A DNA stretch of 64,000 nt, from positions 70,167-134,166 of the forward strand of contig DAOTWD010000003.1 in assembly GCA_034435975.1 (NCBI GenBank). The letters are read 5' to 3'. Below, piece after piece: positions 1 through 64,000 of the stretch. A program made the translations under genes and the position numbers. Every line of letters begins with the position of its first letter. Within the stretch, counting starts at the first letter, position 1. The stretch is from Chloroflexaceae bacterium (GTDB lineage Bacteria > Chloroflexota > Chloroflexia > Chloroflexales > Chloroflexaceae). A model generated the notes under the pieces. It searched no databases. It had not been told where the DNA came from and saw nothing but the letters and a program-made list of their open reading frames with translations.

Positions 1-97
1 CCAGAGCAGCAGCCAGGATACGGGTCGCCCTGGCCCCCCACGGGGCGGCACGCAAGGTGGTCGTTAATAAACGCTGTGGATCCATAGCTTGTGCCAT
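1..97 (-). CDS. 5' end of an unidentified CDS running off the left edge (MAQAMDPQRLLTTTLRAAPWGARATRILAAAL...)
   Basis: Own translation of the minus strand. The ATG at 97 opens a frame that stays open to base 1, 70 nt downstream of ychF on the same strand. Too short to assign a family. Confidence 0.3.
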   Translation of the reverse strand, partial: MAQAMDPQRLLTTTLRAAPWGARATRILAAAL

Positions 98-166
98 CTC
101 ATATTACAGGATGTATGCGGTGCCCCGATGACCTCCTGACTACAGCACTGCGTCACACGCATTACC

Positions 167-1246
167 TTAAACATTGAACAGAAAATGACACACATCGCCA
201 TCCTGAACAATATATTGTTTCCCTTCCGAGCGCACCATACCGGCCTTTTTGGCCTCGGTCATCCCCCCTGCAGCCACTAGATCGGCATAAGCGACCACCT
301 CGGCCCGAATAAAGCCGCGCTGAATATCGGAATGAATCACGCCCGCCGCCTCAACCGCCGGGGTATTGCGCCGGATTGTCCAGGCTCGTACTTCGTCTGG
401 CCCGGCAGTCAGAAAGCTGATCAACCCCAGTAATTCATAGGAGCGCTGAATAACCCGATCACGGGCAGGTGCCACAATCCCCAGGTCATCCATAAACGAG
501 CGCGCATCCTCATCGTCCAGTTGCGCCAGTTCGGCTTCAATTTTGCCACACAATGGCACAATCGCGCTCTGCCGATGCGTATAGGTCACCGGAGGTGGTG
601 CCCCTAGTTGGGCTTCACCAATATTCACCACCACGAGCAACGGCTTGGCCGTCAAAAACTGATAACCGCGCAGCGAGCGTTCCTCTTCATCACTCAACGG
701 TAGATCGCGAATCGGAACATCGGCCTCCAGTGCCTCCTGTAGGCGCATAAGCAAATCCCGCTCTGCCACCCGCACTTCGCGCTCGCGTGCCGACATCTTG
801 CCTATTTCGGCGTTCAGCCGCGTCAGCCGTCGTTCGATAATTCCCAGGTCAGAGAAAGCTAACTCCAGATCGAGATTGGTCAGATCGCGCACATAATCCA
901 CCGTTTCGGCTGGATGAGGAATGGTGGTATCCTCAAAAGCGCGTACAACATGCAAAAGGGCATCGGCGCTGCTGATATAGTTGAGCAGTGCTGGCGGTAG
1001 CCCCTCCCGTGAACGACTGCTGGTGATACCCGCCACATCAACATATTGTACCTCAGCCGGTGTCGTTTTACGTGGGCGGAACATATGGGTAAGCGTGTCG
1101 AGCCGCGCATCGGGTACCTTGACAGTCGCAAGATTCGGCTCAAGTTGACCAGATGAATAGGCCGCCGTTTCTGCGGTTCCGCGTGTTAGAGCATTAAAAA
1201 CCGTTGTTTTACCACTATTGGAAAGCCCAATTATTGCTATTCGCAT
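167..1246 (-). CDS. ychF: Obg-family ribosome-binding ATPase YchF
   Basis: 359 aa. P-loop GLSNSGKTTVFNALT at the N-terminus. Characteristic YchF C-terminus ...EGKQYIVQDGDVCHFLFNV. Confidence 0.9.
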   Translation of the reverse strand: MRIAIIGLSNSGKTTVFNALTRGTAETAAYSSGQLEPNLATVKVPDARLDTLTHMFRPRKTTPAEVQYVDVAGITSSRSREGLPPALLNYISSADALLHVVRAFEDTTIPHPAETVDYVRDLTNLDLELAFSDLGIIERRLTRLNAEIGKMSAREREVRVAERDLLMRLQEALEADVPIRDLPLSDEEERSLRGYQFLTAKPLLVVVNIGEAQLGAPPPVTYTHRQSAIVPLCGKIEAELAQLDDEDARSFMDDLGIVAPARDRVIQRSYELLGLISFLTAGPDEVRAWTIRRNTPAVEAAGVIHSDIQRGFIRAEVVAYADLVAAGGMTEAKKAGMVRSEGKQYIVQDGDVCHFLFNV

Positions 1247-1668
1247 GGTTCTTACAAATAATCCTTAGCACCGTATTGCATTGTGCGCCAGCGACACGCG
1301 ATCCTGGTTTGAGGAGCTGTTGCCGCGCTCAATAGCTACAACGCCGGGCTTTATCTGCTTTTCACCTTTCGTTCATACTTGTGGCAGTATAGCGCGGATA
1401 AACGCCGGGCGCAACTGAGGGTGGCGCATCGTCGTGTTAAATGGTGAGATGTGGACATCTGGGTAGGCGTAATTGTTCGTAGTTGACACCCCGGTTAACA
1501 TATGGGGCGAAAATAAACGAAGATGCCAATGATCGCGACAGGTCTGGGAAACGAGGCCTGCCTTGCCAGCCGCTGGTGAGAGGGCGAACGGCCTATACTC
1601 CCGTGTAGCGCGTGTTATTCATTCATGTTGAAACCCATTGTTTGAGTGCTACTTAACGTTTTTTTCCC

Positions 1669-1697
1669 TTATCAAATCCGAGACAATAGGCTATAAT
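1669..1697 (+). promoter_or_regulatory. sigma-70-like promoter candidate (TTATCA-17 nt-TATAAT)
   Basis: Hexamers read directly: TTATCA at 1669-1674 and TATAAT at 1692-1697 with a 17-nt spacer. It lies 250-320 nt upstream of the ECF sigma gene, so the link to that gene is uncertain. Confidence 0.25.
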
Positions 1698-1950
1698 GCC
1701 CGCAGGACGGCGAAGCGAGATCAAAAAAAGACGTATCCGATTCTATTCTAATAGAGGCTGGTTTAGTCCTACCGCGAAACATCTTGTTCCTGGCCGATCA
1801 TCGCACTCCAATACCTCATCATACCGTGTCACTATTCATCTGGGCGAAACTTTCTGGTTATTCTCGCACCGGGCAGGTTCGTTCTAGTAAGATGTATAAA
1901 TATTCATATCGGGCGCGTATCTTTTGCCGTAATCGTGGCGTTAGATTGAA

Positions 1951-2703
1951 GTGAGAGATGACATACGCCACTGCAAGCTACGCGCAGCGATATTTGCACA
2001 AGGTAAATCGTTCGTCGTGGATGTGTCGAGTCTCGTCAAATCTGCACAGGCCGGTGATGCCAGCGCTATCAGCAAGCTATATGATTGCTATGCTGGCACG
2101 ATTTTGCGCTACTTGCTTGCACGTGTCTATGAACGGGAACTGGCGCAAGATCTGACCCAGGAAGTGTTTATTCGGGTTATCAAAGGCATTGGTCAAGTTG
2201 AGTACCGCGACGAGAAATCATTTGCCGGTTGGCTGTATACAATTGCAGGCAATGTGGTGCATAGCTATCACCGTCGTCGAAGGATCGCAGCCATTCCCCT
2301 CGAACACGATGGCGATCTGGTAGATGCACGCAGTCAGCACGATATCCATCGCATCTGTGATCGCCTGGCATTGCAGCACGCACTGGCACAACTCACGCAG
2401 GATCAACAACAAGTTCTGACATTGCGGTTTTTTGCCGGTATGACCAACAGTGAGATTGCCCGTATGTTGAACCGCACCGAAGGTGCGATCAAGGCGTTGC
2501 AATATCGAGCATTGCAGAGTTTGCAGCAGATTATGACCCACGAGGATGAGCAACAGGATCATCTATCAGCATCAGCGTTGGCACAACCAGCGTTCACGAC
2601 GCTGCAACAGACAGAACCCGGGTCTGGTACCCAGGATCGAGAAGTACATACCATTATGCCCCACCAGCCATTGCAGTCCGTAGAAACACACGTAGGAGAT
2701 TGA
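1951..2703 (+). CDS. ECF-type RNA polymerase sigma factor (sigma-70 group 4)
   Basis: Region 2 (LYDCYAGTILRYLLARV...DLTQEVFIRVIKG) and region 4 HTH (LRFFAGMTNSEIARMLNRTEGAIKALQYRA). The true start may be the internal GTG at 2017. About 50 aa of Q/T-rich C-terminal extension. Confidence 0.85.
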   Translation: MRDDIRHCKLRAAIFAQGKSFVVDVSSLVKSAQAGDASAISKLYDCYAGTILRYLLARVYERELAQDLTQEVFIRVIKGIGQVEYRDEKSFAGWLYTIAGNVVHSYHRRRRIAAIPLEHDGDLVDARSQHDIHRICDRLALQHALAQLTQDQQQVLTLRFFAGMTNSEIARMLNRTEGAIKALQYRALQSLQQIMTHEDEQQDHLSASALAQPAFTTLQQTEPGSGTQDREVHTIMPHQPLQSVETHVGD

Positions 2704-2706
2704 GCG

Positions 2707-4827
2707 GTGCAACATAAATCCCTCGCGCATACGCTCGATGAAGCGCTGGCACGCCTTCATGATGAAACAGAGCTTAAGCAATATTTGGAAAGCTGCCCCG
2801 ATAATGCGCAGGCACTACAGCCGTTGCTTGATGTTGCCCGCATACTCAAGCACGAAGCCCACCGGGACTTGCCGGCTGATATGCACGAATGGCTAATGAT
2901 CGGGCGCGAAGAGATCACAACACTGACACCCCGGTTCCTGTCTACTCCCTCACGCCGAGCGCTCCCACCAGTCGCCAGACTACCATCAGGGATCGCTCCT
3001 GTTTATGGAGCGGTACTCGTACTTCAACGTCTGTTTCACCTGAACCGGCTCGCAGTAGCCTTCGTGGGTCTGGCGATCTTGCTGTTCTTCTTGACCACAT
3101 CATTCGTAGATACTACGTCAGCTCATAGTGTCCCTGGCGATATGCTCTATTCCTGGAAACTGGCGCGCGAAACAGTGATACTGGCAATGACGCCTGATCC
3201 TGAGCAACGGAGTCTGTTGCGGTTACACTATGCCAGTCAGCGCATTGCTGAATTTGAGACGCTGGTGACCAATGAACAGTCGATGGACGAAGGCCAGGTG
3301 GAACGGGCGCTGGATTTGCTCAATATACAGGTGTATCGTGCGCTAAACGAGGCCCGACACAGTGGGAATAGTGATGTGGTGCAGCAACAACTTGAGACGC
3401 TTTTGACCCATGCTGCCACCCGGATTGAGTCGGCTATGGTGCGGTCACAAACGCAACATGATCAGCACCAGCAGAAGACATTGCACTCTGCGCGTGAGAA
3501 GATGCAGACGTTAAAGCAGGATCTGTCGCGTCTTGCAGTTACTACCGTTCCACTTGATGCCACCCCTACACCGACCGTTACGAATACGCCAGTCGATCCA
3601 GCAACGATCGGTATTCATACACAAACGACGCCAACGCCCACCAGTAGTGTAGCTCCAAACACTACCAGTACCAGGACTATACGCACTGAAACGGCCACAT
3701 CAACCACCACACGCACGGCAAGGCCAACTCTTAGCCCAACCATAACCCGCATGGACATCAACAATGTGCCGCCAACCAGCACCAGTTCATCCTCACCAAC
3801 GCAGATGAGCAACATGTTAGATCGTGGAACCTCCACTGCGACAACCAGCCAGGTGCTAGACGATCAGTCGTTGTTACCAACCTGGACAGCAACGCCGACC
3901 GCAACACCGAGCGATACCGCGACGCCGACCGCAACACCGAGCGATACCGCGACGCCGACGCCAGGTGACACCACGACCGCAACACCGAGTGACACCACGA
4001 CCGCAACACCGAGCGATACCACGACGCCGACGCCAGGTGACACCGCGACGCCGACGCCAGGTGACACCGCGACCCCGACGCCAGGTGACACCACGACGCC
4101 GACCCCAGGTGACACCGCTACACCCGGTCATACCAGCACACCGACACCATTTGAAACAAACATCTCCGGTGCGGTACGGCCCATTCTGGAATGCGTGGCA
4201 GTCAGCACGGATGACTGGTTGATCGCGTTCTTTGGCTATGAAAACCTGAGTGATGCTCCCGTTGTTATCCCAACTGGCCCCAAAAATATAATCTCACCTG
4301 GACGGTATGATGGTCTACAACCAGAGGAATTTATCTTACCAAAGGTCATTGAGGATCGTCCAGGGCGGACTGGCTTCTATCCTGATGGCCCCTTTGCCTT
4401 TACACTCTCCTTCCGTGCTACCGAACAGGTAATATGGTCATTAGACGGACACATAGCGACGGCATCACAAGACTCGCCCCGATGTGGAGTGTTATTAGAC
4501 GTAACCACGATCGATGATCTACCGATGACCGATACGCCTGATCCTGAACTTCCACTTGTTGATGATGTGACTTCTATAGAATCGGAAAGACCTGGTTCTG
4601 TGATTACTTTCCTGGCAATAAGCGCAGACCATCCAGTGGATGGAACAGTTTATGCTGGCACAATGCGGCATCTGTGCAGCGGCGGTAGCCTCCCGCCAGT
4701 ATCTACTACCGTTGCGCCAGCACATAGACCAGCAATAACAGAAGTTGCCAGAGAACCGGTGCCAGGCCCCCCAGGATCATCTGGCTGCCCTTCCAGTCAT
4801 ACAGTTGATTCCACAGACTGGCGTTGA
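2707..4827 (+). CDS. membrane-anchored putative anti-sigma factor with a Thr/Pro-rich repeat linker and an extracytoplasmic C-terminal domain
   Basis: Starts 4 nt after the sigma gene stop. N-terminal cytoplasmic helix region, one TM (VAFVGLAILLFFLTTSFV), a coiled middle part, a long T/P linker, then a globular C-terminus. The anti-sigma role is inferred from position and topology. Confidence 0.6.
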   Translation: MQHKSLAHTLDEALARLHDETELKQYLESCPDNAQALQPLLDVARILKHEAHRDLPADMHEWLMIGREEITTLTPRFLSTPSRRALPPVARLPSGIAPVYGAVLVLQRLFHLNRLAVAFVGLAILLFFLTTSFVDTTSAHSVPGDMLYSWKLARETVILAMTPDPEQRSLLRLHYASQRIAEFETLVTNEQSMDEGQVERALDLLNIQVYRALNEARHSGNSDVVQQQLETLLTHAATRIESAMVRSQTQHDQHQQKTLHSAREKMQTLKQDLSRLAVTTVPLDATPTPTVTNTPVDPATIGIHTQTTPTPTSSVAPNTTSTRTIRTETATSTTTRTARPTLSPTITRMDINNVPPTSTSSSSPTQMSNMLDRGTSTATTSQVLDDQSLLPTWTATPTATPSDTATPTATPSDTATPTPGDTTTATPSDTTTATPSDTTTPTPGDTATPTPGDTATPTPGDTTTPTPGDTATPGHTSTPTPFETNISGAVRPILECVAVSTDDWLIAFFGYENLSDAPVVIPTGPKNIISPGRYDGLQPEEFILPKVIEDRPGRTGFYPDGPFAFTLSFRATEQVIWSLDGHIATASQDSPRCGVLLDVTTIDDLPMTDTPDPELPLVDDVTSIESERPGSVITFLAISADHPVDGTVYAGTMRHLCSGGSLPPVSTTVAPAHRPAITEVAREPVPGPPGSSGCPSSHTVDSTDWR
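3892..4130 (+). repeat. in-frame tandem repeat (30-bp unit x2 perfect, then ~24-bp units) encoding TPTATPSDTA / TPTPGDTx
   Basis: 3892-3921 and 3922-3951 are identical (acgccgaccgcaacaccgagcgataccgcg). They are followed by about 7 related 24-bp units ending near 4130. Confidence 0.9.
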
Positions 4828-6733
4828 GGAACCCCGATAATATAATCGCGCCGACCCAGCTTACGATAGCAAACGCCGGCCAGCCCAGGATGATCAGCGT
4901 CAGAGCGCAGAGTAAGAGCAATACCCGTGATAGTTGTACCACAGGATATAGATAGAACCCACGATACCCCTCTTCGCCACCACCAGTCGATTCATCAAGC
5001 AAAATTAACACCAGGCAGACCAACGGCCATTCCAACAACCCGATCAACCAGAGTAGCCCCGTGCCCACTCCGAGCGCCACATTGGGAAATACGCCCCGCA
5101 CAAACAGGCCATGTGCCAGAAACAAGAATGCTGGCAGAAGTGCGACCCAGATCATCGGCGGAGCAACACGCCAGACCAGCGCTGATTGCAACTCGGTCGG
5201 CAGCATCTCCTCACGTGCCTGCTCAATCAGGGCACGGATGGCGAGACGTGGTTTGAAGGTCAATCGGAGCAACCACGACTGCGATTCTTGTTGCAAGATC
5301 GGCTCTGGTGGATCAATACCCCGTATCTCGGCCTCTTGTTCGCGTTGAGCCTGGAGTTGTGCGATGGGCAGCAGTACCTGCTGCATTACAAACTCGAAAT
5401 TGCTCATCGCTGACGTGACCAGGATACCATGTGCCAGACTACCATCATATAGCAGACTATTGATACGATAACTCAATGGTAATGGGCTTTCTTGTGACTG
5501 GATGAGCAGAATCTGGCTCTTCTCCGAAAGCTCGGTCGCCTTAACCGCCGTTATGTCAGGCCAGTTGATTACCTTCCAGCGTGGATTGGGAATCAAGCCG
5601 TTTTGCACCTGGACGGCCAGGCCCTCAGGCCGAGCCTCCAGCGCTGGCAGAAGATTACGCACTACGGCTAGCACTCCCAGCATCAGCACCAGCATCAAAT
5701 GTGCCGCAACCAGCAACCACATGGGTGAGGGCAGGTTGGGCAACGCCGCTACGCCCGGCCATGGCACGGCTCTGGTGGTAAAATAGGTCGCTAAATCAAC
5801 ATAGGCTGCTGGCGGCAACACACGGTTGAAAAAGGCAACCGGGCGCAGATCAGGCAATATCAACACCAGAAACTGGGCCCAGTAGAGCAGATAGCGCCAG
5901 ATGATCAAGACGATCAGGAGAATAGCACTCCAGGTAAAAAAGGCGCGGATACGAGTTGGGTAGGTTCCGCGCACGGAGGGAGTACTATCGCCAGTCATTG
6001 ACCGCGTCGCTTCCGCTGCTGCTGCGCTGGCTTCATCTGCGGTACGCTGGCTAAAAAACGATGCCGGGCTTAACAACAGGCGAAACAGCGGCGATTGCGC
6101 CGTTTCATCAAGTTGCACTGTCTGGGCATGTTCCTGTACCTGTGCTGCGTTTTGGGATTCTACCAGGATGGTTTGCACCAGTTTCTCGAAATCACTGATG
6201 CTCGAAGTCACCAGAAATCCCTGACTGGCGCGCAGATCATAAAGCAGACTGTAGAGGCGATGCCATCCCGTCAGATGTTTAGGCAGCGGTTCCACCAGCA
6301 ATACGAACCGCTCACTGGACAGATCGCTTGTCACCTTCACCGTCCGGAGTTCGCCCCAGTGCAGAGGAATCCAGCTACCAGCAAACTCCACGAGCATTCC
6401 ACGAGAACTGGTTCGTAGCGTGGGGAGCGCATTGCGCAGAAACAACACGATAAATAAAGAGAGCGCCACCCACAACAGTGCCGGGAGCAGATCGGCCACC
6501 GTTTGTTCACGGGGACGATCTGCCACAACATTGACCGCATCAATAATCTCAGCGAGGAAGGGTACGACTCCTACCAGAGTCTCGTCCAGACCAAAAATAT
6601 CCCACAAATAGCGGAGCAATACAGCACCGAAGTATCCGAAACTCAGTAGTACTACCAATGCCGAGAGTAGTTCAATCGACCACGTTATCAGGCGTGGATA
6701 ACGATGCACAGTCTCAGTCTGGGTAGGAGGCAT
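4706..6733 (-). CDS. polytopic membrane protein with two internally duplicated TM-plus-soluble modules (bacterial PH-like?)
   Basis: 675 aa with many hydrophobic segments. Residues ~99-190 and ~358-453 align (RN.LP.L...IP..W...VK.T..LS...SLLYD...G.LVTS..S.FE...VL). No named family recognised with certainty. Confidence 0.7.
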   Translation of the reverse strand: MPPTQTETVHRYPRLITWSIELLSALVVLLSFGYFGAVLLRYLWDIFGLDETLVGVVPFLAEIIDAVNVVADRPREQTVADLLPALLWVALSLFIVLFLRNALPTLRTSSRGMLVEFAGSWIPLHWGELRTVKVTSDLSSERFVLLVEPLPKHLTGWHRLYSLLYDLRASQGFLVTSSISDFEKLVQTILVESQNAAQVQEHAQTVQLDETAQSPLFRLLLSPASFFSQRTADEASAAAAEATRSMTGDSTPSVRGTYPTRIRAFFTWSAILLIVLIIWRYLLYWAQFLVLILPDLRPVAFFNRVLPPAAYVDLATYFTTRAVPWPGVAALPNLPSPMWLLVAAHLMLVLMLGVLAVVRNLLPALEARPEGLAVQVQNGLIPNPRWKVINWPDITAVKATELSEKSQILLIQSQESPLPLSYRINSLLYDGSLAHGILVTSAMSNFEFVMQQVLLPIAQLQAQREQEAEIRGIDPPEPILQQESQSWLLRLTFKPRLAIRALIEQAREEMLPTELQSALVWRVAPPMIWVALLPAFLFLAHGLFVRGVFPNVALGVGTGLLWLIGLLEWPLVCLVLILLDESTGGGEEGYRGFYLYPVVQLSRVLLLLCALTLIILGWPAFAIVSWVGAIILSGFLNASLWNQLYDWKGSQMILGGLAPVLWQLLLLLVYVLAQR

Positions 6734-6746
6734 AGCCTGATCTTTT

Positions 6747-6962
6747 CTATTCGTCTGGCGCTAGTCCGCTTATCTGGAGTCTTTCGATTCGTAGTTCAGC
6801 ATCATCAAGCAGACGCTGACAGGCGGCAGCCAGTTGCAACCCTTCTTCATACAATTGCAACGACTCCTCAAGGGATAATTCACCCTGCTCCAGACGTGTT
6901 ACCAGATCCTGAAGCTGGCTATAAAGCGTCTCATAGGTTGCAACAGGTGGTTGCTTTGTCAT
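6747..6962 (-). CDS. xseB: exodeoxyribonuclease VII small subunit
   Basis: MTKQPPVATYETLYSQLQDLVTRLEQGELSLEESLQLYEEGLQLAAACQRLLDDAELRIERLQ is the XseB helical hairpin signature, directly downstream of xseA. An alternative ATG at 6998 would overlap xseA by 11 nt. Confidence 0.85.
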   Translation of the reverse strand: MTKQPPVATYETLYSQLQDLVTRLEQGELSLEESLQLYEEGLQLAAACQRLLDDAELRIERLQISGLAPDE

Positions 6963-6987
6963 GGTATTGGCTTTAGGCGGGTGCTGC

Positions 6988-8193
6988 TTACGTGTCATAG
7001 GTTTTGTATTGCAAAATCTTTGCCATGACCTGATCAGCTTGAAACAGAATACGTACATTCTCACCGACGGCCACCTGATCACCGCGGGTGACAACCATGC
7101 CGTCGGTAAGCCGAGTAACAACAGCGTATCCCCGTTCCAAGGTTGCGCGGGGACTCAGGATATCGAGCTGGGCCTGCAACCTGCGCAGGTCTGCGCGACT
7201 CACCGTAATCGTATGGGTCATGTGATCGAATGCCCGTCGCAAGAGATCATCAACCTGCTGTCGGGCAGAGGGTAACCGGAGTAGCGGGCTATGCTGTTGC
7301 AATCTGTCCAATCCATCTGCCAGTTGCTGACGGTGATGTACCAGCATACCTGCACTGGCCATGTCCAGTTGTTGCCGCAAGCTGGTCAGCCTCTGGCGCA
7401 ACTCGACCCGATCAGGCACCACCAGTTCCGCTGCGGCGGACGGGGTAGGGGCACGCACATCTGCCACATAATCCACCATTGTTGTGTCAGTTTCGTGTCC
7501 TACCCCGGTTATAATCGGTACAGGACTGGCAAAAATGGCTCGTGCCACTATTTCCTCGTTAAACGCCCACAAATCCTCAAGCGAGCCGCCCCCACGGGCA
7601 ACAATGATGACATCGACCGGGGCTGCATAAACGGCCTGCAAAGCAGTCACTATACTTTGAGGTGCCGACTCCCCCTGCACCAGACACGGTGCAATCAGTA
7701 CCTCCACGAGCGGGCAACGCCGACCGATAATGGTCAGGATATCGTGCAGCGCCGCCCCGTGCTCGGAAGTGACAATACCAATACGGTGCGGCAGGTCTGG
7801 CAACACTCGTTTACGGGCCGGTTCAAACAATCCTTCCGCTTGCAGTTGCGCTTTCAGGGCCTCAAACCGCGCATGCAATTGCCCAATGCCAGCCGGTTGG
7901 AGCTGATGAACATAGAGTTGCAACTTGCCACTGGGAGCATAGAACGACACGTGCCCATGCGCCAGCACGGCCTCACCATTGGTGGGCAAGGAGTCCAGGT
8001 GCATAGCCTGGTTACGCCACATCACCGCGCTCAACACTGCGTTGTTCTCTTTCACGCTAAAGTAACAGTGTCCCGAAGTAGCACGGCTAAAGTTCGAGAT
8101 CTCACCTTGCACCCAGACATCACTCAACACCAGATCGGTATCAAGCACTTCCTGTAGATAAGCCGTAAGCTCGGTCACAGTAAAAACATGCAT
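6988..8193 (-). CDS. xseA: exodeoxyribonuclease VII large subunit
   Basis: 401 aa. N-terminal OB-fold signature FTVTELTAYLQEVLDTDLVLSDVWVQGEISNFSRATSGHCYFSVKE plus the catalytic core GGGS(LEDLWAFNEE). Confidence 0.9.
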   Translation of the reverse strand: MHVFTVTELTAYLQEVLDTDLVLSDVWVQGEISNFSRATSGHCYFSVKENNAVLSAVMWRNQAMHLDSLPTNGEAVLAHGHVSFYAPSGKLQLYVHQLQPAGIGQLHARFEALKAQLQAEGLFEPARKRVLPDLPHRIGIVTSEHGAALHDILTIIGRRCPLVEVLIAPCLVQGESAPQSIVTALQAVYAAPVDVIIVARGGGSLEDLWAFNEEIVARAIFASPVPIITGVGHETDTTMVDYVADVRAPTPSAAAELVVPDRVELRQRLTSLRQQLDMASAGMLVHHRQQLADGLDRLQQHSPLLRLPSARQQVDDLLRRAFDHMTHTITVSRADLRRLQAQLDILSPRATLERGYAVVTRLTDGMVVTRGDQVAVGENVRILFQADQVMAKILQYKTYDT

Positions 8194-8232
8194 TTGCTAC
8201 CATCGATGCCATCCACATCGGGATGCAATGCA

Positions 8233-8844
8233 TTAGAGTGGTGCGATAACCATCAGTGGTTGACCATATTCCACAGGTTGTTCATTCTTTACCAGTATAC
8301 GCACCACTCGTCCACCTACCTCTGTCTCAATCTCGTTCATCATCTTCATTGCCTCGACAATCGCCACAGTATCACCAGCATGCACCTCATCACCTTCATG
8401 GACAAACGGCGGATCTTTGGGCGAAGGTGCAGCATAGTAAGTGCCTACCATAGGCGATGTTACCACATGACCGTCAGGTATGTCCGATTCTGCGGGTGCC
8501 GTTTCAGAATGCGCTGCTGCGTAGGGTGGTGCAGTGGTAACTGGCGGCGGGGTATGCCCGACCGGAGGGTGAGCCGCCTGAGGCATAGCCATGCCCGGCA
8601 TTGGTGGTATACTCAACGCCAGCGGAACGGTTGATAGGGCAGCCGAAGGATGGGGCGGTGATGTTGTATTCCCCCGCTTGACATGCAATTTAGACGATCC
8701 ACGCTCGATCAATAGCTCGGTAATGTCGGTTTGCTCGATCAGTTCGAGCAATTCACGCACCGCCTCGATACCAAACTCGTCGGTGCGCCTATCAAGGGTT
8801 TCAGGCATTGTTTCACTCATAGCGTAACCAGTTTGCTTCCGCAT
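8233..8844 (-). CDS. accB: acetyl-CoA carboxylase biotin carboxyl carrier protein
   Basis: C-terminal biotinyl domain with the EAMKMMNEIE biotinylation motif, preceded by a Pro/Ala-rich linker. The start could instead be the ATG at 8820. Confidence 0.85.
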   Translation of the reverse strand: MRKQTGYAMSETMPETLDRRTDEFGIEAVRELLELIEQTDITELLIERGSSKLHVKRGNTTSPPHPSAALSTVPLALSIPPMPGMAMPQAAHPPVGHTPPPVTTAPPYAAAHSETAPAESDIPDGHVVTSPMVGTYYAAPSPKDPPFVHEGDEVHAGDTVAIVEAMKMMNEIETEVGGRVVRILVKNEQPVEYGQPLMVIAPL

Positions 8845-8949
8845 TGTTCCAAAACATATTACTACTGAGCGATTGTAGCAGAATAGCGGCCTTTACGTCA
8901 AACGCGACGGTGTTACCTGCAATCGAACATTTTGACCGTTCCCCTACCA

Positions 8950-8975
8950 GGTACCGCCGCTCCTGCGGCGGTACC
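8950..8975 (-). terminator. perfect 11-bp GC-rich hairpin (GGTACCGCCGC-tcct-GCGGCGGTACC) downstream of the nicotinamidase-like gene
   Basis: Arms 8950-8960 and 8965-8975 are exact reverse complements. It lies 43 nt past the stop of the 9018..9734 gene. No U-tract follows, so terminator function is tentative. Confidence 0.3.
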
Positions 8976-9017
8976 CGATCGGCGGTGCCAATTTAACCAG
9001 ACATGGGCACACTTTGT

Positions 9018-9734
9018 TCAGGACAATCTTGACACGATCTCGATCCCATTCAACGCCATATGGTGCAAAAACAGAACATGATGTAAGTCTCCGGGGTGGG
9101 CCTTGATGCCTGATTCGCGTGCCGTGCTGACCGGTGTGTCGAAGGTGTCAACCATGTTGGCAGGAATAATCACCCGCCGCTGAAGATTGTGGGCATTGGC
9201 GTGAAGGCGCAAATACATGGCCGAACTATACACGCACAGGTCAGTACAGTCACCAATGACTATGAACGTATGAATGTGCGTATGGTCGCGCATCCATTCC
9301 CCCAGACTCGTGCCAATGTCGGCACTCAGCGAGTTCTTGGTAATCGTTGTCAACTCACTGGCAAAGGGCAATGCCCGGATCTCGTCGATAGCCTGACTCT
9401 CTGCTGTACCGGCGATGCAGTGGGGGGGGTAGGCTGCAAATTCCGGGGTATCTGGATCATGGGTATCCTGTGCCAGCACAAAAGCTCGTACACCTCGCGC
9501 ATAGGATCGTGTACAGAGATCAACCACGGGTGCGATCAGCGCCCCGACCCGCTCGCTCGCCAGGGGCCCCTGCTTGCAAAAGCCGTTGATCATATCCACC
9601 ACAAACAGGGCTACCTGCTGTGGTGCCGCATCTACTACCTCTGCCAGCGCTATGTCCGGCAAATGATCGTACCATTCTCCTAGATACGCCAGGAAGGGAC
9701 GCGACTGATCAAGAAGATTGATTTTACTGGACAT
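9018..9734 (-). CDS. isochorismatase-family cysteine hydrolase, nicotinamidase-like
   Basis: VVDMINGFC (catalytic Asp region) and FIVIGDCTDLCV (catalytic Cys) motifs. Sits immediately downstream of an NrtR regulator, the usual context for PncA. Confidence 0.7.
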   Translation of the reverse strand: MSSKINLLDQSRPFLAYLGEWYDHLPDIALAEVVDAAPQQVALFVVDMINGFCKQGPLASERVGALIAPVVDLCTRSYARGVRAFVLAQDTHDPDTPEFAAYPPHCIAGTAESQAIDEIRALPFASELTTITKNSLSADIGTSLGEWMRDHTHIHTFIVIGDCTDLCVYSSAMYLRLHANAHNLQRRVIIPANMVDTFDTPVSTARESGIKAHPGDLHHVLFLHHMALNGIEIVSRLS

Positions 9735-9794
9735 TCATTGTCTCCTTTGTATACTTATACGCCACGATCGGCGTTGCACACCGCACTCCATTGC

Positions 9795-10523
9795 TCAACC
9801 GGTTTCATCATCGCTCCCACGATCTTCACGCCAGCGAAACACAAACTGTTTATCCCCTCGATCACGTCGAAACCGCCACAACCGGGTGGGCCGTCCACGA
9901 CCTTCACGCATCAAACTGGTTTCTTCCAGAATACCGGCCTCTTTGATCTTGCGATAGAAATTGCCTTTATCCAGTTTTTCGCCCAGGATCTGTTCATAAA
10001 TGTGTTTCAACTCCAGAATGCTAAATACTTCGGGCAATAACTGAAACGCCAGCGTGGTATATTCCAGTTTGGAACGCAGCCGTGAGAGCGCATAGTTCAA
10101 AATAAGATCATGATCAAACGCCAGTCGCGCTGGTCGGGTACGTACCGGAAACCAGCGTACATCGCTGCTCTCATCACTGACACGTAATTCTTGATCATCG
10201 GCTGGCACGATCGCAATATAGGCGACACTGATCACCCGTGTGCGCGGGTCACGCTGCGGTTCGCCAAACGTATAGAGTTGCTCCAGATAGACATCATGCA
10301 CGCCGGTCTCTTCTTCCAACTCACGGCGGGCCGCCTGCTCCAGCGACTCGTCCATATTGATAAAGCCGCCTGGAATGGCCCAGTAGCCTTCATAGGGCCA
10401 GCGCCGCCGCAGCACCAGCAACACATGGAGTTCGCGGTTGAGCAGCGTAAAAATAACGACATCGACGGTCACTGATGGGCGCTCATAACGTGATGCGTCG
10501 TAGGTTGCGGCGTTTTCTTCCAT
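9795..10523 (-). CDS. nrtR: NrtR-family Nudix-related transcriptional regulator of NAD metabolism
   Basis: N-terminal Nudix domain with an intact Nudix box (GGFINMDESLEQAARRELEEETGV). C-terminal winged-helix signature (LRSKLEYTTLAFQLLPEVFSILELKHIYEQILGEKLDKGNFYRKI). Confidence 0.8.
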   Translation of the reverse strand: MEENAATYDASRYERPSVTVDVVIFTLLNRELHVLLVLRRRWPYEGYWAIPGGFINMDESLEQAARRELEEETGVHDVYLEQLYTFGEPQRDPRTRVISVAYIAIVPADDQELRVSDESSDVRWFPVRTRPARLAFDHDLILNYALSRLRSKLEYTTLAFQLLPEVFSILELKHIYEQILGEKLDKGNFYRKIKEAGILEETSLMREGRGRPTRLWRFRRDRGDKQFVFRWREDRGSDDETG

Positions 10524-10539
10524 CCAGCGCTCCTTTATA

Positions 10540-10560
10540 TTAGTGTTAATTACACACTAA
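10540..10560 (-). promoter_or_regulatory. candidate NrtR operator: 21-bp palindrome TTAGTGT-N7-ACACTAA (GT-N7-AC core)
   Basis: The 7-bp arms are exact reverse complements. The site lies 17 nt upstream of the nrtR ATG and abuts the -10 box. Confidence 0.6.
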
Positions 10561-10588
10561 GTATAGCGTAGAATACACATGCTGTCAA
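10560..10588 (-). promoter_or_regulatory. sigma-70 promoter of the nrtR operon (TTGACA-17 nt-TATACT)
   Basis: On the minus strand TTGACA is at 10588-10583 and TATACT at 10565-10560 with a 17-nt spacer. AAGGAG Shine-Dalgarno 7 nt before the ATG. Confidence 0.6.
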
Positions 10589-10836
10589 GTTACACGAGGT
10601 ACGCAGTCCACCATTACCAGGTAGCGCATATGTTGATTGTAGGGAGGATGTATCCATTGGCAAGTCTGGTATCTGGTATAATGGTTAGAATGTTCCACTA
10701 CTCTTGTGGTTGAGCTTGTAAGACGAGTGTCGGGCGACACACTCCTGGGAGCCGTCACAGTAAGCGCGTGCTACGACATAGCTGACCTCTGGTGGCTGAA
10801 AGCTCGTCGTGCAGCACATCACAGACAGAGGTACCG

Positions 10837-11682
10837 ATGCGTATTGCTATTACCGGCGCAAATGGACAACTGGGACGGGCTTTACAGGCTAGCCTGGCTC
10901 CTCATCACGATCTGGTGTTGCTCAATCGGGGCACGGTTGATCTACTGCTGCCCAAAACCGTTGGGCAGATTGTGGCAACACATGCGCAACTGGTTATTCA
11001 TACCGCGGCGTATACCAATGTCGATGGCTGTGCCCGTGACCCGGATCGAGCCTATCGCATCAACGGGTTGGGTACACGCTATGTAGCTCTGGCATGTCAG
11101 CACCTCGACGCGCCGCTGGTGTACATCAGCACGAACGAAGTTTTTGCGGGGAGCGCTAGCCGACCGTATATGGAATACGATCCGGTCGGGCCGATCAATG
11201 CCTATGGCTGGTCGAAGTGGGTTGGCGAGCAGGTGGTGCGAGAGCTGTTGCACCGCTTTTACATCGTGCGCGTGGCCTGGTTGTTTGGTGGTGAGCGTAA
11301 CTTTGTGCGCACGGTTTTGCAACTGGCTGCTCATCCGCCTGCCGGTGGGTTGCGGATGGTGACGAATGAGATCGGCAACCCGACATATACGACCGATCTA
11401 GCCGCCGCGATTGCTGACTTGATTACACTGCCATTCTATGGCGTCTATCACCTGGTCAACAGCGGCGCATGTTCGCGCTATGAATATGCCCAGGAAATCT
11501 TGCGCCAGACCAGGCAGGAGCATATACCGCTGACACCAATTACCCTGGCTGATTTCGAGCGTGATAGTACGCCCCCGCCCTATACAGCCCTGGCGAATGT
11601 TGCTGGTGCAGCGTTGGGCGTGACACTACGGCCCTGGCAAATGGCACTGGCCGATTTTCTGGCGCAGATTCGGTGCCATTGA
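10837..11682 (+). CDS. rfbD: dTDP-4-dehydrorhamnose reductase
   Basis: MRIAITGANGQLG Rossmann start and RmlD-type core (YISTNEVF...AYGWSKWVGE). The ATG at 10837 is preceded by AGAGG; the tracked ORF start at 10792 is probably too long. Confidence 0.8.
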   Translation: MRIAITGANGQLGRALQASLAPHHDLVLLNRGTVDLLLPKTVGQIVATHAQLVIHTAAYTNVDGCARDPDRAYRINGLGTRYVALACQHLDAPLVYISTNEVFAGSASRPYMEYDPVGPINAYGWSKWVGEQVVRELLHRFYIVRVAWLFGGERNFVRTVLQLAAHPPAGGLRMVTNEIGNPTYTTDLAAAIADLITLPFYGVYHLVNSGACSRYEYAQEILRQTRQEHIPLTPITLADFERDSTPPPYTALANVAGAALGVTLRPWQMALADFLAQIRCH

Positions 11683-11775
11683 CAGGTAACCTCTAGCAGG
11701 TACTTTCGTGCTGCTGCGCCTCTACCAGGTGTGCATCACAGCATTGAAGCGAGGAACCCGGCATGGAGAAGCATG

Positions 11776-12711
11776 CTATGCTCCGAATTGCTCACCGATG
11801 ATACCTTGCTGATATCCACTGAGCCAGGCGCGGCCAGGCATACGACGTTTGCCAGCTGGCTGCACCGCTATTAATTCCAGCGCACCACTGCCGGTCATTA
11901 TCAGCGGGCCATCCGCTACATCCACACATGTACCTGGCGGGTCATTGTCCACCCGCTGCGCATGCACCTGAGCAGCTAGAAGCTTAAGCGTCTGGCCGCG
12001 AAAGGTGGTAAACGCGCCCGGCCATGGATCATATGCCCGGATAGAACGCTCAATGATCACGGCTGGCAACGTCCAGTCGATTCGCCCATCTTCTTTCGTG
12101 AGCAATCGGGTCACTGTGGCTTGACGGTGATCTTGCTCGCGCAGTTCCAACTGGTTGGCAGCATAGCGTGGTAATACCTCCAGGAGCAACTGTGCACCCA
12201 GTTCAAACAACTGTGCTGTCAGTGGCCCTGTACGGGCATCAGCCAGGAGCGGCACGGTAGCCTGGGCTAGAATCGGCCCGCTGTCCATTCCTGGCGTCAA
12301 CTTCATGATCGTTACGCCGGTCTCCGTATCGCCAGCCAGAATAGCTCCAGCTACGGGCATCGGGCCACGATATAGTGGCAACAGGGAGGGATGGATGTTG
12401 AGATAGCCGCGTGGTGGAATGGACAGGATCTCTTTGCGCAGAATTTCACCGTAGGCGGCCACTACCCCCACTTCTGGTTGCAAGGCCGATAGATGAGCCA
12501 CGATTGCCGGGTCGCGCAGCGTTGGCGGTTGAATGATTGGCAACCCTAGTGCTTGTGCCGCAACCTTGACTGGCGGGGGCGTCAGAACACGGTTGCGCCC
12601 GGCTGGCCGATCGGGTTGGGTAACGACGCCGACAATCTCGTACCCAGCCTGCACCAGTGCCGTGAGAGGCGCAACCGCAACAGCGGGACTGCCTAGATAG
12701 AGAATACGCAT
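11776..12711 (-). CDS. fmt: methionyl-tRNA formyltransferase
   Basis: MRILYLGSPAVAVAPLTALVQAGYEIVGVVTQPDRPAGR... and the HPSLLPLYRG motif. The ATG at 12711 is preferred over the TTG at 12720. Confidence 0.9.
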   Translation of the reverse strand: MRILYLGSPAVAVAPLTALVQAGYEIVGVVTQPDRPAGRNRVLTPPPVKVAAQALGLPIIQPPTLRDPAIVAHLSALQPEVGVVAAYGEILRKEILSIPPRGYLNIHPSLLPLYRGPMPVAGAILAGDTETGVTIMKLTPGMDSGPILAQATVPLLADARTGPLTAQLFELGAQLLLEVLPRYAANQLELREQDHRQATVTRLLTKEDGRIDWTLPAVIIERSIRAYDPWPGAFTTFRGQTLKLLAAQVHAQRVDNDPPGTCVDVADGPLIMTGSGALELIAVQPAGKRRMPGRAWLSGYQQGIIGEQFGA

Positions 12712-12753
12712 TTTATACAATACACTCCAGTTTATTTCACAAATGTTGTCAGG

Positions 12754-12880
12754 CCCATTCCAGTGCGGTGGTCTGGAGAGACGTTACCTATTGAGGCACT
12801 TCTCAGGTCTCGTGGAGGCCTGCGGCCTCGCAACCCTCCACTGGCGAACGTTCCCTAGAACCGGGGAAACAGGGACATGG
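12754..12880 (-). repeat. dispersed intergenic repeat, family B, copy 1 (~125 bp)
   Basis: Its reverse complement aligns block-wise with 19638-19755 (TGTCCC.GTT, TGGAG, GCAGGCC, ACCT, TCCA.ACCACC.CAC...AATGGG). The 11-mer CAGGGACATGG is also found at 19401-19411. Confidence 0.6.
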
Positions 12881-13023
12881 TTGCAGCATGCATACTCATC
12901 ATAGTATAATGCACAATATGGTTTTTCGTGCATCTATACTTTAATAGCGAGAAGTGCAAAAAGCAGATCTCAGCCATAACTCCATATTATTACCAGATCA
13001 ATCTCAACCCTGATAGCATATTC

Positions 13024-13392
13024 ATGCCAGCTTTATTGTTTGATGGCCGGTTGCGCCTGGTTCATGATTATCCACAACCACACCTGATAGCAGGTGTGGC
13101 CTTGATTCGGCCCCATGTAATGGGCGTCTGTCATACTGATATTGAAATCTGCGTGGTTATATGCATTTCCAGGGAGTACTGGGGCATGAATTTGTCGGCA
13201 CCGTTGTGGGTCGATGAAGTCCAGTTGATAGGGTCACGCTGTGGTCTATTTGCTCCGGCACTACGGCTGCTGGAGCGGCATTTGATCGAAACTGCTCCAT
13301 TGATACATGCGTCTTTTAATCTACGTGATGGATTAGCCGCCTTCGCTGCTGCTCCGGGTCAACTGAAGGTACTGGTGCATCACCGGCATTGA
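13024..13392 (+). pseudogene. decayed Zn-dependent alcohol dehydrogenase (MDR family): frameshift plus ~200-codon internal deletion
   Basis: The N-terminus MPALLFDGRLRLV...GVCHTDIEI is followed, one frame over, by LRGYMHFQGVLGHEFVGTVV. The frame then joins directly to a C-terminal piece (QLIGSRCGLFAPALRLLERHLIETAPLIHASFNLRDGLAAFAAAPGQLKVLV). Confidence 0.7.
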
Positions 13393-13466
13393 TCGATCCA
13401 GTTGATCCGGTCTGCAGATGTAGTCATGTGTCAGCAAGAACCGCTTGTATAGAGGCATGCTTGATA

Positions 13467-14801
13467 GTGGACTATAACCGTATTCTGATCGCTGACGATG
13501 ATAAATCAATGTGTCAGATACTCCAGGTTCTCCTTCAGAGCCAGGGATATGAGGTGTTGCTTGCGCATGACGGCTATGAACTCCTACGTATAGCTCAGGA
13601 GTACCCCCTTGATCTGATACTGGTGGATTTGATGATGCCGGCGATGGATGGGTATGAAGCTATTCGTCAGATTCGTAATGATACCCGGACATCGTATCTG
13701 CCGATATTGATCCTGACGGCTCGATCAAATCCGGATGAAGTGGTGACGGGTTTTGAGAGTGGTGCCGATGATTATATTATCAAGCCGTTTGATATCGATG
13801 AACTGCTGGCACGGATCAAACGTCATCTCTGGCGAGCTGCACAACGGCCAGTATATAGCCCGCTAACCGGCCTGGCGGGAAATGTGCTGTTGACCGAAGA
13901 GTTGAAGTATCGGATCAAAAGCAATGAACCGTTTGCGCTCTTGTACATTGATCTTGATAATTTCAAAGCCTTTAACGATGTCTATGGTTTTGCGCGTGGG
14001 GATCGCATGATTCGCCTGCTGGCCGATGTGTTGCTCACAGGGGTTTCGCGCTATCAACACAAGCAGGATTTTATCGGGCACATTGGTGGTGATGACTTCG
14101 CCATTATTACGACACCCGATATTCTGCATCCGTTGTGTACAACGTTGATTGAGCAGTTCGATGCCTGCGTCCACAAACTCTACGATCCGGAAGACATTCA
14201 ACGGGGCTACTTGCAAAGCGTTGATCGCCAGGGGGTGTTGCGTCAGTTCCCAATCACCTCAATCTCGATCGGGGTAGTAACGAACTGTCACCGCTCCTTC
14301 ACAGATTACGAAGAAGTCAGCCGCATTGCAACTGAGATGAAACAGTATGCAAAAACCAGGCCCGGCAGTGTGTATGAAGTCGATCAGCGTAGTGCCTTTC
14401 GGCTCGAGTCTACGAGAACCTTTTCCGATTCTGTGGTACCAACGGTCTTTTTGATTTGTGGCGATGTCACCCTGACCTATCGCTTGCAAGTCTTACTCCA
14501 GCAGCAAAGCTATCGTATCGTGCTGGCTCCGGATGTCGCATCGGCCTATCTACAGTTACAGAACGCTCCACAGTGTCCCGATCTGCTGGTGATTGATGTG
14601 CGGCTGGGGCCGATGGTACACGAATTATGTGCTACACTACGCCGAGACGTACCAGCGTTGCCGGTGCTGCTGCTGATGCCGTTATCTGAGACACCAGTTT
14701 TGGATAGGGAACATGGGCTGCAGAATTATCTCTGGCAGCCTTTTAGCGATCAGGAATTTCTTACCAACGTGCAAGCGCTCTTGTCGCACGTTATGTTCTA
14801 G
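13467..14801 (+). CDS. response regulator with REC - GGDEF (GGDDF variant) - degenerate REC architecture
   Basis: REC1 is canonical (ADDD, LVDLMMPAMDG, DYIIKPF). The GGDEF domain (NFKAFNDVYGFARGD...IGGDDF) has GGDDF at 14085-14099 and no RxxD I-site. The C-terminal receiver-like domain has Gln in place of the conserved Lys (NYLWQPF). The probable start is the GTG at 13467; the tracked ORF begins at 13389. Confidence 0.8.
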   Translation: MDYNRILIADDDKSMCQILQVLLQSQGYEVLLAHDGYELLRIAQEYPLDLILVDLMMPAMDGYEAIRQIRNDTRTSYLPILILTARSNPDEVVTGFESGADDYIIKPFDIDELLARIKRHLWRAAQRPVYSPLTGLAGNVLLTEELKYRIKSNEPFALLYIDLDNFKAFNDVYGFARGDRMIRLLADVLLTGVSRYQHKQDFIGHIGGDDFAIITTPDILHPLCTTLIEQFDACVHKLYDPEDIQRGYLQSVDRQGVLRQFPITSISIGVVTNCHRSFTDYEEVSRIATEMKQYAKTRPGSVYEVDQRSAFRLESTRTFSDSVVPTVFLICGDVTLTYRLQVLLQQQSYRIVLAPDVASAYLQLQNAPQCPDLLVIDVRLGPMVHELCATLRRDVPALPVLLLMPLSETPVLDREHGLQNYLWQPFSDQEFLTNVQALLSHVMF

Positions 14802-14849
14802 CTCCCCATACCCGCAGAGTTCTTATTTTCATGGTAAGGATAAAGGTGC

Positions 14850-17800
14850 ATGGAACTGCGAATACAAATCTCCAGAATTATTGCAAAACTTAAACGTAGT
14901 CGCTATCGTAATCACACCCGAACGGTGAACTCGTCTATGGCAGATGCGACCGATACAGGGATGATCGAGGCGCATGTTGAGCAACAGGATGGCAAAGCTG
15001 TGGCCCATCCGGTTGATCCGCGCCATCAAGGTACTAGCCTGTTTGTGCGACGCTTACGCCCTGCTCACCAGCGCTTATTGGCGCTGATCGTGGCGATTCC
15101 GCTTGTGATTGCGGGCTGGCTGTTGATCGACAATATTCGCACTGCGCGGGCAGCGTCACAATTTGTGGTGCTGGTTGCTCCATTCACCGATGCGGGTGAT
15201 ATGCAGACTGGCCGTAAAGTTGCCACGCAGTTAACAGCGCTGCTCCAGGAGTACACCGCTGATCATCCACACATGGTGATCCGGTCGATTCGGACAACTC
15301 CGACAGATGAAACAATGGCCCTTCAGATGGCAACCCGTCAGGGTGCCGATCTGTTGATCTGGGGCAGCGTGTCTGCTGGTGGACTGCCCGATGCGCCTAC
15401 GTTGCAACCCCGCCTGACCTATGCCCCGGTGGGCAGCTATGGCCCGCATGTGTGGGCTGGCTATACCGGACGCTTCCGTATGCCTCACACGTATACCCTG
15501 GCAAACGAGGGAACCTTGCTTAATGGCCAGGCGGTCTTACCGCGCTTGCTGGTCGCGCTGGCCGATTATAGTCAAGGAAACGCCGATCAAGCCTATACCG
15601 CTCTGTCGCGTCTCCTCGATGATTATCCCCTGGAACTCAACCCGACTTTTCCGGATGTCATTCGTGGCAATATCCTGTGGGCACGTGGAGCCTACGATCA
15701 GGCCGTGGCGGCCTATCGTCGGGCGCTGGAGCAACCGACCGGTGTGGTTGCCGCCGAACGGGCGCTGTTGTACAACAACCTGGGTGCAATTTTGCTAGAT
15801 GCTGATAACGAACTGGCCGCCAGTGTGTTATATGAAGCCAGTCGCCAGATCCAGCAAACCAGTCCAGAGAATGACCTGGGTGAACTGCGGTTCAACCTGG
15901 GCTTGCTGGCACAACAGCATAATCAGCCGAACCAGGCCATCGAGTCTTTTGAACCGGCACGTAGCCTGCTACCAGCAAATACACCGTTGCTGGTAGCGTT
16001 GAGCCAGGCTTACCGTGAAGCCGGGCGCCTTGAGGAGGCGCAGACCACCCTGGCTCAGGCTGAAAGGCAAATTCGGCGTGACCTGCGTAGTGTTCCTGTT
16101 AATCAACGCTCGCTTTTGAGTCAGTTTCTGCGTGCAGCCTACCAGGAGCAACGTGCGTTGTTACATATAGCGCGCCAGATCAATGCGTACGGTCCGCTTA
16201 CCTGGGAGTTGGAGAGTATTTCCCCCCAACCACCCGCCGCCTTGAACGCAGCCCAGGATTATATGCAAAACGCAGTGGCCCTCAGTACGGATACGCTGGC
16301 AGATTGGCGGAGCCGCGCCGCCGCGACGACCGCCGCCGGCAACGGCTTGGGCCTGGTGGCAAATGGACAGGCGGAGCGCATCGAGCAATATCTGACCCGC
16401 CAGCAATTTTATCAGGCACTGCTCATCCTTGAAGAAGGCCGCACCCGCCAGAACGGATCGCACAACCTGTTTAGCGGCATCCACGCCGCATTATTTGGCT
16501 CAAGAACGCGCTTTGAAGAGGGACAGGCGTTATTGCAATCATTGTATGCCAGCAAACCCAACAATGTACCCGTTTTACTGGCCTATGCCCGCTCGCTACG
16601 TCTGGCAAACAATTATGATGAGGCCCAGGTGGCCCAGATCTATGATACGGTGATCGAGCGCACTCCGCAGCGCCCAGAAGGCTACTATGGTCGCGGCTGG
16701 CTGGAATTGGATCGACGGGCGGACAGCCTGGAAGGACGAACGATAGCACGGCAATGGATGGAACAGGCATTGGAACGTGACCCAACCTTCTTTCCGGCCC
16801 GCTTCAAACTGGTCGATATTGCCAAGCTTGACGGTGATCTGGAACAGGTGCTGGCACAACTGCGGATTCTGGCCGAGCAACGTCCTGATGACGCGCTGGT
16901 ACATTTCCACATAGCCGAAACATTGTTGCAGCAGGACGATCTATCGGCAGCTCAAACTACCTATACCTATGCACTGAAGCTCAAGGATGATTTTCCCGAA
17001 GCCTGGTTTGGCCTGGCTCGTACCCAATATCTATTGGATCAGCATGACCCGGAAGCGTTGCGCAGTATTGATCGCGCTATTGCCCTCCGCCCGCAATATG
17101 CCGAAGCTATGCTGTTTAAGGGACAGATGCTGCAAGCGATGGGGCACCACGATGCCGCGGATGCCCAGTTTCAAAGTGCGATAGATGCTGGCCTGCGGGA
17201 TTTTCAGGTACTCTATACGATTGGCGAGCAGTTGTTAGAACACGATAAGGCTCCCCAGGCAGTCGTTGCCTTCAAAACCGCGCTTGAAGAACAACCAGGC
17301 AATCCCTGGTTACATCATGGTCTGGGGCGGGCGTTTCTGGCGCTTAACAACCTGGATCGGGCCCGAACAGAACTGCAGACAGCGCTGAATGCGATCAATG
17401 AGAGTGATCCGGAGCTACACCAGTTGCGGGCCTCGGTATTGATTGACCTGGGGCATGTGGAGTGGCGCACCCCTTATGTCGATCCGCTCCAGCGCAACAA
17501 TGCCCTGGAGCGAGCATTTGCCTACTATCAGCAGGCCTTGAGCCTGGATGCAACACGCGTTGATGCGGTGATCGGGTTGGGCGAGATCGCTGCCAGTCGT
17601 GGGAATTGGAACGTGGCCCTGACCCACTTTGAACATGCCCGCAATCTTTCTGTGAATGACGATAATCCGCTGGTTCACTTCTGGATCGCAGAAGCGCTGC
17701 TGCGTCAACCCGAATTCGATCCCATACATAGCGCCGATACCTATCGCCAGTTTATGGAACGGGCTATTGCCGAGTATCAGCAAGCATTGGCATTACGCCC

Positions 17801-18401
17801 CGAATTTCCACCAGCGTTGCTGGGCCAGGCGCATGCGCAACTCGCTCTGGGGCAACGCGCTGCTGCTGCCAGGAGCATTGAAACAGCGCTACGCATCCAG
17901 CCCCAGTATGCCGAAGCGCTGTTGTTCAAAGGCAAGCTCGAGCAAGAAGCGGGCAATGAGAATGCAGCTCTGGCAGCGTATAATGCAGCGATTGATGCCA
18001 ACAACACCATTGCTGAGACATTCTATCGCCGGGCGGTGCTATTGATGCAGCGCCTGGAGTATGAGGCGGCAGCTCAGGATCTGCAACGTGCTATAGCGTT
18101 GCAGCCCAATTTTTCCGAGGCTTTTTACTGGTTGGGGCATACCTATATGGCTCAGAACCAGATGGAACGTGCGCGTGATGCCTTTCGATCCGCTGTGCAG
18201 TCGCGGGCTGGCGATTATACCGCTGCCCGATTCTATCAAGGTCTGGCCGAAGAACATCTTAATCTCTATGATGAGGCCGTAGCTTCCTTTGAGGCGGTGA
18301 TCCAGGCCAATGACGCAGGCGAATTTAGCATGCAAGCCCGTACAGAGTTGGAACGTATTCGCTTGAGCATTGCCCGTTCACAAATTCGCGGGTTGTATTA
18401 G
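14850..18401 (+). CDS. large membrane-anchored tetratricopeptide-repeat (TPR) protein
   Basis: 1183 aa. One N-terminal TM (LLALIVAIPLVIAGWLLI), then many TPR-like units (repeated A..Y..AL.L.P....A pattern). Confidence 0.8.
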   Translation: MELRIQISRIIAKLKRSRYRNHTRTVNSSMADATDTGMIEAHVEQQDGKAVAHPVDPRHQGTSLFVRRLRPAHQRLLALIVAIPLVIAGWLLIDNIRTARAASQFVVLVAPFTDAGDMQTGRKVATQLTALLQEYTADHPHMVIRSIRTTPTDETMALQMATRQGADLLIWGSVSAGGLPDAPTLQPRLTYAPVGSYGPHVWAGYTGRFRMPHTYTLANEGTLLNGQAVLPRLLVALADYSQGNADQAYTALSRLLDDYPLELNPTFPDVIRGNILWARGAYDQAVAAYRRALEQPTGVVAAERALLYNNLGAILLDADNELAASVLYEASRQIQQTSPENDLGELRFNLGLLAQQHNQPNQAIESFEPARSLLPANTPLLVALSQAYREAGRLEEAQTTLAQAERQIRRDLRSVPVNQRSLLSQFLRAAYQEQRALLHIARQINAYGPLTWELESISPQPPAALNAAQDYMQNAVALSTDTLADWRSRAAATTAAGNGLGLVANGQAERIEQYLTRQQFYQALLILEEGRTRQNGSHNLFSGIHAALFGSRTRFEEGQALLQSLYASKPNNVPVLLAYARSLRLANNYDEAQVAQIYDTVIERTPQRPEGYYGRGWLELDRRADSLEGRTIARQWMEQALERDPTFFPARFKLVDIAKLDGDLEQVLAQLRILAEQRPDDALVHFHIAETLLQQDDLSAAQTTYTYALKLKDDFPEAWFGLARTQYLLDQHDPEALRSIDRAIALRPQYAEAMLFKGQMLQAMGHHDAADAQFQSAIDAGLRDFQVLYTIGEQLLEHDKAPQAVVAFKTALEEQPGNPWLHHGLGRAFLALNNLDRARTELQTALNAINESDPELHQLRASVLIDLGHVEWRTPYVDPLQRNNALERAFAYYQQALSLDATRVDAVIGLGEIAASRGNWNVALTHFEHARNLSVNDDNPLVHFWIAEALLRQPEFDPIHSADTYRQFMERAIAEYQQALALRPEFPPALLGQAHAQLALGQRAAAARSIETALRIQPQYAEALLFKGKLEQEAGNENAALAAYNAAIDANNTIAETFYRRAVLLMQRLEYEAAAQDLQRAIALQPNFSEAFYWLGHTYMAQNQMERARDAFRSAVQSRAGDYTAARFYQGLAEEHLNLYDEAVASFEAVIQANDAGEFSMQARTELERIRLSIARSQIRGLY

Positions 18402-18500
18402 TGCGGTGAGCAGGGATGATCGCACGGGGCAAAGCCTCGCATGTCCCTCTTTTCACACAGTTTCTTAGCATACTATAGTACCCCGATACCACTGGTAGAT

Positions 18501-18556
18501 CGGCGTCCCGGCTTTTGTCTGGACAGAGCGAGGCCCAGGGGAAAGCCGGAATCCTG
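18501..18556. repeat. dispersed hairpin repeat, family A, copy 1
   Basis: CGGCGTCCCGGCTTTTGTCTGGACAGAGCGAGGCCCAGGGGAAAGCCGGAATCCTG is about 80 percent identical to 27164-27224. Outer arms GTCCCGGCTTT / AAAGCCGG are self-complementary. Confidence 0.75.
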
Positions 18557-18585
18557 GTTTTTCACAATTGATTGAGGATTACTTT

Positions 18586-19371
18586 ATGGATATAACAGGT
18601 CTTCTGCCTGAATTTGTGCTGATCCCGGCCAGATCATTTCTGATGGGCACGCCAGAGAGTGAGCTAAGTACCCTGGCGAGACGTTATGGCGGCACACGCG
18701 AAAGTTACCGTGAGGAGTCGCCCCAGCACACCGTAACGCTACCTGCCTTTGCTATGGCTCGCGTTCCTGTGACCAATGCTCTCTATGGCGCTTTTGTCGC
18801 TGCAACAGGTGCCCGGCCACCCCTCCACTGGCATGGCCCCATTCCACCCGGGGCATTACGCGATCATCCTGTGGTTAACGTAGATTGGCATGCTGCCCAG
18901 GCCTGTTGTAGCTGGCTCACCGATAGGCTGACCGCAATCGGGTATCGTCCCCTTCCCGCATATCTCGCAAACAGGCCAATGGTCTTGCGCTTGCCATCAG
19001 AGGCAGAATGGGAACACGCTGCCCGTGGTACGGATGGACGCACCTTTCCCTGGGGGAATACCTTTGACCTGCAATGTGCAAATACGCGTGAAACTGGACA
19101 GAAGACCGTGCCGGTTGCCAGCTATCCAGCGGGTGCCAGTCCTTATGGTATTCTGGATATGGCCGGGAATGTGTGGGAATGGACAGCCAGCCTCGATGCC
19201 CTCTATCCATATCACGCTGATGATGGCCGTGAACAACCTGAAGCTCCAGGACGGCGTATTTTGCGTGGTGGCTGCTATGCCAATCCGCAGGGATTTGCGC
19301 GGTGTGCCTGCCGCTTTCGTTTACTGCCCACCGTTTGTAATGAATTTATGGGGTTTCGTCTCGCATGCTAG
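18586..19371 (+). CDS. formylglycine-generating-enzyme (SUMF1/FGE-sulfatase) domain protein
   Basis: FVLIPARSFLMGTP..., HTVTLPAFAMARVPVTNALY, GNVWEWT and RGGCYANPQGFARCACRF motifs. The ATG at 18586 follows GAGGA. Confidence 0.8.
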   Translation: MDITGLLPEFVLIPARSFLMGTPESELSTLARRYGGTRESYREESPQHTVTLPAFAMARVPVTNALYGAFVAATGARPPLHWHGPIPPGALRDHPVVNVDWHAAQACCSWLTDRLTAIGYRPLPAYLANRPMVLRLPSEAEWEHAARGTDGRTFPWGNTFDLQCANTRETGQKTVPVASYPAGASPYGILDMAGNVWEWTASLDALYPYHADDGREQPEAPGRRILRGGCYANPQGFARCACRFRLLPTVCNEFMGFRLAC

Positions 19372-19637
19372 ATACGGTATAATAGAGCACACTTCCGAAC
19401 CAGGGACATGGAACCATAAGCCAGTGTCTGGTCATTCATACGAGGTACACGGTGCGATGCTCAGATAGCCTTTTCGCTTGCGACAGAGCAATACTTTTGC
19501 CGTTCTTTCAGATCCTCGCCTGTGGCGAGAATCCAGAAAAAGAGCGTCTCTTTAACGTTGCCGACGATGAAAAAAACGGTTTGTGGGGGTGACTGTGTAC
19601 TGTGGGTAATGACGGAGTAGACATAGCTGTGTTCAGC

Positions 19638-19755
19638 GTGTCCCCGTTCAGGTGGTACCTCCGCTGGAGAAGCACAGGGCTGCAGGCCCCGCAAAACCTT
19701 GAATTGAAGTTCCAGAAGGGGGGAACACCCTTCCACACCACCCCACCTCAATGGG
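19638..19755 (+). repeat. dispersed intergenic repeat, family B, copy 2
   Basis: See copy 1. A partial end-fragment in the opposite orientation sits at 19390-19411. Confidence 0.6.
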
Positions 19756-19821
19756 TACATCGGCGTTGTTGGGTTCACGATGGGAAACCGCTAATCAGAT
19801 TGCCCAGCTCAGGAGGGTGCT

Positions 19822-20292
19822 ATGGATGTAAAATATACTCGCTGGTTGCGTTCGTATGTCGGTCATCAACGGATCCTACAACTCCGTGCCTGTGGTTTTA
19901 TTCGTGACGATCAGGGAAACGTGCTGCTCTGTCGTCGTGCCGATGTGATGTTGTGGGATGTTCCAGGCGGCACGATTGAAATTGATGAGACTCCTTCGCA
20001 AGGGTTGATCCGTGAGGTTCAGGAGGAAACCGGGTTAACAGTTGCCGCGGAACGGTTGATCGGCGTGTATGGCGGCCATGCTTTTGCGTGGAGCTATCCA
20101 AATGGCGATCAGGTGCAAATTTTTGCTGTCTTTATGGCCGGGCGCATTCTGAGTGGCACGCTTGAGTCTCGCTGTGTAGAGAATGTGCAGGTAGCATTCT
20201 TTGCCCCAGACAATCTTCCGCCACTGCTGTCCCGCACTGCGCATATGCTCGAACATGCGTTTGCCGATCGTACGGAGGCCTTTTTTAACTAG
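19822..20292 (+). CDS. NUDIX hydrolase
   Basis: Nudix box GGTIEIDETPSQGLIREVQEETGL. Confidence 0.8.
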   Translation: MDVKYTRWLRSYVGHQRILQLRACGFIRDDQGNVLLCRRADVMLWDVPGGTIEIDETPSQGLIREVQEETGLTVAAERLIGVYGGHAFAWSYPNGDQVQIFAVFMAGRILSGTLESRCVENVQVAFFAPDNLPPLLSRTAHMLEHAFADRTEAFFN

Positions 20293-21431
20293 CTCCGCCA
20301 GGGGGTTGCGTTGGTTTCAGGGCTATATATCGGACGTTCTTGGCGTGCCAGCACATATTCCATCGGCGCTACCTGCCGAATGTAGCCCTTCAGCTCGAGC
20401 ATTGCCAGCGTTGCAGCGACGACCGCTGCCGGCATGTTACTGGTGCGACTCAATTGATCGGCATGTTGCGGCTCGGCCGATATGAGCGTGAGTAATGCCG
20501 CTTCCGTTGGATCTTCAGGCAGGGCCGCCGCAATCGCTTGTTGGTCACCGGCACCAGTCAGGTTGAGCGCATCGAGAATATCCTGACCACATGTGACCAG
20601 CCCTGCTCCAGTGCGGATCAGGCGATTGGTGCCAACGCTCTTGCTGCTCAAGATCGAGCCTGGTACAGCAAAAACATCTCGTCCCTGCTCTAGCGCGAAA
20701 TTGACCGTAATCAAGGCACCGCTTTTTTTCCCGGCCTCCACCACCAGTGTGCCCAGCGTCAATCCGCTGATAATGCGATTACGAGGTGGAAAGTTGGCTG
20801 GTGCTGGCGGAGTTTGCAGCGGGTATTCGCTCACCAGTGCTCCTTGCTCCAGGATGTATGGTATTAACCGTTGATTACGTTCAGGATAAGGTATATCAAT
20901 GCCGCAGCCAAGCACGGCAATTGTGCGGCCACCCGCTTCCAGCGCGGTGCTATGTGCAACAGCATCAATGCCCAGCGCGAATCCGCTCACGATAGTCACG
21001 CTATTGCGAGCAAGGTCAGTCACAATACGTCGCGTTGCCTCTTTCCCATACAAGGATGGATCGCGGGTGCCAACCACAGCGACCGACCACTCGTCGGCAC
21101 TGATCATGGCTCCGCGCACGTAGAGTAGCGGTGGTGGAGCCGGAATCTGGGCCAGGAGCGAGGGATACGTCGCATCCTCAATTGTCACAAGTTGCACACC
21201 GGCTGTGACGGTACGTTCAAATTCTGCTTCCAGATCCAGGGTGCGCTGCGCCTCACGTAAGGCGGCACTCACTTTACTATCAATACCAGCCGCAAGCATG
21301 TCCAGGTCATCAGCATGCCAGGCAGCCTCAACCGAACCGCAACGGTTAATCAACTGTGCCAGGCGCATCGGGCCAATACCCGGCACCAGGTTGAAGCCCA
21401 GATAGTAGTGGGTGGGAGTGAATGATATCAT
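20289..21431 (-). CDS. dprA: DNA-processing protein DprA (Smf)
   Basis: N-terminal SAM/HhH-like region (LVPGIGPMRLAQLI), Rossmann core GFALGIDAVAHSTALEAGGRTIAVLGCGIDIPYPERN, and a C-terminal winged helix. Confidence 0.9.
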   Translation of the reverse strand: MISFTPTHYYLGFNLVPGIGPMRLAQLINRCGSVEAAWHADDLDMLAAGIDSKVSAALREAQRTLDLEAEFERTVTAGVQLVTIEDATYPSLLAQIPAPPPLLYVRGAMISADEWSVAVVGTRDPSLYGKEATRRIVTDLARNSVTIVSGFALGIDAVAHSTALEAGGRTIAVLGCGIDIPYPERNQRLIPYILEQGALVSEYPLQTPPAPANFPPRNRIISGLTLGTLVVEAGKKSGALITVNFALEQGRDVFAVPGSILSSKSVGTNRLIRTGAGLVTCGQDILDALNLTGAGDQQAIAAALPEDPTEAALLTLISAEPQHADQLSRTSNMPAAVVAATLAMLELKGYIRQVAPMEYVLARQERPIYSPETNATPWRS

Positions 21432-21620
21432 GCTGCACCTCTGAAAGGCATGGTACGCTCTTCTATTATAGCGTATATTAGCCCGAACTTACACGCAGAC
21501 GATCTATGTGCTACCGTGTAAGTTTATTAACAGGAGTGACACGGTGTCTAGGGGTTCTCTGTTCTCAGTCGTGTCTGCCGTCCATGAATACGACCGGTCA
21601 TAGACATAGAAAGCCGATCC

Positions 21621-22334
21621 ATGTCGCCAACGCAGTGCAAACCGTCGCCGGTCTATCGTGCCATCCTGTTTGACCTGGATGGCACACTGACTGACCCGGC
21701 TGAGGGTATCACCCGTAGCATCCAGTATGCCCTGGAGCGTCTGGGCTATCCGGTCCCGCCAGTGTCTAATCTTTACTCCTGGATCGGCCCATCGCTGCGC
21801 GAGTCCTTTGCGCACTATCTACACACGGACGACCCCCAGAAGGTAGAGCAGGCGATTATGTTGTACCGCGAGCGGTTTGCCAGGGTGGGTCTATTCGAAA
21901 ATATGGTCTATCCTGGTATTCCGGCGTTACTGGCCAATCTATGGAATGCAGGCTGTCGTCTCTTGCTGGCAACTTCCAAGCCGCAGGTCTATGCCAGGCG
22001 CATCCTGGAATACTTTGATCTGGCAATCTATTTTGCTGGGATTGGTGGCGCGACCCTTGATGGCCGCCTACACACGAAAGCGGACGTCATCGCCACATTG
22101 CTGCCACAGCTCAGGGCCGACGAGCGGTCAGCGATAGTGATGATTGGCGATCGAGAACAGGACATTATCGGGGCGCGCATGCACGGCATACCGGCCATTG
22201 CTGTCAGCTATGGCTACGGAAGCATGGCGGAGTTAACCGCCTGCACGCCGGACTGTGTGGTTGGCAGTGTGGCTGAACTGTGGGCTGTCCTTGTGCGTGG
22301 TACATCGGGCGATCATTATTGGTATGATACGTAA
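21621..22334 (+). CDS. HAD-superfamily hydrolase (phosphoglycolate phosphatase / 5'-nucleotidase-like)
   Basis: Motif I ILFDLDGTLTD, motif II LATSKP, motif IV MIGDREQDIIGA. Confidence 0.8.
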   Translation: MSPTQCKPSPVYRAILFDLDGTLTDPAEGITRSIQYALERLGYPVPPVSNLYSWIGPSLRESFAHYLHTDDPQKVEQAIMLYRERFARVGLFENMVYPGIPALLANLWNAGCRLLLATSKPQVYARRILEYFDLAIYFAGIGGATLDGRLHTKADVIATLLPQLRADERSAIVMIGDREQDIIGARMHGIPAIAVSYGYGSMAELTACTPDCVVGSVAELWAVLVRGTSGDHYWYDT

Positions 22335-22370
22335 TGTAGTGTGTAACGGTTCAGCCAGAAAGAAGAAGGA

Positions 22371-22922
22371 ATGTCTATACCGACGATTGATCAATACCCA
22401 ACCCGCTACCGCTTTCATTATTGCCCGCTTGACGGTACACCGCTGGAACGCAAGGTTATTCATGGCATGGAGCGACAGTACTGTCCTGCCTGTGGCTGGA
22501 TTCATTATCCCAATCCGAACATCGCCGCCACAGTGGTCATCGAGTACCAGGGCGGCATTGTCTTACTCAAGCGCAATATTGAGCCGGATCGGGGCACATG
22601 GCATCTGCCGATTGGTCATGCGGAGTTTGGCGAAGACCCGGCCGACGCGGCCCTGCGAGAGGTCTATGAAGAGACGGGCCTGATCCTGGCTGATCTCCAA
22701 TTTCTGGCCTATGAGCATAGTCCCTCCTACGGCGATGCCCGTCTGTTTTATCTTGTCTTCTGCTTTACCGGGCGCGCTATTGGCGGCACTCTGGTAACAG
22801 ATTGTGCCGAAAACAGTGAGGCTCAGGTATTGCCGCTGGATGATATACCACCACTGAAATGGAGTAGTCAACGCACCGCACTGGCTGCTTACCGCCAGTT
22901 GTTACACAAACGCGAGCGGTGA
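22371..22922 (+). CDS. NUDIX hydrolase with an N-terminal zinc-ribbon-like segment
   Basis: YCPLDG...YCPACGWIHYPNP, followed by Nudix box GHAEFGEDPADAALREVYEETGL. Confidence 0.8.
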   Translation: MSIPTIDQYPTRYRFHYCPLDGTPLERKVIHGMERQYCPACGWIHYPNPNIAATVVIEYQGGIVLLKRNIEPDRGTWHLPIGHAEFGEDPADAALREVYEETGLILADLQFLAYEHSPSYGDARLFYLVFCFTGRAIGGTLVTDCAENSEAQVLPLDDIPPLKWSSQRTALAAYRQLLHKRER

Positions 22923-23093
22923 TCTTCTGGCTGAGACCGTTCCCATTATGAACCACCCTTGTAAGATAGTGAGCGCCAGCCGGCCAACTTTTATCAGGAT
23001 CAGTACCATCAGGCTATTGTTCTGTTCAATGCCACGATTTATAATCAGCATGTGCTTATCTGGTTGTGTTCAGGCGCACAGGGAGTGAGAGTT

Positions 23094-23636
23094 ATGAGAC
23101 GACAAGATACAGGCCAATCTATTGTGGAGATGGCATTTGTGATGCCACTGCTGGTTGTTCTTGTGTTTGGCATTATTGACCTCGGCTGGTACATTTTTGG
23201 CTATGCAACCGTGTATCAGGCGGCACGCAATGGTGCCGAAACAGCTTCAAAGTTGCCGCCTTTCGCCGAGTGGATTGAAGCCAGGGGGATGGATAGTTCT
23301 GATCCTTGTATGAATACCATCAGAACCCAGGTGCAATCACAGGCACTTATTTTTTTTGATGATATCTGGGAACACACCACCGTCTCTTATCCGAATGGTG
23401 CAGCGTCGCGCAATCTCTTTGATCGCGGGCCAATCCAGGTAAGTATCAAGTATACGATCGAACCACTGACGCCGCTATGGGGATTTATTCCTTTTGGTAA
23501 TGATGGTAAATTAACGGTCAGTGTGACGACACGCCGCTCGCTGCAAGGCCTTGGTAATCGGCCTGGTAGTCAGGGCGAAGTGACCGAGGATGATGCTATT
23601 CCCAATGGGATCGCCTGTATCCTGCCAGACAAGTAA
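23094..23636 (+). CDS. TadE-like (pseudopilin-type) pilus assembly protein
   Basis: N-terminus RRQDTGQSIVEMAFVMPLLVVLVFGIIDLGWY matches the TadE/Flp-type class III prepilin-like signal (G/xxxxE + hydrophobic helix). The ATG at 23094 follows GGGAG. Confidence 0.75.
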   Translation: MRRQDTGQSIVEMAFVMPLLVVLVFGIIDLGWYIFGYATVYQAARNGAETASKLPPFAEWIEARGMDSSDPCMNTIRTQVQSQALIFFDDIWEHTTVSYPNGAASRNLFDRGPIQVSIKYTIEPLTPLWGFIPFGNDGKLTVSVTTRRSLQGLGNRPGSQGEVTEDDAIPNGIACILPDK

Positions 23637-23647
23637 GAAAAGCGAGG

Positions 23648-24178
23648 ATGATCATGCGTAATCATAACCGAACAAAAGGCCAGGCACTCGTGGAATTTGC
23701 CCTGGCTTCAACGCTCATCTTTTTTCTGTTGGCGGCTGCAGTCGATCTAGGGTTAATGTTTTTTACGATGCAAGGCTTGCGGAATGCTGCACAGGAGGGG
23801 GCGTTCTTTGGCAGCTTCCCGGTGGTATATGGTGATGTTCCTGATAGGATCTGGATTAACGAGAAAGAGATTAGAGCGCGTGTGCGAAATGAGTCGGGAT
23901 CCAGCGGGATAGGGATTTATAACCTGACCACGTTATCCGATGATCAGATTAAGATCGAGCTGCTGAAAGATGACGATTTTGATGGGCGCGTATCGGGCGG
24001 CGATCCACCATGTACTGAACAAGATATGTATACGGCCAGGCACTGTTATATTCGAGTACAAGTCAGCTACGATTACAATATGTTTTTCCCGTTAGCCCCG
24101 GTGTTTGGTAATACCGTTACACTGCGTGCTGATTCTATTCTGAAAATTCGTAGTGATATGCTGATATTTCGTCAGTAG
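23648..24178 (+). CDS. TadE-like pilus assembly protein
   Basis: N-terminus NRTKGQALVEFALASTLIFFLLAAAVDLGLMF has the G/QALVEF processing-type motif. The start may be the ATG at 23654. Confidence 0.75.
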   Translation: MIMRNHNRTKGQALVEFALASTLIFFLLAAAVDLGLMFFTMQGLRNAAQEGAFFGSFPVVYGDVPDRIWINEKEIRARVRNESGSSGIGIYNLTTLSDDQIKIELLKDDDFDGRVSGGDPPCTEQDMYTARHCYIRVQVSYDYNMFFPLAPVFGNTVTLRADSILKIRSDMLIFRQ

Positions 24179-24441
24179 ATTTATTAATAACATTATATTG
24201 TTTTCTCTCGCTGGTAAGTACCTACTCTGGCTACGATCATACCCTCGGTTGATCAGTACCCGTTCCGGTGAGGTGGACAAGAGTCTTTCCCAACCTGGCG
24301 TTTCTATGGGAGGCATGGGACGTACCCTGCACTGGCGAAGGTTCCCTGGAACGGGTATGTTGAGCATATGCAGCATTGAGTCGCTCACAGTTGTATTGCG
24401 CACATATAATCATCGGTCATAATAAACGGAGGAGGAATAGA

Positions 24442-27075
24442 ATGAAAGATCGTAAGCAGCAAAAGCCCACTCTGATGCGGCGACGTACTCGTGGTCAGAG
24501 TATCCCGCTTATTGCGCTTCTTATTGTGGTTTTGTTTGCAATGGTCGGGCTGGCGGTCGATGTTGGCAATACCTATGCGGAACAACGCAAAGCGGTCAAT
24601 GCTACCAATGCTGCCGCTATTGCGGGTATGGAGCGCTATATTGAGAGCAGCAGCGGCACCGTCCGTGATGCAGACATCAAACAGGCGGTTGAAGCGGCGC
24701 TGCGTGCAAATGGTATTAATCTGGATAGCGACAAGCTTCGGTATCGTGCATACTACTTACAAACTAATGGCGATCCTGTCAGTGGTTGCTCTGAGGTTGG
24801 TACATGTGGTGCCAATGCACCATTGAATGTAGGATATATTCAGGTAGAACTATCAGGTACGGTTGATACATTCTTTGCGCGTGTAGTCAATCAAGATACG
24901 TTGCCGGTCAGTACTGATGCTTTTGCTATGCGTTGTCCATATGGTAGCGGTGTGTATCCGATTGCTGTCAACCAGAATACGCTTCACAGTGATCTTTCTT
25001 TTCGTGATCCTAATCCCAGTGGATTACCCTACGATGATGAAGGGAATCTCATCTTTGGGTATCTGAAGCAGGGCGAGTTGCGAGGGTTGACATGGCGTCG
25101 GTTGTTTCTCCGCAACAGTGCGAACCGGAGTGACTTTGGTTGGGTGCGCTGGCTACCCGAGGGTGGTTCCGAAGAAAATCTCGTCACGATGTTGAGCGGT
25201 GATGGCAGCCTGGCACGAGGGTTTCAAGAAGTAACCTTTACCTCTGGTGGAGCGTCGCGCCGCCCGGTTGGCTGGCAAGAGCCGGCTGGCTATCCCGAAA
25301 AGCCGCAACAGCTCAGTGTCGGCGATGTCATTTATGGCAATGATCCGTTTGCGGGCAATAGTCGCGTTCAGAGCTTGCTCGATGGTCACAAGATCGATAA
25401 GAATAGCCCTACCCGCGGGACGGTGATGATCTTGCCCATCTTTGATAAGGCTACCATCTCCACTGACCGTGACGCCGGGTATCTGATCAGTGGGTTTGGC
25501 AATTTTATGGTGGCTGGTTATGGTCGTAATGGACTGGGTGATGATTATATTGACCTGATTGCGCTGGGGAATGTCGATCACTCCTCCGCCTGTCTGACAG
25601 CTCCGGTACAAACGGGGGTGATTGGTTTACAGGGTGATATTTCGTTCTTGCCACAGTGGCGAACGTCATCTCGAGATTACACCCCAATCCGGTTTGTAGT
25701 AGTTATGGACGTGTCTGGCTCTATGAACTGGAATTTTGATGGTACTGGTAGTGGTGGGAGACAGTGCGGGTATACCGACAAAGACAATGTTAATCAGGCT
25801 TTCTGTAATAGTGCTGAGTCGGCCTATGAAACGAAAGAAGAGCGGCGTATTTACGTAACACGTAAGTCACTGGAATACCTGATCAGTCTGCTGTATATTG
25901 AAGGCAATGATTCCGTCGATCCCAATCAGGTAGGCCGACCGTATGACCAGATGGCTATCCTGACATATAATGATGAATTCATCAATGGTGGAACTGCTTT
26001 TCAAAGACGAGATTTTCCCACTGTTTCAATGACAGAGTTCTCGAGTGATAAAGAAACGCTGATCAAGTATGCCCGTGAATCAGGAGCTTTTCGTAACTGG
26101 CAAAACTACCTTACAAGAGGTGGTACGAATACCGCTGCCGGCTTGTATGAAGCCAATCGGCTCTTGTCTGGCAATAACCGGGTGACCCATAACGGACGTA
26201 CATATGACTATAAGACTGTGATCATTCTGATCACTGATGGTGTCGCCAACGTGTTGTTTGATCCTGACCATCCTACTCGCGCCGGATTTAATAACAACAT
26301 GCACGATTTCTTTCCGACAGGATCTGAATGTCGTTGTCACGCGCTTCCGCCAGCCTATCAGGCACCGGCTGGTTGTGAGCGGGCGTTGAACATTGACGAG
26401 AAAGCAGATTGTCATATCAACAGCAAAGTGGGGGTATCACCGCCTGCTGGCAGAGTCCATGCAGATGGCAAAGTTACATCGAATCGCCTGAGCCCTTTGA
26501 CCGGTACCAGGGTATTTAATCGGCCCATTACAGAAATGATCGAACAGGCCAGCCTGATCAAGGGGAACGGGCATGAGATATTTGTAGTGGCAATATCTCA
26601 ATTTGAATCACTCGGTTTAAGCAATGTAGCATCAGGATCGCAGAACTATATATCCGTCAGGCACGCGGATCAACTCGATGGGGCGTTCAAGGATATCTTT
26701 GATCGATCCTTTTCAAACATGTGTATTCCTAATAGTATGCATGGTATGCAAGACAGGATACCCCCCGGTGGTGTATTCCACGGTGGAAGAGTCTATCTCG
26801 ACCCGGTTCCTTCAGAGAAATATAGGAATGGAACGGCCATTCAGCACGATACGATAACAGGCAAACTTTCTTATCGGTTTGATGACATTCCGCCCGGCCA
26901 GTATGCTGTCACCGCAGAGTTGTATTATACGCATCCAGATGATGAAGATACAACTCCGCGTAAGTATGTGATCCATGATGCGCTTAACGTCACCCTCAAG
27001 GAAACAAAGAACTTTGGGTATCAGGAACAGGATATTCAAATGGATCTGGCAGATCCCCTATGTCCTGAACTATAA
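24442..27075 (+). CDS. giant TadG-like protein with a von Willebrand factor A domain
   Basis: TadG-type N-terminus (RGQSIPLIALLIVVLFAMVGLAVDVGNTYAEQRKAVNATNAAAIAG). vWA MIDAS motif VVVMDVSGSMNW, with later TRGGTNTAAGL and ILITDGVAN. The ATG at 24442 follows GGAGGAGG. Confidence 0.8.
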   Translation: MKDRKQQKPTLMRRRTRGQSIPLIALLIVVLFAMVGLAVDVGNTYAEQRKAVNATNAAAIAGMERYIESSSGTVRDADIKQAVEAALRANGINLDSDKLRYRAYYLQTNGDPVSGCSEVGTCGANAPLNVGYIQVELSGTVDTFFARVVNQDTLPVSTDAFAMRCPYGSGVYPIAVNQNTLHSDLSFRDPNPSGLPYDDEGNLIFGYLKQGELRGLTWRRLFLRNSANRSDFGWVRWLPEGGSEENLVTMLSGDGSLARGFQEVTFTSGGASRRPVGWQEPAGYPEKPQQLSVGDVIYGNDPFAGNSRVQSLLDGHKIDKNSPTRGTVMILPIFDKATISTDRDAGYLISGFGNFMVAGYGRNGLGDDYIDLIALGNVDHSSACLTAPVQTGVIGLQGDISFLPQWRTSSRDYTPIRFVVVMDVSGSMNWNFDGTGSGGRQCGYTDKDNVNQAFCNSAESAYETKEERRIYVTRKSLEYLISLLYIEGNDSVDPNQVGRPYDQMAILTYNDEFINGGTAFQRRDFPTVSMTEFSSDKETLIKYARESGAFRNWQNYLTRGGTNTAAGLYEANRLLSGNNRVTHNGRTYDYKTVIILITDGVANVLFDPDHPTRAGFNNNMHDFFPTGSECRCHALPPAYQAPAGCERALNIDEKADCHINSKVGVSPPAGRVHADGKVTSNRLSPLTGTRVFNRPITEMIEQASLIKGNGHEIFVVAISQFESLGLSNVASGSQNYISVRHADQLDGAFKDIFDRSFSNMCIPNSMHGMQDRIPPGGVFHGGRVYLDPVPSEKYRNGTAIQHDTITGKLSYRFDDIPPGQYAVTAELYYTHPDDEDTTPRKYVIHDALNVTLKETKNFGYQEQDIQMDLADPLCPEL

Positions 27076-27163
27076 GACTCGGTGGTCAGGGGTCAGGGCC
27101 GATCAGGTTCTGTCCCGACTACACATTACTGCATGATATAGCAGTCCTGAGGAAGTCGTGTGC

Positions 27164-27224
27164 AACCGGAGTCCCGGCTTTCGCCTGGACAGAAGCCAGA
27201 ACCCAGGATAAAGCCGGGACTCTG
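27164..27224. repeat. dispersed hairpin repeat, family A, copy 2 (best-preserved)
   Basis: AACCGGAGTCCCGGCTTTCGCCTGGACAGAAGCCAGAACCCAGGATAAAGCCGGGACTCTG. The outer stem GGAGTCCCGGCTTT / AAAGCCGGGACTCT pairs along its whole 14-nt length (one G:U wobble, otherwise Watson-Crick), and the inner stem is CCTGG/CCAGG. Confidence 0.8.
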
Positions 27225-27612
27225 ATGTACAATGGAGAATGGGCTTGCTATATGTGGCGGAGTGTACCCGTAAACTGACAGGCAGCAGTTGTCAAAATGA
27301 CAACGCATGATACGTCAACCTGCGGGCAAGCCACATTTGCCAACCTTTAACCTCATATCACGCTCACAAACCGTTGGGTCTGTTAGTATGTGCTGCATGA
27401 CAGTGGTGCCTCTACAGCAAGAGCTATACCATAATGGGTGAGTAGCGTGTGGTCACTACCTGGCATAGCAACTCCCACAGGGCGAGTTGTGATACACACG
27501 ATTCTTAAAAGAGATGTACCTCCCAGCAGTTCTGGCTTCTTTCGACTTCCATCCTTAACAGGTGCAGGTTCGTTATAATGAAGCCGAACCGGGTATAACA
27601 CGGAGCTTTCCG

Positions 27613-30117
27613 ATGGTAAAACAAACTTTTATACGACAGTGTGGTACAGTGGTTGCGCTGTTTAGCATCTGGGTACTTATGATCGGCTTGCTGCCTACAG
27701 TACCGGTCATCGCCAACCAGCCCGTGAGTCAACCTCTGGATACAACGATGGAGAACTTTGCGGGTGGTATTTTTGAACGGACTACCATCAGTGCTACTGG
27801 TGATGGTGCCGTGGAATTAATGCGTGCTGGCAGGTTGCGGCGCTGGCAGGATGCTCCTTTCACTCTGCCTGAGAGTCTGGCAGAACAAGGTGTGGTAGCG
27901 CTGGGCGAGCGGCTGTATGTGATTGGCGGTAGTACTGACCCTGGTGCCGAAACAGGAGGTGGTTCAAGCAAAGTCTATTGGACAGAGATCGATCCAGCCC
28001 AGGGCCGTCCCAAAGATGCTGACCAACCCTGGAAGACGGTCGAACTGCCGACGGTTAAAACCAGTGATCGGTGTGAAACACCGGTGGCCGCACTCTCCCG
28101 TGCCGCAGTAGCGGCGGTGAAGGACGGGGGGCCACGTGGAACGAGTAATACCGGCACGCTGTATGTCATTGGCGGTCGAGTGGCACCTGCTCCCTGCCCG
28201 ATCCCTACTCTCTCTAGCAACGTGGTACACATTGGGCGCGTTAACGCCGAGGGTGCCATTAGCTGGTCAGAAGGTTCAGAATTACCGAATGGCCTGGAAT
28301 CGGCAACCGCGACCAGTATTACCATTAATAATCGGACATTCATTTATGTCTTCGGTGGCCTGGAATACCGCATTAGTCCGATTACTGGTGGGCTACAGAT
28401 TATCGAGTCGCGTACCGTGTATTATGCCGAGGTGAATAAGGCTGATGGTAGTCTGGGCAGTTGGAACATCGGGCCAGATATCCCCCTGGTCGGTGATGTG
28501 CCTGGCCTGTGGAATGCCACGGCAGTGCCGGTGGTGGCCCAGAATGGTAACAGTGCGATCTATCTGATGGGTGGTCAGACCCGGTTGAGTACACAGAGCG
28601 GCCAGGGAGCGGAATATAATCCCCGTGTCTTTCGGGCGATGATCAGCAATGATGGCACTCTTACCTGGGATACAGAGCCAGGACGCCTACAAAACGGTGG
28701 TAGTTCACCTGTGTCGTTCGGTCCTCGCATCGGTTTGTCGGGGGTTGTGCATGCGGGTAAGTTGTATCTCATCGGCGGTGCGGCGAGTGAGACAGCAAAT
28801 GGCGAGAGTGCTGTCTTCACGGCGATTATCAACGATGACCTGACATTGCAGAATTTTGGAACAGATACGCTTCCGCAGTTTTTTGTCGAGAGTAGCAACA
28901 TCTTGCCTTTCTGGCGTACATTTCACGCCAGTACCTTCGTGCCCGCCATACCAACTCCAGAAGACCCCGCAGCTGTCTATATCTTCACCATTGCTGGCAC
29001 CGGCCCGAATCCTGCTGGTACCGTTAGTGTGCGCAATACCATGTTCAGGGGGCGTGTGGGCGGTAAGGGTGATACCCAGGAGGAAGGGAATGTCGTTGAG
29101 CAGGGGTGGTATTATTCGCGGTTTCATACCACGCGTCTGTCCGATGCGCGCATTAAGCAGTTTATCTGGAACACAGAGCAGACCGATGATCAGGATATCC
29201 GGCTAGAATACCGTGTTACCAAAAATATCTGTAGCGCCGACAATCCTTTTGGTAATGCAGAGTGGAAAGCACTGGATGGGGTACCCGATAATGCCGGGAA
29301 GTTCTCAAAAACTGGTCTCAATAATCATGTATTTGAAGATCGCGGTGAAGATGAACCGGAGGCCAACTGTGTCCAGTATCGTGCATTTTTGCAACGTGGT
29401 GCAGACACAGGCACCTCACCCGCGCTGCTTGATGTGGGGATCGACGTGATTGCCAGTGGTAGTCCCGATCTGAAGGTACATACCTTGCAGGTTCTGCGGG
29501 GCGAGAACGAACGAACGTTTACCGGGCTAAATATTGCGATTATTAACCAGAACGATGTCGAGAACACCACCGAGTTGCCGCCTGGCTCGTTCTATGTTGA
29601 CCTGTGTGTGTTACAACCTGGTGAAACAACCACTCCGCCGCAATTGAGTGTGTTTCCGCTGAATCTTGATCCACCCCTGCCATGTGTTAGATCCTATGCT
29701 ATGGTTAACAGCAGCCAGGTGGGCATTGATAGACCCTATCAGATCAATCGGCGCTGGTATGATCCACATAACAATAATGCCGAACTGTCTTCGATGCAAG
29801 AAATGGAACGCTTCTTCGACAAAGTCGGCGTGTATAGGGTGTATGTCGCCGTAGACTCGCTCAACAACATTCCCGAGACATCACCTGGGGGCGAAGAGAA
29901 CAACGTCAGCGATCGATTAGAAGTTGTTATTTATCCGGCTGATGATCCAGTATGGAATCCGACGATGACTCCGCCGCCAGATGTGACTCCCGATGTTGAT
30001 ATTCCACCGGCAATTGCTACTCCAACGCCCACTTTGACTACTGTTCCAACCGTGACCCCTACTCCAACTCCAGAGGCAGGGCCACCCACCGTGTATTTGC
30101 CGATTATCAGACGTTAA
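27613..30117 (+). CDS. secreted or membrane-anchored Kelch-repeat (beta-propeller) protein with a Pro/Thr-rich C-terminal tail
   Basis: N-terminal signal anchor (VVALFSIWVLMIGLLPTV). Repeated Kelch-type strands: LYVIGG, LYVIGGRVAP, IYVFGGLEY, IYLMGGQT, LYLIGGAAS. The tail is ...TPTPTLTTVPTVTPTPTPEAGPPTVYLPIIRR. The ATG at 27613 follows GGAG. Confidence 0.75.
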   Translation: MVKQTFIRQCGTVVALFSIWVLMIGLLPTVPVIANQPVSQPLDTTMENFAGGIFERTTISATGDGAVELMRAGRLRRWQDAPFTLPESLAEQGVVALGERLYVIGGSTDPGAETGGGSSKVYWTEIDPAQGRPKDADQPWKTVELPTVKTSDRCETPVAALSRAAVAAVKDGGPRGTSNTGTLYVIGGRVAPAPCPIPTLSSNVVHIGRVNAEGAISWSEGSELPNGLESATATSITINNRTFIYVFGGLEYRISPITGGLQIIESRTVYYAEVNKADGSLGSWNIGPDIPLVGDVPGLWNATAVPVVAQNGNSAIYLMGGQTRLSTQSGQGAEYNPRVFRAMISNDGTLTWDTEPGRLQNGGSSPVSFGPRIGLSGVVHAGKLYLIGGAASETANGESAVFTAIINDDLTLQNFGTDTLPQFFVESSNILPFWRTFHASTFVPAIPTPEDPAAVYIFTIAGTGPNPAGTVSVRNTMFRGRVGGKGDTQEEGNVVEQGWYYSRFHTTRLSDARIKQFIWNTEQTDDQDIRLEYRVTKNICSADNPFGNAEWKALDGVPDNAGKFSKTGLNNHVFEDRGEDEPEANCVQYRAFLQRGADTGTSPALLDVGIDVIASGSPDLKVHTLQVLRGENERTFTGLNIAIINQNDVENTTELPPGSFYVDLCVLQPGETTTPPQLSVFPLNLDPPLPCVRSYAMVNSSQVGIDRPYQINRRWYDPHNNNAELSSMQEMERFFDKVGVYRVYVAVDSLNNIPETSPGGEENNVSDRLEVVIYPADDPVWNPTMTPPPDVTPDVDIPPAIATPTPTLTTVPTVTPTPTPEAGPPTVYLPIIRR

Positions 30118-30150
30118 CACGGGTATGGCAGGGCGATGACATGGCGTACA

Positions 30151-30185
30151 CAGCAGGGAAACGGGCAGACCGTATCTCCCTGCTG
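30151..30185 (+). terminator. hairpin 34 nt after the Kelch gene stop (CAGCAGGGA...TCCCTGCTG with inner ACGG/CCGT)
   Basis: The 9-bp outer stem and 4-bp inner stem were read directly. Only a weak T-rich tail follows (ctttgtt). Confidence 0.3.
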
Positions 30186-30374
30186 CGTGCTGTCGTGCTT
30201 TGTTCAAGAAGTATATCATTAGAGCTAGAAATACCAGCAGTATGGGTTGTAGCACGGTGTAGAGGGCTTATGAACAGGAACGTAGAGCAGCCTATCCCAA
30301 TTGACAATGCCTTCAGGCGTGCTCTATTGTCATTGACGCAGCGAACGTAGTATTACAACGAGACTTCACCACAG

Positions 30375-30460
30375 CCGGAGCGCGGGGGCTACAGGCCTCT
30401 GCGCATGGTTCCTTTGTAGTGTGGCGGGTTGAAGCCGCACCACGCCTTCCTACCCAGGGG
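30375..30460 (+). repeat. dispersed intergenic repeat, family B, copy 3 (divergent)
   Basis: Shares the blocks GGCT.CAGGCC.C and CACCAC.CC...GGG with copies 1 and 2, but is more diverged. Confidence 0.4.
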
Positions 30461-30587
30461 ATGTCTCGTTGCAGTAATAGAGCGATGATTGGCTTTGATT
30501 AGGATACGGTCTTGAGACGAACCTGCTATGCTCCGGCACGTTATCACCATACATTGCGCTAAATATGATCCATTGGTAACAGGCGTG

Positions 30588-30596
30588 TGCTATAAT
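30588..30596 (+). promoter_or_regulatory. extended -10 promoter element TGCTATAAT upstream of cpaB
   Basis: TGnTATAAT read directly, 62 nt before the cpaB ATG. ATAATATGG is directly repeated 13 nt downstream. Confidence 0.35.
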
Positions 30597-30657
30597 ATGG
30601 CACATAATATGGCTGGTGGCCCGTTGGGTTCGCATTGATAAGGAAAGAAGCCTCATT

Positions 30658-31626
30658 ATGAGACGTGGTGGCATGGTTATACTTTTCATTGGTGTCATTG
30701 TGGCGCTGATTGTTGCAGGCTTCCTGATCTTTTTTTTCCAGATGAATAATTTTGGCGGTGGAGAAATCACTCCGGTTCCTACGGAAGATCCGGGCATTGT
30801 GGTGGTGGTGGCACGGGTTGATATTCCTGCCAATACCCTGATTGATGATCGGGATACATTACTGGACGAGCGGACTATTCCAACCAACAATTTTTCTCCT
30901 CAATATCTGACCAATATGGCAGATGTCGAGGGACGACTGGCAGTAAACGTTATTCGGGCAGGCGATCCTATTCGTCGCTCTGATCTAACCACTCCCGGTC
31001 TGTCTCAGCAGATCCCAACCGCCGAGCCAGATCGGCCGCGAACCAAAGCCTATTCGCTCCTGGTCAACAGTCTGTCGGGCGTAGCCGATCAGATTCGCCC
31101 CAACGATTTTGTCGATGTGGTTGCGACCTTCTCTATTCCACGCCGGCTTACGTATCCGACAGGAAGGGATGACCAGGGCCAGATAGTATATGAACACTTC
31201 ACTGAGATCTTCCAGTCTACTAAAACCATCGTCCAACAGGTGCAGGTTATGCGCATCCTTCGTCGGAGGGTTAATGCCGAGGGTACGCCCGTGGCTCAAC
31301 AAGAACAGCCCACAGCCCCGACAGGTGAACCAGGCCAGACAACTCAAGGTGACTTTGTTACCGAAGGAGACTGGTTGCTCGTGCTGGCGGTTAATAATCA
31401 AGAGGCTGAATTGATTGACTTTGCCCGTAATACCAACGCTGCTATTACCTTGGTATTGCGCGGGGCTGGTGATGGAGACTTTGAACAAACGATCGGTGCG
31501 TCATTTGATTTGCTTGTTGGTGAATTTGGTGTGCCATTACCGCAGCCAGTACGCGGACGGGTACATGGTGAAGAGGTATTTCTTCCTGATCCGACCTCAA
31601 CCCCGGCCCCAACGCGGGTGCCGTAG
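30658..31626 (+). CDS. cpaB: Flp pilus assembly protein CpaB (RcpC-like, SAF domain)
   Basis: N-terminal TM (MVILFIGVIVALIVAGFLIFFF). SAF-like segment (LAVNVIRAGDPIRRSDL). C-terminal beta-clip region with LVLAVNNQEAELIDFARNTNAAITLVLRG. Confidence 0.75.
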   Translation: MRRGGMVILFIGVIVALIVAGFLIFFFQMNNFGGGEITPVPTEDPGIVVVVARVDIPANTLIDDRDTLLDERTIPTNNFSPQYLTNMADVEGRLAVNVIRAGDPIRRSDLTTPGLSQQIPTAEPDRPRTKAYSLLVNSLSGVADQIRPNDFVDVVATFSIPRRLTYPTGRDDQGQIVYEHFTEIFQSTKTIVQQVQVMRILRRRVNAEGTPVAQQEQPTAPTGEPGQTTQGDFVTEGDWLLVLAVNNQEAELIDFARNTNAAITLVLRGAGDGDFEQTIGASFDLLVGEFGVPLPQPVRGRVHGEEVFLPDPTSTPAPTRVP

Positions 31627-31680
31627 CAGGCTGGTTGCGTCTATACGGAGAGCAACGCTGATGCTTGTACAATAGTAGCG

Positions 31681-31735
31681 ACGATCATGCATGCTTGAAC
31701 CGGTCAACTGCACTGCTTCAAGCATGCATGATCGT
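31681..31735. promoter_or_regulatory. 19-bp perfect inverted repeat with a 17-nt loop between cpaB and tadZ
   Basis: ACGATCATGCATGCTTGAA (31681-31699) and TTCAAGCATGCATGATCGT (31717-31735) are exact reverse complements. Confidence 0.5.
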
Positions 31736-31880
31736 ATACTCAATATGCATGTGGGGATTGTGCGCACCCGTTGCTTATATAGGGTAGTGTTGTGAATGCG
31801 AATGTAGATCGATTTTTTGCTTGAGCTATGCGCTGATTGGGTACGCAACTGCCGAACCATGCGAGATGAGGAGTTAATCC

Positions 31881-33161
31881 ATGACAGAAAGCGACAAGAT
31901 CCGGGTGATGATTGTAGACGATATTGTAGATACCCGTGATCAGATCGAGAAACTGTTGTTTTTCGAGAAAGATATCGAAGTTATTGCCAAAGCCAGCAAT
32001 GGCCGTGAGGCAGTAGCGATGGCTAAACAGTATAAACCAGATGTTATCCTGATGGACATTAATATGCCCGAAATGGATGGCATCGCGGCCACGGAAGCGA
32101 TCATGGCCCAGGACTCAGCGGTGCAGGTCATCATTATGAGCGTGCAGGGTGAGACCGACTATCTGCGCCGGGCTATGCTGGCCGGGGCACGGGAGTTTTT
32201 GACCAAGCCGATCAGTGCAGATGATCTGTATAAATCGATTCGTCATGTTTATCGTCTGGCAGCTACTCGACCACGTGTTGCACCACAGGCAAGCAGTGCT
32301 ACTGATAATGGGAGGAGTGACAGCGGCACTCAGGGGCAGATCATCGCAGTGTTCAGTCCCAAAGGCGGAGTTGGCACCTCTACGATCGCCGCCAATTTAG
32401 CGGTAGCGTTACGGCAGTTAACACACAAGAAGGTGGTTCTGGTTGATGGGAACTTGATTTTTGGCGACCTGAACGTTATTCTGAATTTAATCTCGAAAAA
32501 GACCATAGTCGAACTGGCCCAACGGGTAGATGATCTTGACCGCGATTTACTGAATGATGTACTGGCGACACATACCTCCCAGATTAAAGTATTACTTGCT
32601 CCGCCCAATCCACAAACGGGTGAACTGGTGACAGCAGATCACTTACGAACTATACTAGAGTTGATACGCCGCGAATTTGATTATGTGGTGGTAGATACGC
32701 AGTCGTCGTTTCAAGATCGCGCTCTGGCTGTGTTAGATCTCGCGGATCGGATTGTGACCTTGATGACACTGGAAATGCCGTGCATTAAGAATATCAAGCT
32801 CTTCCTGGAGGTTGCCGAGCTACTAGAATATTCGAAAGAAAAGATTATGCTGGTCCTCAACAAGGCTGATAATCGCATGGGCTTTAGTGTCAAAGATGTG
32901 CAAAATAATATACAACACGAGGTTATGTTGCAGATTGCGAATGCGCCCCAGGAGGTAACGTATTCAATCAATGAGGGGGTACCGCTGGTGATTTCCAGGC
33001 GTACGCATCCAACATCGCGAGATATCTTTACACTGGCCGGGCGATTGTGCAATGTCTCGAAAGGGGTTACGGATGTACCGCCACCGTCGGATGGGCGGAC
33101 ACCTCAGAAGAAGGCAGGCCAGAGCCGTGGTTTATTTGGTCGGTTGTTGGCACGACGATAG
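31881..33161 (+). CDS. tadZ: response-regulator receiver fused to a CpaE/TadZ ParA/MinD-type ATPase
   Basis: Canonical REC (MIVDDIVD, VILMDINMPEMDG, IIMSVQG, FLTKP), then a deviant Walker A IIAVFSPKGGVGTSTIAANLA. The C-terminal SRGLFGRLLARR is amphipathic and basic. Confidence 0.85.
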   Translation: MTESDKIRVMIVDDIVDTRDQIEKLLFFEKDIEVIAKASNGREAVAMAKQYKPDVILMDINMPEMDGIAATEAIMAQDSAVQVIIMSVQGETDYLRRAMLAGAREFLTKPISADDLYKSIRHVYRLAATRPRVAPQASSATDNGRSDSGTQGQIIAVFSPKGGVGTSTIAANLAVALRQLTHKKVVLVDGNLIFGDLNVILNLISKKTIVELAQRVDDLDRDLLNDVLATHTSQIKVLLAPPNPQTGELVTADHLRTILELIRREFDYVVVDTQSSFQDRALAVLDLADRIVTLMTLEMPCIKNIKLFLEVAELLEYSKEKIMLVLNKADNRMGFSVKDVQNNIQHEVMLQIANAPQEVTYSINEGVPLVISRRTHPTSRDIFTLAGRLCNVSKGVTDVPPPSDGRTPQKKAGQSRGLFGRLLARR

Positions 33162-33190
33162 CAAGTTTTTCATATAGGCGGAGGCATAGT

Positions 33191-34600
33191 ATGTCGTTGT
33201 TGAAACGCATTGGTGGTGCAACTCCGGGAACAGAAGAGGCAACAGGGACACAACGTCCAGTGGTGACGAGTACTCTGCGTCGAGAAGAGGTGCGTCCATC
33301 TGGCTCTGGAAGTGGACGTGAACAGGAAGATACGTTCACTGAGATCAAGATGCGTGTGCAATCCAAGTTGATTAGTGAACTCGATCCTAACCTGGATCTT
33401 TCAAATACGACACGTGTGCGACGCCAGGTTGAGGAGGTCTTTAACTCGATCCTAGATGGCGAGAGCATTGTCTTGAGTCGTGCTGAGCGGGCGCGCATGT
33501 TTGAAGCTATAGCGGCTGACATTCTGGGGTATGGGCCATTGCAGCAATTTCTGGCAGATGATGAAATCAGTGAAATTATGGTGAATGGCCCACGGCAGAT
33601 CTATATTGAAAAGCGTGGTAAGCTGATCAAAACCGATGTCGTGTTTTATAATGACGACCATGTGTTGCGCATTATCGATCGGATTGTTGCTCCACTGGGG
33701 CGACGTATTGATGAGTCATCGCCGATGGTCGATGCACGTTTGCCCGATGGTAGTCGTGTCAATGCGATTATCCGCCCGTTGTCGCTGATCGGGCCCGTGA
33801 TCACGATCCGTAAATTTCGCAAGGAATCCTTTACGGTGGCCGATCTGGTGCGCTTTGGCACGTTCACTCAGGAGATGGTCGAGTTTCTCGCGGCATGTGT
33901 CCGTGCTCGGTTGAATATTGTCGTATCTGGTGGGACTGGCTCAGGCAAAACAACCACCCTGAATGTCCTTTCATCGTTTATCCCTGAAGATGAACGGATC
34001 ATCACCGTTGAAAACGCAGCGGAGTTACAATTACGCCAGGAACATGTGATAACACTCGAATCACGTCCGCCAAATATTGAAGGCCGTGGTGAAGTCACTA
34101 TTCGCGATCTGGTGATTAACTGTTTGCGTATGCGCCCGGAACGAATCGTGGTCGGTGAGTGTCGTGGCGGTGAAACGCTTGACATGCTCCAGGCAATGAA
34201 TACCGGCCACGATGGTTCTATGACTACGGTGCATGCGAACTCACCTCGTGATAGTATTGCCCGTATCGAGACAATGTGTTTGATGGCCGGGATGGATTTG
34301 CCCTCACGCGCTATTCGTGAACAGATTGCCGCAGCGGTTGATGTGATTGTGCAGCAGGGCCGTATGAAAGACGGTACGCGCAAAGTTACGGCGATCACCG
34401 AGGTGCAAGGCATGGAAGGTGATGTGGTGGTTCTACAGGACATCTTCGTGTTTGAGCAAACGGGCATTGATGAAAATGGTAAGATTGTAGGAACATTACG
34501 TCCAACCGGTGTCCGACCGAAGTTTGTTGAGAAGTTTGAGGCACTCAATATTTATCTACCACCAAATGTTTTTGGCTATTCGGCGGAACGGTTCTTCTAG
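33191..34600 (+). CDS. cpaF: CpaF/TadA type II/IV secretion-family pilus assembly ATPase
   Basis: Walker A VSGGTGSGKTTTLNVL, Asp box, Walker B RIVVGECRGGE, His box MNTGHDGSMTTVHAN. The ATG at 33191 follows GGAGG. Confidence 0.9.
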   Translation: MSLLKRIGGATPGTEEATGTQRPVVTSTLRREEVRPSGSGSGREQEDTFTEIKMRVQSKLISELDPNLDLSNTTRVRRQVEEVFNSILDGESIVLSRAERARMFEAIAADILGYGPLQQFLADDEISEIMVNGPRQIYIEKRGKLIKTDVVFYNDDHVLRIIDRIVAPLGRRIDESSPMVDARLPDGSRVNAIIRPLSLIGPVITIRKFRKESFTVADLVRFGTFTQEMVEFLAACVRARLNIVVSGGTGSGKTTTLNVLSSFIPEDERIITVENAAELQLRQEHVITLESRPPNIEGRGEVTIRDLVINCLRMRPERIVVGECRGGETLDMLQAMNTGHDGSMTTVHANSPRDSIARIETMCLMAGMDLPSRAIREQIAAAVDVIVQQGRMKDGTRKVTAITEVQGMEGDVVVLQDIFVFEQTGIDENGKIVGTLRPTGVRPKFVEKFEALNIYLPPNVFGYSAERFF

Positions 34601-34610
34601 GAATGGTGGA

Positions 34611-35597
34611 ATGCAAAACATGCTTGGGTCTGACATACTGCCATTTGCGGCAGCCGGGGTTGTCTTTCTCGTGATCATTCTCGTCTCCGGGGTAGTAGCC
34701 CGAACTATAGGACGTGATGATGTCTCGGATCGTCTCTCGCAGTATGCGAGGCGCGGTGATGCGGAAGCAGACGTTAATCCACAGCAGGTGTTTGCTCGTA
34801 TCGATGCAGTTGTCCGCAAGAGTGAACGGGGAAACAATCTGGCGCGCGACCTGGCACGTGCTGACCTGAAATGGAAGGTATCAGAGTTTATTGGCCTGAA
34901 GTTGCTGTCAGCCTTAGCCGGAGCGGGCATGGGTGCTTTTGTTGGACGTGCATCTCCACAGGCAATGTTGATCTCAGCACTGGTGGGTGCGGTGCTGCTA
35001 TCATTTGCGCCAAACGTCTACATGTCTATCCGTGCTAGTAGGCGCGTAAAGTCCTTTAATAACCAGTTGGGTGATACGATTATTTTAATGGCCAATGCTT
35101 TGCGTAGTGGGTATAGCTTTTTGCAGACCCTGGATATGGTCTCGAAAGAGGCTCCGCCGCCGGTCTCAACCGAGTTTAATCGCGTTGTCCAGGAGGTTGG
35201 TCTCGGCCGCACCACCGAGGAGGCACTCGCCAATCTGTTGCGTCGCGTACCATCAGATGACCTCGAATTGCTTATCACGGCAGTGAATATACAGCATGAA
35301 GTTGGAGGTAATCTGGCACAAATTCTGGATACCATTGGTCATACGATTCGTGAGCGGGTACGTATCAAGGGTGAAATCAAAACGTTGACGGCTCAGGGAC
35401 GTATTTCGGCCTATGTGATTACAGGGTTACCCGTTGCCCTGGCTATTTTTATTAGTGTCATCAATCCTGAGTATATGGCTCCTCTGTTTAGCTTTGGTAT
35501 GCCCCCCGAACACTGGTGTTGCTTACCGGTTACGGCAGCGTTCATGATTTTGATTGGTTATCTTGCCATTATGAAGATCGTTGATATTGAGGTGTGA
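34611..35597 (+). CDS. tadB: TadB-like type II secretion system F-domain membrane protein
   Basis: T2SSF-type region (LGDTIILMANALRSGYSFLQTLDMVSKEAPPPVSTEFNRVVQEVGLGRTTEEAL) flanked by TM segments. The ATG at 34611 lies just after the cpaF stop. Confidence 0.8.
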   Translation: MQNMLGSDILPFAAAGVVFLVIILVSGVVARTIGRDDVSDRLSQYARRGDAEADVNPQQVFARIDAVVRKSERGNNLARDLARADLKWKVSEFIGLKLLSALAGAGMGAFVGRASPQAMLISALVGAVLLSFAPNVYMSIRASRRVKSFNNQLGDTIILMANALRSGYSFLQTLDMVSKEAPPPVSTEFNRVVQEVGLGRTTEEALANLLRRVPSDDLELLITAVNIQHEVGGNLAQILDTIGHTIRERVRIKGEIKTLTAQGRISAYVITGLPVALAIFISVINPEYMAPLFSFGMPPEHWCCLPVTAAFMILIGYLAIMKIVDIEV

Positions 35598-35606
35598 GGT
35601 ACAGGT

Positions 35607-36533
35607 ATGAATCCTATGCTTATTTTGATCATCATGGGCATACTGTTTCTCTTCAGTGTCTTACTAATTATCTTTGGCCTGACCCGGTGGAAACAGGCCG
35701 ATATGATTAGTGATCGCCTCAACCAGTTTACCGAGCGCGTCATGACGCTCGAAGAACTGGAGTTGCAACAACCATTCCATCAACGTGTCCTCGTGCCAAT
35801 GGGACGTTCTATTTTAACAACGCTCGGTAACTATGGGCCGAAACAGAGTGCCGAACGGCTCAAGAGAAATCTCCAGCAAGCTGGCAACCCTGGAGGTATT
35901 ACGCCCACCATGTTTATCGGGTTGCGGGTCGCTCTGGCGATATTGCTCTGTGGTATTTTTGCCTTTGTCACCTTCACCACGATGGAGTTCTTGCGAGCAG
36001 TGTTGTACAGCGCCTTTGCGCTGGTTCTGGGGTATATGTTACCAGTGGTCTGGCTGGGGCGTCAGATTGCCAGGCGTAAACATAATATCGTTAAGGCTCT
36101 CCCTGATGCATTAGATCTGATAACCATCAGCGTTGAGGCTGGTCTGGCCTTTGACTCGGCTATCCAGCGGGTGACTGATAAGTGGGATGATGAACTGAGT
36201 AAAGAGCTTGCACGGGTATTGGCCGATATGCGCCTGGGGCGATCACGCCGTGAAGCTCTGCGCGATATGGCGACACGGACAGGAGTCGATGACGTGCAGA
36301 CCTTTGTAGCCGCCATTATTCAGGCCGATCAACTGGGTGTACCGTTATCCAAGATCCTGCGTATTCAATCCGATCAGTTGCGGATCCGGCGCCGTCAGCG
36401 GGCAGAAGAAGCAGCCCAGAAGGCACCGATCAAAATGCTCTTCCCTATGGTATTCTTGATCTTTCCGGCGCTGTTTGTGGTTATTCTTGGCCCGGCCGTA
36501 CCACGGATTATGTCGTCGCTGGGTAGTTTGTAG
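35607..36533 (+). CDS. tadC: TadC-like type II secretion system F-domain membrane protein
   Basis: T2SSF region (LPDALDLITISVEAGLAFDSAIQRVTDKWDDELSKELARVLADMRLGRSRREAL) with flanking TM helices. Confidence 0.8.
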   Translation: MNPMLILIIMGILFLFSVLLIIFGLTRWKQADMISDRLNQFTERVMTLEELELQQPFHQRVLVPMGRSILTTLGNYGPKQSAERLKRNLQQAGNPGGITPTMFIGLRVALAILLCGIFAFVTFTTMEFLRAVLYSAFALVLGYMLPVVWLGRQIARRKHNIVKALPDALDLITISVEAGLAFDSAIQRVTDKWDDELSKELARVLADMRLGRSRREALRDMATRTGVDDVQTFVAAIIQADQLGVPLSKILRIQSDQLRIRRRQRAEEAAQKAPIKMLFPMVFLIFPALFVVILGPAVPRIMSSLGSL

Positions 36534-36573
36534 TATGTCTCTCAAATGATAGCTGATCCCAGAACTCTGGCCT

Positions 36574-36948
36574 ATGTCTATACTCGTTATGAATGAAACC
36601 CGCCAGTGTCGATTAGCAGACCGTTGTCAACTGGCGCGTAGCTTCTGGTCGCGTGGATTAGGATTGATGGGGCGTGCCAGCCTTGAGCCTGGTGCGGGAT
36701 TGTTGATCTATCCTGAGTGGAGTATTCATACCTTTTTTATGCGCTTTCCGATCGATGTAGTGTTTGTTGATCGGTACGATACTGTGATTGGTATACGTCA
36801 TGCAATGCCCCCCTATCGTCCCTATGCGGGTGCCTGGGGAGCGCGCTATGTGCTGGAATTGCCGGCTGGAGTACTGGCAGCAACCGCAACCTGTGTTGGT
36901 GATCAATTGACAGTAACACCCTCCCCACATGTATCGGGGCGGCAATGA
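36574..36948 (+). CDS. DUF192 (COG1430) family protein
   Basis: ARSFWSRGLGLMGRASLEPGAGLLIYPEWSIHTFFMRFPIDVVFVD resembles the DUF192 core as I recall it. This family is common at the end of Tad loci. Confidence 0.65.
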   Translation: MSILVMNETRQCRLADRCQLARSFWSRGLGLMGRASLEPGAGLLIYPEWSIHTFFMRFPIDVVFVDRYDTVIGIRHAMPPYRPYAGAWGARYVLELPAGVLAATATCVGDQLTVTPSPHVSGRQ

Positions 36949-38933
36949 ATTCTGGTGGTTTTTGCTCTCGGCTCCGGTTTTCTGGCGCATGGCTTTCCAG
37001 TTCGATTCTGGCACCCGCATTGTGCTTTCTGCTCAGTCTCTCCGGTTATCTCACCACCCGCACAGAGGTGCATATGTTCGATGCACTCTCGTATGTGCTG
37101 GATGTCGATCGTAAACCCTGGCACGAACTGTTTCATCCGCATCATCTGGCGTATGGGCCACTGGGCGCACTGATACGCAGTGGGTTGCATACACTGGGTT
37201 GGCATATAAGCGCACGTGTGCCGATGCAAGTTACGAATGCCATAGCGGGTGCGCTCGGCGTGGCGCTGTTTTTTGTCGTTGTGCGCGTTGTCACCCATCG
37301 CACCGATCTCGCATGGTGTGGAGCGCTCTTGCTCGGTGCCAGTTATGCCTATTGGTATTATGCCATTGAGATCGAGGTATATACCATTGCAACCGTCTTT
37401 CTCGTTGTGTGCCTATGGTACATCGTGAGCTTACTTCGGACACCGACGCCTGGTATATGTGCAGGTCTCGGCGTTGCGCAAGGGCTGGCAGTATTATTTC
37501 ATCAGACCAATATCCTGTTGTCGGTGCCGGTACTGGTAGCATACATACTGGTACGACCTGGCATTGGTCGCCGCTGGGTCGTGGCAGGACTGGCATATAC
37601 GCTGCCACTCGGTATCATTGTGGCTGGTAGTTACCTGCTGGTCGGATTTGGGATCAGTGGCTTTCGTTCGTGGGCACAGTTTATGGCCTGGATAACGGCC
37701 TATGCTCGTACCGGTTGGTGGGGTGGGGCGATTACGATCGATAACTGGGTTGATCTAGGTACGGGATTGGCCAACACAGTTGCTCAACCAGGGGGGGCGC
37801 TCCTGGGGTTGCTGCTGCTGGGATTGCTGATATGCTATCTGCGCCATCTGGTGCAGGGTTACCGTCGGCTTGTGCTATGTCTGAGTGCGTGGTTGGTGAC
37901 CTATGGAGCCTTTTTTTTCTGGTGGGAACCGGATAATATCGAGTTCTGGATTGCCAGCTTGCCCCCGCTGTTATTGCTGCTCTTGCTCGGCCTGCAGATG
38001 GGTGGCCCGGTCTGGCATCCTGGTGTCTGGGTAGCGCTGGTGCTGGGTCTGACCATGCTGGCGATGAACTATGATTCGATTACCCGGCGTGGGCGCATGG
38101 AGTATGACTGGCAGCGCCGCATTGCAGCGGCCCTGTCAGTCCGCAGTGCGCCTGGCGATTTGCTACTGGTGCCAGATGGCTTGCAGGAACTCTATTTGCC
38201 CTATTACGAGCAACGTGATAATGTATTGTCGTTGAACCAGGCCCTGTTTGAACACGAAGGTGATTGGGCTGCCGCCTGTCGTGCCGTTCGCCAACGCATT
38301 ACAATAACACGAGAGCATGGCTTTGCCGTATGGATCGATGACGTGGTGCTGTATCCTGGCAGCGATCGTGATGAGACGCGCTTGCTGGAGCGGTTTCGGC
38401 TGACGCCCCAGGCAGTGACACAGTGCTTTACGCCCTATATGCCAGAGCTAGATCCGCACCTTGTTGCCGGGTATGGGATCTATCATGCGCTGCCGGCAGC
38501 CCAGACGTTACTGGAGAGATCAGGGTGGGATTTTGCCCATAGCCGCCAGGGGTGGCGTGCCAGCAATATCGAACATGAGCGTTTCGCAGCAGGTTGGGAA
38601 TTTATTCCTGGTATTGATCCGCAGTTGAAAAGTCCGCCGCTACACATTGATACCCGCCGCTACAATATCCTGGAGATCGACCTGGCGGCTGCCACCCAGG
38701 ATCGGGACGCGCAACTCTTTTTTTACGATGAAGCCGGTCAGGTTGCGGAGGAGCGTTCGATCCGCTGGACATTGCCACCGGGCGATGCAGTGATAACCTA
38801 TCGGCTGGAACTGGAAGGGCAACCAGGCTGGCACGGAATTGTCACCGGGTTGCGGCTCGATCCGGTGAGCGTCGGTGATGGCCGCAGCGTGCGTGTGGAA
38901 CGGGTGCGTCTGGTGCCAGTCGTTGAAGAATGA
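36945..38933 (+). CDS. large polytopic membrane protein, possibly a GT-C-type glycosyltransferase (function uncertain)
   Basis: About 10 or more TM segments in the N-terminal 400 aa, with acidic residues in the first loop (FDALSYVLDVD), then a ~260-aa soluble C-terminal domain. The start overlaps the DUF192 stop (ATGA). Confidence 0.6.
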   Translation: MNSGGFCSRLRFSGAWLSSSILAPALCFLLSLSGYLTTRTEVHMFDALSYVLDVDRKPWHELFHPHHLAYGPLGALIRSGLHTLGWHISARVPMQVTNAIAGALGVALFFVVVRVVTHRTDLAWCGALLLGASYAYWYYAIEIEVYTIATVFLVVCLWYIVSLLRTPTPGICAGLGVAQGLAVLFHQTNILLSVPVLVAYILVRPGIGRRWVVAGLAYTLPLGIIVAGSYLLVGFGISGFRSWAQFMAWITAYARTGWWGGAITIDNWVDLGTGLANTVAQPGGALLGLLLLGLLICYLRHLVQGYRRLVLCLSAWLVTYGAFFFWWEPDNIEFWIASLPPLLLLLLLGLQMGGPVWHPGVWVALVLGLTMLAMNYDSITRRGRMEYDWQRRIAAALSVRSAPGDLLLVPDGLQELYLPYYEQRDNVLSLNQALFEHEGDWAAACRAVRQRITITREHGFAVWIDDVVLYPGSDRDETRLLERFRLTPQAVTQCFTPYMPELDPHLVAGYGIYHALPAAQTLLERSGWDFAHSRQGWRASNIEHERFAAGWEFIPGIDPQLKSPPLHIDTRRYNILEIDLAAATQDRDAQLFFYDEAGQVAEERSIRWTLPPGDAVITYRLELEGQPGWHGIVTGLRLDPVSVGDGRSVRVERVRLVPVVEE

Positions 38934-39932
38934 TCAACGTGCCACGTGCTTGCCCTGATGGTGCACCACATCCCGTCCGGCAAGAATAAGGTAGCCATAG
39001 AGCACAATACCTGACCCTAGCGCAACTGTCAGCTTAAAAGCCAGCGGCAGATCTGACGGCGAGATAAAACCTTCGATAATACCCGCAATAACCAGGAGTG
39101 GTACGCAGCCGAGCAGTAACTGCACGGCACGGCGTGCCGCTACAACCAGTGCCGCACGCCGTGTGAGCAAGCCCGGTCGCAGCACTGACCAGCCAAGTTG
39201 TAAGCCAGCACCGCCCGCAACGAAAATAACGCTTAACTCGAGTACGCCGTGAGCAGCAACGAAGCCCCACAGATTATCAGCAAAACCAAAGAATTGTGCG
39301 GTACCCGCCACACCGCCTAATAACATACCGTTCATTGCCAGCACATACAGGGTCAGTGTGCCAAACAGAATACCGCCGGCAAAAGCCAGAAAAGACACAC
39401 GGATGTTGTTGGTCATAATCAATGAGGCGGAAGCGGCACGGCCCTGATCGTTAATGCTTTTCCACCACTCACGCTCGGCACGGATATCGGCAATAACGCC
39501 TTCAATACCAGGTATAAGCAGCGAAAGTGTTTCCGGGTCATAATATGCGATCCCAAAACCAACCAGTGCCGGTAGCATGAACATCAAGAACGAAGCCAGC
39601 GTATAGCCCCAGGTGGCACGAAAGGCACGTGGGAACGTGATGGTAAAGAAATCGAGCATATACCGCATACGGGCACCCCGTTCACGGTAAATCATGCTGT
39701 GCGCTCGTGCCACCAGGCCGTTCAGATAGTCGCAGACAGGATGCTGCCCAAAATCGCGGCGTGCAACGGCCAGATCGGATGTAGCCTGGCGATAGAGATG
39801 TCCCAGTTCGCGGAGCTCTTCGGCCGACAGGGCGGTTATACTGCTCTGAGCACGATTCATAAGCGCCGTTAAGCGCTCCCATCTATGCCGATGCTGCGCA
39901 ATAAAATCTTCAGCAAGCATGTTGACGACCAT
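38934..39932 (-). CDS. SpoIIM/DUF95-type integral membrane protein
   Basis: N-terminal cytoplasmic helix region (FIAQHRHRWERLTALMNRAQS...LSAEELRELGHLYRQATSDLAVARRDF) followed by about 6 TM segments, the layout I recall for the DUF95/stage II sporulation M family. Confidence 0.6.
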   Translation of the reverse strand: MVVNMLAEDFIAQHRHRWERLTALMNRAQSSITALSAEELRELGHLYRQATSDLAVARRDFGQHPVCDYLNGLVARAHSMIYRERGARMRYMLDFFTITFPRAFRATWGYTLASFLMFMLPALVGFGIAYYDPETLSLLIPGIEGVIADIRAEREWWKSINDQGRAASASLIMTNNIRVSFLAFAGGILFGTLTLYVLAMNGMLLGGVAGTAQFFGFADNLWGFVAAHGVLELSVIFVAGGAGLQLGWSVLRPGLLTRRAALVVAARRAVQLLLGCVPLLVIAGIIEGFISPSDLPLAFKLTVALGSGIVLYGYLILAGRDVVHHQGKHVAR

Positions 39933-40740
39933 GGATAATCGTTCCCAGACTGATAGAATGGCCTTGCAAGGCCGCGGTCAACAAACCCGGAGTAGGGCCG
40001 ATCAGGTAGACGTCTAAGCCCGGGCGGGCCTGCACCAGCCGCCACATTAGTTGTAGTTTACTGTACATACCGCCCGTGACATCAACAGCATGCGATGCAC
40101 CTGCACCGCACAGCACCTGCTCGATATTAGCTGGTGTAATCAGGGGAATTGGCTCGGCCATCGGGTGCGTGTGCGGATCGGCAGTATACAGGGCAGCTTC
40201 GCCAACCAGAATAATGCGGGTGGGGCAAATGTCGGTATGGAGTACCAGGTAGGCAAACAGTGCCTCAGTGGAGATGATAGCGCTGCCCTGAAGAGTATCA
40301 AATGCCACATCGCCGTGAATAACGGGAATGAGCCTGTGTTCAAGTGCCTGTCCAATCGTACTGGTCTGCCAGCTTGTCAGTTCACCTGCGCTGCTCTGGA
40401 GTGATGCTGAGGGTTGTAGCGCCAGAGCGGGGAGATCGGCAGCCAGCAGCGTGTCAACCACGATGCGATTCAGGCGCAGCGCGGCTGCGGATGTCTGCGC
40501 AAAGCCGATCCAGTCGTCGGCGGGAGCCAGGCCGCGGTGTACCCCATAACGAGCAGCATAGAGATGCCCAAACGACCCGCTGCCATGTCCTAGAAGCCAG
40601 CGCTGATCGGGCATAGTCTGCCAGACAGTGCGTAGTTCAGCGACAAGACGCCGAATCAGGAGCAAATCTGGTGCTTCCTGGCCGCGTTTATCGGTAATAA
40701 CCGAGCCACCCAATTTAATAAATGTCAGCGGGTTTTGCAT
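39910..40740 (-). CDS. isopentenyl phosphate kinase (amino-acid-kinase fold)
   Basis: FIKLGGSVITDK... and LLGHGSGSFGH motifs typical of IPK. About 276 aa. Confidence 0.7.
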   Translation of the reverse strand: MQNPLTFIKLGGSVITDKRGQEAPDLLLIRRLVAELRTVWQTMPDQRWLLGHGSGSFGHLYAARYGVHRGLAPADDWIGFAQTSAAALRLNRIVVDTLLAADLPALALQPSASLQSSAGELTSWQTSTIGQALEHRLIPVIHGDVAFDTLQGSAIISTEALFAYLVLHTDICPTRIILVGEAALYTADPHTHPMAEPIPLITPANIEQVLCGAGASHAVDVTGGMYSKLQLMWRLVQARPGLDVYLIGPTPGLLTAALQGHSISLGTIIHGRQHAC

Positions 40741-40755
40741 CAGTTCCCTGAGTTC

Positions 40756-41712
40756 CTATGTGCTACGAAAGATAAACAACAGTGCCAGCACGGTCATTCC
40801 CCATAGTACAATACTGCCTGCCAGAGGCACATCTTGCAACACTAGATCTTCCGGGCTACCACCACCATCACGTTGATAGATCAAATACAAATAGCGAAAA
40901 ATAGCATACACAACGAATGGAATGGTGATCATTAATACCGGATAGGGTTCTTTGGGTGCCACTGGTGCCGAGAAAGTCGTCATGCTATAGGCCATCACAA
41001 TACTGGCGGTGACAATCGACATCATCTGGTCGAGCAGAGGAATAGAGTATTCGGTCAGAATACGGCGATGTTCACCCGCGCCGTCATCCAGCAGCACCAG
41101 TTCGTGGCGACGTTTGCCAATCCCCAGGAAAAGGGCCAGCAAACCCATACACACCAGTAACCAGGACGTAATGCTAATATCCAGCACGGCTGCACCAGCA
41201 ACGGTACGCAAGACAAACCCGGCCGCAATGATCAGAATATCCAGGATGACAACATGTTTCAGCCAGTAGGTATAGAGCAAGCCTTGGATCACAATATAGG
41301 TGACCAGAACCGTCAGAAAGCCGAGATCTTGCCGGTCGATCCAGTAAGCGATCGGCAATGTTATACTAATTAATACTACTGCCGCAATCGCTGCAACGAG
41401 TGGGCTGAGCTTGCCGGAAGCCAGGGGACGGTTGCGCTTGCGCGGGTGCGCACGATCCTTCTCAATATCAACCAGATCGTTGATCAGATAAATGGCGCTG
41501 GCCGCCATACAGAAAGCAGCAAATGCAACGCAGACACGTATGAAAGCATCAAACTCTAACCAGAGTCGCTCCTCGGAAAAGAGTAAAGCCGTGAATACAA
41601 AAACGTTCTTAATCCACTGCCGGGGACGCATAGTCCGCAGCAGATGCCAGAGCATAGCAATATTGATGGCAGAGGGTGGATTGAGTGGGCGATCCAGTAA
41701 TCTATTTTTCAT
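40756..41712 (-). CDS. UbiA-family prenyltransferase, decaprenyl-phosphate phosphoribosyltransferase-like
   Basis: MRPRQWIKNVFVFTALLFS start, NDLVDIEKDRAHPRKRNRPLASG Asp-rich motif, about 8 TM helices. Confidence 0.75.
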   Translation of the reverse strand: MKNRLLDRPLNPPSAINIAMLWHLLRTMRPRQWIKNVFVFTALLFSEERLWLEFDAFIRVCVAFAAFCMAASAIYLINDLVDIEKDRAHPRKRNRPLASGKLSPLVAAIAAVVLISITLPIAYWIDRQDLGFLTVLVTYIVIQGLLYTYWLKHVVILDILIIAAGFVLRTVAGAAVLDISITSWLLVCMGLLALFLGIGKRRHELVLLDDGAGEHRRILTEYSIPLLDQMMSIVTASIVMAYSMTTFSAPVAPKEPYPVLMITIPFVVYAIFRYLYLIYQRDGGGSPEDLVLQDVPLAGSIVLWGMTVLALLFIFRST

Positions 41713-41762
41713 AATTTAAGGTCTGGTTCTATAGTATAGTAATCCTAAATAAGTCCTGAACA

Positions 41763-41820
41763 ACCGGAGTTTCTGCTAAGGCCGGGACGGAGCGAGACTC
41801 AGGCTAAAGCCGGAACTCCG
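41763..41820. repeat. dispersed hairpin repeat, family A, copy 3 (rearranged)
   Basis: The reverse complement begins CGGAGTTCCGGCTTTAGCCTG, matching the left half of copy 2. The outer ends CGGAGTT/AACTCCG pair. Confidence 0.6.
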
Positions 41821-42130
41821 ATTGATCACCGGGTATAGAAGTGTTATAGACGTTCTGCAGCCGAGATCCGGCCCGATTTCGTCTGATGGGTTTCTGTCCA
41901 CAAATCCAGCCAGAAACTATTGATACAATGAAATCGGAAATATGTTGCTATGGATATAAACGCCCTGGTATGTTCTTTTATCTCGTACATATGGGCGGAA
42001 CCGGTCTTCAATGACCTGTTGCATTCTACTCCATCAGAGTATCAGGCGTCAACTACTTGACAGCGAGCCGGAAAAAATGTACCCTCTGTTATTACAGCAA
42101 CCTGAGATCATATTGCGGTTGACTATAAGT

Positions 42131-42718
42131 ATGGATAATATACGGTCAGATACCCAATCCGGCATTGAGCCTGTTAAACCAGTTGTAGTTCCGCTCGAAT
42201 CGGCCGATCATCCCTGGCAGTCAATCCTGCTGGTTGTAGGCACGGTGCTATTAACGGTGGCACTGGTAATGATACCCGTGGATCTGGTGCAAGGATTGGG
42301 GAATTTTGGCTATCTGAGTGTTTTTCTGTTGACCTTACTGGCGAGTGCCACCCTGGTCTTTCCCTCACCGGCACTGGGCGCGGCCCTGCTGGGTGGAGCG
42401 GCACTCAATCCCTGGATTGTCGGTGTCGTAGCGGGGATAGCAGCCGGGTTGGGTGAATCAACGGGCTATCTGGCCGGGTTAGGCAGTAGCACCTTTGCTG
42501 TCCGCTCACGTTTGTACCCTTCCATTGAGCGCTGGGTACACCGGTGGGGCATCCTGACCATTTTTATTCTGGCGGGGATTCCGTCCCCGTTGATCGACCT
42601 AGCGGGAATTGCAGCCGGGACGCTGCGGATGTCATTCTGGCGCTATATGCTTGCCTGTCTGGCTGGCAAAACGGTGCGGTTTATTGGTGTGGCCTGGGTG
42701 GGGCACTGGTTTCTCTAA
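42131..42718 (+). CDS. YqaA/DedA-like (VTT domain) membrane protein
   Basis: GYLSVFLLTLLASATLVFPSPALGAALLGGAALNPW...GESTGYLAG pattern with 4-5 TM helices. The ATG at 42131 is preferred over the longer tracked ORF. Confidence 0.6.
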   Translation: MDNIRSDTQSGIEPVKPVVVPLESADHPWQSILLVVGTVLLTVALVMIPVDLVQGLGNFGYLSVFLLTLLASATLVFPSPALGAALLGGAALNPWIVGVVAGIAAGLGESTGYLAGLGSSTFAVRSRLYPSIERWVHRWGILTIFILAGIPSPLIDLAGIAAGTLRMSFWRYMLACLAGKTVRFIGVAWVGHWFL

Positions 42719-42732
42719 AGCAGATAGAATAA

Positions 42733-43335
42733 ATGCCTGAACTTTTGATTGCAACCCGGAATCGTGGGAAACAGCGTGAATTTGCGCACATATTTGCTAA
42801 TGATAATCTGCGCCTCTGTACGCTTGATGATCTGGGGATCGATGTGGATGTGGAAGAGACGGGGGCAACATTCAACGCAAATGCAGCGCTCAAGGCCGAG
42901 ACCTATTGTCAACTAAGTGGACGGCCTACACTCGCGGACGATAGCGGGCTGGAGGTCGTTGCGCTTCATGGGCAGCCTGGTGTCTATTCGGCGCGGTATG
43001 GAGGGCTGACAGGCGCGGCCCAGCTTGCATATCTGCTCCAGCAACTGGAGGGTGTGCCCGCAGAAGCACGCCAGGCACGGTTTGTGTGTGTGATAGCGCT
43101 GGCCCGACCTGGTGGCCCGACCGAGTTTGTCGAGGGAGTTCTGTCGGGAATGATCCTCCATGAGCCACGTGGGAGTGCAGGGTTTGGCTATGATCCGCTG
43201 TTTTATCTGCCAGAACTGGGGCAGACCCTGGCGGAATTGTTGCCGGCGCGGAAAAATGCGTTGAGCCATCGGGCAGCAGCCGCACAGGCGGCACGGGCGA
43301 TTCTGACGCGCTGGCAAGCTGAGGGTGTGCTGTGA
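42733..43335 (+). CDS. rdgB: dITP/XTP pyrophosphatase (Ham1/RdgB)
   Basis: LLIATRNRGKQREF, ETGATFNANAALKA, DDSGLEV, RGSAGFGYDPLF and SHRAAA motifs. Confidence 0.9.
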   Translation: MPELLIATRNRGKQREFAHIFANDNLRLCTLDDLGIDVDVEETGATFNANAALKAETYCQLSGRPTLADDSGLEVVALHGQPGVYSARYGGLTGAAQLAYLLQQLEGVPAEARQARFVCVIALARPGGPTEFVEGVLSGMILHEPRGSAGFGYDPLFYLPELGQTLAELLPARKNALSHRAAAAQAARAILTRWQAEGVL

Positions 43336-44159
43336 CGCTGGTAGTGACCGCGCTGGCTTCTGGGAGCAATGGCAATGCATTGCTGGTGCGCTATGCCGAA
43401 ACGGCAGTGCTGGTTGATTGCGGGTTGGCAATGCGGGCGATTGAGCAGTATCTCCGTTTTGTGGGTATGTCACCAGCGGCGCTGCAGGCTATTCTGCTGA
43501 CGCATGAGCATGGCGATCATGCCCTGAGTGCCGGCAATCTGGCACGGCGTTATAGTCTCCCGATCGTGTGCAACAGTGCAACACGGGCAGCGTTAGAACG
43601 TCATCTGGATGGTGTAGTCGTTGAGGAGCTACCGATCAGTCAGCGTGCCAGTATCGGCCCGTTTGATGTCACCAGTTTTTTGCTGCCCCACGATGCCGCC
43701 GCGCCGGTGGGCTACTGTATGGCGGTTCATGATGTAACACTGGGTATCGCGGTTGATCTGGGTAGCTGGACGCCCGATCTCGTGACACGTCTGCGTGCAG
43801 CGGATCTGCTGGTGGTTGAAGCCAACCATGATCGCACACGGCTGCCAGCGGTTGGCTATCCGCTGGCAATCCGCCGACGCATTTTTAGCCCGCTCGGACA
43901 TCTGGATAACGTGCAGGCAGGTACACTGCTGGCGCAGATTGGGGCCGATGGCCGTACGCGTGATGTCTGGTTGGCGCACCTTTCTGAACGGGCTAACTCG
44001 CCGCGAGTGGCTCTGAAGCGGGTGCAAGGTGTGTTGGATCAAGCCGGGGTATCAGCATTGCGCCTTTCTGTGCTACCGCGCAAGGCGATCCTGGCTCCAG
44101 GTAAACTCACAGTCTGGCAGAGTGATGCCAGACTGCGACAGATGGATTTGTTTGGTTAG
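43332..44159 (+). CDS. MBL-fold metallo-hydrolase (YycJ/PhnP-like)
   Basis: [10 protein letters not shown]...LVDCG and the LTHEHGDHA metal-binding motif. The GTG start overlaps the rdgB stop. Confidence 0.8.
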
Positions 44160-44196
44160 GGCGCCGAGGGGCGTCACCATACATAAGGAGCGCACG

Positions 44197-45126
44197 ATGG
44201 CGATCCAGAAGACAGACTATATCTGGTTCAATGGTCAACTGGTGGAGTGGGATAAGGCTACGGTGCATGTGTTGGCGCATGTCATCCACTATGGCAGCAG
44301 TTTTTTTGAGGGCATCCGCTGTTATCAAACACCGCGTGGCACGGCAATATTTCGCCTGACGGCGCACGTGCAGCGGCTGTTTGACTCAGCCAGAATTTAT
44401 CGTACAACGATTCCGTATACCTGTGAGCAACTGATTGCGGCGGTAAAGGAAACGGTGCGGGTCAATCGACTCCATTCGGGGTATATTCGTCCGGTGGTTT
44501 ATCGTGGCCTGGGCACCATCGGTGTTGATCCATCCGCCTGCCCGGTTGAGGTGGCAATCGCTGCTGTCGAGTGGGGCAAGTATCTGGGAGCAGAGAGCCA
44601 GGAGCAGGGGGTTGATGTATGTGTCTCGTCGTGGAATCGCTTTGCCCCCAATACTCTGCCCGCATTATCGAAGGCTGGTGGTAATTATCTCAACTCGCAA
44701 CTGGTCAAAATGGAGGCGCTGCGCCACGGCTACAGCGAAGGGATTGTCCTTGATGCGCAAAACTACGTCAGCGAAGGGAGTGGTGAGAATATTTTTGTCA
44801 TTCGCGATGGCAAGGTTCTCACGCCACCGATGGCTTCCTCAATCCTGGCAGGCATTACCCGCGATACCGTGATCCACCTGCTGCATGAATTAGGGGTCGA
44901 GGTGCAACAGCAGGCCATTCCGCGTGAATTGCTCTATATTGCCGATGAGCTGTTTTTTACTGGAACAGCGGCAGAAATTACGCCGATTCGCTCCGTCGAT
45001 GGTATGAAGATCGGAAATGGGCAGCGTGGATCACTTACGGAAAAGGTACAGTCTTTGTTTTTTGGGTTGGTACATGGAGAACGCGAGGATCGCTACAACT
45101 GGCTGGAATATGTTGAAGAAAGGTAA
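44197..45126 (+). CDS. ilvE: branched-chain amino acid aminotransferase
   Basis: [35 protein letters not shown]..., the PLP-lysine region [12 protein letters not shown], and GITRDTV. The ATG at 44197 follows AAGGAG. Confidence 0.9.
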
Positions 45127-45208
45127 GCAAAAGTATTGCATCGCTTCGCTCTATAGGCTATAATAACGTGTATTCTATAGTCACATGCGACTCACTCAGA
45201 ACGCTGTA

Positions 45209-45266
45209 CCGGTGTCTCCGGGCTTCAGCTGGTTCCGAGTACGTGACTGGCGTAAGCCCGAACTCT
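45209..45266. repeat. dispersed hairpin repeat, family A, copy 4 (degenerate)
   Basis: CCGGTGTCTCCGGGCTTCAGCTGG...GGCGTAAGCCCGAACTCT aligns with copy 2 at both arms. Confidence 0.55.
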
Positions 45267-45750
45267 CGTTTACACAAATAGCTCGTAAAGCTCAGGAGCT
45301 TCAACCCTGGGATAGAAGAGCTTCATATGCTTGAGTGGCTTCTACCCAATCTAGCACAAACTCACGGCTTAAGCAACTCTGTGCTATACGTAGGGTATGA
45401 GAAAACCTTGTCTCATGAGGCAGGGGTAGCAGTCTCTAAAGCCCAGGTGCTTTCGCTCTGGGAGCCGTCATAACAGATATGGCATTGCAGGATGACAACG
45501 AAACTTTTTGCGAATGAGAGATACACCGTTATTGAGCCACGGAGAACACTGGCGTGAAGAAAAAAGAATCGGCCTCTCTGTACTTTCTGTTTTTGCATGG
45601 TACGAACAAAGCTGGCAGTAAGGTCAGGATGACACGCTGGTAGTGGCATCGTGTGTTCCCATAACAGACAAGACCAGCATCCACATCTGAATCTGGGGAT
45701 ACTGGCCCTGGTGGTTCACACTCTACCATGCCTCTACCATGCCTGAGAGC

Positions 45751-45936
45751 CTAGCGTGTTTTGTAGAGCGTGCGCAAGTGACTGGTACTGATACGCACGC
45801 GCCGTCGATTACCACTAGCATCAACAATCGTCACCGTCTGAATATTAGGATACCAGACACGCTTGGTGCGGCGCTTGGAATGGCTCACATTGTTTCCAGT
45901 CGAAGGCTTTTTGCCGGTCATTTGACATTTTGCCAT
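45751..45936 (-). CDS. rpmB: 50S ribosomal protein L28
   Basis: [33 protein letters not shown]... is the L28 signature. 61 aa. Confidence 0.95.
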
Positions 45937-46181
45937 GATGACTCATACTCCGGGCCAGGCCAGGCCTGTCTATAAGAAGCTTGAAAACTGTGTAGACTAT
46001 ACCATATCTAAGAATCCCTGGCAACCCTGTGAATAAAACAGGATGCCTATGCCAACGCGGTTGTGCTACCTGAAGGAAAATATAGACGGACGATCGGGTG
46101 GCAATCTTTGTATGACTGTATACTTTCGACAGAATAAACCGTACTGGTGATGGATATGTTGGATTGTGTGAGGAGTGTGTG

Positions 46182-47033
46182 ATGGCCAGCATTAAAATTG
46201 TAACCGATAGCACAGCTGATATACCACCGAGCCTGGCTCACGAATTAGGCATTGAAGTTGTACCGCTCAGAATCTGGATCAATGATCAAGTGTACCGTGC
46301 TGGCCTGGATATCACGAACGAGCAATTTTATGAGCTACTCCAGGATGGGAATGTTCACTTTTCGGTGACATCTCCTAATGCAATCGTTTTTGAGCAACTG
46401 TACCGGAAACTGGCTCTGGAATATGATCATATCTTTTCTATTCATCTCAGCAGTCGTCTCGGCAGCGTCTATCGCACAGCAAGTCAGGCACGTGCGAAAC
46501 TCCCGGCATCGCTAACACAGATTGAACTGATCGATAGCAAATCGGCTTCTATGGGGTTGGGCCTGATCGTGCTGGCTGCTGCCCGTGCGGCTCGTGATGG
46601 GGCATCACCTGCCGCAGTACGGCAGATTATCAGTGATATGATGCACCATGCGCATGTGGTGTTCTTTGTCGATACTATGGAGTATCTGGAACGCAGCAAG
46701 CGATTGACCCTGGCAGCTTCGGTGTTAGGGTCTATGCAGCGTATCAAGCCTCTAATGATACTGGACGAGGGTGATATCGTGCCCTATGAGCGCACTCGCA
46801 CCCGCGCCAAGGCGATAGAGGGTTTGTATACATTCATCGAAGACTTTCCTAAAGTACAGGAAGTGGTTGCACTGTATACGAATACACCGGAGGATGTGGA
46901 GAAACTGCTGGAGAAAGTGGAGCCTATTTTTCCACCCAAGAAGGTACAGGTTATACAGTTTAGCCCCAGTATTGCGCTCCATCTGGGGCCGGGTGCGATG
47001 GGGGTGGCAGTATTTGAGGGGCTGGAGCCATAG
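46182..47033 (+). CDS. DegV-family fatty-acid-binding protein
   Basis: IKIVTDSTADIP N-terminus and the SSRLSGTY-like segment (SSRLGSVYRTA). The ATG at 46182 follows GAGGAG. Confidence 0.85.
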   Translation: MASIKIVTDSTADIPPSLAHELGIEVVPLRIWINDQVYRAGLDITNEQFYELLQDGNVHFSVTSPNAIVFEQLYRKLALEYDHIFSIHLSSRLGSVYRTASQARAKLPASLTQIELIDSKSASMGLGLIVLAAARAARDGASPAAVRQIISDMMHHAHVVFFVDTMEYLERSKRLTLAASVLGSMQRIKPLMILDEGDIVPYERTRTRAKAIEGLYTFIEDFPKVQEVVALYTNTPEDVEKLLEKVEPIFPPKKVQVIQFSPSIALHLGPGAMGVAVFEGLEP

Positions 47034-47081
47034 GCATTCTGTATTGGACAGGCTCTGAGAACATAGTGATCTGAAATCCGC

Positions 47082-47189
47082 GTATGCGATCCCGTGAGCA
47101 AATTGTTCCATCAGGCAATCGGTGTTGGGGTTGCATTGGGCGAGAACCGTGGGTATGCAATCCCGTGAGCAAATTGTTACATTAGGCAA
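47082..47189 (+). repeat. 37-bp direct repeat (3 mismatches, 71-nt offset) duplicating the recG start region
   Basis: GTATGCGATCCCGTGAGCAAATTGTTCCATCAGGCAA (47082-47118) versus GTATGCAATCCCGTGAGCAAATTGTTACATTAGGCAA (47153-47189). Confidence 0.9.
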
Positions 47190-49707
47190 AGTGCTGGCCG
47201 AGGAGCAGCGACGTGGCGGCGATGATGGGGCCGTGATCGATGGTTTGGACAGATTCATTGCTGCATGGCGCACCGAGTCCAACAGGGCACGCGAAATACC
47301 GGCGGTGCAACAGGCATTGGCATTGCTGGCAAACTATGCCCACCAGCCCGTTGATACGCGCCAGGTACATCTCGCACAGGCATTGGAGTTGCTTCGTACA
47401 CTTTTCAAGTCGTTGGAAACGACTACGGCAACAGCAAATGCAACCGGTTCATCGCCCCTGCTCCACACCTCCAGGCCGGTATCGCAACCAGATCCAGCGG
47501 GCGTAACTACACCTGAGCTTAGCCTGGATCTACCCGTAGAAAAGGTACCCGGCATCAATCGAAGCGCGGCACAGGCCTTTAAGCGGCTCAAGTTGCACAC
47601 GGTTGGCGATCTGCTGTATCATTTTCCGCATCGTTACGATGATTACACGTCGCAACAGTGCATTGCGAACCTGAGGGTAGGAGCTGTAGAGACGATCGTC
47701 GGCACCGTATGTGCCGTGCGTCCCTTTCGTACCAAAACCGGGCGTGACGGCGTGGAAATTCAGGTGGAAGATTCGAGTGGGCGCTTAAGAGTCGTCTTTT
47801 TTGGCGCACGCTGGCTGGTACAGCAGTTTAAGATCGGGCGAAAGGTGGTATTAAGCGGTAAAGTTACGTCCTATAACGGTATCTGTCAAATGACTGGCCC
47901 CGATTGGGAACCATATACGGCTGATCAACTGATTCATACTGGACGCCTGGTGCCAGTCCATCCATTGACAAAGGGATTACACGAGCGCAATGCTCGCAAA
48001 ATTCTGAAACAGGTTGTTGATCACGCTGCGCCCCTGGTACCGGAGTATTTGCCGCCTGTGGTACGTGAGCGAACAGGATTACTGCCACTGGGGACAGCGA
48101 TTGCGCAGATGCACTTCCCGGATAATCAGGAAATGCTGGCACGGGCACGGGATCGGCTTGGCTTCGATGAGTTTCTGTTTATTCAACTCGGTATCATCCA
48201 ACGACGGCAGCTCTGGCAAGGTGAAATGGGTTATGCATTTACCTGGCACCCTGAGGTTCATGCTGAGCTGCTCCAACAACTCCCGTTCAGGCTTACCGGT
48301 GCCCAGCAGCGAGCGCTAACCGAGATTTTTGCTGATGTACAACGCCCGGTGCCTATGGCACGTTTGCTCCAGGGCGATGTCGGCAGCGGCAAGACCGTCG
48401 TGGCGGCAGCGGTTCTCTTGCAGGCGATTGCCAATGGCTTGCAGGGAGCATTGATGGCACCGACCGAGATCCTGGCCGAGCAGCATTACAAGGGGCTACG
48501 ACAGCTCCTCAGCCGGGTGCGTGTACCGCGCACTGCTCACGCAGATGCTACCAATGCCGATCCTGATTGGAAAGGTACCACCGATGCCGACCATCTGGCA
48601 CGCCTGGATGAGATCAAGCGCTTGCTCGGTATGGTGCCCGAAGATGATCTGGATGGTGCAGGCGTGCGAGTGGCTTTGCTCACCGGTAGTCTGGGAACAA
48701 AGGAGCGGCGGCGTGTGCTTGAGGCGATTGCCAACGGCGATATTGATCTGGTGATCGGTACCCATGCGCTGATTACCGAGAGTGTCCAGTATCACAGCCT
48801 GGGTCTGGTGTGCATCGACGAGCAGCATCGGTTTGGCGTTGAGCAACGCCAGCGTCTGAAACAAAAAGGATTTAACCCACATATGCTGGTGATGACGGCC
48901 ACACCGATTCCACGCACGCTCACATTGACCCTCTATGGCGATCTCGATGTCTCGATACTCGATGAACTGCCGCCAGGTCGACAGGAAATCAAGACACGCT
49001 GGATCACCCGTGCCGAGCGTGACAAGGCCTATCGGCATGTACGGCGCGAAATTGAGAAAGGTCGCCAGGCCTTTGTGATCTGTCCACTGGTAGAAGAGAG
49101 CGAAAAAGTTGATCTACCATCAGCCGAGGAGATGTATACCTATCTGCAACACAGGGTATTTCCTGATCTTCGTATTGGGTTGATCCACGGGCGCTTATTG
49201 CCGCGTGAGAAAGATCTCGTGATGCGCGCCTTCCGTGATCATGAATTTGACATTCTGGTGGCAACTGCTGTGGTCGAGGTGGGTATTGACATACCAAACG
49301 CAACGACGATTATTATCGATGGTGCTGAGCGGTTTGGGTTGGCCCAGTTGCACCAGTTTCGCGGACGAGTTGGACGTGGAAGCCACCAAAGCTACTGTAT
49401 TCTGATTAGCGACCTCGATAACGAAGTGACGCAACAACGGTTAGAAGCCATGGAACTGACACACGACGGCTTCAAACTGGCCGAAATTGACCTGGAACTG
49501 CGTGGCCCCGGCGAGTTTCTGGGCAAACGTCAGAGTGGCACACCTGACCTGAAAGTAGCACGGCTGACCGATATACACCTTCTTCATCGTGCGCAACAGG
49601 AGGCGTGTATGATCCTGGAAGATGATCCGCAACTGGCACGACCAGAGCATGCGCTCCTGCGCACCAGAGTGCGTGAATTCTGGGAGCAGGCAGAAGGAGC
49701 GAGTTAG
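47155..49707 (+). CDS. recG: ATP-dependent DNA helicase RecG with a ~140-aa N-terminal extension
   Basis: Wedge-domain entry (VGDLLYHFPHRYDDY), helicase motif I GDVGSGKTVVAA, DEQHRFGV, TATPIPRTL, and RGRVGRGSHQSYC with a TRG-like end. Start uncertain (47122 or 47155). Confidence 0.9.
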   Translation: MQSREQIVTLGKVLAEEQRRGGDDGAVIDGLDRFIAAWRTESNRAREIPAVQQALALLANYAHQPVDTRQVHLAQALELLRTLFKSLETTTATANATGSSPLLHTSRPVSQPDPAGVTTPELSLDLPVEKVPGINRSAAQAFKRLKLHTVGDLLYHFPHRYDDYTSQQCIANLRVGAVETIVGTVCAVRPFRTKTGRDGVEIQVEDSSGRLRVVFFGARWLVQQFKIGRKVVLSGKVTSYNGICQMTGPDWEPYTADQLIHTGRLVPVHPLTKGLHERNARKILKQVVDHAAPLVPEYLPPVVRERTGLLPLGTAIAQMHFPDNQEMLARARDRLGFDEFLFIQLGIIQRRQLWQGEMGYAFTWHPEVHAELLQQLPFRLTGAQQRALTEIFADVQRPVPMARLLQGDVGSGKTVVAAAVLLQAIANGLQGALMAPTEILAEQHYKGLRQLLSRVRVPRTAHADATNADPDWKGTTDADHLARLDEIKRLLGMVPEDDLDGAGVRVALLTGSLGTKERRRVLEAIANGDIDLVIGTHALITESVQYHSLGLVCIDEQHRFGVEQRQRLKQKGFNPHMLVMTATPIPRTLTLTLYGDLDVSILDELPPGRQEIKTRWITRAERDKAYRHVRREIEKGRQAFVICPLVEESEKVDLPSAEEMYTYLQHRVFPDLRIGLIHGRLLPREKDLVMRAFRDHEFDILVATAVVEVGIDIPNATTIIIDGAERFGLAQLHQFRGRVGRGSHQSYCILISDLDNEVTQQRLEAMELTHDGFKLAEIDLELRGPGEFLGKRQSGTPDLKVARLTDIHLLHRAQQEACMILEDDPQLARPEHALLRTRVREFWEQAEGAS

Positions 49708-50142
49708 GATATGACACGTGGATAGGCTCTGGCTTGGGTACCATGGTCTCCATATTCCCTATGACGAAGTGGTCGCTATACTCTTTTATCGCTCGGTACT
49801 CGATACCCAGATTGTACGTACCTATGGCCGTGTACCAACCGGTGTATGTTCTGTGGTGGTGACCGTGTGCGGCCAATATTTGCCCGCGCGCTGGCATACG
49901 GAACAGTTGCGGCAGCGTTGGACACGCTGGCGTCTCAGTCAGGGCGAGTAAGGCTGCTTGATCAGGACTGACACGGCTGCTCAAACAACATGATATACCT
50001 GCAGCAGCACGGTACTTCGTTGTTGTTCTCTCCCAATATTCGCCGAAAGCGAACATCTGGAGAGAACGAAAGCGTTTTATGGCTACAGGTGAAAAAGATG
50101 TGGTGGCGCAACAAGTGCGTCAGTCTTGCATAGAAGACGGTT

Positions 50143-50616
50143 ATGGCAAAATATGAAATCACGGCTGTCACCATCATTCAAGCCGAGCCAGCCGATGTCT
50201 GGGCAGTTCTCGATAATTTTAGGAACTGGCCCGATTGGATGCCAGCAATGCAGAATCTCCAGGTGGAGTTACTGACACCGGGCCAGATCAAGCCGGGATA
50301 TCGCTTCCGTCTGCGTAATAAACTGGTACATGCCGACCTGGAAGTCACCACCTGCACCAGGCTGGAGCGGGCCACCCGGTTTCGCCTGAACCTGCCACCA
50401 TTGACCGGGGCCAATCAGTGTGTGCTGACGCCGCTGGAACACGGTGGGTATCGATTGGAACGCAAGGACTGGATTAACCTGCCTGGCCCGATCGCCACGT
50501 TTCTGAATGCTACCCAGCGCCAGCGATTGGAACAACTGGCTGCCGACTTTCTCTTATCACTGAAACGCACAGTAGAACAGCGAGGAAGCTTTGCTCAATC
50601 AGCAGCAACGGACTGA
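50143..50616 (+). CDS. SRPBCC (START/polyketide-cyclase-like) superfamily protein
   Basis: The N-terminus MAKYEITAVTIIQAEPADVWAVLDNFRNWPDWMP is typical of SRPBCC ligand-binding proteins. Confidence 0.7.
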   Translation: MAKYEITAVTIIQAEPADVWAVLDNFRNWPDWMPAMQNLQVELLTPGQIKPGYRFRLRNKLVHADLEVTTCTRLERATRFRLNLPPLTGANQCVLTPLEHGGYRLERKDWINLPGPIATFLNATQRQRLEQLAADFLLSLKRTVEQRGSFAQSAATD

Positions 50617-50839
50617 AACCTTACAACGTCTGGCGGCGATCATCAGGCAGAGCGGCATGCGAGTGCCAGTTGGAATTGCTCTGGATATAGTCCAACCATT
50701 TACTGTCCTTAGTAGTCAGGTCGCCCTATTTTGTCAGCCATTTACGATGGGTAGTAGTTTTGAACGTTATGTGCTGGTTCTGGCGGATGAGGCAAGTTGG
50801 GACGAATTACGTCGCTATTTAGGCCGTCCAGAATGTTGA
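50591..50839 (+). CDS. small hypothetical protein (weak call)
   Basis: 82-codon ORF overlapping the SRPBCC gene end by 26 nt. No recognisable motif or strong RBS. Kept only because of its position upstream of the 51060 operon. Confidence 0.3.
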   Translation: MLNQQQRTETLQRLAAIIRQSGMRVPVGIALDIVQPFTVLSSQVALFCQPFTMGSSFERYVLVLADEASWDELRRYLGRPEC

Positions 50840-50864
50840 CAAAGCCAGTTTTTTGCGTTACACT
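50836..50864 (+). promoter_or_regulatory. sigma-70-like promoter candidate TTGACA-17 nt-TACACT upstream of the five-gene operon
   Basis: TTGACA at 50836-50841 and TACACT at 50859-50864 with a 17-nt spacer, 196 nt before the ATG at 51060. Confidence 0.4.
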
Positions 50865-50887
50865 GCAAAAGCAGGCTGTCGGATAGG

Positions 50888-50992
50888 GTTGGAACACATT
50901 ATATAATGTGTATGACAGGTAGTACGACAGCGTCGGCTTGCCAGCAGAAGACTGGCAAAGTTGGAACACATGTGTGCATGGTGGGTAGTACG
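50888..50992 (+). promoter_or_regulatory. two direct repeats, each GTTGGAACACAT ... GGTAGTACG, in the leader of the five-gene operon; the first contains an 18-bp perfect palindrome
   Basis: The exact 12-mer occurs at 50888-50899 and 50960-50971, and the exact 9-mer at 50918-50926 and 50984-50992. The palindrome ACACATTATATAATGTGT is at 50894-50911. Confidence 0.6.
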
Positions 50993-51059
50993 GTGTAAAG
51001 TTATGTATCCCACCAGAGTTGCTTGAACCACACAATTGCGTCTGGCCTTAGGAGTGACT

Positions 51060-51857
51060 ATGCCTCTCCGTGGTCTCCCCGAAGAAACAATACTTGTCCT
51101 GATTGTTGCCCTGATTGTATTTATACTGACCGTATGGTATGACACCCGTATTCGTGCTGGTCATCGGCCATTCCGGCGACCACTCGCGGCGTTCGAGGTC
51201 ATCAGGGCTGCTCTTGGGCGTGGTGCAGAAACTGGTCGTGTGATACATCTCTCGCCTGGTGCCGGTACGGTGGGTAATCGTGCGACCACGGCTGAAACAG
51301 TAGCCGGGTTACTGGCGGCCGAGCGTATTGCCACTGAAGCGGCGTTCAACGGGGCGGCGATACTGGTCAGCAGCGGTGATGCCGTATCGCATCTAGCTCT
51401 CCGCGGCATTGTGCGCCAGGCCTATTATCGCGCAGGGCAAAGCCCGATCTTCAACGCAGCCAGTGTCCAATTGCTGGCCCATCAAGATTCGATGGCCTAC
51501 GCTGCTGGCGTTTCTGCACTCTATGCGCGCCAACGGTTGGAAGCCAGCCAGTTGATCGGCAGTCTGGGTCAGGAACTCCTCCTGGTGGGGGAAACCGGGG
51601 CGCAACATGATCTACCACAAATGATGGGGACGACCACACCTGCTGGTCTGCCGCTGATGTTCCTGAGTACACGTTCGGTATTGATTGGCGAAGAGGTGTT
51701 CGCCGCCGATGCGTATCTTGCAGCCGTGCCTGGCCCCCAGGCACGGTTGATGACCCAGGATTTCTTGCGCATGATTCTGATCCTGGTAGTTGTGCTGGGT
51801 ATCATCTACAGTCTGCTCCAGCCTGTTGTCGGGTTGCCACCATTACCAGGGATCTAA
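51060..51857 (+). CDS. bitopic membrane protein of unknown function (operon gene 1)
   Basis: The ATG at 51060 follows AGGAG. N-terminal TM (ILVLIVALIVFILTVWY) and C-terminal TM (MILILVVVLGIIYSLL) flank a ~200-aa Ala/Gly-rich domain. No family recognised. Confidence 0.7.
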   Translation: MPLRGLPEETILVLIVALIVFILTVWYDTRIRAGHRPFRRPLAAFEVIRAALGRGAETGRVIHLSPGAGTVGNRATTAETVAGLLAAERIATEAAFNGAAILVSSGDAVSHLALRGIVRQAYYRAGQSPIFNAASVQLLAHQDSMAYAAGVSALYARQRLEASQLIGSLGQELLLVGETGAQHDLPQMMGTTTPAGLPLMFLSTRSVLIGEEVFAADAYLAAVPGPQARLMTQDFLRMILILVVVLGIIYSLLQPVVGLPPLPGI

Positions 51858-51872
51858 CTGAGAAGGTGTTTG

Positions 51873-52514
51873 ATGTCTTTCGTGCGTGATCCAAAGCGCC
51901 TGATTGCAACTTTGATCGCGGGAGTGGTCGGTGCGATTGTGCTGGTAGATTTTGCGAGCGCAACCCTGACGGTCGGTCGGGTAGCGCGGTTGCTGGTCGG
52001 CTGGGCAGCAACCCTGACAGCACTGGCACTCCTGGTAGGGGTGATCAGTGTTACTCTTGCACACTTGCGGCGTGTCCTGACACGTGATGCGGATTGGGGC
52101 TATAGCCTGGTACTAGTGATGGGCATGCTAGGAGTGATAGTGGTCGGGGTTGCTGGTGCCCCTGGTTTAAATCTAGCTGAAGAACCAATTCGCCGGGTCT
52201 TTCGTGCGGTCTATGAACCCCTGGCGAGTAGCCTGCTGGCGCTCCTGGCGTTCTTCAGCTTAAGCGCAATTCTCAGGGTGTTCCGTGAACGTCATCCCCC
52301 GGCAGTGGTGATTGTGATGGTAGCTCTTCTGGTATTGATTATGCAATTACCACCTGTCCAAACACTGCCGTTTGTGTCTGAATCTTTGCAGTGGTTTAGT
52401 GATTATATTACCCTGGCTGGTACACGCGGCCTACTTCTGGGTAGCGCTATTGGCACTCTGGTTGCCAGTGTACGTGTTTTGTTGGGATTCGATCAACCCT
52501 ATCTTGATCGTTAG
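51873..52514 (+). CDS. polytopic membrane protein of unknown function (operon gene 2)
   Basis: 213 aa, 5-6 hydrophobic segments. Starts 13 nt after the gene 1 stop. Confidence 0.7.
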   Translation: MSFVRDPKRLIATLIAGVVGAIVLVDFASATLTVGRVARLLVGWAATLTALALLVGVISVTLAHLRRVLTRDADWGYSLVLVMGMLGVIVVGVAGAPGLNLAEEPIRRVFRAVYEPLASSLLALLAFFSLSAILRVFRERHPPAVVIVMVALLVLIMQLPPVQTLPFVSESLQWFSDYITLAGTRGLLLGSAIGTLVASVRVLLGFDQPYLDR

Positions 52515-52537
52515 TTATTGTAAGCTGTCTAGTGTTG

Positions 52538-52572
52538 AGACTATGGGCAAAGGCTGTGTTTGCCCATAGTCT
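52538..52572 (+). other. perfect 14-bp stem / 7-nt loop hairpin between operon genes 2 and 3
   Basis: AGACTATGGGCAAA (52538-52551) and TTTGCCCATAGTCT (52559-52572) are exact reverse complements. No U-tract follows. Confidence 0.5.
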
Positions 52573-52587
52573 ACGCCAGCAAAAAAT

Positions 52588-55500
52588 GTGATGGATCAAA
52601 AATCACGCCCATCGCCTGTACATACGAACGAAGATCAGCATCTGCCACCCTGGTTGCAAGGCGTCCCACTCCCGCCATGCCCACCTTCACGGCAGGCGCC
52701 GGTTGTGGACGCGGGCTTGAGTCTGACCTCGTCGCGCCCGATCGTGGCGGATACGGCGGTAGATCCTACAATACCTGACTGGTTGCGCGATCTGCAAAGT
52801 GAAGTTGGGGATATTGAAGACGAGCCAGGTGGGAGTGATGACGAACCAGACTGGCTCGCCAGTCTGGCGGCTGATGAGGTACTGCGTGTACCGGATGAGG
52901 CGGCGGATTTTCCTGCTGCGCCTCAGTCTGATCGTGTCACCGATCTGCCTGACTGGTTGCGAACGGATGCGAGCCCTGTTCGAGATGACATATCTGCCCG
53001 ATCTAGCAGTGATGACCTGCCCGACTGGTTACGAAGCGACGTGAGTTCGGCTCCAGACAATACACCTGCCAGTACGGCTAGTACTGATCTGCCCGACTGG
53101 TTACGAGGCGATGCGAGTTCTGCTCGACCAGAAACACTGGCCATGGCCAGCAGGGATGACTTGCCGGATTGGCTTCAATCAACACCCGCAGAATCGGCAA
53201 CCCCATCCGATCCTTTTCCATCACCATCGGCATCAGCGGATGAGCAGACAACACCACGGGTGCGTATGCCTGTTGGGGCAACTGATTGGCTGCGTAGCCT
53301 GGGAGAGGAATCAGATACCGACCAGGATCGGCCAGATACAGCCGAAGGGCCAATTGTTGAAGGGTTGCCTGAACAGGGCATTCCTGACTGGTTGCGTGAT
53401 GTTTCTCCAGACGAACTGGCCCGCGATATTGCCACTGCAGAGCCAGAACGACCGGTATACGATCTGCAACAACATGCTGATTCCTCTCCAGACCCTGTTC
53501 AAGCATCAGACTGGCTAGTCGAATCGGCAACGGCACTGTCGTCAATGGCACAGTCACCAGATTCAGATGCATGGGTTGAACCAGCGCTACCGGACTGGTT
53601 GCGTGATGTAAGCCTGGAGGAGCTGGAGCATGATATTGCAGCGGTGCAGTCTGATCTACCGGCACCACCACCTGTGTTGCCAGATGTGGAACCAGGATTA
53701 CCCGATTGGCTGCGCGATGTATCTCTCACAACCGATGAGGGCGATCCAGGGATAGCAGACAGCCCTGCTGCCCCGGTTGGTAGTCGGGATAGGCGATCTG
53801 CAGAACCGCCAGGCTGGCTGCTGACACCATCTGATGCGCAATCACCTGACTCGCCTGCGTCTGTTCCTGCATGGCTACTAGATGTGTCAGCGAGCCAATC
53901 TGAATCTGCTGTCCCTGAATGGTTACAGTCAACACCGACGGCCCGATCTGAAGCAGATGATTCACCACCTGCTTCAGATATTCCACCGTGGTTACAACGT
54001 GTTGAGCCTGAAGATGATCGCGATGCATCGGGATCAACACCGATTGCGGATTCGCCAGCAGCGCCACTCGGCAGTAAGGTGCCAGAGTGGTTACAGTCAT
54101 CTGATGTGGTACCATCTGTACCAGATCATCTGTCAGCAGGAGATGAGCATCAAGCGGCATTGCCTGAATGGTTACGTGGCAATGCACATGATGAATCGTT
54201 CTCAACTCAGGCGAAGCATACCGGTGTTGAGCCATCAGGAGTGTTGCCCGCCTGGTTGATAGATAATGCAGATCCTGAATCAGGTTCGTCTTTTCCAGGA
54301 AAAGCCCCTGATGAAACGATACCGGAGTGGTTACGTGCGGATCAATTATCAGTCAGTGAATCGGCAGAGAACCTGCCTGAATGGATGCGTAGTGATACAT
54401 CAACGGTAGAGTCTGGGGTGGCTCACGTTGATCCAACGATGCCTGACACATCTGATACGGATGTACCCTCCTGGTTGCGGGAAGAACCAGGAGGGCTGGC
54501 TTCCTCCGCTCCCCCTGGTATCGCTGATCTGCCACCGTGGATGATCGATGATGCGGACAGTCCTATACCGTCAGCAACAGCGGCGGGCGACAGCGGGTTA
54601 CCGGAATGGTTACGTGGTGCTGATGCAGATCCTAAAGTGCCTGCCTCACCTGCCACTTCGCCTATCGATGATGTTTCTGTCCCTGAGGATGTTGAGGATG
54701 TTCCATCCTGGTTAGCCACTGATGGGGCTGATGCAGATATTCCACCGTGGCTTCAACCCGAGACATCAACCACCGAACCGCCCGTGATAGCCGAAGCTCA
54801 GGGTGTAGCGCAACCGTCTTCCGGCGAGACCAGTGACTTTTTCGAGAGTATCGATCTACCTGACTGGTTACGCGAATCTGAGAATAAGGCCACGATCCAA
54901 TCTGGAGTATCGCGTGATATAGGCTGGTTGTCACGGTTGGGTGTCCAGGATGAAGCTAGTGATAGCGTAGCCATTGCGGCGGCACCGGTTCCCACAGTGT
55001 TGGAACCACCCACGTTTACGCGTAGCCCGGCCCGAGTCGAAGCAACCGCTTTGCTGCAGCGGCTAGCACAGCATCCTTTTCCAGAAGTAGCGCCGGTGAC
55101 AACTATGCCCAGGCCATCGCTCTGGCAGCGTATTGGTGTTGAACGGATACTCTATATTCTGCTGGCGTTGGCATTGCTGTTCAGTGTGATCATGCCCTCC
55201 ATTACGGCCTTCCTGGGAGCAACCAGTCCTACAACACCCGAAATTGCCCGGCTCGTGTCTACTATTGATCAGTTGACCGAAAATGATATAGCACTGGTGG
55301 CCTATGAATGGAATGCCCAACGTAGCGGTGAACTGCGTCCACTAGAACAGGCGTTGATCCAACATCTAATGGATCATCAAGTGCGTATGGTGGTACTCAG
55401 TACCAATCCGCAAGGTACCTTGCTCTCGTTTGATCTGCGTGACACCTTGCAAGCCGGAGGTTATCAAGGTCGCGGGTTCGACTATGTTTTGCTAGGATAT

Positions 55501-55992
55501 CGGCCGGGTGGCGAAATGGCACTGCGCAGTATGGCTCAGAATTTCTATGAGACGCTGCAATCAGATTTCCAGGGATTGGATGCGACTCGCGGTGGTCTGG
55601 CCATTGACCCTGATACACGTGAGTGGTTTTTGAATACGCTCGCGGATCTGTCGTTGATTGTGGTTATGGCTGACCAGCCACAGGACGTGCAGGGGTGGAT
55701 CGAACAGATTCATACCAGCGTAGAAGATGTGCCGCTTGTCTTCCTATTACCGTTCGAAACGGCTCCTGTGGTGCAACCCTACCTACGCGATCCGCAAGTC
55801 TTTCAACTGGTAGGGAAGCAAGATGCGATTTATTATCAAGCTATGCGTACCAACGACCAGCACAACATAACAATGACCTATGCCAGTGGTCAGCAACATT
55901 TTGCGGTACTGGTGTTTGTGATTCTGGTTTTCGTTGGGGGTATGGTCAGTGTCTTGCTGCATTCCAGACCTTCGAGGGGGAACAACACATGA
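52588..55992 (+). CDS. 1134-aa acidic protein: ~830-aa cytoplasmic low-complexity region with about 28 P-x-W-L motifs, then TM - ~280-aa domain - TM (operon gene 3)
   Basis: Motifs read from the translation: LPDWLRD/S/G/T, IPDWLRD, VPEWLQS, LPEWLRG, IPPWLQR and others. No signal peptide. TM ILYILLALALLFSVIMPSI and terminal TM FAVLVFVILVFVGGMVSVLL. Confidence 0.8.
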   Translation: MMDQKSRPSPVHTNEDQHLPPWLQGVPLPPCPPSRQAPVVDAGLSLTSSRPIVADTAVDPTIPDWLRDLQSEVGDIEDEPGGSDDEPDWLASLAADEVLRVPDEAADFPAAPQSDRVTDLPDWLRTDASPVRDDISARSSSDDLPDWLRSDVSSAPDNTPASTASTDLPDWLRGDASSARPETLAMASRDDLPDWLQSTPAESATPSDPFPSPSASADEQTTPRVRMPVGATDWLRSLGEESDTDQDRPDTAEGPIVEGLPEQGIPDWLRDVSPDELARDIATAEPERPVYDLQQHADSSPDPVQASDWLVESATALSSMAQSPDSDAWVEPALPDWLRDVSLEELEHDIAAVQSDLPAPPPVLPDVEPGLPDWLRDVSLTTDEGDPGIADSPAAPVGSRDRRSAEPPGWLLTPSDAQSPDSPASVPAWLLDVSASQSESAVPEWLQSTPTARSEADDSPPASDIPPWLQRVEPEDDRDASGSTPIADSPAAPLGSKVPEWLQSSDVVPSVPDHLSAGDEHQAALPEWLRGNAHDESFSTQAKHTGVEPSGVLPAWLIDNADPESGSSFPGKAPDETIPEWLRADQLSVSESAENLPEWMRSDTSTVESGVAHVDPTMPDTSDTDVPSWLREEPGGLASSAPPGIADLPPWMIDDADSPIPSATAAGDSGLPEWLRGADADPKVPASPATSPIDDVSVPEDVEDVPSWLATDGADADIPPWLQPETSTTEPPVIAEAQGVAQPSSGETSDFFESIDLPDWLRESENKATIQSGVSRDIGWLSRLGVQDEASDSVAIAAAPVPTVLEPPTFTRSPARVEATALLQRLAQHPFPEVAPVTTMPRPSLWQRIGVERILYILLALALLFSVIMPSITAFLGATSPTTPEIARLVSTIDQLTENDIALVAYEWNAQRSGELRPLEQALIQHLMDHQVRMVVLSTNPQGTLLSFDLRDTLQAGGYQGRGFDYVLLGYRPGGEMALRSMAQNFYETLQSDFQGLDATRGGLAIDPDTREWFLNTLADLSLIVVMADQPQDVQGWIEQIHTSVEDVPLVFLLPFETAPVVQPYLRDPQVFQLVGKQDAIYYQAMRTNDQHNITMTYASGQQHFAVLVFVILVFVGGMVSVLLHSRPSRGNNT

Positions 55993-56630
55993 TCGAGATG
56001 ATCATCAAAATTGCAGGTGTTGTGTTGACCCTGTGTGTATTGAGTCGCATGATCTGGGTGCATAACAATCCCCTGTTTCGCTTTGCGCAATACCTGTTTG
56101 TTGGTGTCTCACTGGGGTATGCATGCGTTGTTTTCTATCATCAAGTACTCTGGCCAGCCGTGTCTCGGGTATCAAGTAATCTTAATAACACGGGAATAGT
56201 AGGATTCTACCTGGTACCGTTTCTCCTGGGATTGTTGCTTCTACCGCGCATTGCCGGTCAGCAACAATGGTCATGGTTGGCAAATATTCCACTGGCACTC
56301 CTGTTTGGGGTCGGAACTGCGCTGGCGCTGGGCGGTGTGTTAGTCGGAACGCTGCTCCCCCAGGTATTGGATACAATACGGGGTACTGATGGTTCCCTCG
56401 CGCAGGTATTGGGATCAGTATTCCTGGCTATCGGGGTTATGCTAACCTTGAGTTACTTTTTCTTTACAGTTCCCTCTGATAGCGGTGCAGGGCGTTTTCT
56501 TGCAGTAAACGCCCGCGCTGGCTACTGGTTATTGATGGTGGCCTTTGGGTTCTTTTTTGCCGGAGCACTACGTACCTATCTGGCAGCATTGATCGAACGG
56601 TTACATTATCTTATTGATTGGAACGTATAA
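55989..56630 (+). CDS. polytopic membrane protein of unknown function (operon gene 4)
   Basis: The ATG at 55989 overlaps the gene 3 stop (ATGA). 213 aa, about 6 TM segments. The tracked longer ORF (from 55695) overlaps gene 3 and is rejected. Confidence 0.7.
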   Translation: MIEMIIKIAGVVLTLCVLSRMIWVHNNPLFRFAQYLFVGVSLGYACVVFYHQVLWPAVSRVSSNLNNTGIVGFYLVPFLLGLLLLPRIAGQQQWSWLANIPLALLFGVGTALALGGVLVGTLLPQVLDTIRGTDGSLAQVLGSVFLAIGVMLTLSYFFFTVPSDSGAGRFLAVNARAGYWLLMVAFGFFFAGALRTYLAALIERLHYLIDWNV

Positions 56631-56692
56631 CCGCTCGCTATCAGGAATGCGATGGGCCTGCCGTGCAGGTTCTTCCGCTTACCCACAGAAGA

Positions 56693-59164
56693 ATGACCGA
56701 TTCTTCGCCTATCTATGACAAAAAGATGATGCCTGACACGCTCTGTTCTATACTTGTTGCCGAGATTGGCAGTCTCACCACCCGCGTTACCCTCGTAGAT
56801 GAGGTTGATGGTGAGCGCCGTATGATTGGCCGCGCTGAGGTGTTTAGCAGTATCGAGCCACCGCATCAGCATGCATTTATGGCGGTGCTGGAGGGGGCTG
56901 TGCAAATAGCTCAGGCGACTGGTCGGCAGTTATTACATGAAGGTCAGTTACTGATGCCCCAGAACCGAGAGCGCGATGGCATTGATCACGTTGTTTTTGT
57001 CAGCAGTGCTGCTGGTGATCTGGCTCTGGTGATTACCGCTATTGCCGGCGATGTCTCAGCCCGTAGTGCCCTCCATGCCAGTCGTTGCACCTATACCAGT
57101 CTGCTCCAGATCGTAACGCTTGATGATGCGATGATGCGCGTCAGTGGTGATGGGAGCACTTCATGGATTGTACGGCAGATCCAATCCATGCTGGCAAAAA
57201 GTCCAGATGTCATATTGATGGCAGGTGGTCTGGAAGGTGGTGCTACAGAGGCGCTAGGACGCCTGGCGCATATTGTTGGCTTGACGAATTTGCGGACGGC
57301 TGTCGATACCAGTGGTCAACAGCGTCAGGATGTGTCCCCCCGCCCGGTTCTTTTTGCCGGCAATAGTGCTGCCAGTGGGCACGTGACGGAAGTACTGGCC
57401 GGTCGAGCGGAAATACTTATTGTCGATAATGTTCGCCCAACCCTGGACATAGAGCGGTTAGAACCAGCCCGTCAGGAAATCATACGGTTATACGATGAAC
57501 GAATTCTGAATCGGTTGCCAGGGATACCAACATTGCGGCGACTCAGTAGTACAAGTGTACCGATCACCACCGTGTGTAACGTTGAGGGGCTGATCACACG
57601 GTTTGTGGCCGAGCAATATGAACGCCAGGTGCTAACATTGGATGTCGGCTCAGCCAGTAGTAGTGCGTTTCTTGCTAGCCCGGGACATTATCATCCCGTG
57701 GTGCTGGGAAATTGTGGCACGGGTTATGGCTTGACCACGCTTTTGAAAGAACGGGGTATTCCTAATATTGCTCGCTGGCTCCCTTTCCCGATCACCGAGG
57801 AGGAACTTACTCAGTGGTTGCTGAATAAACTGTTGCGCCCCCACCTGATACCAACTTCTCGTGAGGATGTGTATATTGAACAGGCCGTTACGCGTGAGGC
57901 CCTAACGCTCGTGTTAGATGCGCTGCGTGATGAATGCCCGACACCAGAGTATGATCTGGTGTTCGCCGGCGGAGGTGTCCTCTCTCATGTGCCCCATCCC
58001 GGCATGGCTGTCTTGATGTTGCTTGATGTGCTCCCGGCTGTAGCGCAAAACACTCTGGCGCTGGATCTCCATCTTGATACCTTTAGTCTCCTGTCAGTCT
58101 GCGGTGCGCTGGCGCGGTTTGATCCGGATGCTGCAGTGACAGTTTTTGAACGTGATCTATGGCACAATACTCCGCTGGCAACCTGTGTGGTACTTGCTGG
58201 CGAGGGGTCATCTGATACCGTGGCAGTTGAGGCAGAACTGGTAAGCCGTGGCCGATCGCAGCACGTAGCGGTGCGACATGGACAGGTCGCCCGATTACGG
58301 CTCGATCCGGGTAATCGAGGACAACTGATACTCCGCCCGGCACCAGGTGTGCATATTGGGCACAACGAGCCGGGCGCAGAGGTGCGCTCGGATCTGGCAG
58401 CACTGAAGGGTAGTGTCCTGGGTATTATTATTGATGCCCGTGGCCGTCCGTTGCAGTTACCGATTGATGAGACACGCCGCTGTGCGCAGATCTGGGAGTG
58501 GCTGGTAGCATTGGGAGTGGAATATGATCAAAGTCCCTATGTTAATATGCCATTGTCAATCCCAGAGGTTATTGATGTTGACCATAATGTAGATACACCA
58601 GCCACTGATATAGAACGTGATCGTTCCACCCAGACGTCTAAAGCAACGCGGCGGTGGTGGGGCAGACGGGGTAGAACTCCAGATACTGCTGCTGTACCAC
58701 CGGAACCGTCTATCGCAACACCGGCAACCAGCACGGAGCCGTCAGGGCCATTGACCGAGGTACCGCTCGCAGGAGTGCAAGCAGAGCAGGTAGCGGGCAG
58801 CGGCATGCCAGTGGTTCCTGATGTGGCTGTGATCCAGAGTGATCCCGTTAGTACGGTCGAATCGGTACCGGCCCCAGATGCACCGGCGGTACAGGCGATC
58901 AAGCCCGGTTCACGCATTTCCCTGAGCGACCTGGCCGCCCGGAGCGAAGACCTGCCAGCAACTCCCAGATCGCCCGCACTCAAGCCCGGTTCACGCATTT
59001 CCTTGAGCGACCTGGCCGCCCAGGAACTGACGCAGTCATCAGAGTCAGTATCTCCCTCCGGTTCAGATGAACACGAACCAGATGCCATTCAAAGCGATCT
59101 GGCAAAACTACGCCAGTCGGTTTCCGCCCCCAGGAAGGGTGGCTGGTTTGGACGTAAGAAATAG
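56693..59164 (+). CDS. GlmL/MutL-family (ASKHA, actin-fold) ATPase-like protein with a disordered Pro/Ala/Ser-rich tail (operon gene 5)
   Basis: N-terminal phosphate-1-like ILVAEIGSLTTRVTLVD and the VFVSSAAGDLAL segment resemble the GlmL (glutamate mutase accessory) family as I recall it. The tail has a duplicated KPGSRISLSDLAA and ends KGGWFGRKK. Start uncertain (56618 or 56693). Confidence 0.6.
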   Translation: MTDSSPIYDKKMMPDTLCSILVAEIGSLTTRVTLVDEVDGERRMIGRAEVFSSIEPPHQHAFMAVLEGAVQIAQATGRQLLHEGQLLMPQNRERDGIDHVVFVSSAAGDLALVITAIAGDVSARSALHASRCTYTSLLQIVTLDDAMMRVSGDGSTSWIVRQIQSMLAKSPDVILMAGGLEGGATEALGRLAHIVGLTNLRTAVDTSGQQRQDVSPRPVLFAGNSAASGHVTEVLAGRAEILIVDNVRPTLDIERLEPARQEIIRLYDERILNRLPGIPTLRRLSSTSVPITTVCNVEGLITRFVAEQYERQVLTLDVGSASSSAFLASPGHYHPVVLGNCGTGYGLTTLLKERGIPNIARWLPFPITEEELTQWLLNKLLRPHLIPTSREDVYIEQAVTREALTLVLDALRDECPTPEYDLVFAGGGVLSHVPHPGMAVLMLLDVLPAVAQNTLALDLHLDTFSLLSVCGALARFDPDAAVTVFERDLWHNTPLATCVVLAGEGSSDTVAVEAELVSRGRSQHVAVRHGQVARLRLDPGNRGQLILRPAPGVHIGHNEPGAEVRSDLAALKGSVLGIIIDARGRPLQLPIDETRRCAQIWEWLVALGVEYDQSPYVNMPLSIPEVIDVDHNVDTPATDIERDRSTQTSKATRRWWGRRGRTPDTAAVPPEPSIATPATSTEPSGPLTEVPLAGVQAEQVAGSGMPVVPDVAVIQSDPVSTVESVPAPDAPAVQAIKPGSRISLSDLAARSEDLPATPRSPALKPGSRISLSDLAAQELTQSSESVSPSGSDEHEPDAIQSDLAKLRQSVSAPRKGGWFGRKK
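58899..59021 (+). repeat. 42-bp direct repeat (1 mismatch) with 81-bp (27-codon) period inside the tail of operon gene 5
   Basis: TCAAGCCCGGTTCACGCATTTCC[C/T]TGAGCGACCTGGCCGCCC at 58899-58940 and 58980-59021. Confidence 0.9.
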
Positions 59165-59228
59165 AATAGCTGGATCCACTTTCAAATCTGCATCAAACCA
59201 ACCATGCCTGGTGCCTGATGCTTGCGCT

Positions 59229-59927
59229 TCAGTCACCAACAATATACCGGGCTTTGATCACTTCCTGTAGTCGTCTCCGCTTGTCCGCTGGTTTTGCCTC
59301 CACCCATTGTTCGATCTGTAGCGTCTCATTTGCCAGTTCATCATCCCGGATAACATAGCGGAACCAGTTGCTATAATCGCCTTGCTGCAAATGGTACAGC
59401 CAGGTCGCATCGTCCACTTCATCACTATACTGAATGAAACTGGTGAGCGAGTTTGCCATCAAGTCGTACCACCCGTTTGGCCCGCGAAAGTAAAAGCCAT
59501 AGGCTGGCTCAACCGGGGCTATATCATGTTTACGGGCTGAACTGGTTGTTGCGTCAGGTATCGCTAGACCATTATTGCTGCTCGGATGAGCAGACTGGCT
59601 ATGGGGGTCAGTTATAGCTGGCGACGACCGGGCAGGATGTGGGGGAGGCACCTGGGGCACTTCATCCATACTGTTCCGGGTTGATGGGAATGGGGGATAA
59701 TCATGAACCGATCGCTGATTGGGTATGCCCAGCAGACTCTGAAAGAAGGATGTACTGGTTTGTACCAGATCGGCTATCGAACGAAGGCTATGCGTGGCCA
59801 GACGCATATTCATCACCGTTATCTGCTGCCAGAAATCATATCCGGTGATCATCGCAACTTCGGCCATCTTGATCGATAGGTAAATCTGGTCGCGCAGGTG
59901 CTGCTCCATCGCTTGATTCTGCATCAT
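59229..59927 (-). CDS. hypothetical protein with a C-terminal DUF5752-like domain
   Basis: FYFRGPNGWYDLMANSLTSFIQYSDEVDDATWLYHLQQGDYSNWFRYVIRDDELANETL resembles, from memory, the DUF5752 pattern (F.F...G..A.sL.eF...H..rGDFs.W....gD.eLA). The N-terminal helical part and the P/S-rich linker are unassigned. Confidence 0.5.
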   Translation of the reverse strand: MMQNQAMEQHLRDQIYLSIKMAEVAMITGYDFWQQITVMNMRLATHSLRSIADLVQTSTSFFQSLLGIPNQRSVHDYPPFPSTRNSMDEVPQVPPPHPARSSPAITDPHSQSAHPSSNNGLAIPDATTSSARKHDIAPVEPAYGFYFRGPNGWYDLMANSLTSFIQYSDEVDDATWLYHLQQGDYSNWFRYVIRDDELANETLQIEQWVEAKPADKRRRLQEVIKARYIVGD

Positions 59928-59944
59928 ACATCGAGATCCTTTCG

Positions 59945-60646
59945 TTACTCCTCGCTGATGGCAATTGTGAGAATCGGTTCGCCTGGCTCTACAGCCGTGT
60001 TCGGATCACGTGGCGGAATGCCATCCACAATGTCCTGGCCTTCAATCACTTCACCGAAGATCGTATACTGGTTGTCAAGCCAGCGTGCTGGCCCGGTTGT
60101 AATGAAAAACTGCGACCCACCACTGTCTGGATCACTTGAGCGAGCCATTGCAAGCAGACCGGGACGATCAAAGCGGATTTTGCTGGTAAACTCAGCAGGA
60201 ATGCTATAGCCTGGCCCACCCATACCCGTGCCGGTCGGATCGCCTGCCTGGGCCATAAAACCTTCAATCACGCGATGCCAGGTGACACCGTCATAGAACC
60301 CTTCGCGAGCGAGAAACACAAAGTTATTCACGGTTTGCGGTGCGATATCTGGCAACAATCGCACCCGAATGTCGCCGCGTGGCGTAACAATAGTCGCAAC
60401 ATAGGTATGGGCAGGATTGATCAACATAGGCGGTGGCGCGCTATATTGACGTTGGCCAGAAGAAGGCGGGGGTACTGCCTCAGCCTGGAGACTATTGCTA
60501 CCATCACTACGGGTGGGCAACTCAGTACGATTGATGAGTATGACAGCCAGTACAATAAAAATAGCGAACACAACAAGTTTGGAAATAGTACCGAGAATGG
60601 TATTTGATGCCTCAGCGGTTCTGGGTGTACGTTTGGTTTGACTCAC
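59945..60646 (-). CDS. membrane-anchored cyclophilin-type peptidyl-prolyl cis-trans isomerase
   Basis: N-terminal TM (LVVFAIFIVLAVILI). Cyclophilin core: FYDGVTWHRVIEGFMAQAGDPTGTGMGGPGYSIPAEF and GGSQFFIT. Confidence 0.9.
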   Translation of the reverse strand: MSQTKRTPRTAEASNTILGTISKLVVFAIFIVLAVILINRTELPTRSDGSNSLQAEAVPPPSSGQRQYSAPPPMLINPAHTYVATIVTPRGDIRVRLLPDIAPQTVNNFVFLAREGFYDGVTWHRVIEGFMAQAGDPTGTGMGGPGYSIPAEFTSKIRFDRPGLLAMARSSDPDSGGSQFFITTGPARWLDNQYTIFGEVIEGQDIVDGIPPRDPNTAVEPGEPILTIAISEE

Positions 60647-61005
60647 GATTTGTTCCTCTTAAAAATATGCAATCTCTCCCCAACACCACATTATATCATG
60701 AAGATCAGGGCCACCATAAATCAATCAGGCGTTATGCGCTAGCCTGCTTAATCGGCCTGTGGGTCTTCTGCAATCCCCTGAAAGTGCAAACGAACGTGGG
60801 GCAATAGGATTAAGGTACCTCCTGCACCATAATATTATATGGTACTCCTTTCAGATAGGGATACCGATATCTCAGGATCAAGGGCGTTGTTGTTGCAACA
60901 GCTTGCTGATATGCGCAAACTCCTCATTATGATCAGTTCTGCCGAAGGCGAAAAAGCGGGATGATCATATCATCCTAGTACCTCCAATCAATCAGCACAA
61001 CACCG

Positions 61006-61887
61006 TCATGTTATGTTGAAGCTGTCCGGTGAGGGGACAAAACCATAGGCGGCAAGCACGGTGCTAACGCCACGTAAAGGGGTTTGCAACAAGCTTTGGG
61101 CTAAACGGATGTCAAGGGTGCAGTTGCGTGGCCGTCGTTCGGCATAGGCAGTACTGAAACCACCTTGTAGGCGTGCAGGATCATAGCCATACGCCCGGGC
61201 CAGATGTGTCCCAAACTCAAAGCGACTCATCGGTTCAGCACCGGCCACATGCAGCACACCCTGGTAGTTATTCCGGGCTAACTCCAGCAAGGCCAGGGCC
61301 AGGTCAACAACAAAAATTGGACAACGATATTCATCATGAAACAATTGCCCTTGCAGCGTTCCCTGCACCAGATTCAACACGAACTGTGTATGCCGATCCA
61401 GAGGTTCAAAGCCATATGTAAGCGACGTGCGAACAATAACCGCTGAGGGACACACCGCCTGAACACACTGCTCGGCATACGCCTTGGCCCGGCCATAAGC
61501 CGTAATCGGATTGGGAGGATCATGTTCAGTGTAGGCATCGCTACGCTCACCGTCAAAAATAACGTCGCTTGACAGATGAATCAATCGTGCCCCTAGCTGT
61601 TGAACCACAGTCGCTACCTGGCATGCACCCGTGGCAGTCACTGCCCACAAATTGGGATCATGCTGTCGAAATGCCGTGTGAATAACAACATCAGGCTGAA
61701 ATGTACCCAGAACCTGCTCCACGGATGCAACGTCACATACATCAAGCGCAAACCAGCGCGTGGGTGTATCACCTGGCGGGGCCTGACGGAAATAGCTGGC
61801 CGCCACCTGCCAGTCCTGTGCTGCTGCGAGGCGGATAAGCGTTCGACCAAGATAACCTGTCCCACCGGTAATAAAAAGACGTTGCAT
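61006..61887 (-). CDS. NAD(P)-dependent sugar epimerase/reductase, RmlD-like (SDR family)
   Basis: MQRLFITGGTGYLGRTL Rossmann motif and the catalytic YGRAKAYAE (YxxxK). Confidence 0.75.
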   Translation of the reverse strand: MQRLFITGGTGYLGRTLIRLAAAQDWQVAASYFRQAPPGDTPTRWFALDVCDVASVEQVLGTFQPDVVIHTAFRQHDPNLWAVTATGACQVATVVQQLGARLIHLSSDVIFDGERSDAYTEHDPPNPITAYGRAKAYAEQCVQAVCPSAVIVRTSLTYGFEPLDRHTQFVLNLVQGTLQGQLFHDEYRCPIFVVDLALALLELARNNYQGVLHVAGAEPMSRFEFGTHLARAYGYDPARLQGGFSTAYAERRPRNCTLDIRLAQSLLQTPLRGVSTVLAAYGFVPSPDSFNIT

Positions 61888-61911
61888 ATGGTTTGCCAGG
61901 ATAGCCGTGTG

Positions 61912-62613
61912 TCATTGTTCTGGCGGTTTATTCATTGCTTCTAACGCCATCTGCGCGGCGCGTTGGGCGGCTGCCTGTTTACTCGAACCACTGCCGAGGC
62001 CGAGAAGCTCCTGACCGACCAGAACTTCAACCGTAAATTGCCGACAGTGGTCGGGGCCAGTTGCGCTAACGGTACGATAGACCGGGGTCATGCCATAGCG
62101 TGCCTGTACGTGTTCCTGCAACCGGGTACGATAGTCAATCTCGGCATTGCCTGCCAGGATGAGGGCCACTTCACGTTCAAGAAAAGGCAAGATAAACGAA
62201 CGAGCCGTATCCAGGCCTTGATCGAGATAAATAGCACCTACCACTGCCTCGAACACATCCGCGAGTAACGGCGCACGATCCCGAGCCGCACTGGTATCCT
62301 CGCCCCGACTGATACGAATGAACCTCCCAAGCTGCAACTCACGCGCAAAGCGGGCCAGGGTGGTCGTTTTGACCAGCGCTGCACGTAACGCCGTCAACTC
62401 GCCTTCACCACGTTCTGGAAAGCGTGCATATAACCATGCCGCCGTGAGAAAATTCAGAATCGCATCACCGAGAAATTCTAACCGTTCGTTGGACGATAAT
62501 CCAGGAACGCGTTCGGGATGTTCATGCAGAAACGAGCGATGGATCAGCGCATTCTCAAGCAAGCGCTGGTCGGTAAAGGTAACACCCAGAGTTTTCATCA
62601 AGACCGAGATCAT
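61912..62613 (-). CDS. rnc: ribonuclease III
   Basis: NERLEFLGDAIL signature and a C-terminal dsRBD (GPDHCRQFTVEV...GSGSSKQAAAQRAA). Confidence 0.95.
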   Translation of the reverse strand: MISVLMKTLGVTFTDQRLLENALIHRSFLHEHPERVPGLSSNERLEFLGDAILNFLTAAWLYARFPERGEGELTALRAALVKTTTLARFARELQLGRFIRISRGEDTSAARDRAPLLADVFEAVVGAIYLDQGLDTARSFILPFLEREVALILAGNAEIDYRTRLQEHVQARYGMTPVYRTVSATGPDHCRQFTVEVLVGQELLGLGSGSSKQAAAQRAAQMALEAMNKPPEQ

Positions 62614-62670
62614 AGCGTTGCGTATCGGGCTGGTGGCTTGCGATGGTCGTTGATGGCGGCCATGTCATTG

Positions 62671-63912
62671 CTACACGGTGAAGCGACGGTAGACCAGGGA
62701 AACATTATGCCCCCCAAATCCAAAAGAATTTTTGATCACCACGTTAACCGCGGCGGGCCGAGCCGTATTTGCGACCAGATTAAGATGACAACGTGGATCC
62801 GGTTGACGCAAATTAATCGTTGGTGGCAGGATGTTGTTCTGTATCGCCAGAATGCTGACAATCGACTCGACTGCCCCGGCTGCACCAAGCAGATGCCCAA
62901 ATTGTGATTTATTGGAACTGACGGGAATTTGCAATGCATGTGTGCCAAACACTGCCTTGATGGCCTCAATTTCAGCCACATCACCTGCTGGTGTACTGGT
63001 GCCATGGGCATTGATATAGTCAACATCGGCAGGGGCAATGCCTGCCCGTTTGAGAGCCATACGCATTGCACGGGCGGCACCCTCGCCTCCTTCGGGAGGT
63101 TGCGTAATATGATAGGCATCAGCAGTTGCACCATAGCCGACCAGTTCAGCCAGGATACGGGCACCACGACGCTGTGCATGCTCTAGATCTTCAAGGATCA
63201 TAATCCCGGCACCTTCGCTCAAGACAAAGCCATCGCGGGTGACATCAAATGGACGTGACGCACTGGCAGGTTCGTCATTACGGGTAGAGATGGCGCGAGC
63301 GCTATTAAAGGCTGCCACGCCCAGGGGGGTAATGGATGCTTCGGCACCACCGGCAATAACAACGCTGGCCCAGCCGCGCTTAATCGTCTCAGCCGCTTCA
63401 CCCAGGGCATGGGCCCCACTGGCACAGGCCGATGTCGTACATAGATTCGGGCCACGCGCACCGGTCATGATCGAGATCTGCCCGGCAGCCATGTTGGTAA
63501 TCATTGCCGGTACTAAAAAAGGACTGATACGGCCAGCCCCACGTGTACGCAATACTTCATGTTGCTCGGCAATCGTCCCAAGGCCACCAATACCACTGCC
63601 AATAAAGACACCGACATCGGCACTATTTTCGGGTGTGATCTTGAGGTCTGCAGTGCGTAATGCTTCCTGGGTAGCAGCAATCGCAAAGTGAATGAAGCGG
63701 TCATTCCGCCGCACTTCTTTGCGATCCATATAGTTGGTAGCTTCAAAACCCTTCACTTCACCTGCAAAGCGTGTCTCCAGACCATCAGGGTCAAACAAGG
63801 TAATTGGCCCCACGCCGCTGCGTGCTTCAGTGATTGCAGCCCATAATTGCGGCACATCAAGCCCTAATGGACTGACTGCACCCATACCAGTAATGACGAC
63901 CCGCCGCTCCAT
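62671..63912 (-). CDS. fabF: beta-ketoacyl-ACP synthase II
   Basis: MERRVVITGMGAVSPLG, active-site CASGAHA, HGTSTPAGD, and the GHLLGAAG...NSFGFGGHN end. The ATG at 63912 follows AAGGAGG. Confidence 0.95.
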   Translation of the reverse strand: MERRVVITGMGAVSPLGLDVPQLWAAITEARSGVGPITLFDPDGLETRFAGEVKGFEATNYMDRKEVRRNDRFIHFAIAATQEALRTADLKITPENSADVGVFIGSGIGGLGTIAEQHEVLRTRGAGRISPFLVPAMITNMAAGQISIMTGARGPNLCTTSACASGAHALGEAAETIKRGWASVVIAGGAEASITPLGVAAFNSARAISTRNDEPASASRPFDVTRDGFVLSEGAGIMILEDLEHAQRRGARILAELVGYGATADAYHITQPPEGGEGAARAMRMALKRAGIAPADVDYINAHGTSTPAGDVAEIEAIKAVFGTHALQIPVSSNKSQFGHLLGAAGAVESIVSILAIQNNILPPTINLRQPDPRCHLNLVANTARPAAVNVVIKNSFGFGGHNVSLVYRRFTV

Positions 63913-64000
63913 GCCCAGCGCCTCCTTCAACCATAACGCTTGTTCGCGCACATTATACCATGGCCTTCTGGTCATGCCTGGTGCGGGGATCGCCGTGTAT

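Follow-up and report, generated by a model that had tools for sequence, protein, structure and literature searches.

The canonical Tad loci are flp-tadV-rcpCAB-tadZABCDEFG of Aggregatibacter and pilA-cpaA-F of Caulobacter, and classical Tad systems use a shorter prepilin peptidase of the TadV type. In Actinobacteria and Firmicutes, whose Tad loci are of the monoderm form, the peptidase gene often lies at a separate site and flp usually heads the operon; to our knowledge, neither a Kelch nor a GT-C gene has been reported in these loci. Two-component control of the pilin is exemplified by PprAB, which governs the Flp pili of Pseudomonas aeruginosa, and by PleC/PodJ in Caulobacter.

The closest described systems are those of cultured Chloroflexales. 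Roseiflexus castenholzii, Chloroflexus aggregans and 'Ca. Viridilinea mediisalina' carry Tad-type pilus genes only, with no T4aP, and their pili were proposed to drive gliding (Gaisin et al. 2020, PMC7332563). For this order, the Tad genes were grouped into modules, namely rcpC-tadZABC, tadEEG and flp, and cryo-ET showed pili; the modular Tad layout of Chloroflexales is already known (PMC7332563). Elsewhere, the TXSScan Tad model treats tadV as a loner gene, and multi-locus systems were called very rare (PMC6668835). The Tad system of Bdellovibrio bacteriovorus is structurally complete and genetically dispersed, and PilD, not TadV, processes its Flp1 (bioRxiv 10.64898/2026.07.08.737194).

The window analysed here, a stretch of 64,000 nucleotides, lies on contig C3 of a hot-spring Chloroflexales MAG (G000; 99% complete, 191 contigs), which differs from the cultured Chloroflexales of PMC7332563 in being uncultured and belonging to another family of the order. 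The runs listed as containing this DNA are hot-spring DNA runs only, with no RNA run among them. Between 23094 and 38933 of the window, Pfam matches give the order TadE, TadE, TadG-vWA, Kelch, CpaB, REC-TadZ, CpaF, TadB, TadC, DUF192 and GT-C/PMT_2 (Table 1), in agreement with the gene order, coordinates and sizes of the TadG-vWA and Kelch proteins that an earlier note had read from the sequence. CpaB scored 91.5 bits with TIGR03177, above the cut-off of 71, and the best NCBIfam match of CpaF was a TadA-family ATPase model (343 bits; the equivalog cut-off, 373, is not reached). The start of the GT-C/PMT_2 gene overlaps the stop of the DUF192 gene, and its product has at least nine hydrophobic segments.

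Table 1. Features of the Tad locus, with positions counted from the first nucleotide of the window.
Feature	Position	Strand	Evidence
TadE-like minor pilin 1	23094..23636	+	Pfam TadE, E 4e-14; class III signal DTG/QSIVEM; syntenic orthologue in relatives
TadE-like minor pilin 2	23648..24178	+	Pfam TadE, E 2e-10; class III signal TKG/QALVEF; syntenic in relatives
TadG-like large minor pilin with vWA, 877 aa	24442..27075	+	Pfam Tad (PF13400), E 1.7e-9, and VWA/VWA_2; signal TRG/QSIPL
Kelch protein, membrane-anchored, extracytoplasmic, 834 aa	27613..30117	+	Pfam Kelch_1/2/4/6; N-terminal TM helix
Dispersed intergenic repeat copy, ~135-150 nt, not a gene	30340..30491		blastn against the genome
CpaB/RcpC with N-terminal membrane anchor	30658..31626	+	Pfam RcpC and SAF; NCBIfam TIGR03177 pilus_cpaB
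TadZ/CpaE, ParA/MinD-like ATPase with NarL-like receiver	31881..33161	+	Pfam Response_reg, E 4e-28, and AAA_31/ParA/CbiA
CpaF/TadA motor ATPase	33191..34600	+	Pfam T2SSE (PF00437), E 2.6e-65
TadB platform protein	34611..35597	+	Pfam T2SSF (PF00482), E 3.4e-21
TadC platform protein	35607..36533	+	Pfam T2SSF (PF00482), E 3.8e-19
DUF192 protein, conserved 3' operon member	36574..36948	+	Pfam DUF192, E 1.2e-20
Polytopic GT-C/PMT_2-like glycosyltransferase	36945..38933	+	Pfam PMT_2, E 9.6e-7, 29.6 bits (cut-off 26.1)

The system shares with the canonical tad/cpa loci the CpaF/TadA ATPase, the paired TadB/TadC, TadZ/CpaE, RcpC/CpaB, the TadE/F/G-like minor pilins and a short Flp with a G/xxxxEY motif. 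It differs from them in that flp and the peptidase gene are unlinked, the peptidase is of the PilD type and includes an A24_N_bact domain, a secretin (RcpA/CpaC) is missing, TadZ carries a phosphorylatable-looking receiver, and Kelch, DUF192 and GT-C genes are added. The lack of a secretin is shared with monoderm Tad loci such as those of Bifidobacterium breve and Bulleidia extructa (PMC12786226). As in the cultured Chloroflexales, the Tad genes form separate modules with an unlinked flp, and relatives in the same order share the 11-gene layout; the Kelch, DUF192 and GT-C genes as members, the DegS-like kinase beside flp and the location of the peptidase gene are not described in that account (PMC7332563). 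The dispersal, the PilD-type peptidase and a kinase gene near a Tad gene recall Bdellovibrio, which in contrast is diderm, has a secretin and also T4aP, and has a TadZ without the canonical receiver found here (bioRxiv 10.64898/2026.07.08.737194).

The window encodes no Flp, A24 peptidase or secretin. No Flp-like ORF was found in the intergenic gaps among all ORFs of at least 20 aa on both strands, none of which shows a class III signal or resembles Flp in having a hydrophobic core, and a genome-wide motif scan revealed no Flp-type ORF on C3. Together with whole-genome profile searches, these results bear out the earlier note, which had seen none of the three components in the locus. Nor was a conventional flp-tadV pair found just outside the window; the flp and peptidase genes are on other contigs. 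The two long gaps of the locus hold dispersed short repeats and not hidden genes. The copy that fills most of the Kelch-CpaB gap has 101 other blastn matches in the genome, 40 of them at least 100 nt long, spread over 54 contigs. A search of 20000-42000 against Rfam (E up to 0.1) returned no match, so that neither long gap corresponds to a known RNA.

A whole-genome search for Flp ORFs, which the earlier note had proposed, located the best Flp_Fap match of the genome (30.2-31.1 bits) on contig C168 (G000:C168:24142-24303). This gene, flp1, encodes a 53-aa prepilin with the cleavage signal EEG/QGLVEY followed by a hydrophobic helix of 20+ residues. Its score of 31.1 bits is slightly below the gathering cut-off of 32.2 for PF04964, and its orthologues in two relatives (G016 and G020) reach 38.7 and 35.4 bits, above that cut-off. 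Upstream of flp1 are a perfectly matching Shine-Dalgarno sequence, AAAGGAGGTGA, and a promoter-like site, and the gene has its own terminator hairpin (-21 kcal/mol, z = -3.8). Within the order, Flp1 shows 67-94% identity, and it is frequently duplicated in tandem. Flp also has a conserved Ser in its exposed C-terminal segment. A conserved paralogue, Flp2, is encoded on C14 (20.3 bits to Flp_Fap). The first of two alternatives considered in the earlier note, a distal major pilin, is therefore upheld. As judged by these sequence features, Flp1 would be the filament subunit, made from its own transcription unit with a predicted 11-aa leader and a 42-aa mature helix.

The only A24 peptidase detected in the genome by profile search is encoded on a further contig (G000:C152:99178-99924), as expected from the earlier note, which had placed the processing enzyme elsewhere on the strength of the G/xxxxE[FM] motifs of the TadE-like proteins, here read as given in Table 1. 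The protein of 248 aa contains A24_N_bact (E 2.2e-16) and Peptidase_A24 domains, and is thus of the PilD/ComC type (peptidase family A24A). A TadV/CpaA-type enzyme, consisting of the A24 domain only (~140-170 aa), is ruled out by this size and domain content of the sole A24 protein. Both catalytic-type Asp motifs, the Asp in GAIDW and the GxGD motif GLGD, are present in the translation. Most Cys pairs of the N-terminal domain are missing, and methyltransferase activity is hence doubtful. A common G/Q cleavage context occurs in Flp, both TadE proteins and TadG; genome-wide, class III G/Q..E proteins are limited to Flp1, TadE1 and TadE2, and TadG (G/QSIPL) and Flp2 come near the motif. The PilD-type enzyme is therefore predicted, from its own motifs and those of its putative substrates, to cleave Flp, both TadE proteins and TadG after this Gly.

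The flp and peptidase genes are on contigs other than that of the locus and are also unlinked to each other, where unlinked in G000 denotes a minimum separation of ~41 kb given by contig geometry, larger distances being taken from relatives. In the complete genome of one relative (G027), the TadC gene maps to 1.58 Mb, that for the peptidase to 1.91 Mb and flp to 4.71 Mb. Among 30 relatives, Flp was present in 28 and TadC, the peptidase and the flp-adjacent kinase in 27 each; the two genomes of genus g20 lack all four. Wherever a relative has both, flp and the orthologous locus are unlinked, and no Flp match was found near the orthologous TadC gene. Some relatives additionally possess a paralogous Tad locus that has separate flp genes beside it (for example, G006:C56). 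A comparison across Chloroflexota, also put forward in the earlier note, placed flp within ~12 kb of TadB/C in 24 of 40 non-Chloroflexales genomes of a phylum sample versus none of the 7 Chloroflexales.

The Flp-less 11-gene layout is conserved in three families of the order (f1, f2 and f4). Hence, the composition that the earlier note had called unusual is normal in this lineage, and the modular arrangement had already been described (PMC7332563). The motor genes are 65-80% identical across the three families, CpaF being 73-80% identical in other genera, and TadG evolves fast (28-36% identity between genera). This conservation bears on the view of the locus as a remnant, decaying or silent, its missing flp reflecting a loss of function. 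A lower G+C content in the first half of the locus (0.49 versus 0.53-0.56) and the dispersed repeats in two gaps could be taken as signs of decay, but all 11 ORFs are intact, the orthologues are intact and syntenic in three families, and cultured Chloroflexales having only Tad genes show pili (PMC7332563); we consider a remnant very improbable. With the Flp pilin and the peptidase intact on other contigs, the locus is ordinary for its lineage. The default expectation that all Tad components are encoded together does not hold here, which is a matter of layout and not of function.

The second alternative in the earlier note was an apparatus lacking an Flp-type major subunit, in which the TadE-like proteins polymerise into the filament. 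It would account for the lack of Flp in the locus, and each TadE protein does carry a class III signal that can be cleaved and has Glu at +5. However, a highly conserved and strongly signalled Flp accompanies the machine and has been lost along with it, and the platform encoded by the locus is the only one that this Flp could use. Moreover, the TadE proteins are ~160-170 aa long with globular parts, unlike Tad filament subunits, and TadE/F/G proteins have been modelled in other Tad systems as tip or priming subunits forming a tip complex (PMC12075869). Given the co-occurrence of a distal Flp with the machine, the TadE polymer is unnecessary as an explanation and scarcely to be expected.

Somewhat less remote, and still improbable, is that the distal Flp genes serve another apparatus or none, the true major pilin being an unrecognised protein. 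The physical separation of flp from the locus would fit this, as would the paralogous Tad locus with adjacent flp genes in some relatives and a second CpaF-like T2SSE ATPase, the only one besides CpaF of the locus, encoded on C1. Against it, no paralogous Tad locus was found in G000, the genome-wide scan yielded no other candidate pilin, and Flp1 and the minor pilins of the locus have exactly the same G/Q cleavage context. The C1 ATPase gene adjoins genes for an AAA protein, a DUF6812 protein, a TPR protein and a CAAX protease, with no T2SSF platform or pilin genes, and a second Tad machine was thus rejected. The only two T2SSF genes of the genome are those for TadB and TadC of the locus.

With a probability of roughly 85%, we therefore read the locus as the assembly machine plus the tip module of a Tad/type IVc pilus that lacks a secretin (monoderm type) and is typical of Chloroflexales. 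The other parts of this pilus, a distal Flp filament and a PilD-type peptidase, would be scattered over the chromosome. This reading draws on the observed gene content, unlinked locations, common signals and co-distribution in relatives, from which we infer that Flp is the major subunit. No match to the secretin family PF00263 was found in the 99% complete genome, as expected for the monoderm form of the pilus, and neither Omp85 nor LpxC was found. In the proposed machine, CpaF would power assembly on the TadB/TadC platform, REC-TadZ would position or gate it, and CpaB may form the conduit outside the membrane. A TadE/TadE/TadG-vWA tip complex, with TadG-vWA as its likely backbone, would prime and cap the Flp filament. 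The apparent anomaly is removed by this assignment: the machine is complete and merely dispersed. In Chloroflexales, locus-based detectors that need a linked pilin will consequently under-call Tad systems. These bacteria are filamentous and glide, and Tad, the sole pilus system that they possess, is the leading candidate for what moves them.

A soluble DegS-like HisKA_3 orphan kinase is encoded directly upstream of flp1, and this kinase-flp order is found in three families. A 546-aa gene upstream of the GT2-kinase-flp genes was considered as a relative of the operon GT-C gene and rejected, having no similarity to it and no Pfam family. As with PprAB and PleC/PodJ, a two-component kinase is tied genetically or functionally to flp/pilA expression; it differs from these in being a soluble orphan immediately 5' of flp with no regulator gene adjoining. 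The receiver of TadZ is canonical by sequence (acidic pair, acceptor Asp, Ser and Lys), and among the paralogues of TadZ in the genome, LuxR/NarL-type regulators are the closest (35-41% identity). Modest novelty lies in the conserved pairing of the kinase gene with flp and in the conservation of the Kelch, DUF192 and GT-C genes. A tentative and rather doubtful extension is that the scattered genes form one regulon under lineage-specific control and decoration, with the DegS-like kinase cognate to the TadZ receiver and the Kelch and DUF192/GT-C proteins as dedicated Tad accessories. If so, phosphorylation of the machine itself, beyond transcription alone, would gate pilus assembly and hence gliding of Chloroflexales, the Kelch protein would be a surface or tip partner, and the DUF192/GT-C pair would perform a glycosylation step on the pilin or envelope. 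The gene for the filament, the seemingly dedicated kinase encoded next to it and TadZ with its phosphorylatable-looking receiver offer concrete targets in cultured relatives.

The products of the Kelch, DUF192 and GT-C genes are candidates for new accessory components of monoderm Tad machines. Because a word-seeded homologue search gave only four proteins, the Kelch protein was folded using nine syntenic orthologues, which gave a fold of moderate quality. The AF2 model comprises a six-bladed propeller and beta-sandwich modules, with a pLDDT of 67 overall and ~85-90 in the propeller. Foldseek returned only generic Kelch matches and one full-length match to an unnamed AFDB protein of 870 aa. The top PDB/AFDB matches were generic propellers (LZTR1, KLHDC2, galactose oxidase-like) and did not include PilY1, so that a PilY1-like tip adhesin was rejected; a functional analogy with PilY1 would be speculation. 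The GT-C protein is a candidate pilin or envelope glycosyltransferase. DUF192 genes are associated with Tad operons in Firmicutes as well (PMC12786226). In the order, the Kelch gene lies between those for TadG and CpaB in f1, f2 (weak) and f4, DUF192 follows TadC in f1, f2, f3 and f4, and the GT-C gene is syntenic in f1 and f4 with 47-88% identity.

The assembly of G000, the hot-spring Chloroflexales MAG under study, amounts to 5.07 Mb in 191 contigs (99% complete). ORF listing and Pfam reproduced the gene order given in the earlier note for the Tad locus of the window, and its observation that no Flp pilin, prepilin peptidase or secretin is in view there was confirmed by these data, a gap scan and genome searches. 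For CpaF, the top NCBIfam match is a TadA-family ATPase model, at a score under the equivalog cut-off. The flanking genes (NUDIX, HAD and DprA upstream; SpoIIM-like, amino-acid kinase and UbiA downstream) are all housekeeping genes. Among all ORFs of ≥20 aa on both strands of the locus gaps, none has a class III signal (G/xxxxE-type processing motif, cleaved at the slash) or an Flp-like hydrophobic core, and a genome-wide motif scan detected no Flp-type ORF on contig C3. Hence, no pilin is concealed in the locus.

Positions of features in G000. Bare coordinates count along the window (G000:C3:70167-134166; Tad locus, 23094-38933, + strand); C, contig; L, DNA stretch
Feature	Position	Basis or remark
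TadE-like protein 1	23094-23636	ORF listing, Pfam
TadE-like protein 2	23648-24178	ORF listing, Pfam
TadG-like protein with vWA domain, 877 aa	24442-27075	ORF listing, Pfam
Kelch-repeat protein, 834 aa	27613-30117	ORF listing, Pfam
CpaB/RcpC	30658-31626	ORF listing, Pfam; NCBIfam above cut-off
TadZ with receiver domain	31881-33161	ORF listing, Pfam
CpaF	33191-34600	ORF listing, Pfam
TadB	34611-35597	ORF listing, Pfam
TadC	35607-36533	ORF listing, Pfam
DUF192 protein	36574-36948	ORF listing, Pfam
Polytopic PMT_2/GT-C protein	36945-38933	ORF listing, Pfam
Kinase-flp1 pair	C168:22915-24303 (L001:256-1644)	same strand
Flp1 ORF	C168:24136-24303	top Flp_Fap match
Flp2 ORF	C14:156814-157038 (L002:1465-1689, minus strand)
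A24 peptidase, 248 aa	C152:99178-99924	adjoins aroE
CpaF-like T2SSE ATPase, 504 aa	C1:25427-26941
ATPase cluster	C1:23767-32652 (L007:3768-12653)
GT2 and 546-aa protein genes	C168:20203-22742 (L008:4204-6743)	also L046, L050
Dispersed repeat, ~135-150 nt	30340-30491	Kelch-CpaB gap (540 nt)
Dispersed repeat, ~90-100 nt	27154-27254	TadG-Kelch gap

The genome-wide search proposed in the earlier note located Flp1 on C168, Flp2 on C14 and one A24 peptidase on C152. Of the two interpretations offered there, a distal major pilin is thus supported by Flp1, and polymerisation of the TadE-like proteins is not the one upheld. As judged by alignment with orthologues, Flp1 starts at the second ATG (C168:24142) and has an 11-residue leader with a final Gly, then QGLVEY, a long hydrophobic helix and an exposed tail that keeps a conserved Ser. 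Given the Shine-Dalgarno sequence AAAGGAGGTGA, a promoter-like TTGAGT-17-TATACT ~50 nt upstream, and a hairpin with a T-run directly 3' of the stop codon (-21 kcal/mol, z = -3.8; 0/200 shuffles fold equally well), these signals mark the Flp1 gene as a predicted strongly translated monocistronic unit. Flp2, alone amid housekeeping genes (NFACT, guanylate kinase, thioredoxin-reductase-like), is a paralogue conserved throughout the order; its leader is longer, its C-terminal part bears a VWY motif, and its residue -1 is Ala in the genus of G000 and Gly in most genera. In relatives (L012, L013, L014, L015), flp is present in 2-3 tandem copies that are nearly identical and often lie at the end of a contig or on one shorter than 2.1 kb. 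The array seems to interrupt assembly, and flp copy number in MAGs, including G000, may therefore be underestimated.

The sole A24 enzyme includes both A24_N_bact and Peptidase_A24 domains and is therefore PilD-type, not TadV-type; its position on C152 bears out the earlier claim that a peptidase must be encoded outside the locus. The TadE-like proteins carry the signals DTG/QSIVEM and TKG/QALVEF, and TadG carries TRG/QSIPL. As a genome scan for a G/Q...E signal with a hydrophobic stretch returned only Flp1, TadE1 and TadE2 as credible proteins, and TadG and Flp2 as close variants, the peptidase plausibly has five substrates, all Tad pilins. No secretin, Omp85 or LpxC was found in the 99% complete assembly, which agrees with a monoderm-type envelope. 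The only TadB/TadC pair is that of the Tad locus. The only other T2SSE ATPase lies on C1 in a cluster (AAA protein, DUF6812, TPR protein, CAAX protease, MiaB-like radical SAM enzyme) with neither platform nor pilin genes.

Comparison of Tad loci across Chloroflexota showed that the Flp-less locus recurs in Chloroflexales. Mapped by tblastn, the full 11-gene order is present in the same genus (L035, uncultured Chloroflexales MAG), in three other genera of the family and in family f4 (G027); family f2 keeps it as far as the contig end, and f3 retains the part from CpaB to DUF192. All of these loci are devoid of flp. Identity to the relative G006 is 80% for CpaF, 76% for TadC, 72% for TadB, 70% for TadZ, 68% for DUF192, 56% for GT-C, 52% for CpaB, 45-51% for TadE, 36% for TadG and 34% for Kelch; the large, exposed TadG and Kelch proteins thus change most rapidly, which would be expected of surface or tip parts. 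G+C falls to 0.49 at 24000-28000 (TadG and the Kelch gene start) versus 0.53-0.56 in the flanks, coinciding with these two genes. Some relatives have a paralogous Tad locus with flp-flp directly upstream of tadZ (G006:C56; L044, G006:C56:20000-39999; TadC ~43% identical), and unlinked and linked layouts thus coexist within one genome.

Among 30 relatives of the order, Flp1 homologues are present in 28, and TadC orthologues, a single-copy A24 peptidase and the flp-adjacent kinase each in 27; both genomes of genus g20 (96-98% complete) lack all four. No relative has an Flp match close to its orthologous TadC. The positions in the complete genome G027 are 1.58 Mb for TadC, 1.91 Mb for the peptidase and 4.71 Mb for Flp, and contig geometry in G000 places the locus at least ~41 kb from flp and at least ~74 kb from the peptidase. 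In a phylum sample of genomes with both gene types, counted by hand among the matches listed (24 weaker T2SSF matches lie outside it), flp is unlinked in 7/7 Chloroflexales; elsewhere it lies within ~12 kb of TadB/C in 24/40 and not in 16/40, one of the latter being complete with a separation of 1.09 Mb.

The gene content, signals, locations and co-distribution of the Tad parts are those of a dispersed Tad machine that is ordinary, typical of its lineage and outlined previously. Most likely, Flp1 would be made in bulk from its own transcription unit. We infer that the PilD-type enzyme would remove its leader behind Gly and that CpaF would polymerise it on TadB/TadC beneath a TadE/TadE/TadG-vWA tip, a tip complex being the model for TadE/F/G (PMC12075869). 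The filament, presumably composed of Flp1 with a separate role for Flp2, would exit via a CpaB ring, a secretin not being required. In Bdellovibrio, the Tad machine is likewise genetically dispersed and Flp1 is cleaved by PilD (2026 preprint, bioRxiv 10.64898/2026.07.08.737194). Elsewhere, tadV was modelled as a loner gene and multi-locus Tad systems were termed very rare (Denise et al. 2019, PMC6668835), and DUF192 was noted as a 3'-terminal gene in Tad operons of monoderms (PMC12786226). For cultured Chloroflexales, Gaisin et al. (PMC7332563) assign the Tad genes to separate modules (rcpC-tadZABC, tadEEG, flp), show pili near septa and propose them as drivers of gliding.

Directly upstream of flp1 lies a gene for a soluble DegS-like HisKA_3 kinase (352 aa), a pairing kept in families f1, f3 and f4. 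Two genomes lack the kinase, and these are the two without any Tad genes. No response regulator adjoins it in G000. A full set of phospho-acceptor residues is present in the TadZ receiver, whose closest paralogues are regulators of the NarL/LuxR type, the receiver class served by HisKA_3 kinases. Direct signalling from the kinase to TadZ is compatible with these features, and control of flp transcription via an unlinked regulator fits equally well.

The Kelch protein is anchored in the membrane and is modelled with a propeller of six blades and beta-sandwich modules; its structural neighbours are generic only. The GT-C gene is translationally coupled to the DUF192 gene, and its product could conceivably glycosylate the pilin, with its conserved Ser, or the envelope. 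Immediately 5' of kinase-flp, G000, G008 and G027 encode a GT2 glycosyltransferase together with a divergent 546-aa protein that belongs to no Pfam family and is duplicated in relatives; in four further genomes that were inspected, both genes are absent from this place. A connection with the GT-C enzyme of the operon is possible.

The shorter repeat in the TadG-Kelch gap has ~19 further matches. Neither it nor the different, longer repeat, nor anything else in window 20000-42000, matched Rfam. The longer repeat has 101 other matches over 54 contigs, and one copy lies ~150 nt from flp2.

Follow-up and report, generated by a model that had tools for sequence, protein, structure and literature searches.

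The window, i.e., the whole 64,000-nucleotide stretch of Chloroflexaceae bacterium DNA analyzed here, carries a locus in which a widespread, uncharacterized two-module system takes its Chloroflexales form. The evolutionary core of this system is a four-gene membrane module accompanied by a separable soluble module. There is good support for the locus as a candidate undescribed system: as such it had been put forward by a previous sequence-only reading, and the proposal survived both a check for co-conservation and searches with Pfam, NCBIfam, PADLOC, profile-versus-PDB comparison, and Foldseek, which placed it in no characterized pathway. Our best guess, with a probability of about 0.45, is that the two modules form a trans-membrane complex operated by an ATPase, acting as an envelope-associated transducer or assembly platform.

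Organization of the locus

All the genes considered here lie on the + strand. The sequence-only reading had reported five of them between positions 51060 and 59164, and all five open reading frames were found, spaced as claimed: g1 (51060–51857, 265 aa), g2 (from either a TTG at 51870 or an ATG at 51873 to 52514, encoding 214 or 213 aa), g3 (52588–55992, 1134 aa), g4 (55989–56630, 213 aa), which overlaps the g3 stop codon as ATGA, and g5 (56693–59164, 823 aa, in a frame that is open from 56618). The successive gaps are 12 or 15, 73, −4, and 62 nt, and this spacing, together with the common strand, supports the prediction that the genes are cotranscribed. Because each of the five has homologues in other phyla, they are real genes and not chance ORFs. 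Two of the earlier counts need amendment: the unit has six genes, since the upstream 82-aa small protein c5 (50591–50839) belongs to it too, and the three membrane proteins become four membrane genes, as g3 is also a membrane protein. Between c5 and g1 there is a promoter-like site (50836–50864, + strand; TTGACA, a 17-nt spacer, and TACACT) that matches 10 of 12 positions in a consensus scan, which is weak evidence given that the count of such sites in the region does not rise above shuffle expectation. As for the description of the locus as an envelope-associated “machine”, it is an inferred reading.

Distribution of the core membrane module

The core membrane module is made of g1, a member of the DUF6754 family, g2, g3C, i.e., the ∼280-aa TM-domain-TM part of g3, and g4. 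Relatives of g1 occur in at least 591 species genomes, as judged from a degenerate pattern scan, and the family comprises 1403 clusters at 50% identity (E ≤ 1e-3). The order g1-g2-g3C-g4 is kept in 55 of 63 informative loci, corresponding to 69 modules, from many phyla, including Chloroflexota, WOR-3, Zixibacteria, Cloacimonadota, Ignavibacteriales, Eisenbacteria, Bacillota, and others, and the four-gene module is frequently present in two or three tandem copies. The eight exceptions are mostly explained by frameshifts, by an over-divergent g3, or by a giant g3, and in one of these loci only g1 was found. Oscillochloris and Kouleothrix display the same series of genes (DUF6754, ∼220 aa, ∼1000 aa, ∼215 aa, MutL) with other flanking genes, and across 80 loci no neighbor recurs beyond g1–g4, c5, and the protein c6 described below. 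Adjacency to ftsQ-ftsA-ftsZ was seen in one genome only.

Membrane proteins of the core

The sequence-only reading could name no family for the membrane genes, and this holds for g2 and g4; g1, instead, matches Pfam PF20539 (DUF6754) with E = 2e-38, its only assignment, while g2, g3C, and g4 have no match in Pfam, NCBIfam, PADLOC, or PDB. The AlphaFold model of g1 (mean pLDDT 87.4) consists of a TM segment, a Rossmann-like alpha/beta domain of ∼200 aa, and a second TM segment, and has no Foldseek match in the PDB at E < 1e-3. Residues E57, H63, G67, G167, G210-E211-E212, Y219, and D234 are invariant or nearly so. Topologies of g1–g4 were assigned heuristically, from charge bias and hydropathy, and for g1 the K+R bias supports a cytoplasmic alpha/beta domain with the N-terminus facing outward. 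This orientation is also supported by the relatives of g1 outside Chloroflexota, in which the part N-terminal to the first TM segment includes a signal peptide and regions of the fn3 or beta-propeller type.

Both g2 and g4 have about six TM segments by hydropathy, with no detectable paralogy between them. The former contains the conserved motif LAF..ASA..RAFRAR, and its homologues lie directly 3′ of g1 in 83 loci; the latter has a conserved DNP after TM1 and the motif YFFFS..H.G, with homologues directly 3′ of g3C in 69 loci. Conserved acidic TM residues and catalytic signatures are absent from the two proteins, which therefore give no pointer to the route that energy or a signal would take across the membrane.

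The C-terminal TM-domain-TM architecture attributed to g3 is borne out by two hydrophobic segments, at residues 848–880 and 1098–1128, that enclose a domain of ∼215 aa; on the DNA, this g3C core extends over 55129–55971, with TM1 at 55129–55227, the domain at 55228–55878, and TM2 at 55879–55971. Homologues of 270–330 aa follow g2 in 70 loci, and their alignment has E85 and G246 as invariant positions. AlphaFold models g3C as a Rossmann-like domain between two TM segments (mean pLDDT 91.3, pTM 0.83), and Foldseek against the PDB returned no significant neighbor (best E-value 1.5e-3, TM-scores ∼0.2–0.3). The charge bias and the presence of a zinc ribbon and an acidic extension on the N-terminal side place both predicted termini in the cytoplasm and the Rossmann-like alpha/beta domain on the extracytoplasmic side.

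The PxWL array of g3

As the sequence-only reading had noticed, g3 is a giant acidic protein (pI 4.05) rich in PxWL repeats. The array (52639–54942) holds 25 P.W[LMV] motifs within residues 20–760 and four variants, these being further W[LMV] sites within residues 234–781; 5000 composition-preserving shuffles give an expectation of 0.61 ± 0.77 motifs, with a maximum of 4. Aligning 250 sites from 12 Chloroflexota orthologues yields the logo [DE][DE][LVI]-P(84%)-x-W-L(95%)-[R/Q/S]-[DE], and the median spacing across orthologues is 25 aa. This acidic, proline-rich region is probably disordered. The segment HLPPWL(R/Q)xVPLPP at the N-terminus of g3 is conserved in Chloroflexales orthologues, and for this reason the start at 52588 or 52591 is favored over that of the public record, which gives a protein of 1095 aa. 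The array was found in g3 of Chloroflexota only, often after N-terminal zinc ribbons; hence, the repeat scaffold assigned to the system by the sequence-only reading does exist, but it is a cytoplasmic addition confined to Chloroflexota and stands outside the core.

The motif resembles the C-terminal peptide of FtsZ, which docks onto FtsA, ZipA, MinC, ZapD, and SlmA. In E. coli this tail reads LDIPAFLRK (PMC4117426). Scored against the motif profile, it reaches 14.5 and the Oscillochloris tail, LDIPPFLRN, reaches 15.0, both exceeding 11.7, the fifth percentile of the true motif instances, while only 2.3–2.7e-4 of 361,216 background windows attain such values; the scoring is post hoc, the resemblance having been noted first and scored afterward. 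The g3 core, [LVI]-P-x-W-L-R after acidic residues, parallels D-I-P-x-F-L-R and conserves the counterparts of the critical I374 and L378. Only L/I and W/F substitutions separate the first motif of Chloroflexales g3, LPPWLRN, from IPPFLRN of Oscillochloris FtsZ. Moreover, g5, the physically linked partner, shares its fold class with FtsA. On the other hand, every g3 motif has W where FtsZ has F, and 15–30 internal copies on a membrane protein differ from the one C-terminal copy of a tubulin homologue. The ftsQAZ adjacency, for its part, is limited to one genome.

The soluble module

The soluble module, the members of which may be peripheral, is composed of c5 and g5, to which most non-Chloroflexales lineages add c6, a barrel-sandwich/KOW protein that has no PDB relative in profile searches and is missing from Chloroflexales loci and from the window. 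The three genes form a recurring tight block, c5-g5-c6, in which they overlap or abut. The c5 protein belongs to no Pfam family, and an HMM built from 13 homologues outside the window matches it with E = 1.3e-8 (E = 5.8e-10 when only the window is searched). It starts with an N-terminal helix, followed by the conserved hydrophobic stretch V/P-x-x-I-x-L-D/E-x-x-x-P-F/L-x-x-L/I-S/G-S-Q. Members of the family are directly 5′ of g1 in Chloroflexota and directly 5′ of g5 in Zixibacteria, Coatesbacteria, and others.

In Chloroflexota, g5 comes directly after g4 wherever the locus extends far enough for this to be seen. Loci assigned to Clostridia, Symbiobacterium, Zixibacteria, Ignavibacteriales, and Coatesbacteria have it at a distance of a few kb, and 21 of the informative loci have it within 10 kb. 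About two-thirds of the non-Chloroflexota loci have no g5 within 10 kb, which may mean that the system is not linked to the ATPase everywhere or that g5 resides elsewhere in these genomes.

The identification of g5 as a GlmL/MutL-type ATPase of ∼820 aa proved sound: the protein, identical to one of GCA_053493935.1, matches Pfam MutL (PF13941) with E = 1e-55 and 189.7 bits, versus a cutoff of 27, and contains the two strings that had been quoted for it, ILVAEIGSLTTRV and SSAAGDLAL. The phosphate-1 (GS.TT), phosphate-2 (D.G), and adenosine (GG.L) motifs are conserved across 26 homologues. After the MutL domain (56750–58159) there are a conserved C-terminal beta-rich region and, from ∼58556, a disordered tail that closes with a conserved terminal peptide; the basic-ended tail described earlier is indeed present, the last ∼200 residues being P/S/A-rich and ending in RKGGWFGRKK. 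The terminal peptide, IQSDLAKLRQSVSAPRKGGWFGRKK (59087–59161), is basic and aromatic, and its pattern, (S/N)DLAKLRQ(S/T)VE.PK(K/R)RG(W/L/F)F(G/R)RKK, is kept in ∼45 Chloroflexales orthologues despite a variable linker, while Bacillota homologues end in RGLFARLFGRK or DGLLARFRR. The peptide resembles a membrane-targeting sequence.

Within the actin superfamily, the GlmL family has been placed among the enzymes and chaperones that do not polymerize (PMC5597319). A cytoskeletal role for g5 is unsupported.

Alternative readings and related systems

The most serious competitor of an ATPase-operated complex is a solute or ion transporter, which we regard as unlikely, in which g2 and g4 are the permeases, the outer domain of g3C binds the substrate, the inner domain of g1 is a nucleotide-binding regulator of the RCK/TrkA-N type, and g5 is only regulatory. 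Two polytopic proteins of ∼6 TM segments and an alpha/beta domain on either face of the membrane fit this scheme, as does the strand, Gly-rich loop, and helix (HLSPGAGTVG) that g1 has after its first beta strand, and tandem paralogous modules could mean different substrates. The Foldseek matches of highest probability (0.9–0.99) include the RCK domain of MthK and the TrkA-N and KefC domains, but they are insignificant (E of 4e-3 or worse) and their TM-scores of 0.24–0.35 are usual for generic Rossmann similarity. Moreover, members of g2 and g4 have no consistent transporter-family match and none match a PDB transporter, large fn3 or beta-propeller ectodomains on g1 and a barrel-sandwich protein paired with an ASKHA ATPase would be unusual accessories of a transporter, and a riboswitch and a substrate-related neighboring gene were looked for and not found. 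Far less probable is that the genes are neighbors by chance, with no joint function, the least credible of all the readings considered: cotranscription is argued from spacing and strand only and a promoter-like site separates c5 from g1, but the order is fixed across many phyla with unrelated flanks, stop and start codons overlap, and the four-gene unit is tandemly duplicated as a whole.

GlmL/MutL proteins (PF13941; TIGR01319) serve coenzyme-B12-dependent glutamate and ornithine mutases as accessory ASKHA ATPases, and g5 could be a true member, i.e., an accessory or reactivating protein of such a mutase, placed beside unrelated membrane genes. Its full-length MutL match and ASKHA nucleotide-binding motifs are those of the family, NCBI annotation calls its homologues “glutamate mutase L”, and it has weak matches to the NCBIfam models accessory_GlmL and ornith_Or-4. 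This assignment is nevertheless very improbable, because g5 scores 48–68 bits against NCBIfam GlmL models with curated cutoffs of 204–600 (the Symbiobacterium-type homologue just 228 versus 475), and it bears in addition a conserved C-terminal region and a tail, both absent from the ∼450-aa GlmL models, with a long linker and basic-aromatic end in Chloroflexales and some Bacillota. In addition, no mutase or B12-binding gene occurs within 10 kb in the genome of the window, Oscillochloris, or Kouleothrix, and g5 is linked to the membrane module, c5, and c6, the only recurrent genes at these loci. We give similarly little credence to a distant analogue or homologue of the redox-driven ion pumps Rnf and Nqr, even though subunit number, sizes, and topologies run parallel: the ∼210-aa 6-TM pair would map to RnfA/E, the outward bitopic protein to RnfG/NqrC, the inward one to RnfB/NqrF, and the peripheral barrel-sandwich hybrid subunit to NqrA/RnfC, with c6 weakly matching RnfC_N and NqrA_N (E = 3e-7 to 2e-3; one of three proteins passes the Pfam cutoff). 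Against this, none of 60 g2 and g4 members matches the Rnf-Nqr family, the two are mutually unrelated, g1–g4 have no conserved cysteines, flavin-attachment motifs, or cofactor-binding residues, and the c6 counterpart is, as described, absent from Chloroflexales.

Actin-fold ATPases coupled to bitopic and polytopic inner-membrane proteins are also found in MreB-MreC-MreD-RodZ and PilM-PilN-PilO. These share with our locus a cytoplasmic actin-fold protein with a membrane-targeting peptide, putative in g5, along with small polytopic proteins and bitopic ones whose domains lie on one or the other face of the membrane; they differ in that none of their components showed detectable homology, in sequence or in structure, and in that g5 sits in a superfamily branch not known to polymerize (PMC5597319).

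Proposed mechanism

In the trans-membrane complex that we tentatively propose, g1, g2, g3C, and g4, as subunits A–D, would assemble into one complex with ∼16 TM segments, exposing one alpha/beta domain on either side of the membrane. The g5 ATPase would dock at the cytoplasmic face of this complex, where its basic-aromatic C-terminal peptide may hold it at the membrane in Chloroflexales and some Bacillota, and its ATP binding and hydrolysis would drive or gate a conformational change relayed to the outer face. A system working in this way would be a transducer or an assembly platform associated with the envelope, and not a metabolic enzyme. Subunit C of Chloroflexota would have gained a long, disordered, acidic cytoplasmic arm with 15–30 copies of [DE][LVI]-P-x-W-L-R. 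This arm would be a multivalent docking array comparable in kind to the C-terminal peptide of FtsZ, and it may concentrate an actin-fold partner, either g5 itself or FtsA, at the complex.

Organization of the Gene Cluster

The genes considered here represent a conserved two-module gene system, in which four new membrane-protein families are kept in a fixed order and are genomically coupled to an ATPase and to two further proteins, the small c5 and the barrel-sandwich protein c6. In the window, the five consecutive plus-strand genes at 51060–59164 that the sequence-only reading proposed as a unit are all found in the ORF list, but this reading missed a sixth, an 82-aa ORF directly upstream (50591–50839, +); since the latter belongs to the c5 family, the unit comprises six genes. 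Downstream of c5 are g1 (51060–51857, +, 265 aa), a bitopic protein; g2 (51870 or 51873 to 52514, +, 214 or 213 aa); the PxWL-repeat protein g3 (52588–55992, +, 1134 aa); g4 (55989–56630, +, 213 aa), whose start lies inside the ATGA that ends g3; and the ATPase g5 (823 aa, +), running from the ATG at 56693 to 59164 in a frame open from 56618. The intergenic gaps from g1 to g5 are 12–15, 73, −4, and 62 nt, and hydropathy assigns two transmembrane (TM) segments to g1, about six each to g2 and g4, and two to g3 (residues 848–880 and 1098–1128).

The end of the cluster is placed at 59164 because the next gene, encoding 232 aa (59229–59927, −), is convergent with g5; this ORF is without a Pfam family, its homologues are limited to the nearest relatives (L004–L006), and it is apparently not a member of the system. 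It is followed by a cyclophilin-type peptidyl-prolyl isomerase with an N-terminal hydrophobic segment (59945–60646, −), also convergent with g5, and an isomerase of this type lies downstream of g5 in several other Chloroflexales loci as well (L001, L006, L010, L011, and L013), which may be due to synteny alone or to a weak functional association. Farther out are DegV, RecG, and a SRPBCC/polyketide-cyclase-like protein on the upstream side (46164–50616, +), and a RmlD-like epimerase, RNase III, and a ketoacyl-ACP synthase on the downstream side (61006–63975, −), all ordinary housekeeping genes with no evident functional tie to the cluster. Within the window, ftsZ, ftsA, and c6 are missing, and a riboswitch and RNA-family search of the region and of seven loci gave nothing significant.

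Conservation of the Membrane Module across Bacteria

An exhaustive HMMER search with g1 (clusters at 50% identity, E ≤ 1e-3) returned 1403 clusters of relatives. In parallel, a pattern scan with an 11-sequence g1 alignment, covering one genome per GTDB species, gave at least 600 matching stretches, of which at least 591 were confirmed as coding for g1 relatives. The best 80 loci of these, taken with 10-kb flanks, formed the neighborhood sample. Among the Chloroflexota, this includes Chloroflexales, Herpetosiphonaceae, Anaerolineae, Caldilineaceae, Promineifilaceae, and Ardenticatenales; the other loci come from WOR-3, Stahlbacteria, Zixibacteria, Cloacimonadota, Eisenbacteria, Fermentibacteria/Aegiribacteria, Ignavibacteriales, Poribacteria, Coatesbacteria, Edwardsbacteria, and Bacillota, including Symbiobacterium.

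A single-sequence phmmer search of the six-frame ORFs, using the proteins of the window as queries, gave matches for g2 in 83 loci, for g3C (the C-terminal ∼300 residues of g3, a TM-domain-TM core) in 70, for g4 in 69, and for g5 in 28. Conservation of the gene neighborhood was confirmed in many phyla: the exact order g1-g2-g3C-g4 occurs in 55 of the 63 loci with enough downstream sequence, for a total of 69 modules. The eight exceptions are mostly due to an apparent frameshift, to a gap of fitting size, or to a giant g3 leaving the locus (L073, Ardenticatenales), while L085 stands apart, with g1 alone found there.

The whole four-gene module is present in two or three tandem copies in several loci of Zixibacteria and Ignavibacteriales. 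Tandem triples are seen in L030, L065, L067, L068, L083, and L084, and inverted pairs in L051 and L066; the multiplied membrane modules differ in their g1 ectodomains, and the ATPase block is visible in one or two copies at most.

A contig of assembly GCA_053493935.1 is virtually the same as the window, and homologues of g5 occur in Oscillochloris, Kouleothrix, Roseiflexaceae, and other Chloroflexales. Oscillochloris trichoides DG-6 and Kouleothrix share the arrangement DUF6754, ∼220 aa, 985–1221 aa, ∼215 aa, and MutL, with different flanks.

Families, Topology, and Predicted Folds of the Membrane Proteins

The earlier statement that none of the membrane genes belongs to a family that can be named holds for g2, g3, and g4, which have no match in Pfam or NCBIfam, as is also the case for their homologues from other phyla, but not for g1, which is a DUF6754 protein (Pfam PF20539, E = 2e-38, 132.3 bits vs a cutoff of 27, profile positions 10–249 of 257); its relatives outside Chloroflexota score 370–417 bits against the same profile. 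Nothing significant was retrieved from PDB sequences with the family profiles of g1, g2, g3C, g4, and c6, or by phmmer with g5, and none of c5, g1, g2, g3C, g4, g5, and c6 matches a PADLOC defense model. Profile–profile comparison indicates that the g1, g2, g3C, and g4 families are mutually unrelated. The pairs g2/g4 and g1/g3C were considered as paralogues and discarded, as BLASTP and hhalign on the family alignments were negative (probabilities of 0.4–4.3%).

Family-averaged charge bias predicts that the DUF6754 domain of g1 resides in the cytoplasm, with 6.7 K+R in the 30 residues flanking the domain vs 1.1 and 0.5 at the termini, and that both termini of g3C are cytoplasmic. Each prediction agrees with an independent observation: in other phyla, g1 is extended at its N-terminus by sequence that starts with a signal peptide, and in Chloroflexota, the N-terminal extension of g3 consists of zinc ribbons and an acidic arm devoid of a signal peptide. 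Indeed, many g1 relatives are longer than the window protein and carry a signal peptide and an ectodomain ahead of a C-terminal DUF6754; the ectodomains contain fn3 or BamB-like beta-propeller regions, and many lack a recognizable family. With this N-terminal layout and zero PxWL motifs, the long DUF6754 proteins were rejected as g3-like fusions.

The AlphaFold2 models of g1 (mean pLDDT 87.4, pTM 0.78) and g3C (mean pLDDT 91.3, pTM 0.83) appear alike, each being predicted as a doubly wound alpha/beta (Rossmann-like) domain between two TM helices. The sequence-only reading knew of no characterized pathway for these parts, and Foldseek with the two models revealed none: there was no PDB match at E < 1e-3, the structures returned being generic Rossmann domains with TM-scores of 0.2–0.35. 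As for conserved residues, g1 has E57, H63, G67, G167, GEE210–212, Y219, and D234; g3C has E85, G246, and a GAAEYE motif; g2 has P117, R186, G195, and the motif LAF..ASA..RAFRAR; and g4 has a DNP motif, Q125, and YFFFS, none of which forms a recognizable catalytic or ion-coupling signature.

The ATPase g5 and the Soluble Module

The assignment of g5 to the GlmL/MutL type was well founded, as the protein matches Pfam MutL (PF13941) over the entire model (189.7 bits, cutoff 27, profile positions 1–450 of 450). Regarding the curated models for GlmL proper, the scores of g5 are far lower, namely 47.8 vs a cutoff of 204 for TIGR01319 (glmL_fam), 55.6 vs 475 for NF040745 (accessory_GlmL), and 67.9 vs 600 for NF040744 (ornith_Or-4), and even the Symbiobacterium-type homologue stays below the GlmL cutoffs (227.8 vs 475 and 171 vs 204). 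In addition, Pfam searches of the genes called within 10 kb in the genome of the window, in Oscillochloris, and in Kouleothrix found no subunits of B12-dependent mutases (glmS/glmE, oraS/oraE). A true GlmL reactivase is therefore effectively excluded by the curated-model scores together with the gene context.

The ASKHA motifs phosphate-1 (..GS.TT..), phosphate-2 (D.G.a), and adenosine (GGvL.haP) are kept in 26 homologues, with E in the window protein at a first motif position that is usually D, and from these motifs g5 is predicted to be a divergent ASKHA ATPase of the GlmL branch. It has no match to the Pfam families MreB_Mbl, FtsA, and PilM_2, and one homologue gives a subthreshold match to MreB-like_C (E = 0.07). 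Because the GlmL family is placed among the nonpolymerizing members of the actin superfamily (PMC5597319), no cytoskeletal filament is claimed for g5.

The conserved region of g5 extends ∼100 residues beyond the MutL domain and, in Chloroflexales, is followed by a variable disordered linker and then by a conserved end, (S/N)DLAKLRQ(S/T)VE.PK(K/R)RG(W/L/F)F(G/R)RKK; two homologues from Bacillota have the similar ends RGLFARLFGRK and DGLLARFRR. A globular domain, a linker, and a basic/aromatic end is the layout of membrane-targeting sequences such as those of FtsA and MinD, and by this likeness the C-terminal peptide of g5 may be one as well. The disordered tail of the window protein also contains an exact 13-residue duplication, KPGSRISLSDLAA, at 58901–58939 and 58982–59020 (+), and motifs of the type S-[LIV]-[SAT]-[DE]-L are present in zero to three copies in the tails of g5 orthologues.

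Two protein families recur around g5. The first, c5 (80–125 aa), was recovered from 19 of the 63 informative loci. In Chloroflexota its gene immediately precedes g1, and in Zixibacteria, Coatesbacteria, and others it immediately precedes g5; the 82-aa ORF of the window matches the family with E = 1.3e-8 (5.8e-10 against the window alone). The second, c6, is a soluble protein of 375–390 aa with an RnfC_N/NqrA_N-like barrel-sandwich hybrid domain and a KOW-like C-terminus, found immediately 3′ of g5 in 15 loci and absent from this position in Chloroflexales. The three genes make a tight c5-g5-c6 block, either abutting or overlapping, and the block is duplicated in Symbiobacterium. As to its coupling with the membrane module, g5 is immediately 3′ of g4 in every Chloroflexota locus of sufficient length and, in several other phyla, no more than a few kb away from the module, for an overall count of 21 of the 63 informative loci. 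Clustering of the ORFs from the 80 loci yielded no recurrent neighbor family beyond g1–g4, c5, and c6.

The Repeat Array of g3

The description of g3 as an acidic PxWL-repeat protein with a C-terminal TM-domain-TM part is accurate: its pI is 4.05, the two TM segments are present, and 25 P.W[LMV] motifs fall in residues 20–760, with four more W[LMV] sites in 234–781, compared with 0.61 ± 0.77 motifs (maximum 4) in 5000 shuffles of the same residues. No tandem repeat was found at the DNA level under the array, so that the repeats are regarded as old and diverged. The publicly annotated g3 of the near-identical genome has 1095 aa, as opposed to the 1134-aa frame used here; the annotated start is probably too far downstream, because the additional N-terminal part (52588–52705) contains HLPPWLQGVPLPP, which is conserved at the N-termini of the Chloroflexales orthologues.

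These orthologues have 15–30 P.W[LMVI] motifs each, and other Chloroflexota orders have the same acidic repeats behind one or two N-terminal zinc ribbons. The array occurs in Chloroflexota g3 only; by the stricter count of [LIVA]P.W[LM], the other proteins encoded in the 85 loci are free of it, and in all other phyla g3 is the 270–330-aa core alone. It follows that the array is a lineage-specific cytoplasmic addition rather than part of the core; the sequence-only reading had suggested it as the multivalent scaffold of the machine. In the Ardenticatenales locus L073 (11355–20696), a 682-aa zinc-ribbon ORF precedes one that extends past the edge of the locus, is at least 2430 aa long, and has 20 PxWL-type motifs; this giant gene, located after g2, implies that the g3 arm can exceed 3000 residues. 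Many public Chloroflexales orthologues of g3 (P0413–P0493) are marked as partial, and as contigs apparently break inside the repeat-coding region, the family is systematically shortened in databases.

The logo of 250 sites reads [DE][DE]-[LVI]-P(84%)-x-W(100%)-L(95%)-[R 54%/Q/S]-[DE], the median distance between motifs being 25 residues, and the first motif of the Chloroflexales proteins is conserved as HLPPWLR(N/D)VPLPP. The repeat resembles the docking core of the FtsZ C-terminus, [DE]-[ILV]-P-x-[FY]-L-[RK], to which partners of the FtsA or ZipA type bind, but has W in place of F. The C-terminal peptide of Escherichia coli FtsZ is DYLDIPAFLRKQAD (PMC4117426), and that of Oscillochloris FtsZ, whose draft gene apparently carries a frameshift, is DDLDIPPFLRNRNRGK once the frame is corrected. 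In a post hoc comparison using a BLOSUM-weighted profile of 215 motif instances from nine Chloroflexales orthologues, these two tails score 15.0 and 14.5, with the 5th percentile of the true instances at 11.7, and 2.3–2.7e-4 of 361,216 background windows reach such scores. The sequences thus suggest a likeness between the g3 repeat and the FtsZ peptide that is quantified, albeit post hoc.

A juxtamembrane motif of g3C, F/L-x-E-R/K-L-x-x-I/L-D-R-R, was considered as the ancestor of PxWL and dismissed because the resemblance is too weak. The genes ftsQ-ftsA-ftsZ lie upstream of the cluster in Oscillochloris trichoides only. The called ftsZ of strain DG-6 (L001, 2600–3931) ends in an arginine/histidine-rich nonsense tail, and another frame reads the canonical DDLDIPPFLRNRNRGK*, which points to a frameshift in the draft sequence of this gene.

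Interpretation and Significance

Two readings would make the system a means of transport. As far as family membership and cofactor residues go, an Rnf/Nqr-like pump is excluded: 30 members of g2 and 30 of g4 gave no match to the Rnf-Nqr family, and neither has a conserved Cys for cofactor binding. The main rival, a transporter with RCK-like regulation, draws its whole support from fold resemblances that are not significant, and we consider it unlikely. The reading that we favor, at a probability of roughly 45%, is a membrane complex with a docked ATPase module and, in Chloroflexota, the array. The four membrane proteins would form one complex exposing an alpha/beta domain to each side of the membrane; the ATPase module would dock at the cytoplasmic face and drive or gate the complex; and in Chloroflexota the PxWL array would concentrate an actin-fold partner, either g5 or FtsA. 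Any single one of these steps deserves much less credence than the reading as a whole.

A broader proposal, tentative and on balance doubtful, is that of an unrecognized class of envelope machine, widespread among Chloroflexota, candidate phyla of the FCB group, and certain Bacillota, in which the ATPase with c5/c6 would run the four-subunit complex. In Chloroflexota, an array mimicking the FtsZ tail would wire it to the division or cytoskeletal apparatus, and outside this phylum the complex would extend into the envelope by means of the variable ectodomains of the DUF6754 subunit. If true, this would be the first cellular role of this branch of the actin superfamily beyond the maintenance of B12 enzymes.

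The system is rated outside every known kind because no library or paper searched describes it, a rating based on the lack of matches in Pfam (2025), NCBIfam (2026), PADLOC, PDB (2026), and a subset of the open-access literature; in the latter, no publication was found on DUF6754, on PF13941, or on LPDWL/PDWLR-type strings in a bacterial context. Models exist only for DUF6754 and the MutL domain, so that, of the seven families, five are without a Pfam or NCBIfam model, one is a DUF, and one belongs to the B12-accessory branch of actins. The gene order is kept in hundreds of species from no fewer than a dozen phyla, and such strict conservation, along with duplication of the whole module, usually denotes a multisubunit complex with an important cellular role. 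In the repeat array, a defined short motif like the FtsZ tail occurs in 15–30 copies beside an actin-fold protein. Resolving the system would give names to thousands of “hypothetical” genes and correct the “glutamate mutase L” label that is widespread on g5 homologues, and its role may lie in the envelope of Chloroflexota and of FCB-group candidate phyla, groups in which little is understood of the envelope, of division, and of gliding.

Follow-up and report, generated by a model that had tools for sequence, protein, structure and literature searches.

A membrane protein encoded in the 64,000-nt stretch of DNA from a Chloroflexaceae bacterium analyzed here (the window) carries 28 Trp-centered copies of one short motif along a disordered, acidic arm, and we regard this arm as probably a selected multivalent protein-docking array. 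The protein appears to be a multi-site docking scaffold of a bacterial type not described before; we found no description of it in the literature. Its gene is the third of a conserved five-gene cassette, and its motif closely resembles the C-terminal peptide of FtsZ.

The Trp motif array and its conservation

The array gene has the following features.

52588..55992, + strand: array protein gene, an open reading frame of 1134 residues, cassette gene 3
52642..54939, + strand: motif array, 28 Trp-centered sites from W22 to W780, consensus [DE]-[LIV]-P-[DEPAS]-W-[LM]-[RQ]-[DE]
52936..53223, + strand: four 72-nt (24-residue) units with W123, W147, W171 and W195, a local expansion
54835..54957, + strand: membrane-proximal invariant motif pair, FFESIDLPDWLRE (W760) and DIGWLSRLG (W780), both Trp invariant in 78 of 78 orthologues

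The gene starts at either GTG 52588 or ATG 52591. The start given by NCBI (V40, 52705) excludes the first conserved motif, and the N-terminal consensus LPPWLRxVPLPPRP is kept in 78 orthologues. As the first-pass annotation had stated, there is no signal peptide, the N-terminus (MMDQKSRPSPVHTNEDQ) being without a hydrophobic stretch. The protein contains 33 Trp residues, 29 of them within residues 1–800, and 28 of these 29 share one context (for example SSDDLPDWLRSDVS and FFESIDLPDWLRESE), the exception being W329 in SDAWVEP; the initial estimate of about 28 motif copies is thereby borne out. P-x-W-[LM] occurs at 25 sites in the first 800 residues, compared with a mean of 0.35 and a maximum of 4 in 20,000 composition-preserving shuffles of the same residues. 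Nineteen sites fit the strict form [LIVM]-P-x-W-[LM]-[RQK], and three are degenerate (TDWLRS, SDWLVE and IGWLSR). Elsewhere in the window, a six-frame translation gave a single occurrence of the strict motif, in a 61-codon junk frame, and 1.24 Mb of flanking Chloroflexales DNA yielded no other open reading frame with at least three motifs. The W-to-W spacing in the protein is 13–73 residues with a median of 26, a wider range than the 15–45 residues first given for the spacers; a typical spacer, non-conserved in sequence, is 20–25 residues long.

In orthologues at 30–40% identity the motif positions are kept and the spacers drift, which indicates that the motif is under selection. A homologue search yielded 881 homologues that retain the motif, the best 120 of which have 8–34 P-x-W-[LMIV] copies each. 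An alignment of 78 orthologues contains about 25 Trp columns that are invariant or at least 90% conserved and spacer columns without a consensus; Phe takes the place of Trp in 2 of about 1700 cells in the Trp columns. Across orthologues the inter-Trp spacers run from 12 to >100 residues, with a modal spacing of 20–24. A logo built from 2771 Trp sites in 105 orthologues reads D/E, L/V/I, P (75%), x, W, L (83%) and R/Q (59%), so the Trp-Leu core, whose loss in homologues had been proposed as a sign of compositional drift, is kept. Leu occupies position +1 in 83–89% of motif sites, and position +3 is D, S, G, T or E. Some related arrays (P0290 and P0314) have S, T or A at +2 instead of R/Q, a departure from the pattern of the FtsZ tail.

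The motif codons of the array gene vary freely (four Pro, five Leu and four Arg codons are used), and the repeat is therefore maintained at the protein level. The suggestion that some units are recent DNA duplications applies loosely, and to one or two units: W123 and W195 are lineage-specific (3 of 78 orthologues), whereas W147 and W171 are ancient (71–74 of 78). The three 72-nt units at 52936–53151 share a nucleotide identity of only 58–69%. We rejected a DNA tandem repeat or recent amplification, given that Tandem Repeats Finder was negative and the similarity is motif-sized only.

The same motif is borne by a second protein family, of TPR-array-TPR organization and encoded next to ndk, in which the array is fused to TPR domains and no membrane segment was noted. 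TPR domains are classical peptide-binding domains. These proteins show no linkage to the cassette, so the receptor for the motif need not be a cassette protein. Both this family and the likeness to the FtsZ tail described below were absent from the first-pass annotation.

Disorder and topology of the array protein, and alternatives to docking

The arm and the membrane module that follows it are laid out as below.

52588..55002, + strand: disordered, strongly acidic cytoplasmic region, residues 1–805 (AlphaFold2, charge-hydropathy, net charge −117)
55027..55071, + strand: conserved juxtamembrane helix, residues 814–828 (AlphaFold2 pLDDT ~80; consensus RSxAQxEAxALLxRL)
55141..55218, + strand: transmembrane helix 1, residues 852–877, with Arg residues on the N-terminal side
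55237..55848, + strand: Rossmann-like alpha/beta domain, residues 884–1087, probably extracytoplasmic (AlphaFold2 pLDDT 85–96)
55867..55962, + strand: C-terminal transmembrane helix, residues 1094–1125, then a basic tail; the orthologue consensus ends RRR

Two predictions agree that the arm is disordered. AlphaFold2, supplied with a 78-sequence alignment, gave a pLDDT <50 for residues 1–805 and placed in the arm only helical turns of 3–9 residues, at the D-W-L sites and starting at D(−1)/W(0); on a Uversky charge-hydropathy plot the mean hydropathy of the arm (H = 0.436) lies under the order-disorder boundary of 0.466. The arm is rich in P (13.6%), D (12.3%), S (12.0%), A (11.2%) and E (7.0%), and its 36 Arg and 6 Lys leave a net charge of −117, in agreement with the acidic, low-complexity cytoplasmic region originally described. 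The near absence of Lys that was also reported stands as a count but is no special trait of the array region, since Lys is scarce across the proteins of the window (0–3.1% in ten other open reading frames).

Downstream of the arm come a transmembrane helix, the Rossmann-like domain and a second transmembrane helix. No specific fold could be assigned to residues 884–1087, as Foldseek against the PDB gave only generic Rossmann-like matches (all E >3e-3), and homology of this domain to DUF6754 was rejected by BLASTP and hhalign (probabilities <1%). PDB sequence searches returned no match for the C-terminal domain, the DUF6754 protein or the ATPase of the cassette. Pfam and NCBIfam profiles, at E up to 0.1, placed no family on the whole 1134-residue array protein, and PADLOC and PHROGs gave no match for it. 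That the arm is cytoplasmic is supported by the positive-inside rule, by the lack of a signal peptide and by the Anaerolineae orthologues, which begin with a double zinc ribbon, a domain of cytoplasmic type. The original reading of a multivalent short-motif array in a disordered scaffold is supported, with binding and multivalency as what we infer from it; of the two findings named beforehand as refuting it, a known folded repeat and homologues without the Trp-Leu core, neither was obtained.

Other uses of such an arm have to be weighed against docking. We consider it improbable that the motif Trp (and Arg) residues self-associate as stickers to form a condensate or gel attached to the membrane, perhaps jointly with the TPR-array proteins, with no specific folded receptor. 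The arrangement is suggestive of this in that the stickers would lie ~24 residues apart in a low-complexity spacer, a W+R pair sits inside the motif, the same array recurs in a second, soluble family and published work treats the FtsZ tail, too, as stickers and spacers (PMC9939409). However, the net charge of −117 and the few cations disfavor homotypic condensation, and the strict Pro at −2, aliphatic residue at −3 and Leu at +1 are typical of a structured docking epitope and not of a generic aromatic sticker. Generic stickers would, moreover, tolerate Tyr or Phe, by which the array Trp is almost never replaced.

It is quite improbable that the motifs are interfacial membrane anchors, the Trp and Leu of each L-P-x-W-L-R unit entering the inner leaflet so that the arm forms a fence or senses curvature or lipid domains. 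Although Trp, Leu and Arg are typical of membrane interfaces, the array protein is tethered to the membrane and the cassette encodes many membrane proteins, three hydrophobic residues in every 25 are weak for membrane partitioning. The Asp/Glu flanks of the motif and the extreme acidity of the arm would cause repulsion by anionic bacterial membranes, and the same array occurs in the TPR-array proteins, where no membrane segment was noted.

We think it extremely improbable that the arm is extracytoplasmic and binds cell-wall polysaccharide through its Trp repeats, in the manner of choline-binding or GW-type repeats: carbohydrate is often bound by Trp-rich repeats and Chloroflexales have complex multilayer envelopes (PMC7332563), but the protein has no signal peptide, Arg residues lie before the first and after the second transmembrane helix, the double zinc ribbon of the Anaerolineae orthologues is of a cytoplasmic type, and AlphaFold2 predicts no fold for the arm. 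A folded repeat, such as a solenoid, missed by structure prediction and profile libraries alike is equally hard to credit: the motif is regular at its modal spacing, but spacing from 12 to >100 residues, unconserved spacers rich in Pro, Ser, Asp and Ala, pLDDT <50 even with 78 aligned sequences and the lack of any Pfam or NCBIfam match all speak against it.

The five-gene cassette and its ATPase

The array gene is flanked by four genes, which together with it encode, in order, a DUF6754 protein, a 6-TM protein, the array protein, a 6–7-TM protein and an ASKHA-fold MutL/GlmL-like ATPase.

51036..51857, + strand: cassette gene 1, DUF6754 protein, with a TM helix, a soluble domain of ~200 residues and a TM helix (NCBI start 51060)
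51870..52514, + strand: cassette gene 2, polytopic membrane protein of 214 residues with ~6 TM segments and no known family
55989..56630, + strand: cassette gene 4, polytopic membrane protein of ~212 residues, its start overlapping the array gene stop codon
56693..59164, + strand: cassette gene 5, MutL/GlmL-like ASKHA-fold ATPase of 823 residues, folded over 15–635 with a disordered tail at 641–823
58901..59020, + strand: two copies of a conserved ATPase tail motif, KPGSRISLSDLAA
59096..59161, + strand: conserved extreme C-terminus of the ATPase, DLAKLRQSVSAPRKGGWFGRKK, basic and aromatic

Conservation of the cassette extends from Chloroflexales to Anaerolineae. Its gene order is kept in all of the more than 50 loci with enough flank, and also in diverged cassettes at 29–35% identity. 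The product of gene 1 matches Pfam PF20539 (DUF6754) with E = 2.5e-38 and 132.2 bits against a cutoff of 27; the DUF6754 gene lies upstream of the array gene in every locus with enough flank, Anaerolineae included, and DUF6754 is also present in Kouleothrix, Chloroflexaceae and Anaerolineae cassettes. Gene 2 keeps its place in the order at 51–73% identity in 52 loci and is 34% identical to its equivalent in a diverged cassette (L089). Gene 4 is present in 83 of 84 loci and is 35% identical to the L089 equivalent. The two membrane proteins of ~213 residues encoded by genes 2 and 4 were considered as paralogues, an idea rejected by BLASTP and hhalign (probabilities <1%). A scan of the operon for promoters and terminators gave counts no higher than in shuffles, and an intergenic hairpin was not repeated within the window.

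The ATPase aligns with Pfam PF13941 (GlmL/MutL) over positions 1–450 of 450 (E = 1.1e-55, 189.7 bits, cutoff 27), and its AlphaFold2 model has a mean pLDDT of 80.5. Foldseek matched this model to acetone carboxylase, sugar kinases, PilM, FtsA, Hsp70 and diol dehydratase reactivase, and PilM bound to a PilN peptide is among these fold relatives. Characterized members of the GlmL/MutL family are annotated as mutase accessory proteins and not as peptide-binding scaffolds. An assignment as the methylaspartate mutase accessory protein GlmL was rejected on the scores for NF040745 (55.6 against a cutoff of 475) and NF040744 (67.9 against 600), and no mutase genes were found in any cassette locus. The C-terminal consensus in 60 orthologues is DLAxLRQTVExPKKRGxFGRKK, with the tail PKKRG[LW]FGRKK, and this extreme C-terminus is likely a membrane-targeting peptide. 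A helix of the ATPase containing IWEWLVALG was considered as a cis mimic of the motif, an idea that was set aside; the helix is an integral part of the folded domain, predicted with high confidence (pLDDT ~96).

Likeness to the FtsZ C-terminal peptide and the docking model

The FtsZ C-terminal peptide docks FtsZ onto FtsA, ZipA, SepF, MinC and SlmA. The array consensus [DE]-[LIV]-P-x-W-L-[RQ] agrees with this peptide (D-I-P-x-F-L-R/K, as in DDLDIPPFLRNR) at every position but the aromatic one, where F becomes W; the FtsZ of Oscillochloris trichoides ends ...DDLDIPPFLRNRNRGK. In a comparison made after the fact, with the array matrix minus its Trp column, the C-terminal peptide ranked first among the 9-mers of E. 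coli FtsZ and also of O. trichoides FtsZ, scoring 10.4–12.0 bits against 12.6 bits for the median true array site, and 27–62 of 560,051 background 9-mers (~1e-4) scored equally high. With the Trp column retained, the profile did not retrieve FtsZ from PDB sequences. The use of Trp in place of Phe may be a mutational-path effect, since W to F takes two base changes, or could reflect a different, Trp-specific pocket. In O. trichoides ftsQ-ftsA-ftsZ lies immediately upstream of the cassette; we rejected ftsZ adjacency as a general rule, as it was seen in only 1 of about 84–90 loci.

The FtsZ peptide spans 8 residues, among which D, P and F are invariant (PMC9939409). Its I374 and L378, the counterparts of array positions −3 and +1, are critical for binding to ZipA, FtsA and MinC (PMC4117426). 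Single FtsZ tail peptides bind at 20–81 μM, compared with 0.21 μM for full-length FtsZ (PMC4117426), and by analogy the array could likewise turn weak single peptides into strong binding through multivalency. The array sites resemble the FtsZ pattern D-[LIV]-P-x-aromatic-L-[RK] and, like it, lie in a disordered chain. FtsZ, however, is a tubulin homologue with one copy of its Phe peptide per subunit, C-terminal and followed by a basic variable region, whereas the array has ~25 internal Trp copies in one chain, with acidic flanks on both sides, in a membrane protein that has no FtsZ domain.

The first-pass annotation had likened the array to eukaryotic endocytic adaptors, the arrays of DPW, DPF and NPF motifs in epsin, Eps15 and AP180, and this holds only as an analogy of architecture. 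In both cases many aromatic motifs of 3–6 residues lie in a long disordered arm on a membrane module, and the low-affinity contacts from which the adaptors gain avidity by multivalency may have a counterpart here. The endocytic core is D-P-[FW] or N-P-F, however, and the array core is P-[DE]-W-L, in the reverse order and in a bacterial protein; we know of no endocytic receptor domain (AP2 appendage or EH) described in bacteria. In GW182/TNRC6, the "Ago-hook", Trp residues insert into pockets on a folded partner, and there too essentially only the Trp and its immediate neighbors are conserved within a disordered region, but those Trp are flanked by Gly or Ser, whereas the bacterial array has L-P-x and L-R flanks and a longer and more specific motif. 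Two other motifs were rejected: the kinesin light chain W-acidic motif ([LM]-x-W-[DE]) needs Asp or Glu after the Trp, where the array has Leu, and the LIR/AIM motif ([WFY]-x-x-[LIV]) needs an aliphatic residue at +3, which the array lacks.

Among bacterial systems, PilN-PilM and FtsN-FtsA offer a parallel, in that a short cytoplasmic peptide of a membrane protein is bound by an ASKHA-fold ATPase, and the cassette may be built alike, since it encodes such an ATPase nearby. Those proteins carry one peptide each, of other sequence motifs, as against the many copies here, and PilM and FtsA are separate families from the GlmL/MutL clade (PF13941) to which the cassette ATPase belongs. In magnetotactic bacteria MamJ, which is acidic, repetitive and disordered, has genetic and functional links to the actin-fold protein MamK. 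The array protein resembles MamJ in these properties and in having an actin-fold gene in its cassette; unlike it, MamJ has neither a Trp motif array nor a TM-domain-TM module, and MamK is a true filament-forming actin, whereas the cassette ATPase is known by its predicted fold. The literature offered nothing relevant on DUF6754, PF13941, short linear motifs in Chloroflexi, actin-like proteins of Chloroflexus or mimics of the FtsZ tail, and a newly described cyanobacterial actin-like family (PMC12645912) is unrelated.

Our model of docking, in which the general claim is blended with less certain specifics, is the best overall explanation we can offer, with the chances for and against it about even. 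Each motif would form a short strand and a helical turn and so present the groove of a folded receptor with a hydrophobic triad, L/I/V(−3), W(0) and L(+1). Single contacts would be weak, and avidity would come from engaging many receptor subunits at once; the receptor would most plausibly be a filament or oligomer at the membrane surface. The arm would then resemble, within one chain, the row of tails that an FtsZ protofilament displays. A receptor groove of the type that binds FtsZ tails is a tentative proposal, possible but on the unlikely side. Two candidate receptors can be named. One is the cassette ASKHA ATPase, whose fold class includes FtsA and PilM, binders of short cytoplasmic peptides, and whose basic-aromatic C-terminal tail would put it on the membrane; we hold it doubtful that this ATPase is the direct partner of the array. 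The others are the FtsZ-tail receptors FtsA and SepF, in which case the array protein may be a recruiter or decoy in the septation of multicellular filaments.

In its fullest and most speculative form, which we regard as rather unlikely, the arm would be a membrane-anchored, 25-valent FtsZ-tail-like track that, with the ATPase and the three membrane partners, recruits, templates or sequesters FtsZ-tail receptors (FtsA, SepF or the cassette ATPase). The cassette would thereby control septum formation or architecture in multicellular filamentous Chloroflexota, and the TPR-array proteins encoded beside ndk would belong to that motif-receptor network as its soluble members.

In eukaryotic cells, disordered scaffolds that string together short linear motifs are a central organizing principle; in bacteria, to our knowledge, such arrays are barely documented. 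The conservation from Chloroflexales to Anaerolineae, the conserved operon and the second family together suggest an undescribed motif-receptor system in at least two classes of Chloroflexota. The array would be a natural instance of avidity engineered from a peptide-groove interaction already known in bacteria, and its match to the FtsZ docking peptide opens the system to direct tests. Cyanobacterial septal-junction genes have no homologues in multicellular filamentous Chloroflexota (PMC7332563), and the array system could reveal how division and the septum are organized in these bacteria, whose cell biology is poorly known.

Conservation of the Tryptophan Motif Array

The array protein, the product of ORF 52588..55992 (+ strand, 1134 aa), contains 33 tryptophan residues. 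Of the 29 within its first 800 residues, 28 occupy one shared sequence context, in agreement with the first-pass annotation. P-x-W-[LM] sites number 25 (19 fit [LIVM]-P-x-W-[LM]-[RQK]), against a chance mean of 0.35 and maximum of 4 in 20,000 shuffles of residues 1-800, and a six-frame translation of the window contains the strict motif only once outside the array, in a junk frame. The N-terminal arm (residues 1-805) is, as described at first, acidic and of low complexity, with abundant P, D, S, A, and E and a net charge of -117. Lysine is indeed scarce there, but this is not special to the arm, being common to the window's other proteins. The spacers are variable as claimed, but the Trp-to-Trp distance of 13-73 residues (median 26) is wider than the proposed 15-45 residues. 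Of the suggested recent DNA duplications there remains only a residual similarity of 58-69% among three 72-nt units (52936-53151, + strand), and Tandem Repeats Finder detected no DNA repeat; Trp-123 and Trp-195 are lineage-specific, and Trp-147 and Trp-171 are ancient. Codon choice within the motif is unconstrained, and this free variation implies that the array is upheld at the protein level.

A homologue search with the array protein returned 881 proteins, the best 120 of which are "hypothetical proteins" of Chloroflexales with 30-76% identity and 8-34 P-x-W-[LMIV] sites apiece. The logo of 2771 Trp sites from 105 orthologues, numbered from Trp as 0, reads D/E (-4), L/V/I (-3), P (-2, 75%), D/A/S/E (-1), W, L (+1, 83%), R/Q (+2, 59%), and D/E (+3). 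In the orthologue alignment Trp-234, Trp-651, Trp-674, Trp-760, and Trp-780 are invariant and ~20 further Trp residues are at least 90% conserved, whereas the spacer columns have no consensus; motif spacing has a mode of 20-24 residues and a minimum of 12. Conserved motifs joined by drifting spacers are the hallmark of short linear motifs under selection within a disordered chain. The two outcomes that the first-pass annotation named as fatal to this reading did not materialize: the arm is disordered with drifting spacers rather than a known folded repeat, and homologues keep the Trp-Leu core.

The NCBI/public annotation (protein P0001, GCA_053537235.1) begins the array gene at Val-40, 39 residues late (window 52588-52704), and so drops the first motif LPPWLQGVPLPP (LPPWLRxVPLPP), conserved N-terminally in 78 orthologues. 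The true start is GTG 52588 or ATG 52591.

Topology and the Five-gene Cassette

An AlphaFold2 model built with a 78-orthologue alignment gave residues 1-805 a pLDDT below 50, their sole structure being short helical turns that start at D(-1)/W(0). The following elements were modeled C-terminal to the arm.

AlphaFold2 features of the array protein (+ strand)
Residues 814-828: conserved helix
Residues 852-877: TM helix (TM1)
Residues 884-1087: Rossmann-like alpha/beta domain, confident
Residues 1094-1125: second TM helix (TM2)

In a charge-hydropathy plot the arm falls within the disordered range and the C-domain within the folded one, and Foldseek gave generic Rossmann-like neighbours but no specific fold relative of the C-domain. 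Arg residues lie before TM1 and after TM2, here as well as in the orthologue consensus, a distribution that predicts a cytoplasmic arm and an alpha/beta domain outside the cell.

The array gene occupies the middle position in a run of five closely spaced genes, all read in one direction.

Genes of the cassette (+ strand)
51036-51857: gene 1, DUF6754 protein (Pfam)
51870-52514: gene 2, polytopic membrane protein, 214 aa
52588-55992: gene 3, array protein
55989-56630: gene 4, polytopic membrane protein, ~212 aa, overlapping the stop codon of gene 3
56693-59164: gene 5, MutL/GlmL-like protein, 823 aa (PF13941, E=1e-55)

When one genome per species was scanned, 174 matches were confirmed; the best 80 all belong to Chloroflexales (Chloroflexus, Roseiflexus, Oscillochloris, Chloroploca, Viridilinea, and Kouleothrix/Ribeiella), and gene order is identical at every locus with enough flank. 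Upstream of the cassette (window 47122-50839) lie RecG, an SRPBCC (Polyketide_cyc2) protein, and an 82-aa ORF, an arrangement that recurs in a subset of Chloroflexaceae loci (SRPBCC in 26, RecG in 17). The 73-nt gap between gene 2 and the array gene holds a perfect 13-bp inverted repeat, GACTATGGGCAAA(ggctgtg)TTTGCCCATAGTC, at 52538-52571, with no further copy in the window. The predicted RNA hairpin (-27.7 kcal/mol, z-score -5.0, fold of 52525-52585) lacks a 3' T-run and may serve in processing or attenuation within the operon.

The cassette ATPase falls well short of the GlmL equivalog cutoffs of NCBIfam, and the neighbourhood contains no mutase genes; it is therefore not an accessory protein of glutamate mutase. 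AlphaFold2 modeled its residues 15-635 with confidence and left 641-823 disordered. The structural neighbours of the ATPase are ASKHA proteins: acetone carboxylase, sugar kinases, PilM with PilN peptide, FtsA, Hsp70, and diol dehydratase reactivase. The disordered tail (window 58901-59161, + strand) has conserved short motifs of its own, G[KR]RISLSDLAAQE (here KPGSRISLSDLAA, twice) and the extreme C-terminal DLxxLRQTVExPKKRG[LW]FGRKK (here DLAKLRQSVSAPRKGGWFGRKK), the latter a basic-aromatic peptide, probably of the membrane-targeting kind. In Chloroflexus the KPRQGWFGRKK unit occurs in up to three copies.

Occurrence of the Motif in Other Proteins

A 31-column profile from 27 motif windows, searched against 1.84 billion representative proteins, retrieved 508 at E<=1e-3. 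About half of the best 150 do not have the orthologous C-domain and fall into two groups, one with zinc ribbons and the other with TPRs. Members of the first (one is named [quoted passage not shown]) prove to be diverged cassette orthologues. At loci L089 and L090 their gene comes after those for DUF6754 and a ~210-aa membrane protein, and at L089 genes for a ~215-aa membrane protein and MutL follow; all four partner genes share 29-35% identity with their counterparts in the window, and the diverged array protein retains the TM, alpha/beta domain, TM module (HMM E=2e-18). The N-terminal double zinc ribbon of these proteins independently argues for a cytoplasmic arm. L086 and L089 have an additional gene, of ~360 aa, after that for MutL, and the array of protein P0384 alternates two motif types, [IV]PDWL[RQK]xLGTGAL and EDWLGALRAAAP.

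The second family (800-1500 aa; some are named [quoted passage not shown]) is arranged as TPR-array-TPR or as an array with a C-terminal TPR only, and its logo, acidic-L-P-D-W-L-[RQK]-E, is that of the cassette arrays. At the four loci examined, none has the cassette nearby; ndk follows in 4/4, immediately in all but L087, where one short gene intervenes, and uvrA lies upstream in 2/4.

Array genes outside the Chloroflexales cassettes
L089 1150-4974 and L090 6310-8395: Anaerolineae-type array proteins with N-terminal double zinc ribbon
L085 8001-11219, L087 8001-10532, L088 8001-10955, and L091 6001-8544: TPR-array genes

No other ORF with at least three motifs occurs in 1.24 Mb of Chloroflexales flanks. 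The motif search also matched P0274, a GH1-like protein of 971 aa in which "LGNIPEWLTTT" recurs 12 times unchanged; this looks like an unrelated tandem repeat or assembly artefact rather than a member of the motif class. The top PDB match of the motif profile, one "EVPEWLRE" within the human KIF13B construct 2cow (E=0.15), is probably due to chance. Elsewhere in the window, an 1183-aa protein (14850-18401) consists almost entirely of TPR repeats and has no Trp motif array. A Tad/Flp-type pilus cluster (24376-36533), outside the conserved neighbourhood of the cassette, includes a TadE/G-like VWA protein (24376-27075), a response-regulator-ParA (TadZ-like) gene (31881-33161), and a CpaF-type T2SSE ATPase (33047-34600).

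Resemblance to the FtsZ Tail and Possible Function

The array consensus [DE]-[LIV]-P-x-W-L-[RQ] and the FtsZ C-terminal conserved peptide agree everywhere but at the aromatic position. In the FtsZ tail peptide, described as eight residues long, D, P, and F are invariant (PMC9939409); the E. coli tail reads DYLDIPAFLRKQAD. In Oscillochloris trichoides DG6 the draft ftsZ is frameshifted, and the real C terminus, ...SSSDDLDIPPFLRNRNRGK (also given as ...DDLDIPPFLRNRNRGK), is read in another frame. In this post hoc comparison, a log-odds matrix from 2770 array sites with the Trp column omitted picked exactly the C-terminal peptide as the best 9-mer of both FtsZ proteins (10.4-12.0 bits; median of true array sites, 12.6), a score reached by only 27-62 of 560,051 background 9-mers. 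Against the likeness, the array Trp is almost never swapped for Phe, the profile with Trp included retrieved no FtsZ among PDB sequences, and the basic residue at +2 is missing from some related arrays. The genes ftsQ, ftsA, and ftsZ lie immediately 5' of the cassette at L029 (4659-8300, O. trichoides DG6), although this adjacency is confined to one locus. Single FtsZ tail peptides bind with affinities of 20-81 μM as opposed to 0.21 μM for the full-length protein (PMC4117426), a disparity that by analogy would supply the logic for a 25-copy array.

The arm is a cytoplasmic, disordered, acidic, and membrane-tethered chain with ~25 selected copies of one short motif, and in two Chloroflexota classes an ASKHA ATPase and three membrane proteins are inherited along with the array. 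We suggest that each motif adopts a short strand plus helical turn when it binds in a hydrophobic groove, avidity arising from engagement of an oligomeric, membrane-associated receptor. By estimate, a ~24-residue acidic coil spacer should span roughly 4-5 nm, close to the distance at which subunits recur along actin-fold or FtsZ filaments. The receptor might be the cassette ATPase or one of the proteins that bind the FtsZ tail, FtsA and SepF; in lineages having the second family, its TPR domains are further candidates. The array might instead be a self-associating sticker-spacer scaffold, a set of interfacial membrane anchors, an extracellular wall-binding repeat, or an undetected folded repeat; all four are less consistent with the data than docking, the misfit lying, according to the reading, in the charge, the strict positional conservation of the residues flanking Trp, the evidence on topology, or the predicted structure.

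No prior description of the motif, protein family, or cassette was found in the profile libraries or literature searched. Multivalent short motifs in disordered scaffolds are already known from eukaryotes, as is single-copy docking of a peptide in a groove from FtsZ. What is new is a 25-fold, positionally conserved bacterial array with fixed operon partners and reuse in a second protein family, and its resemblance to the FtsZ tail opens it to direct, inexpensive tests.
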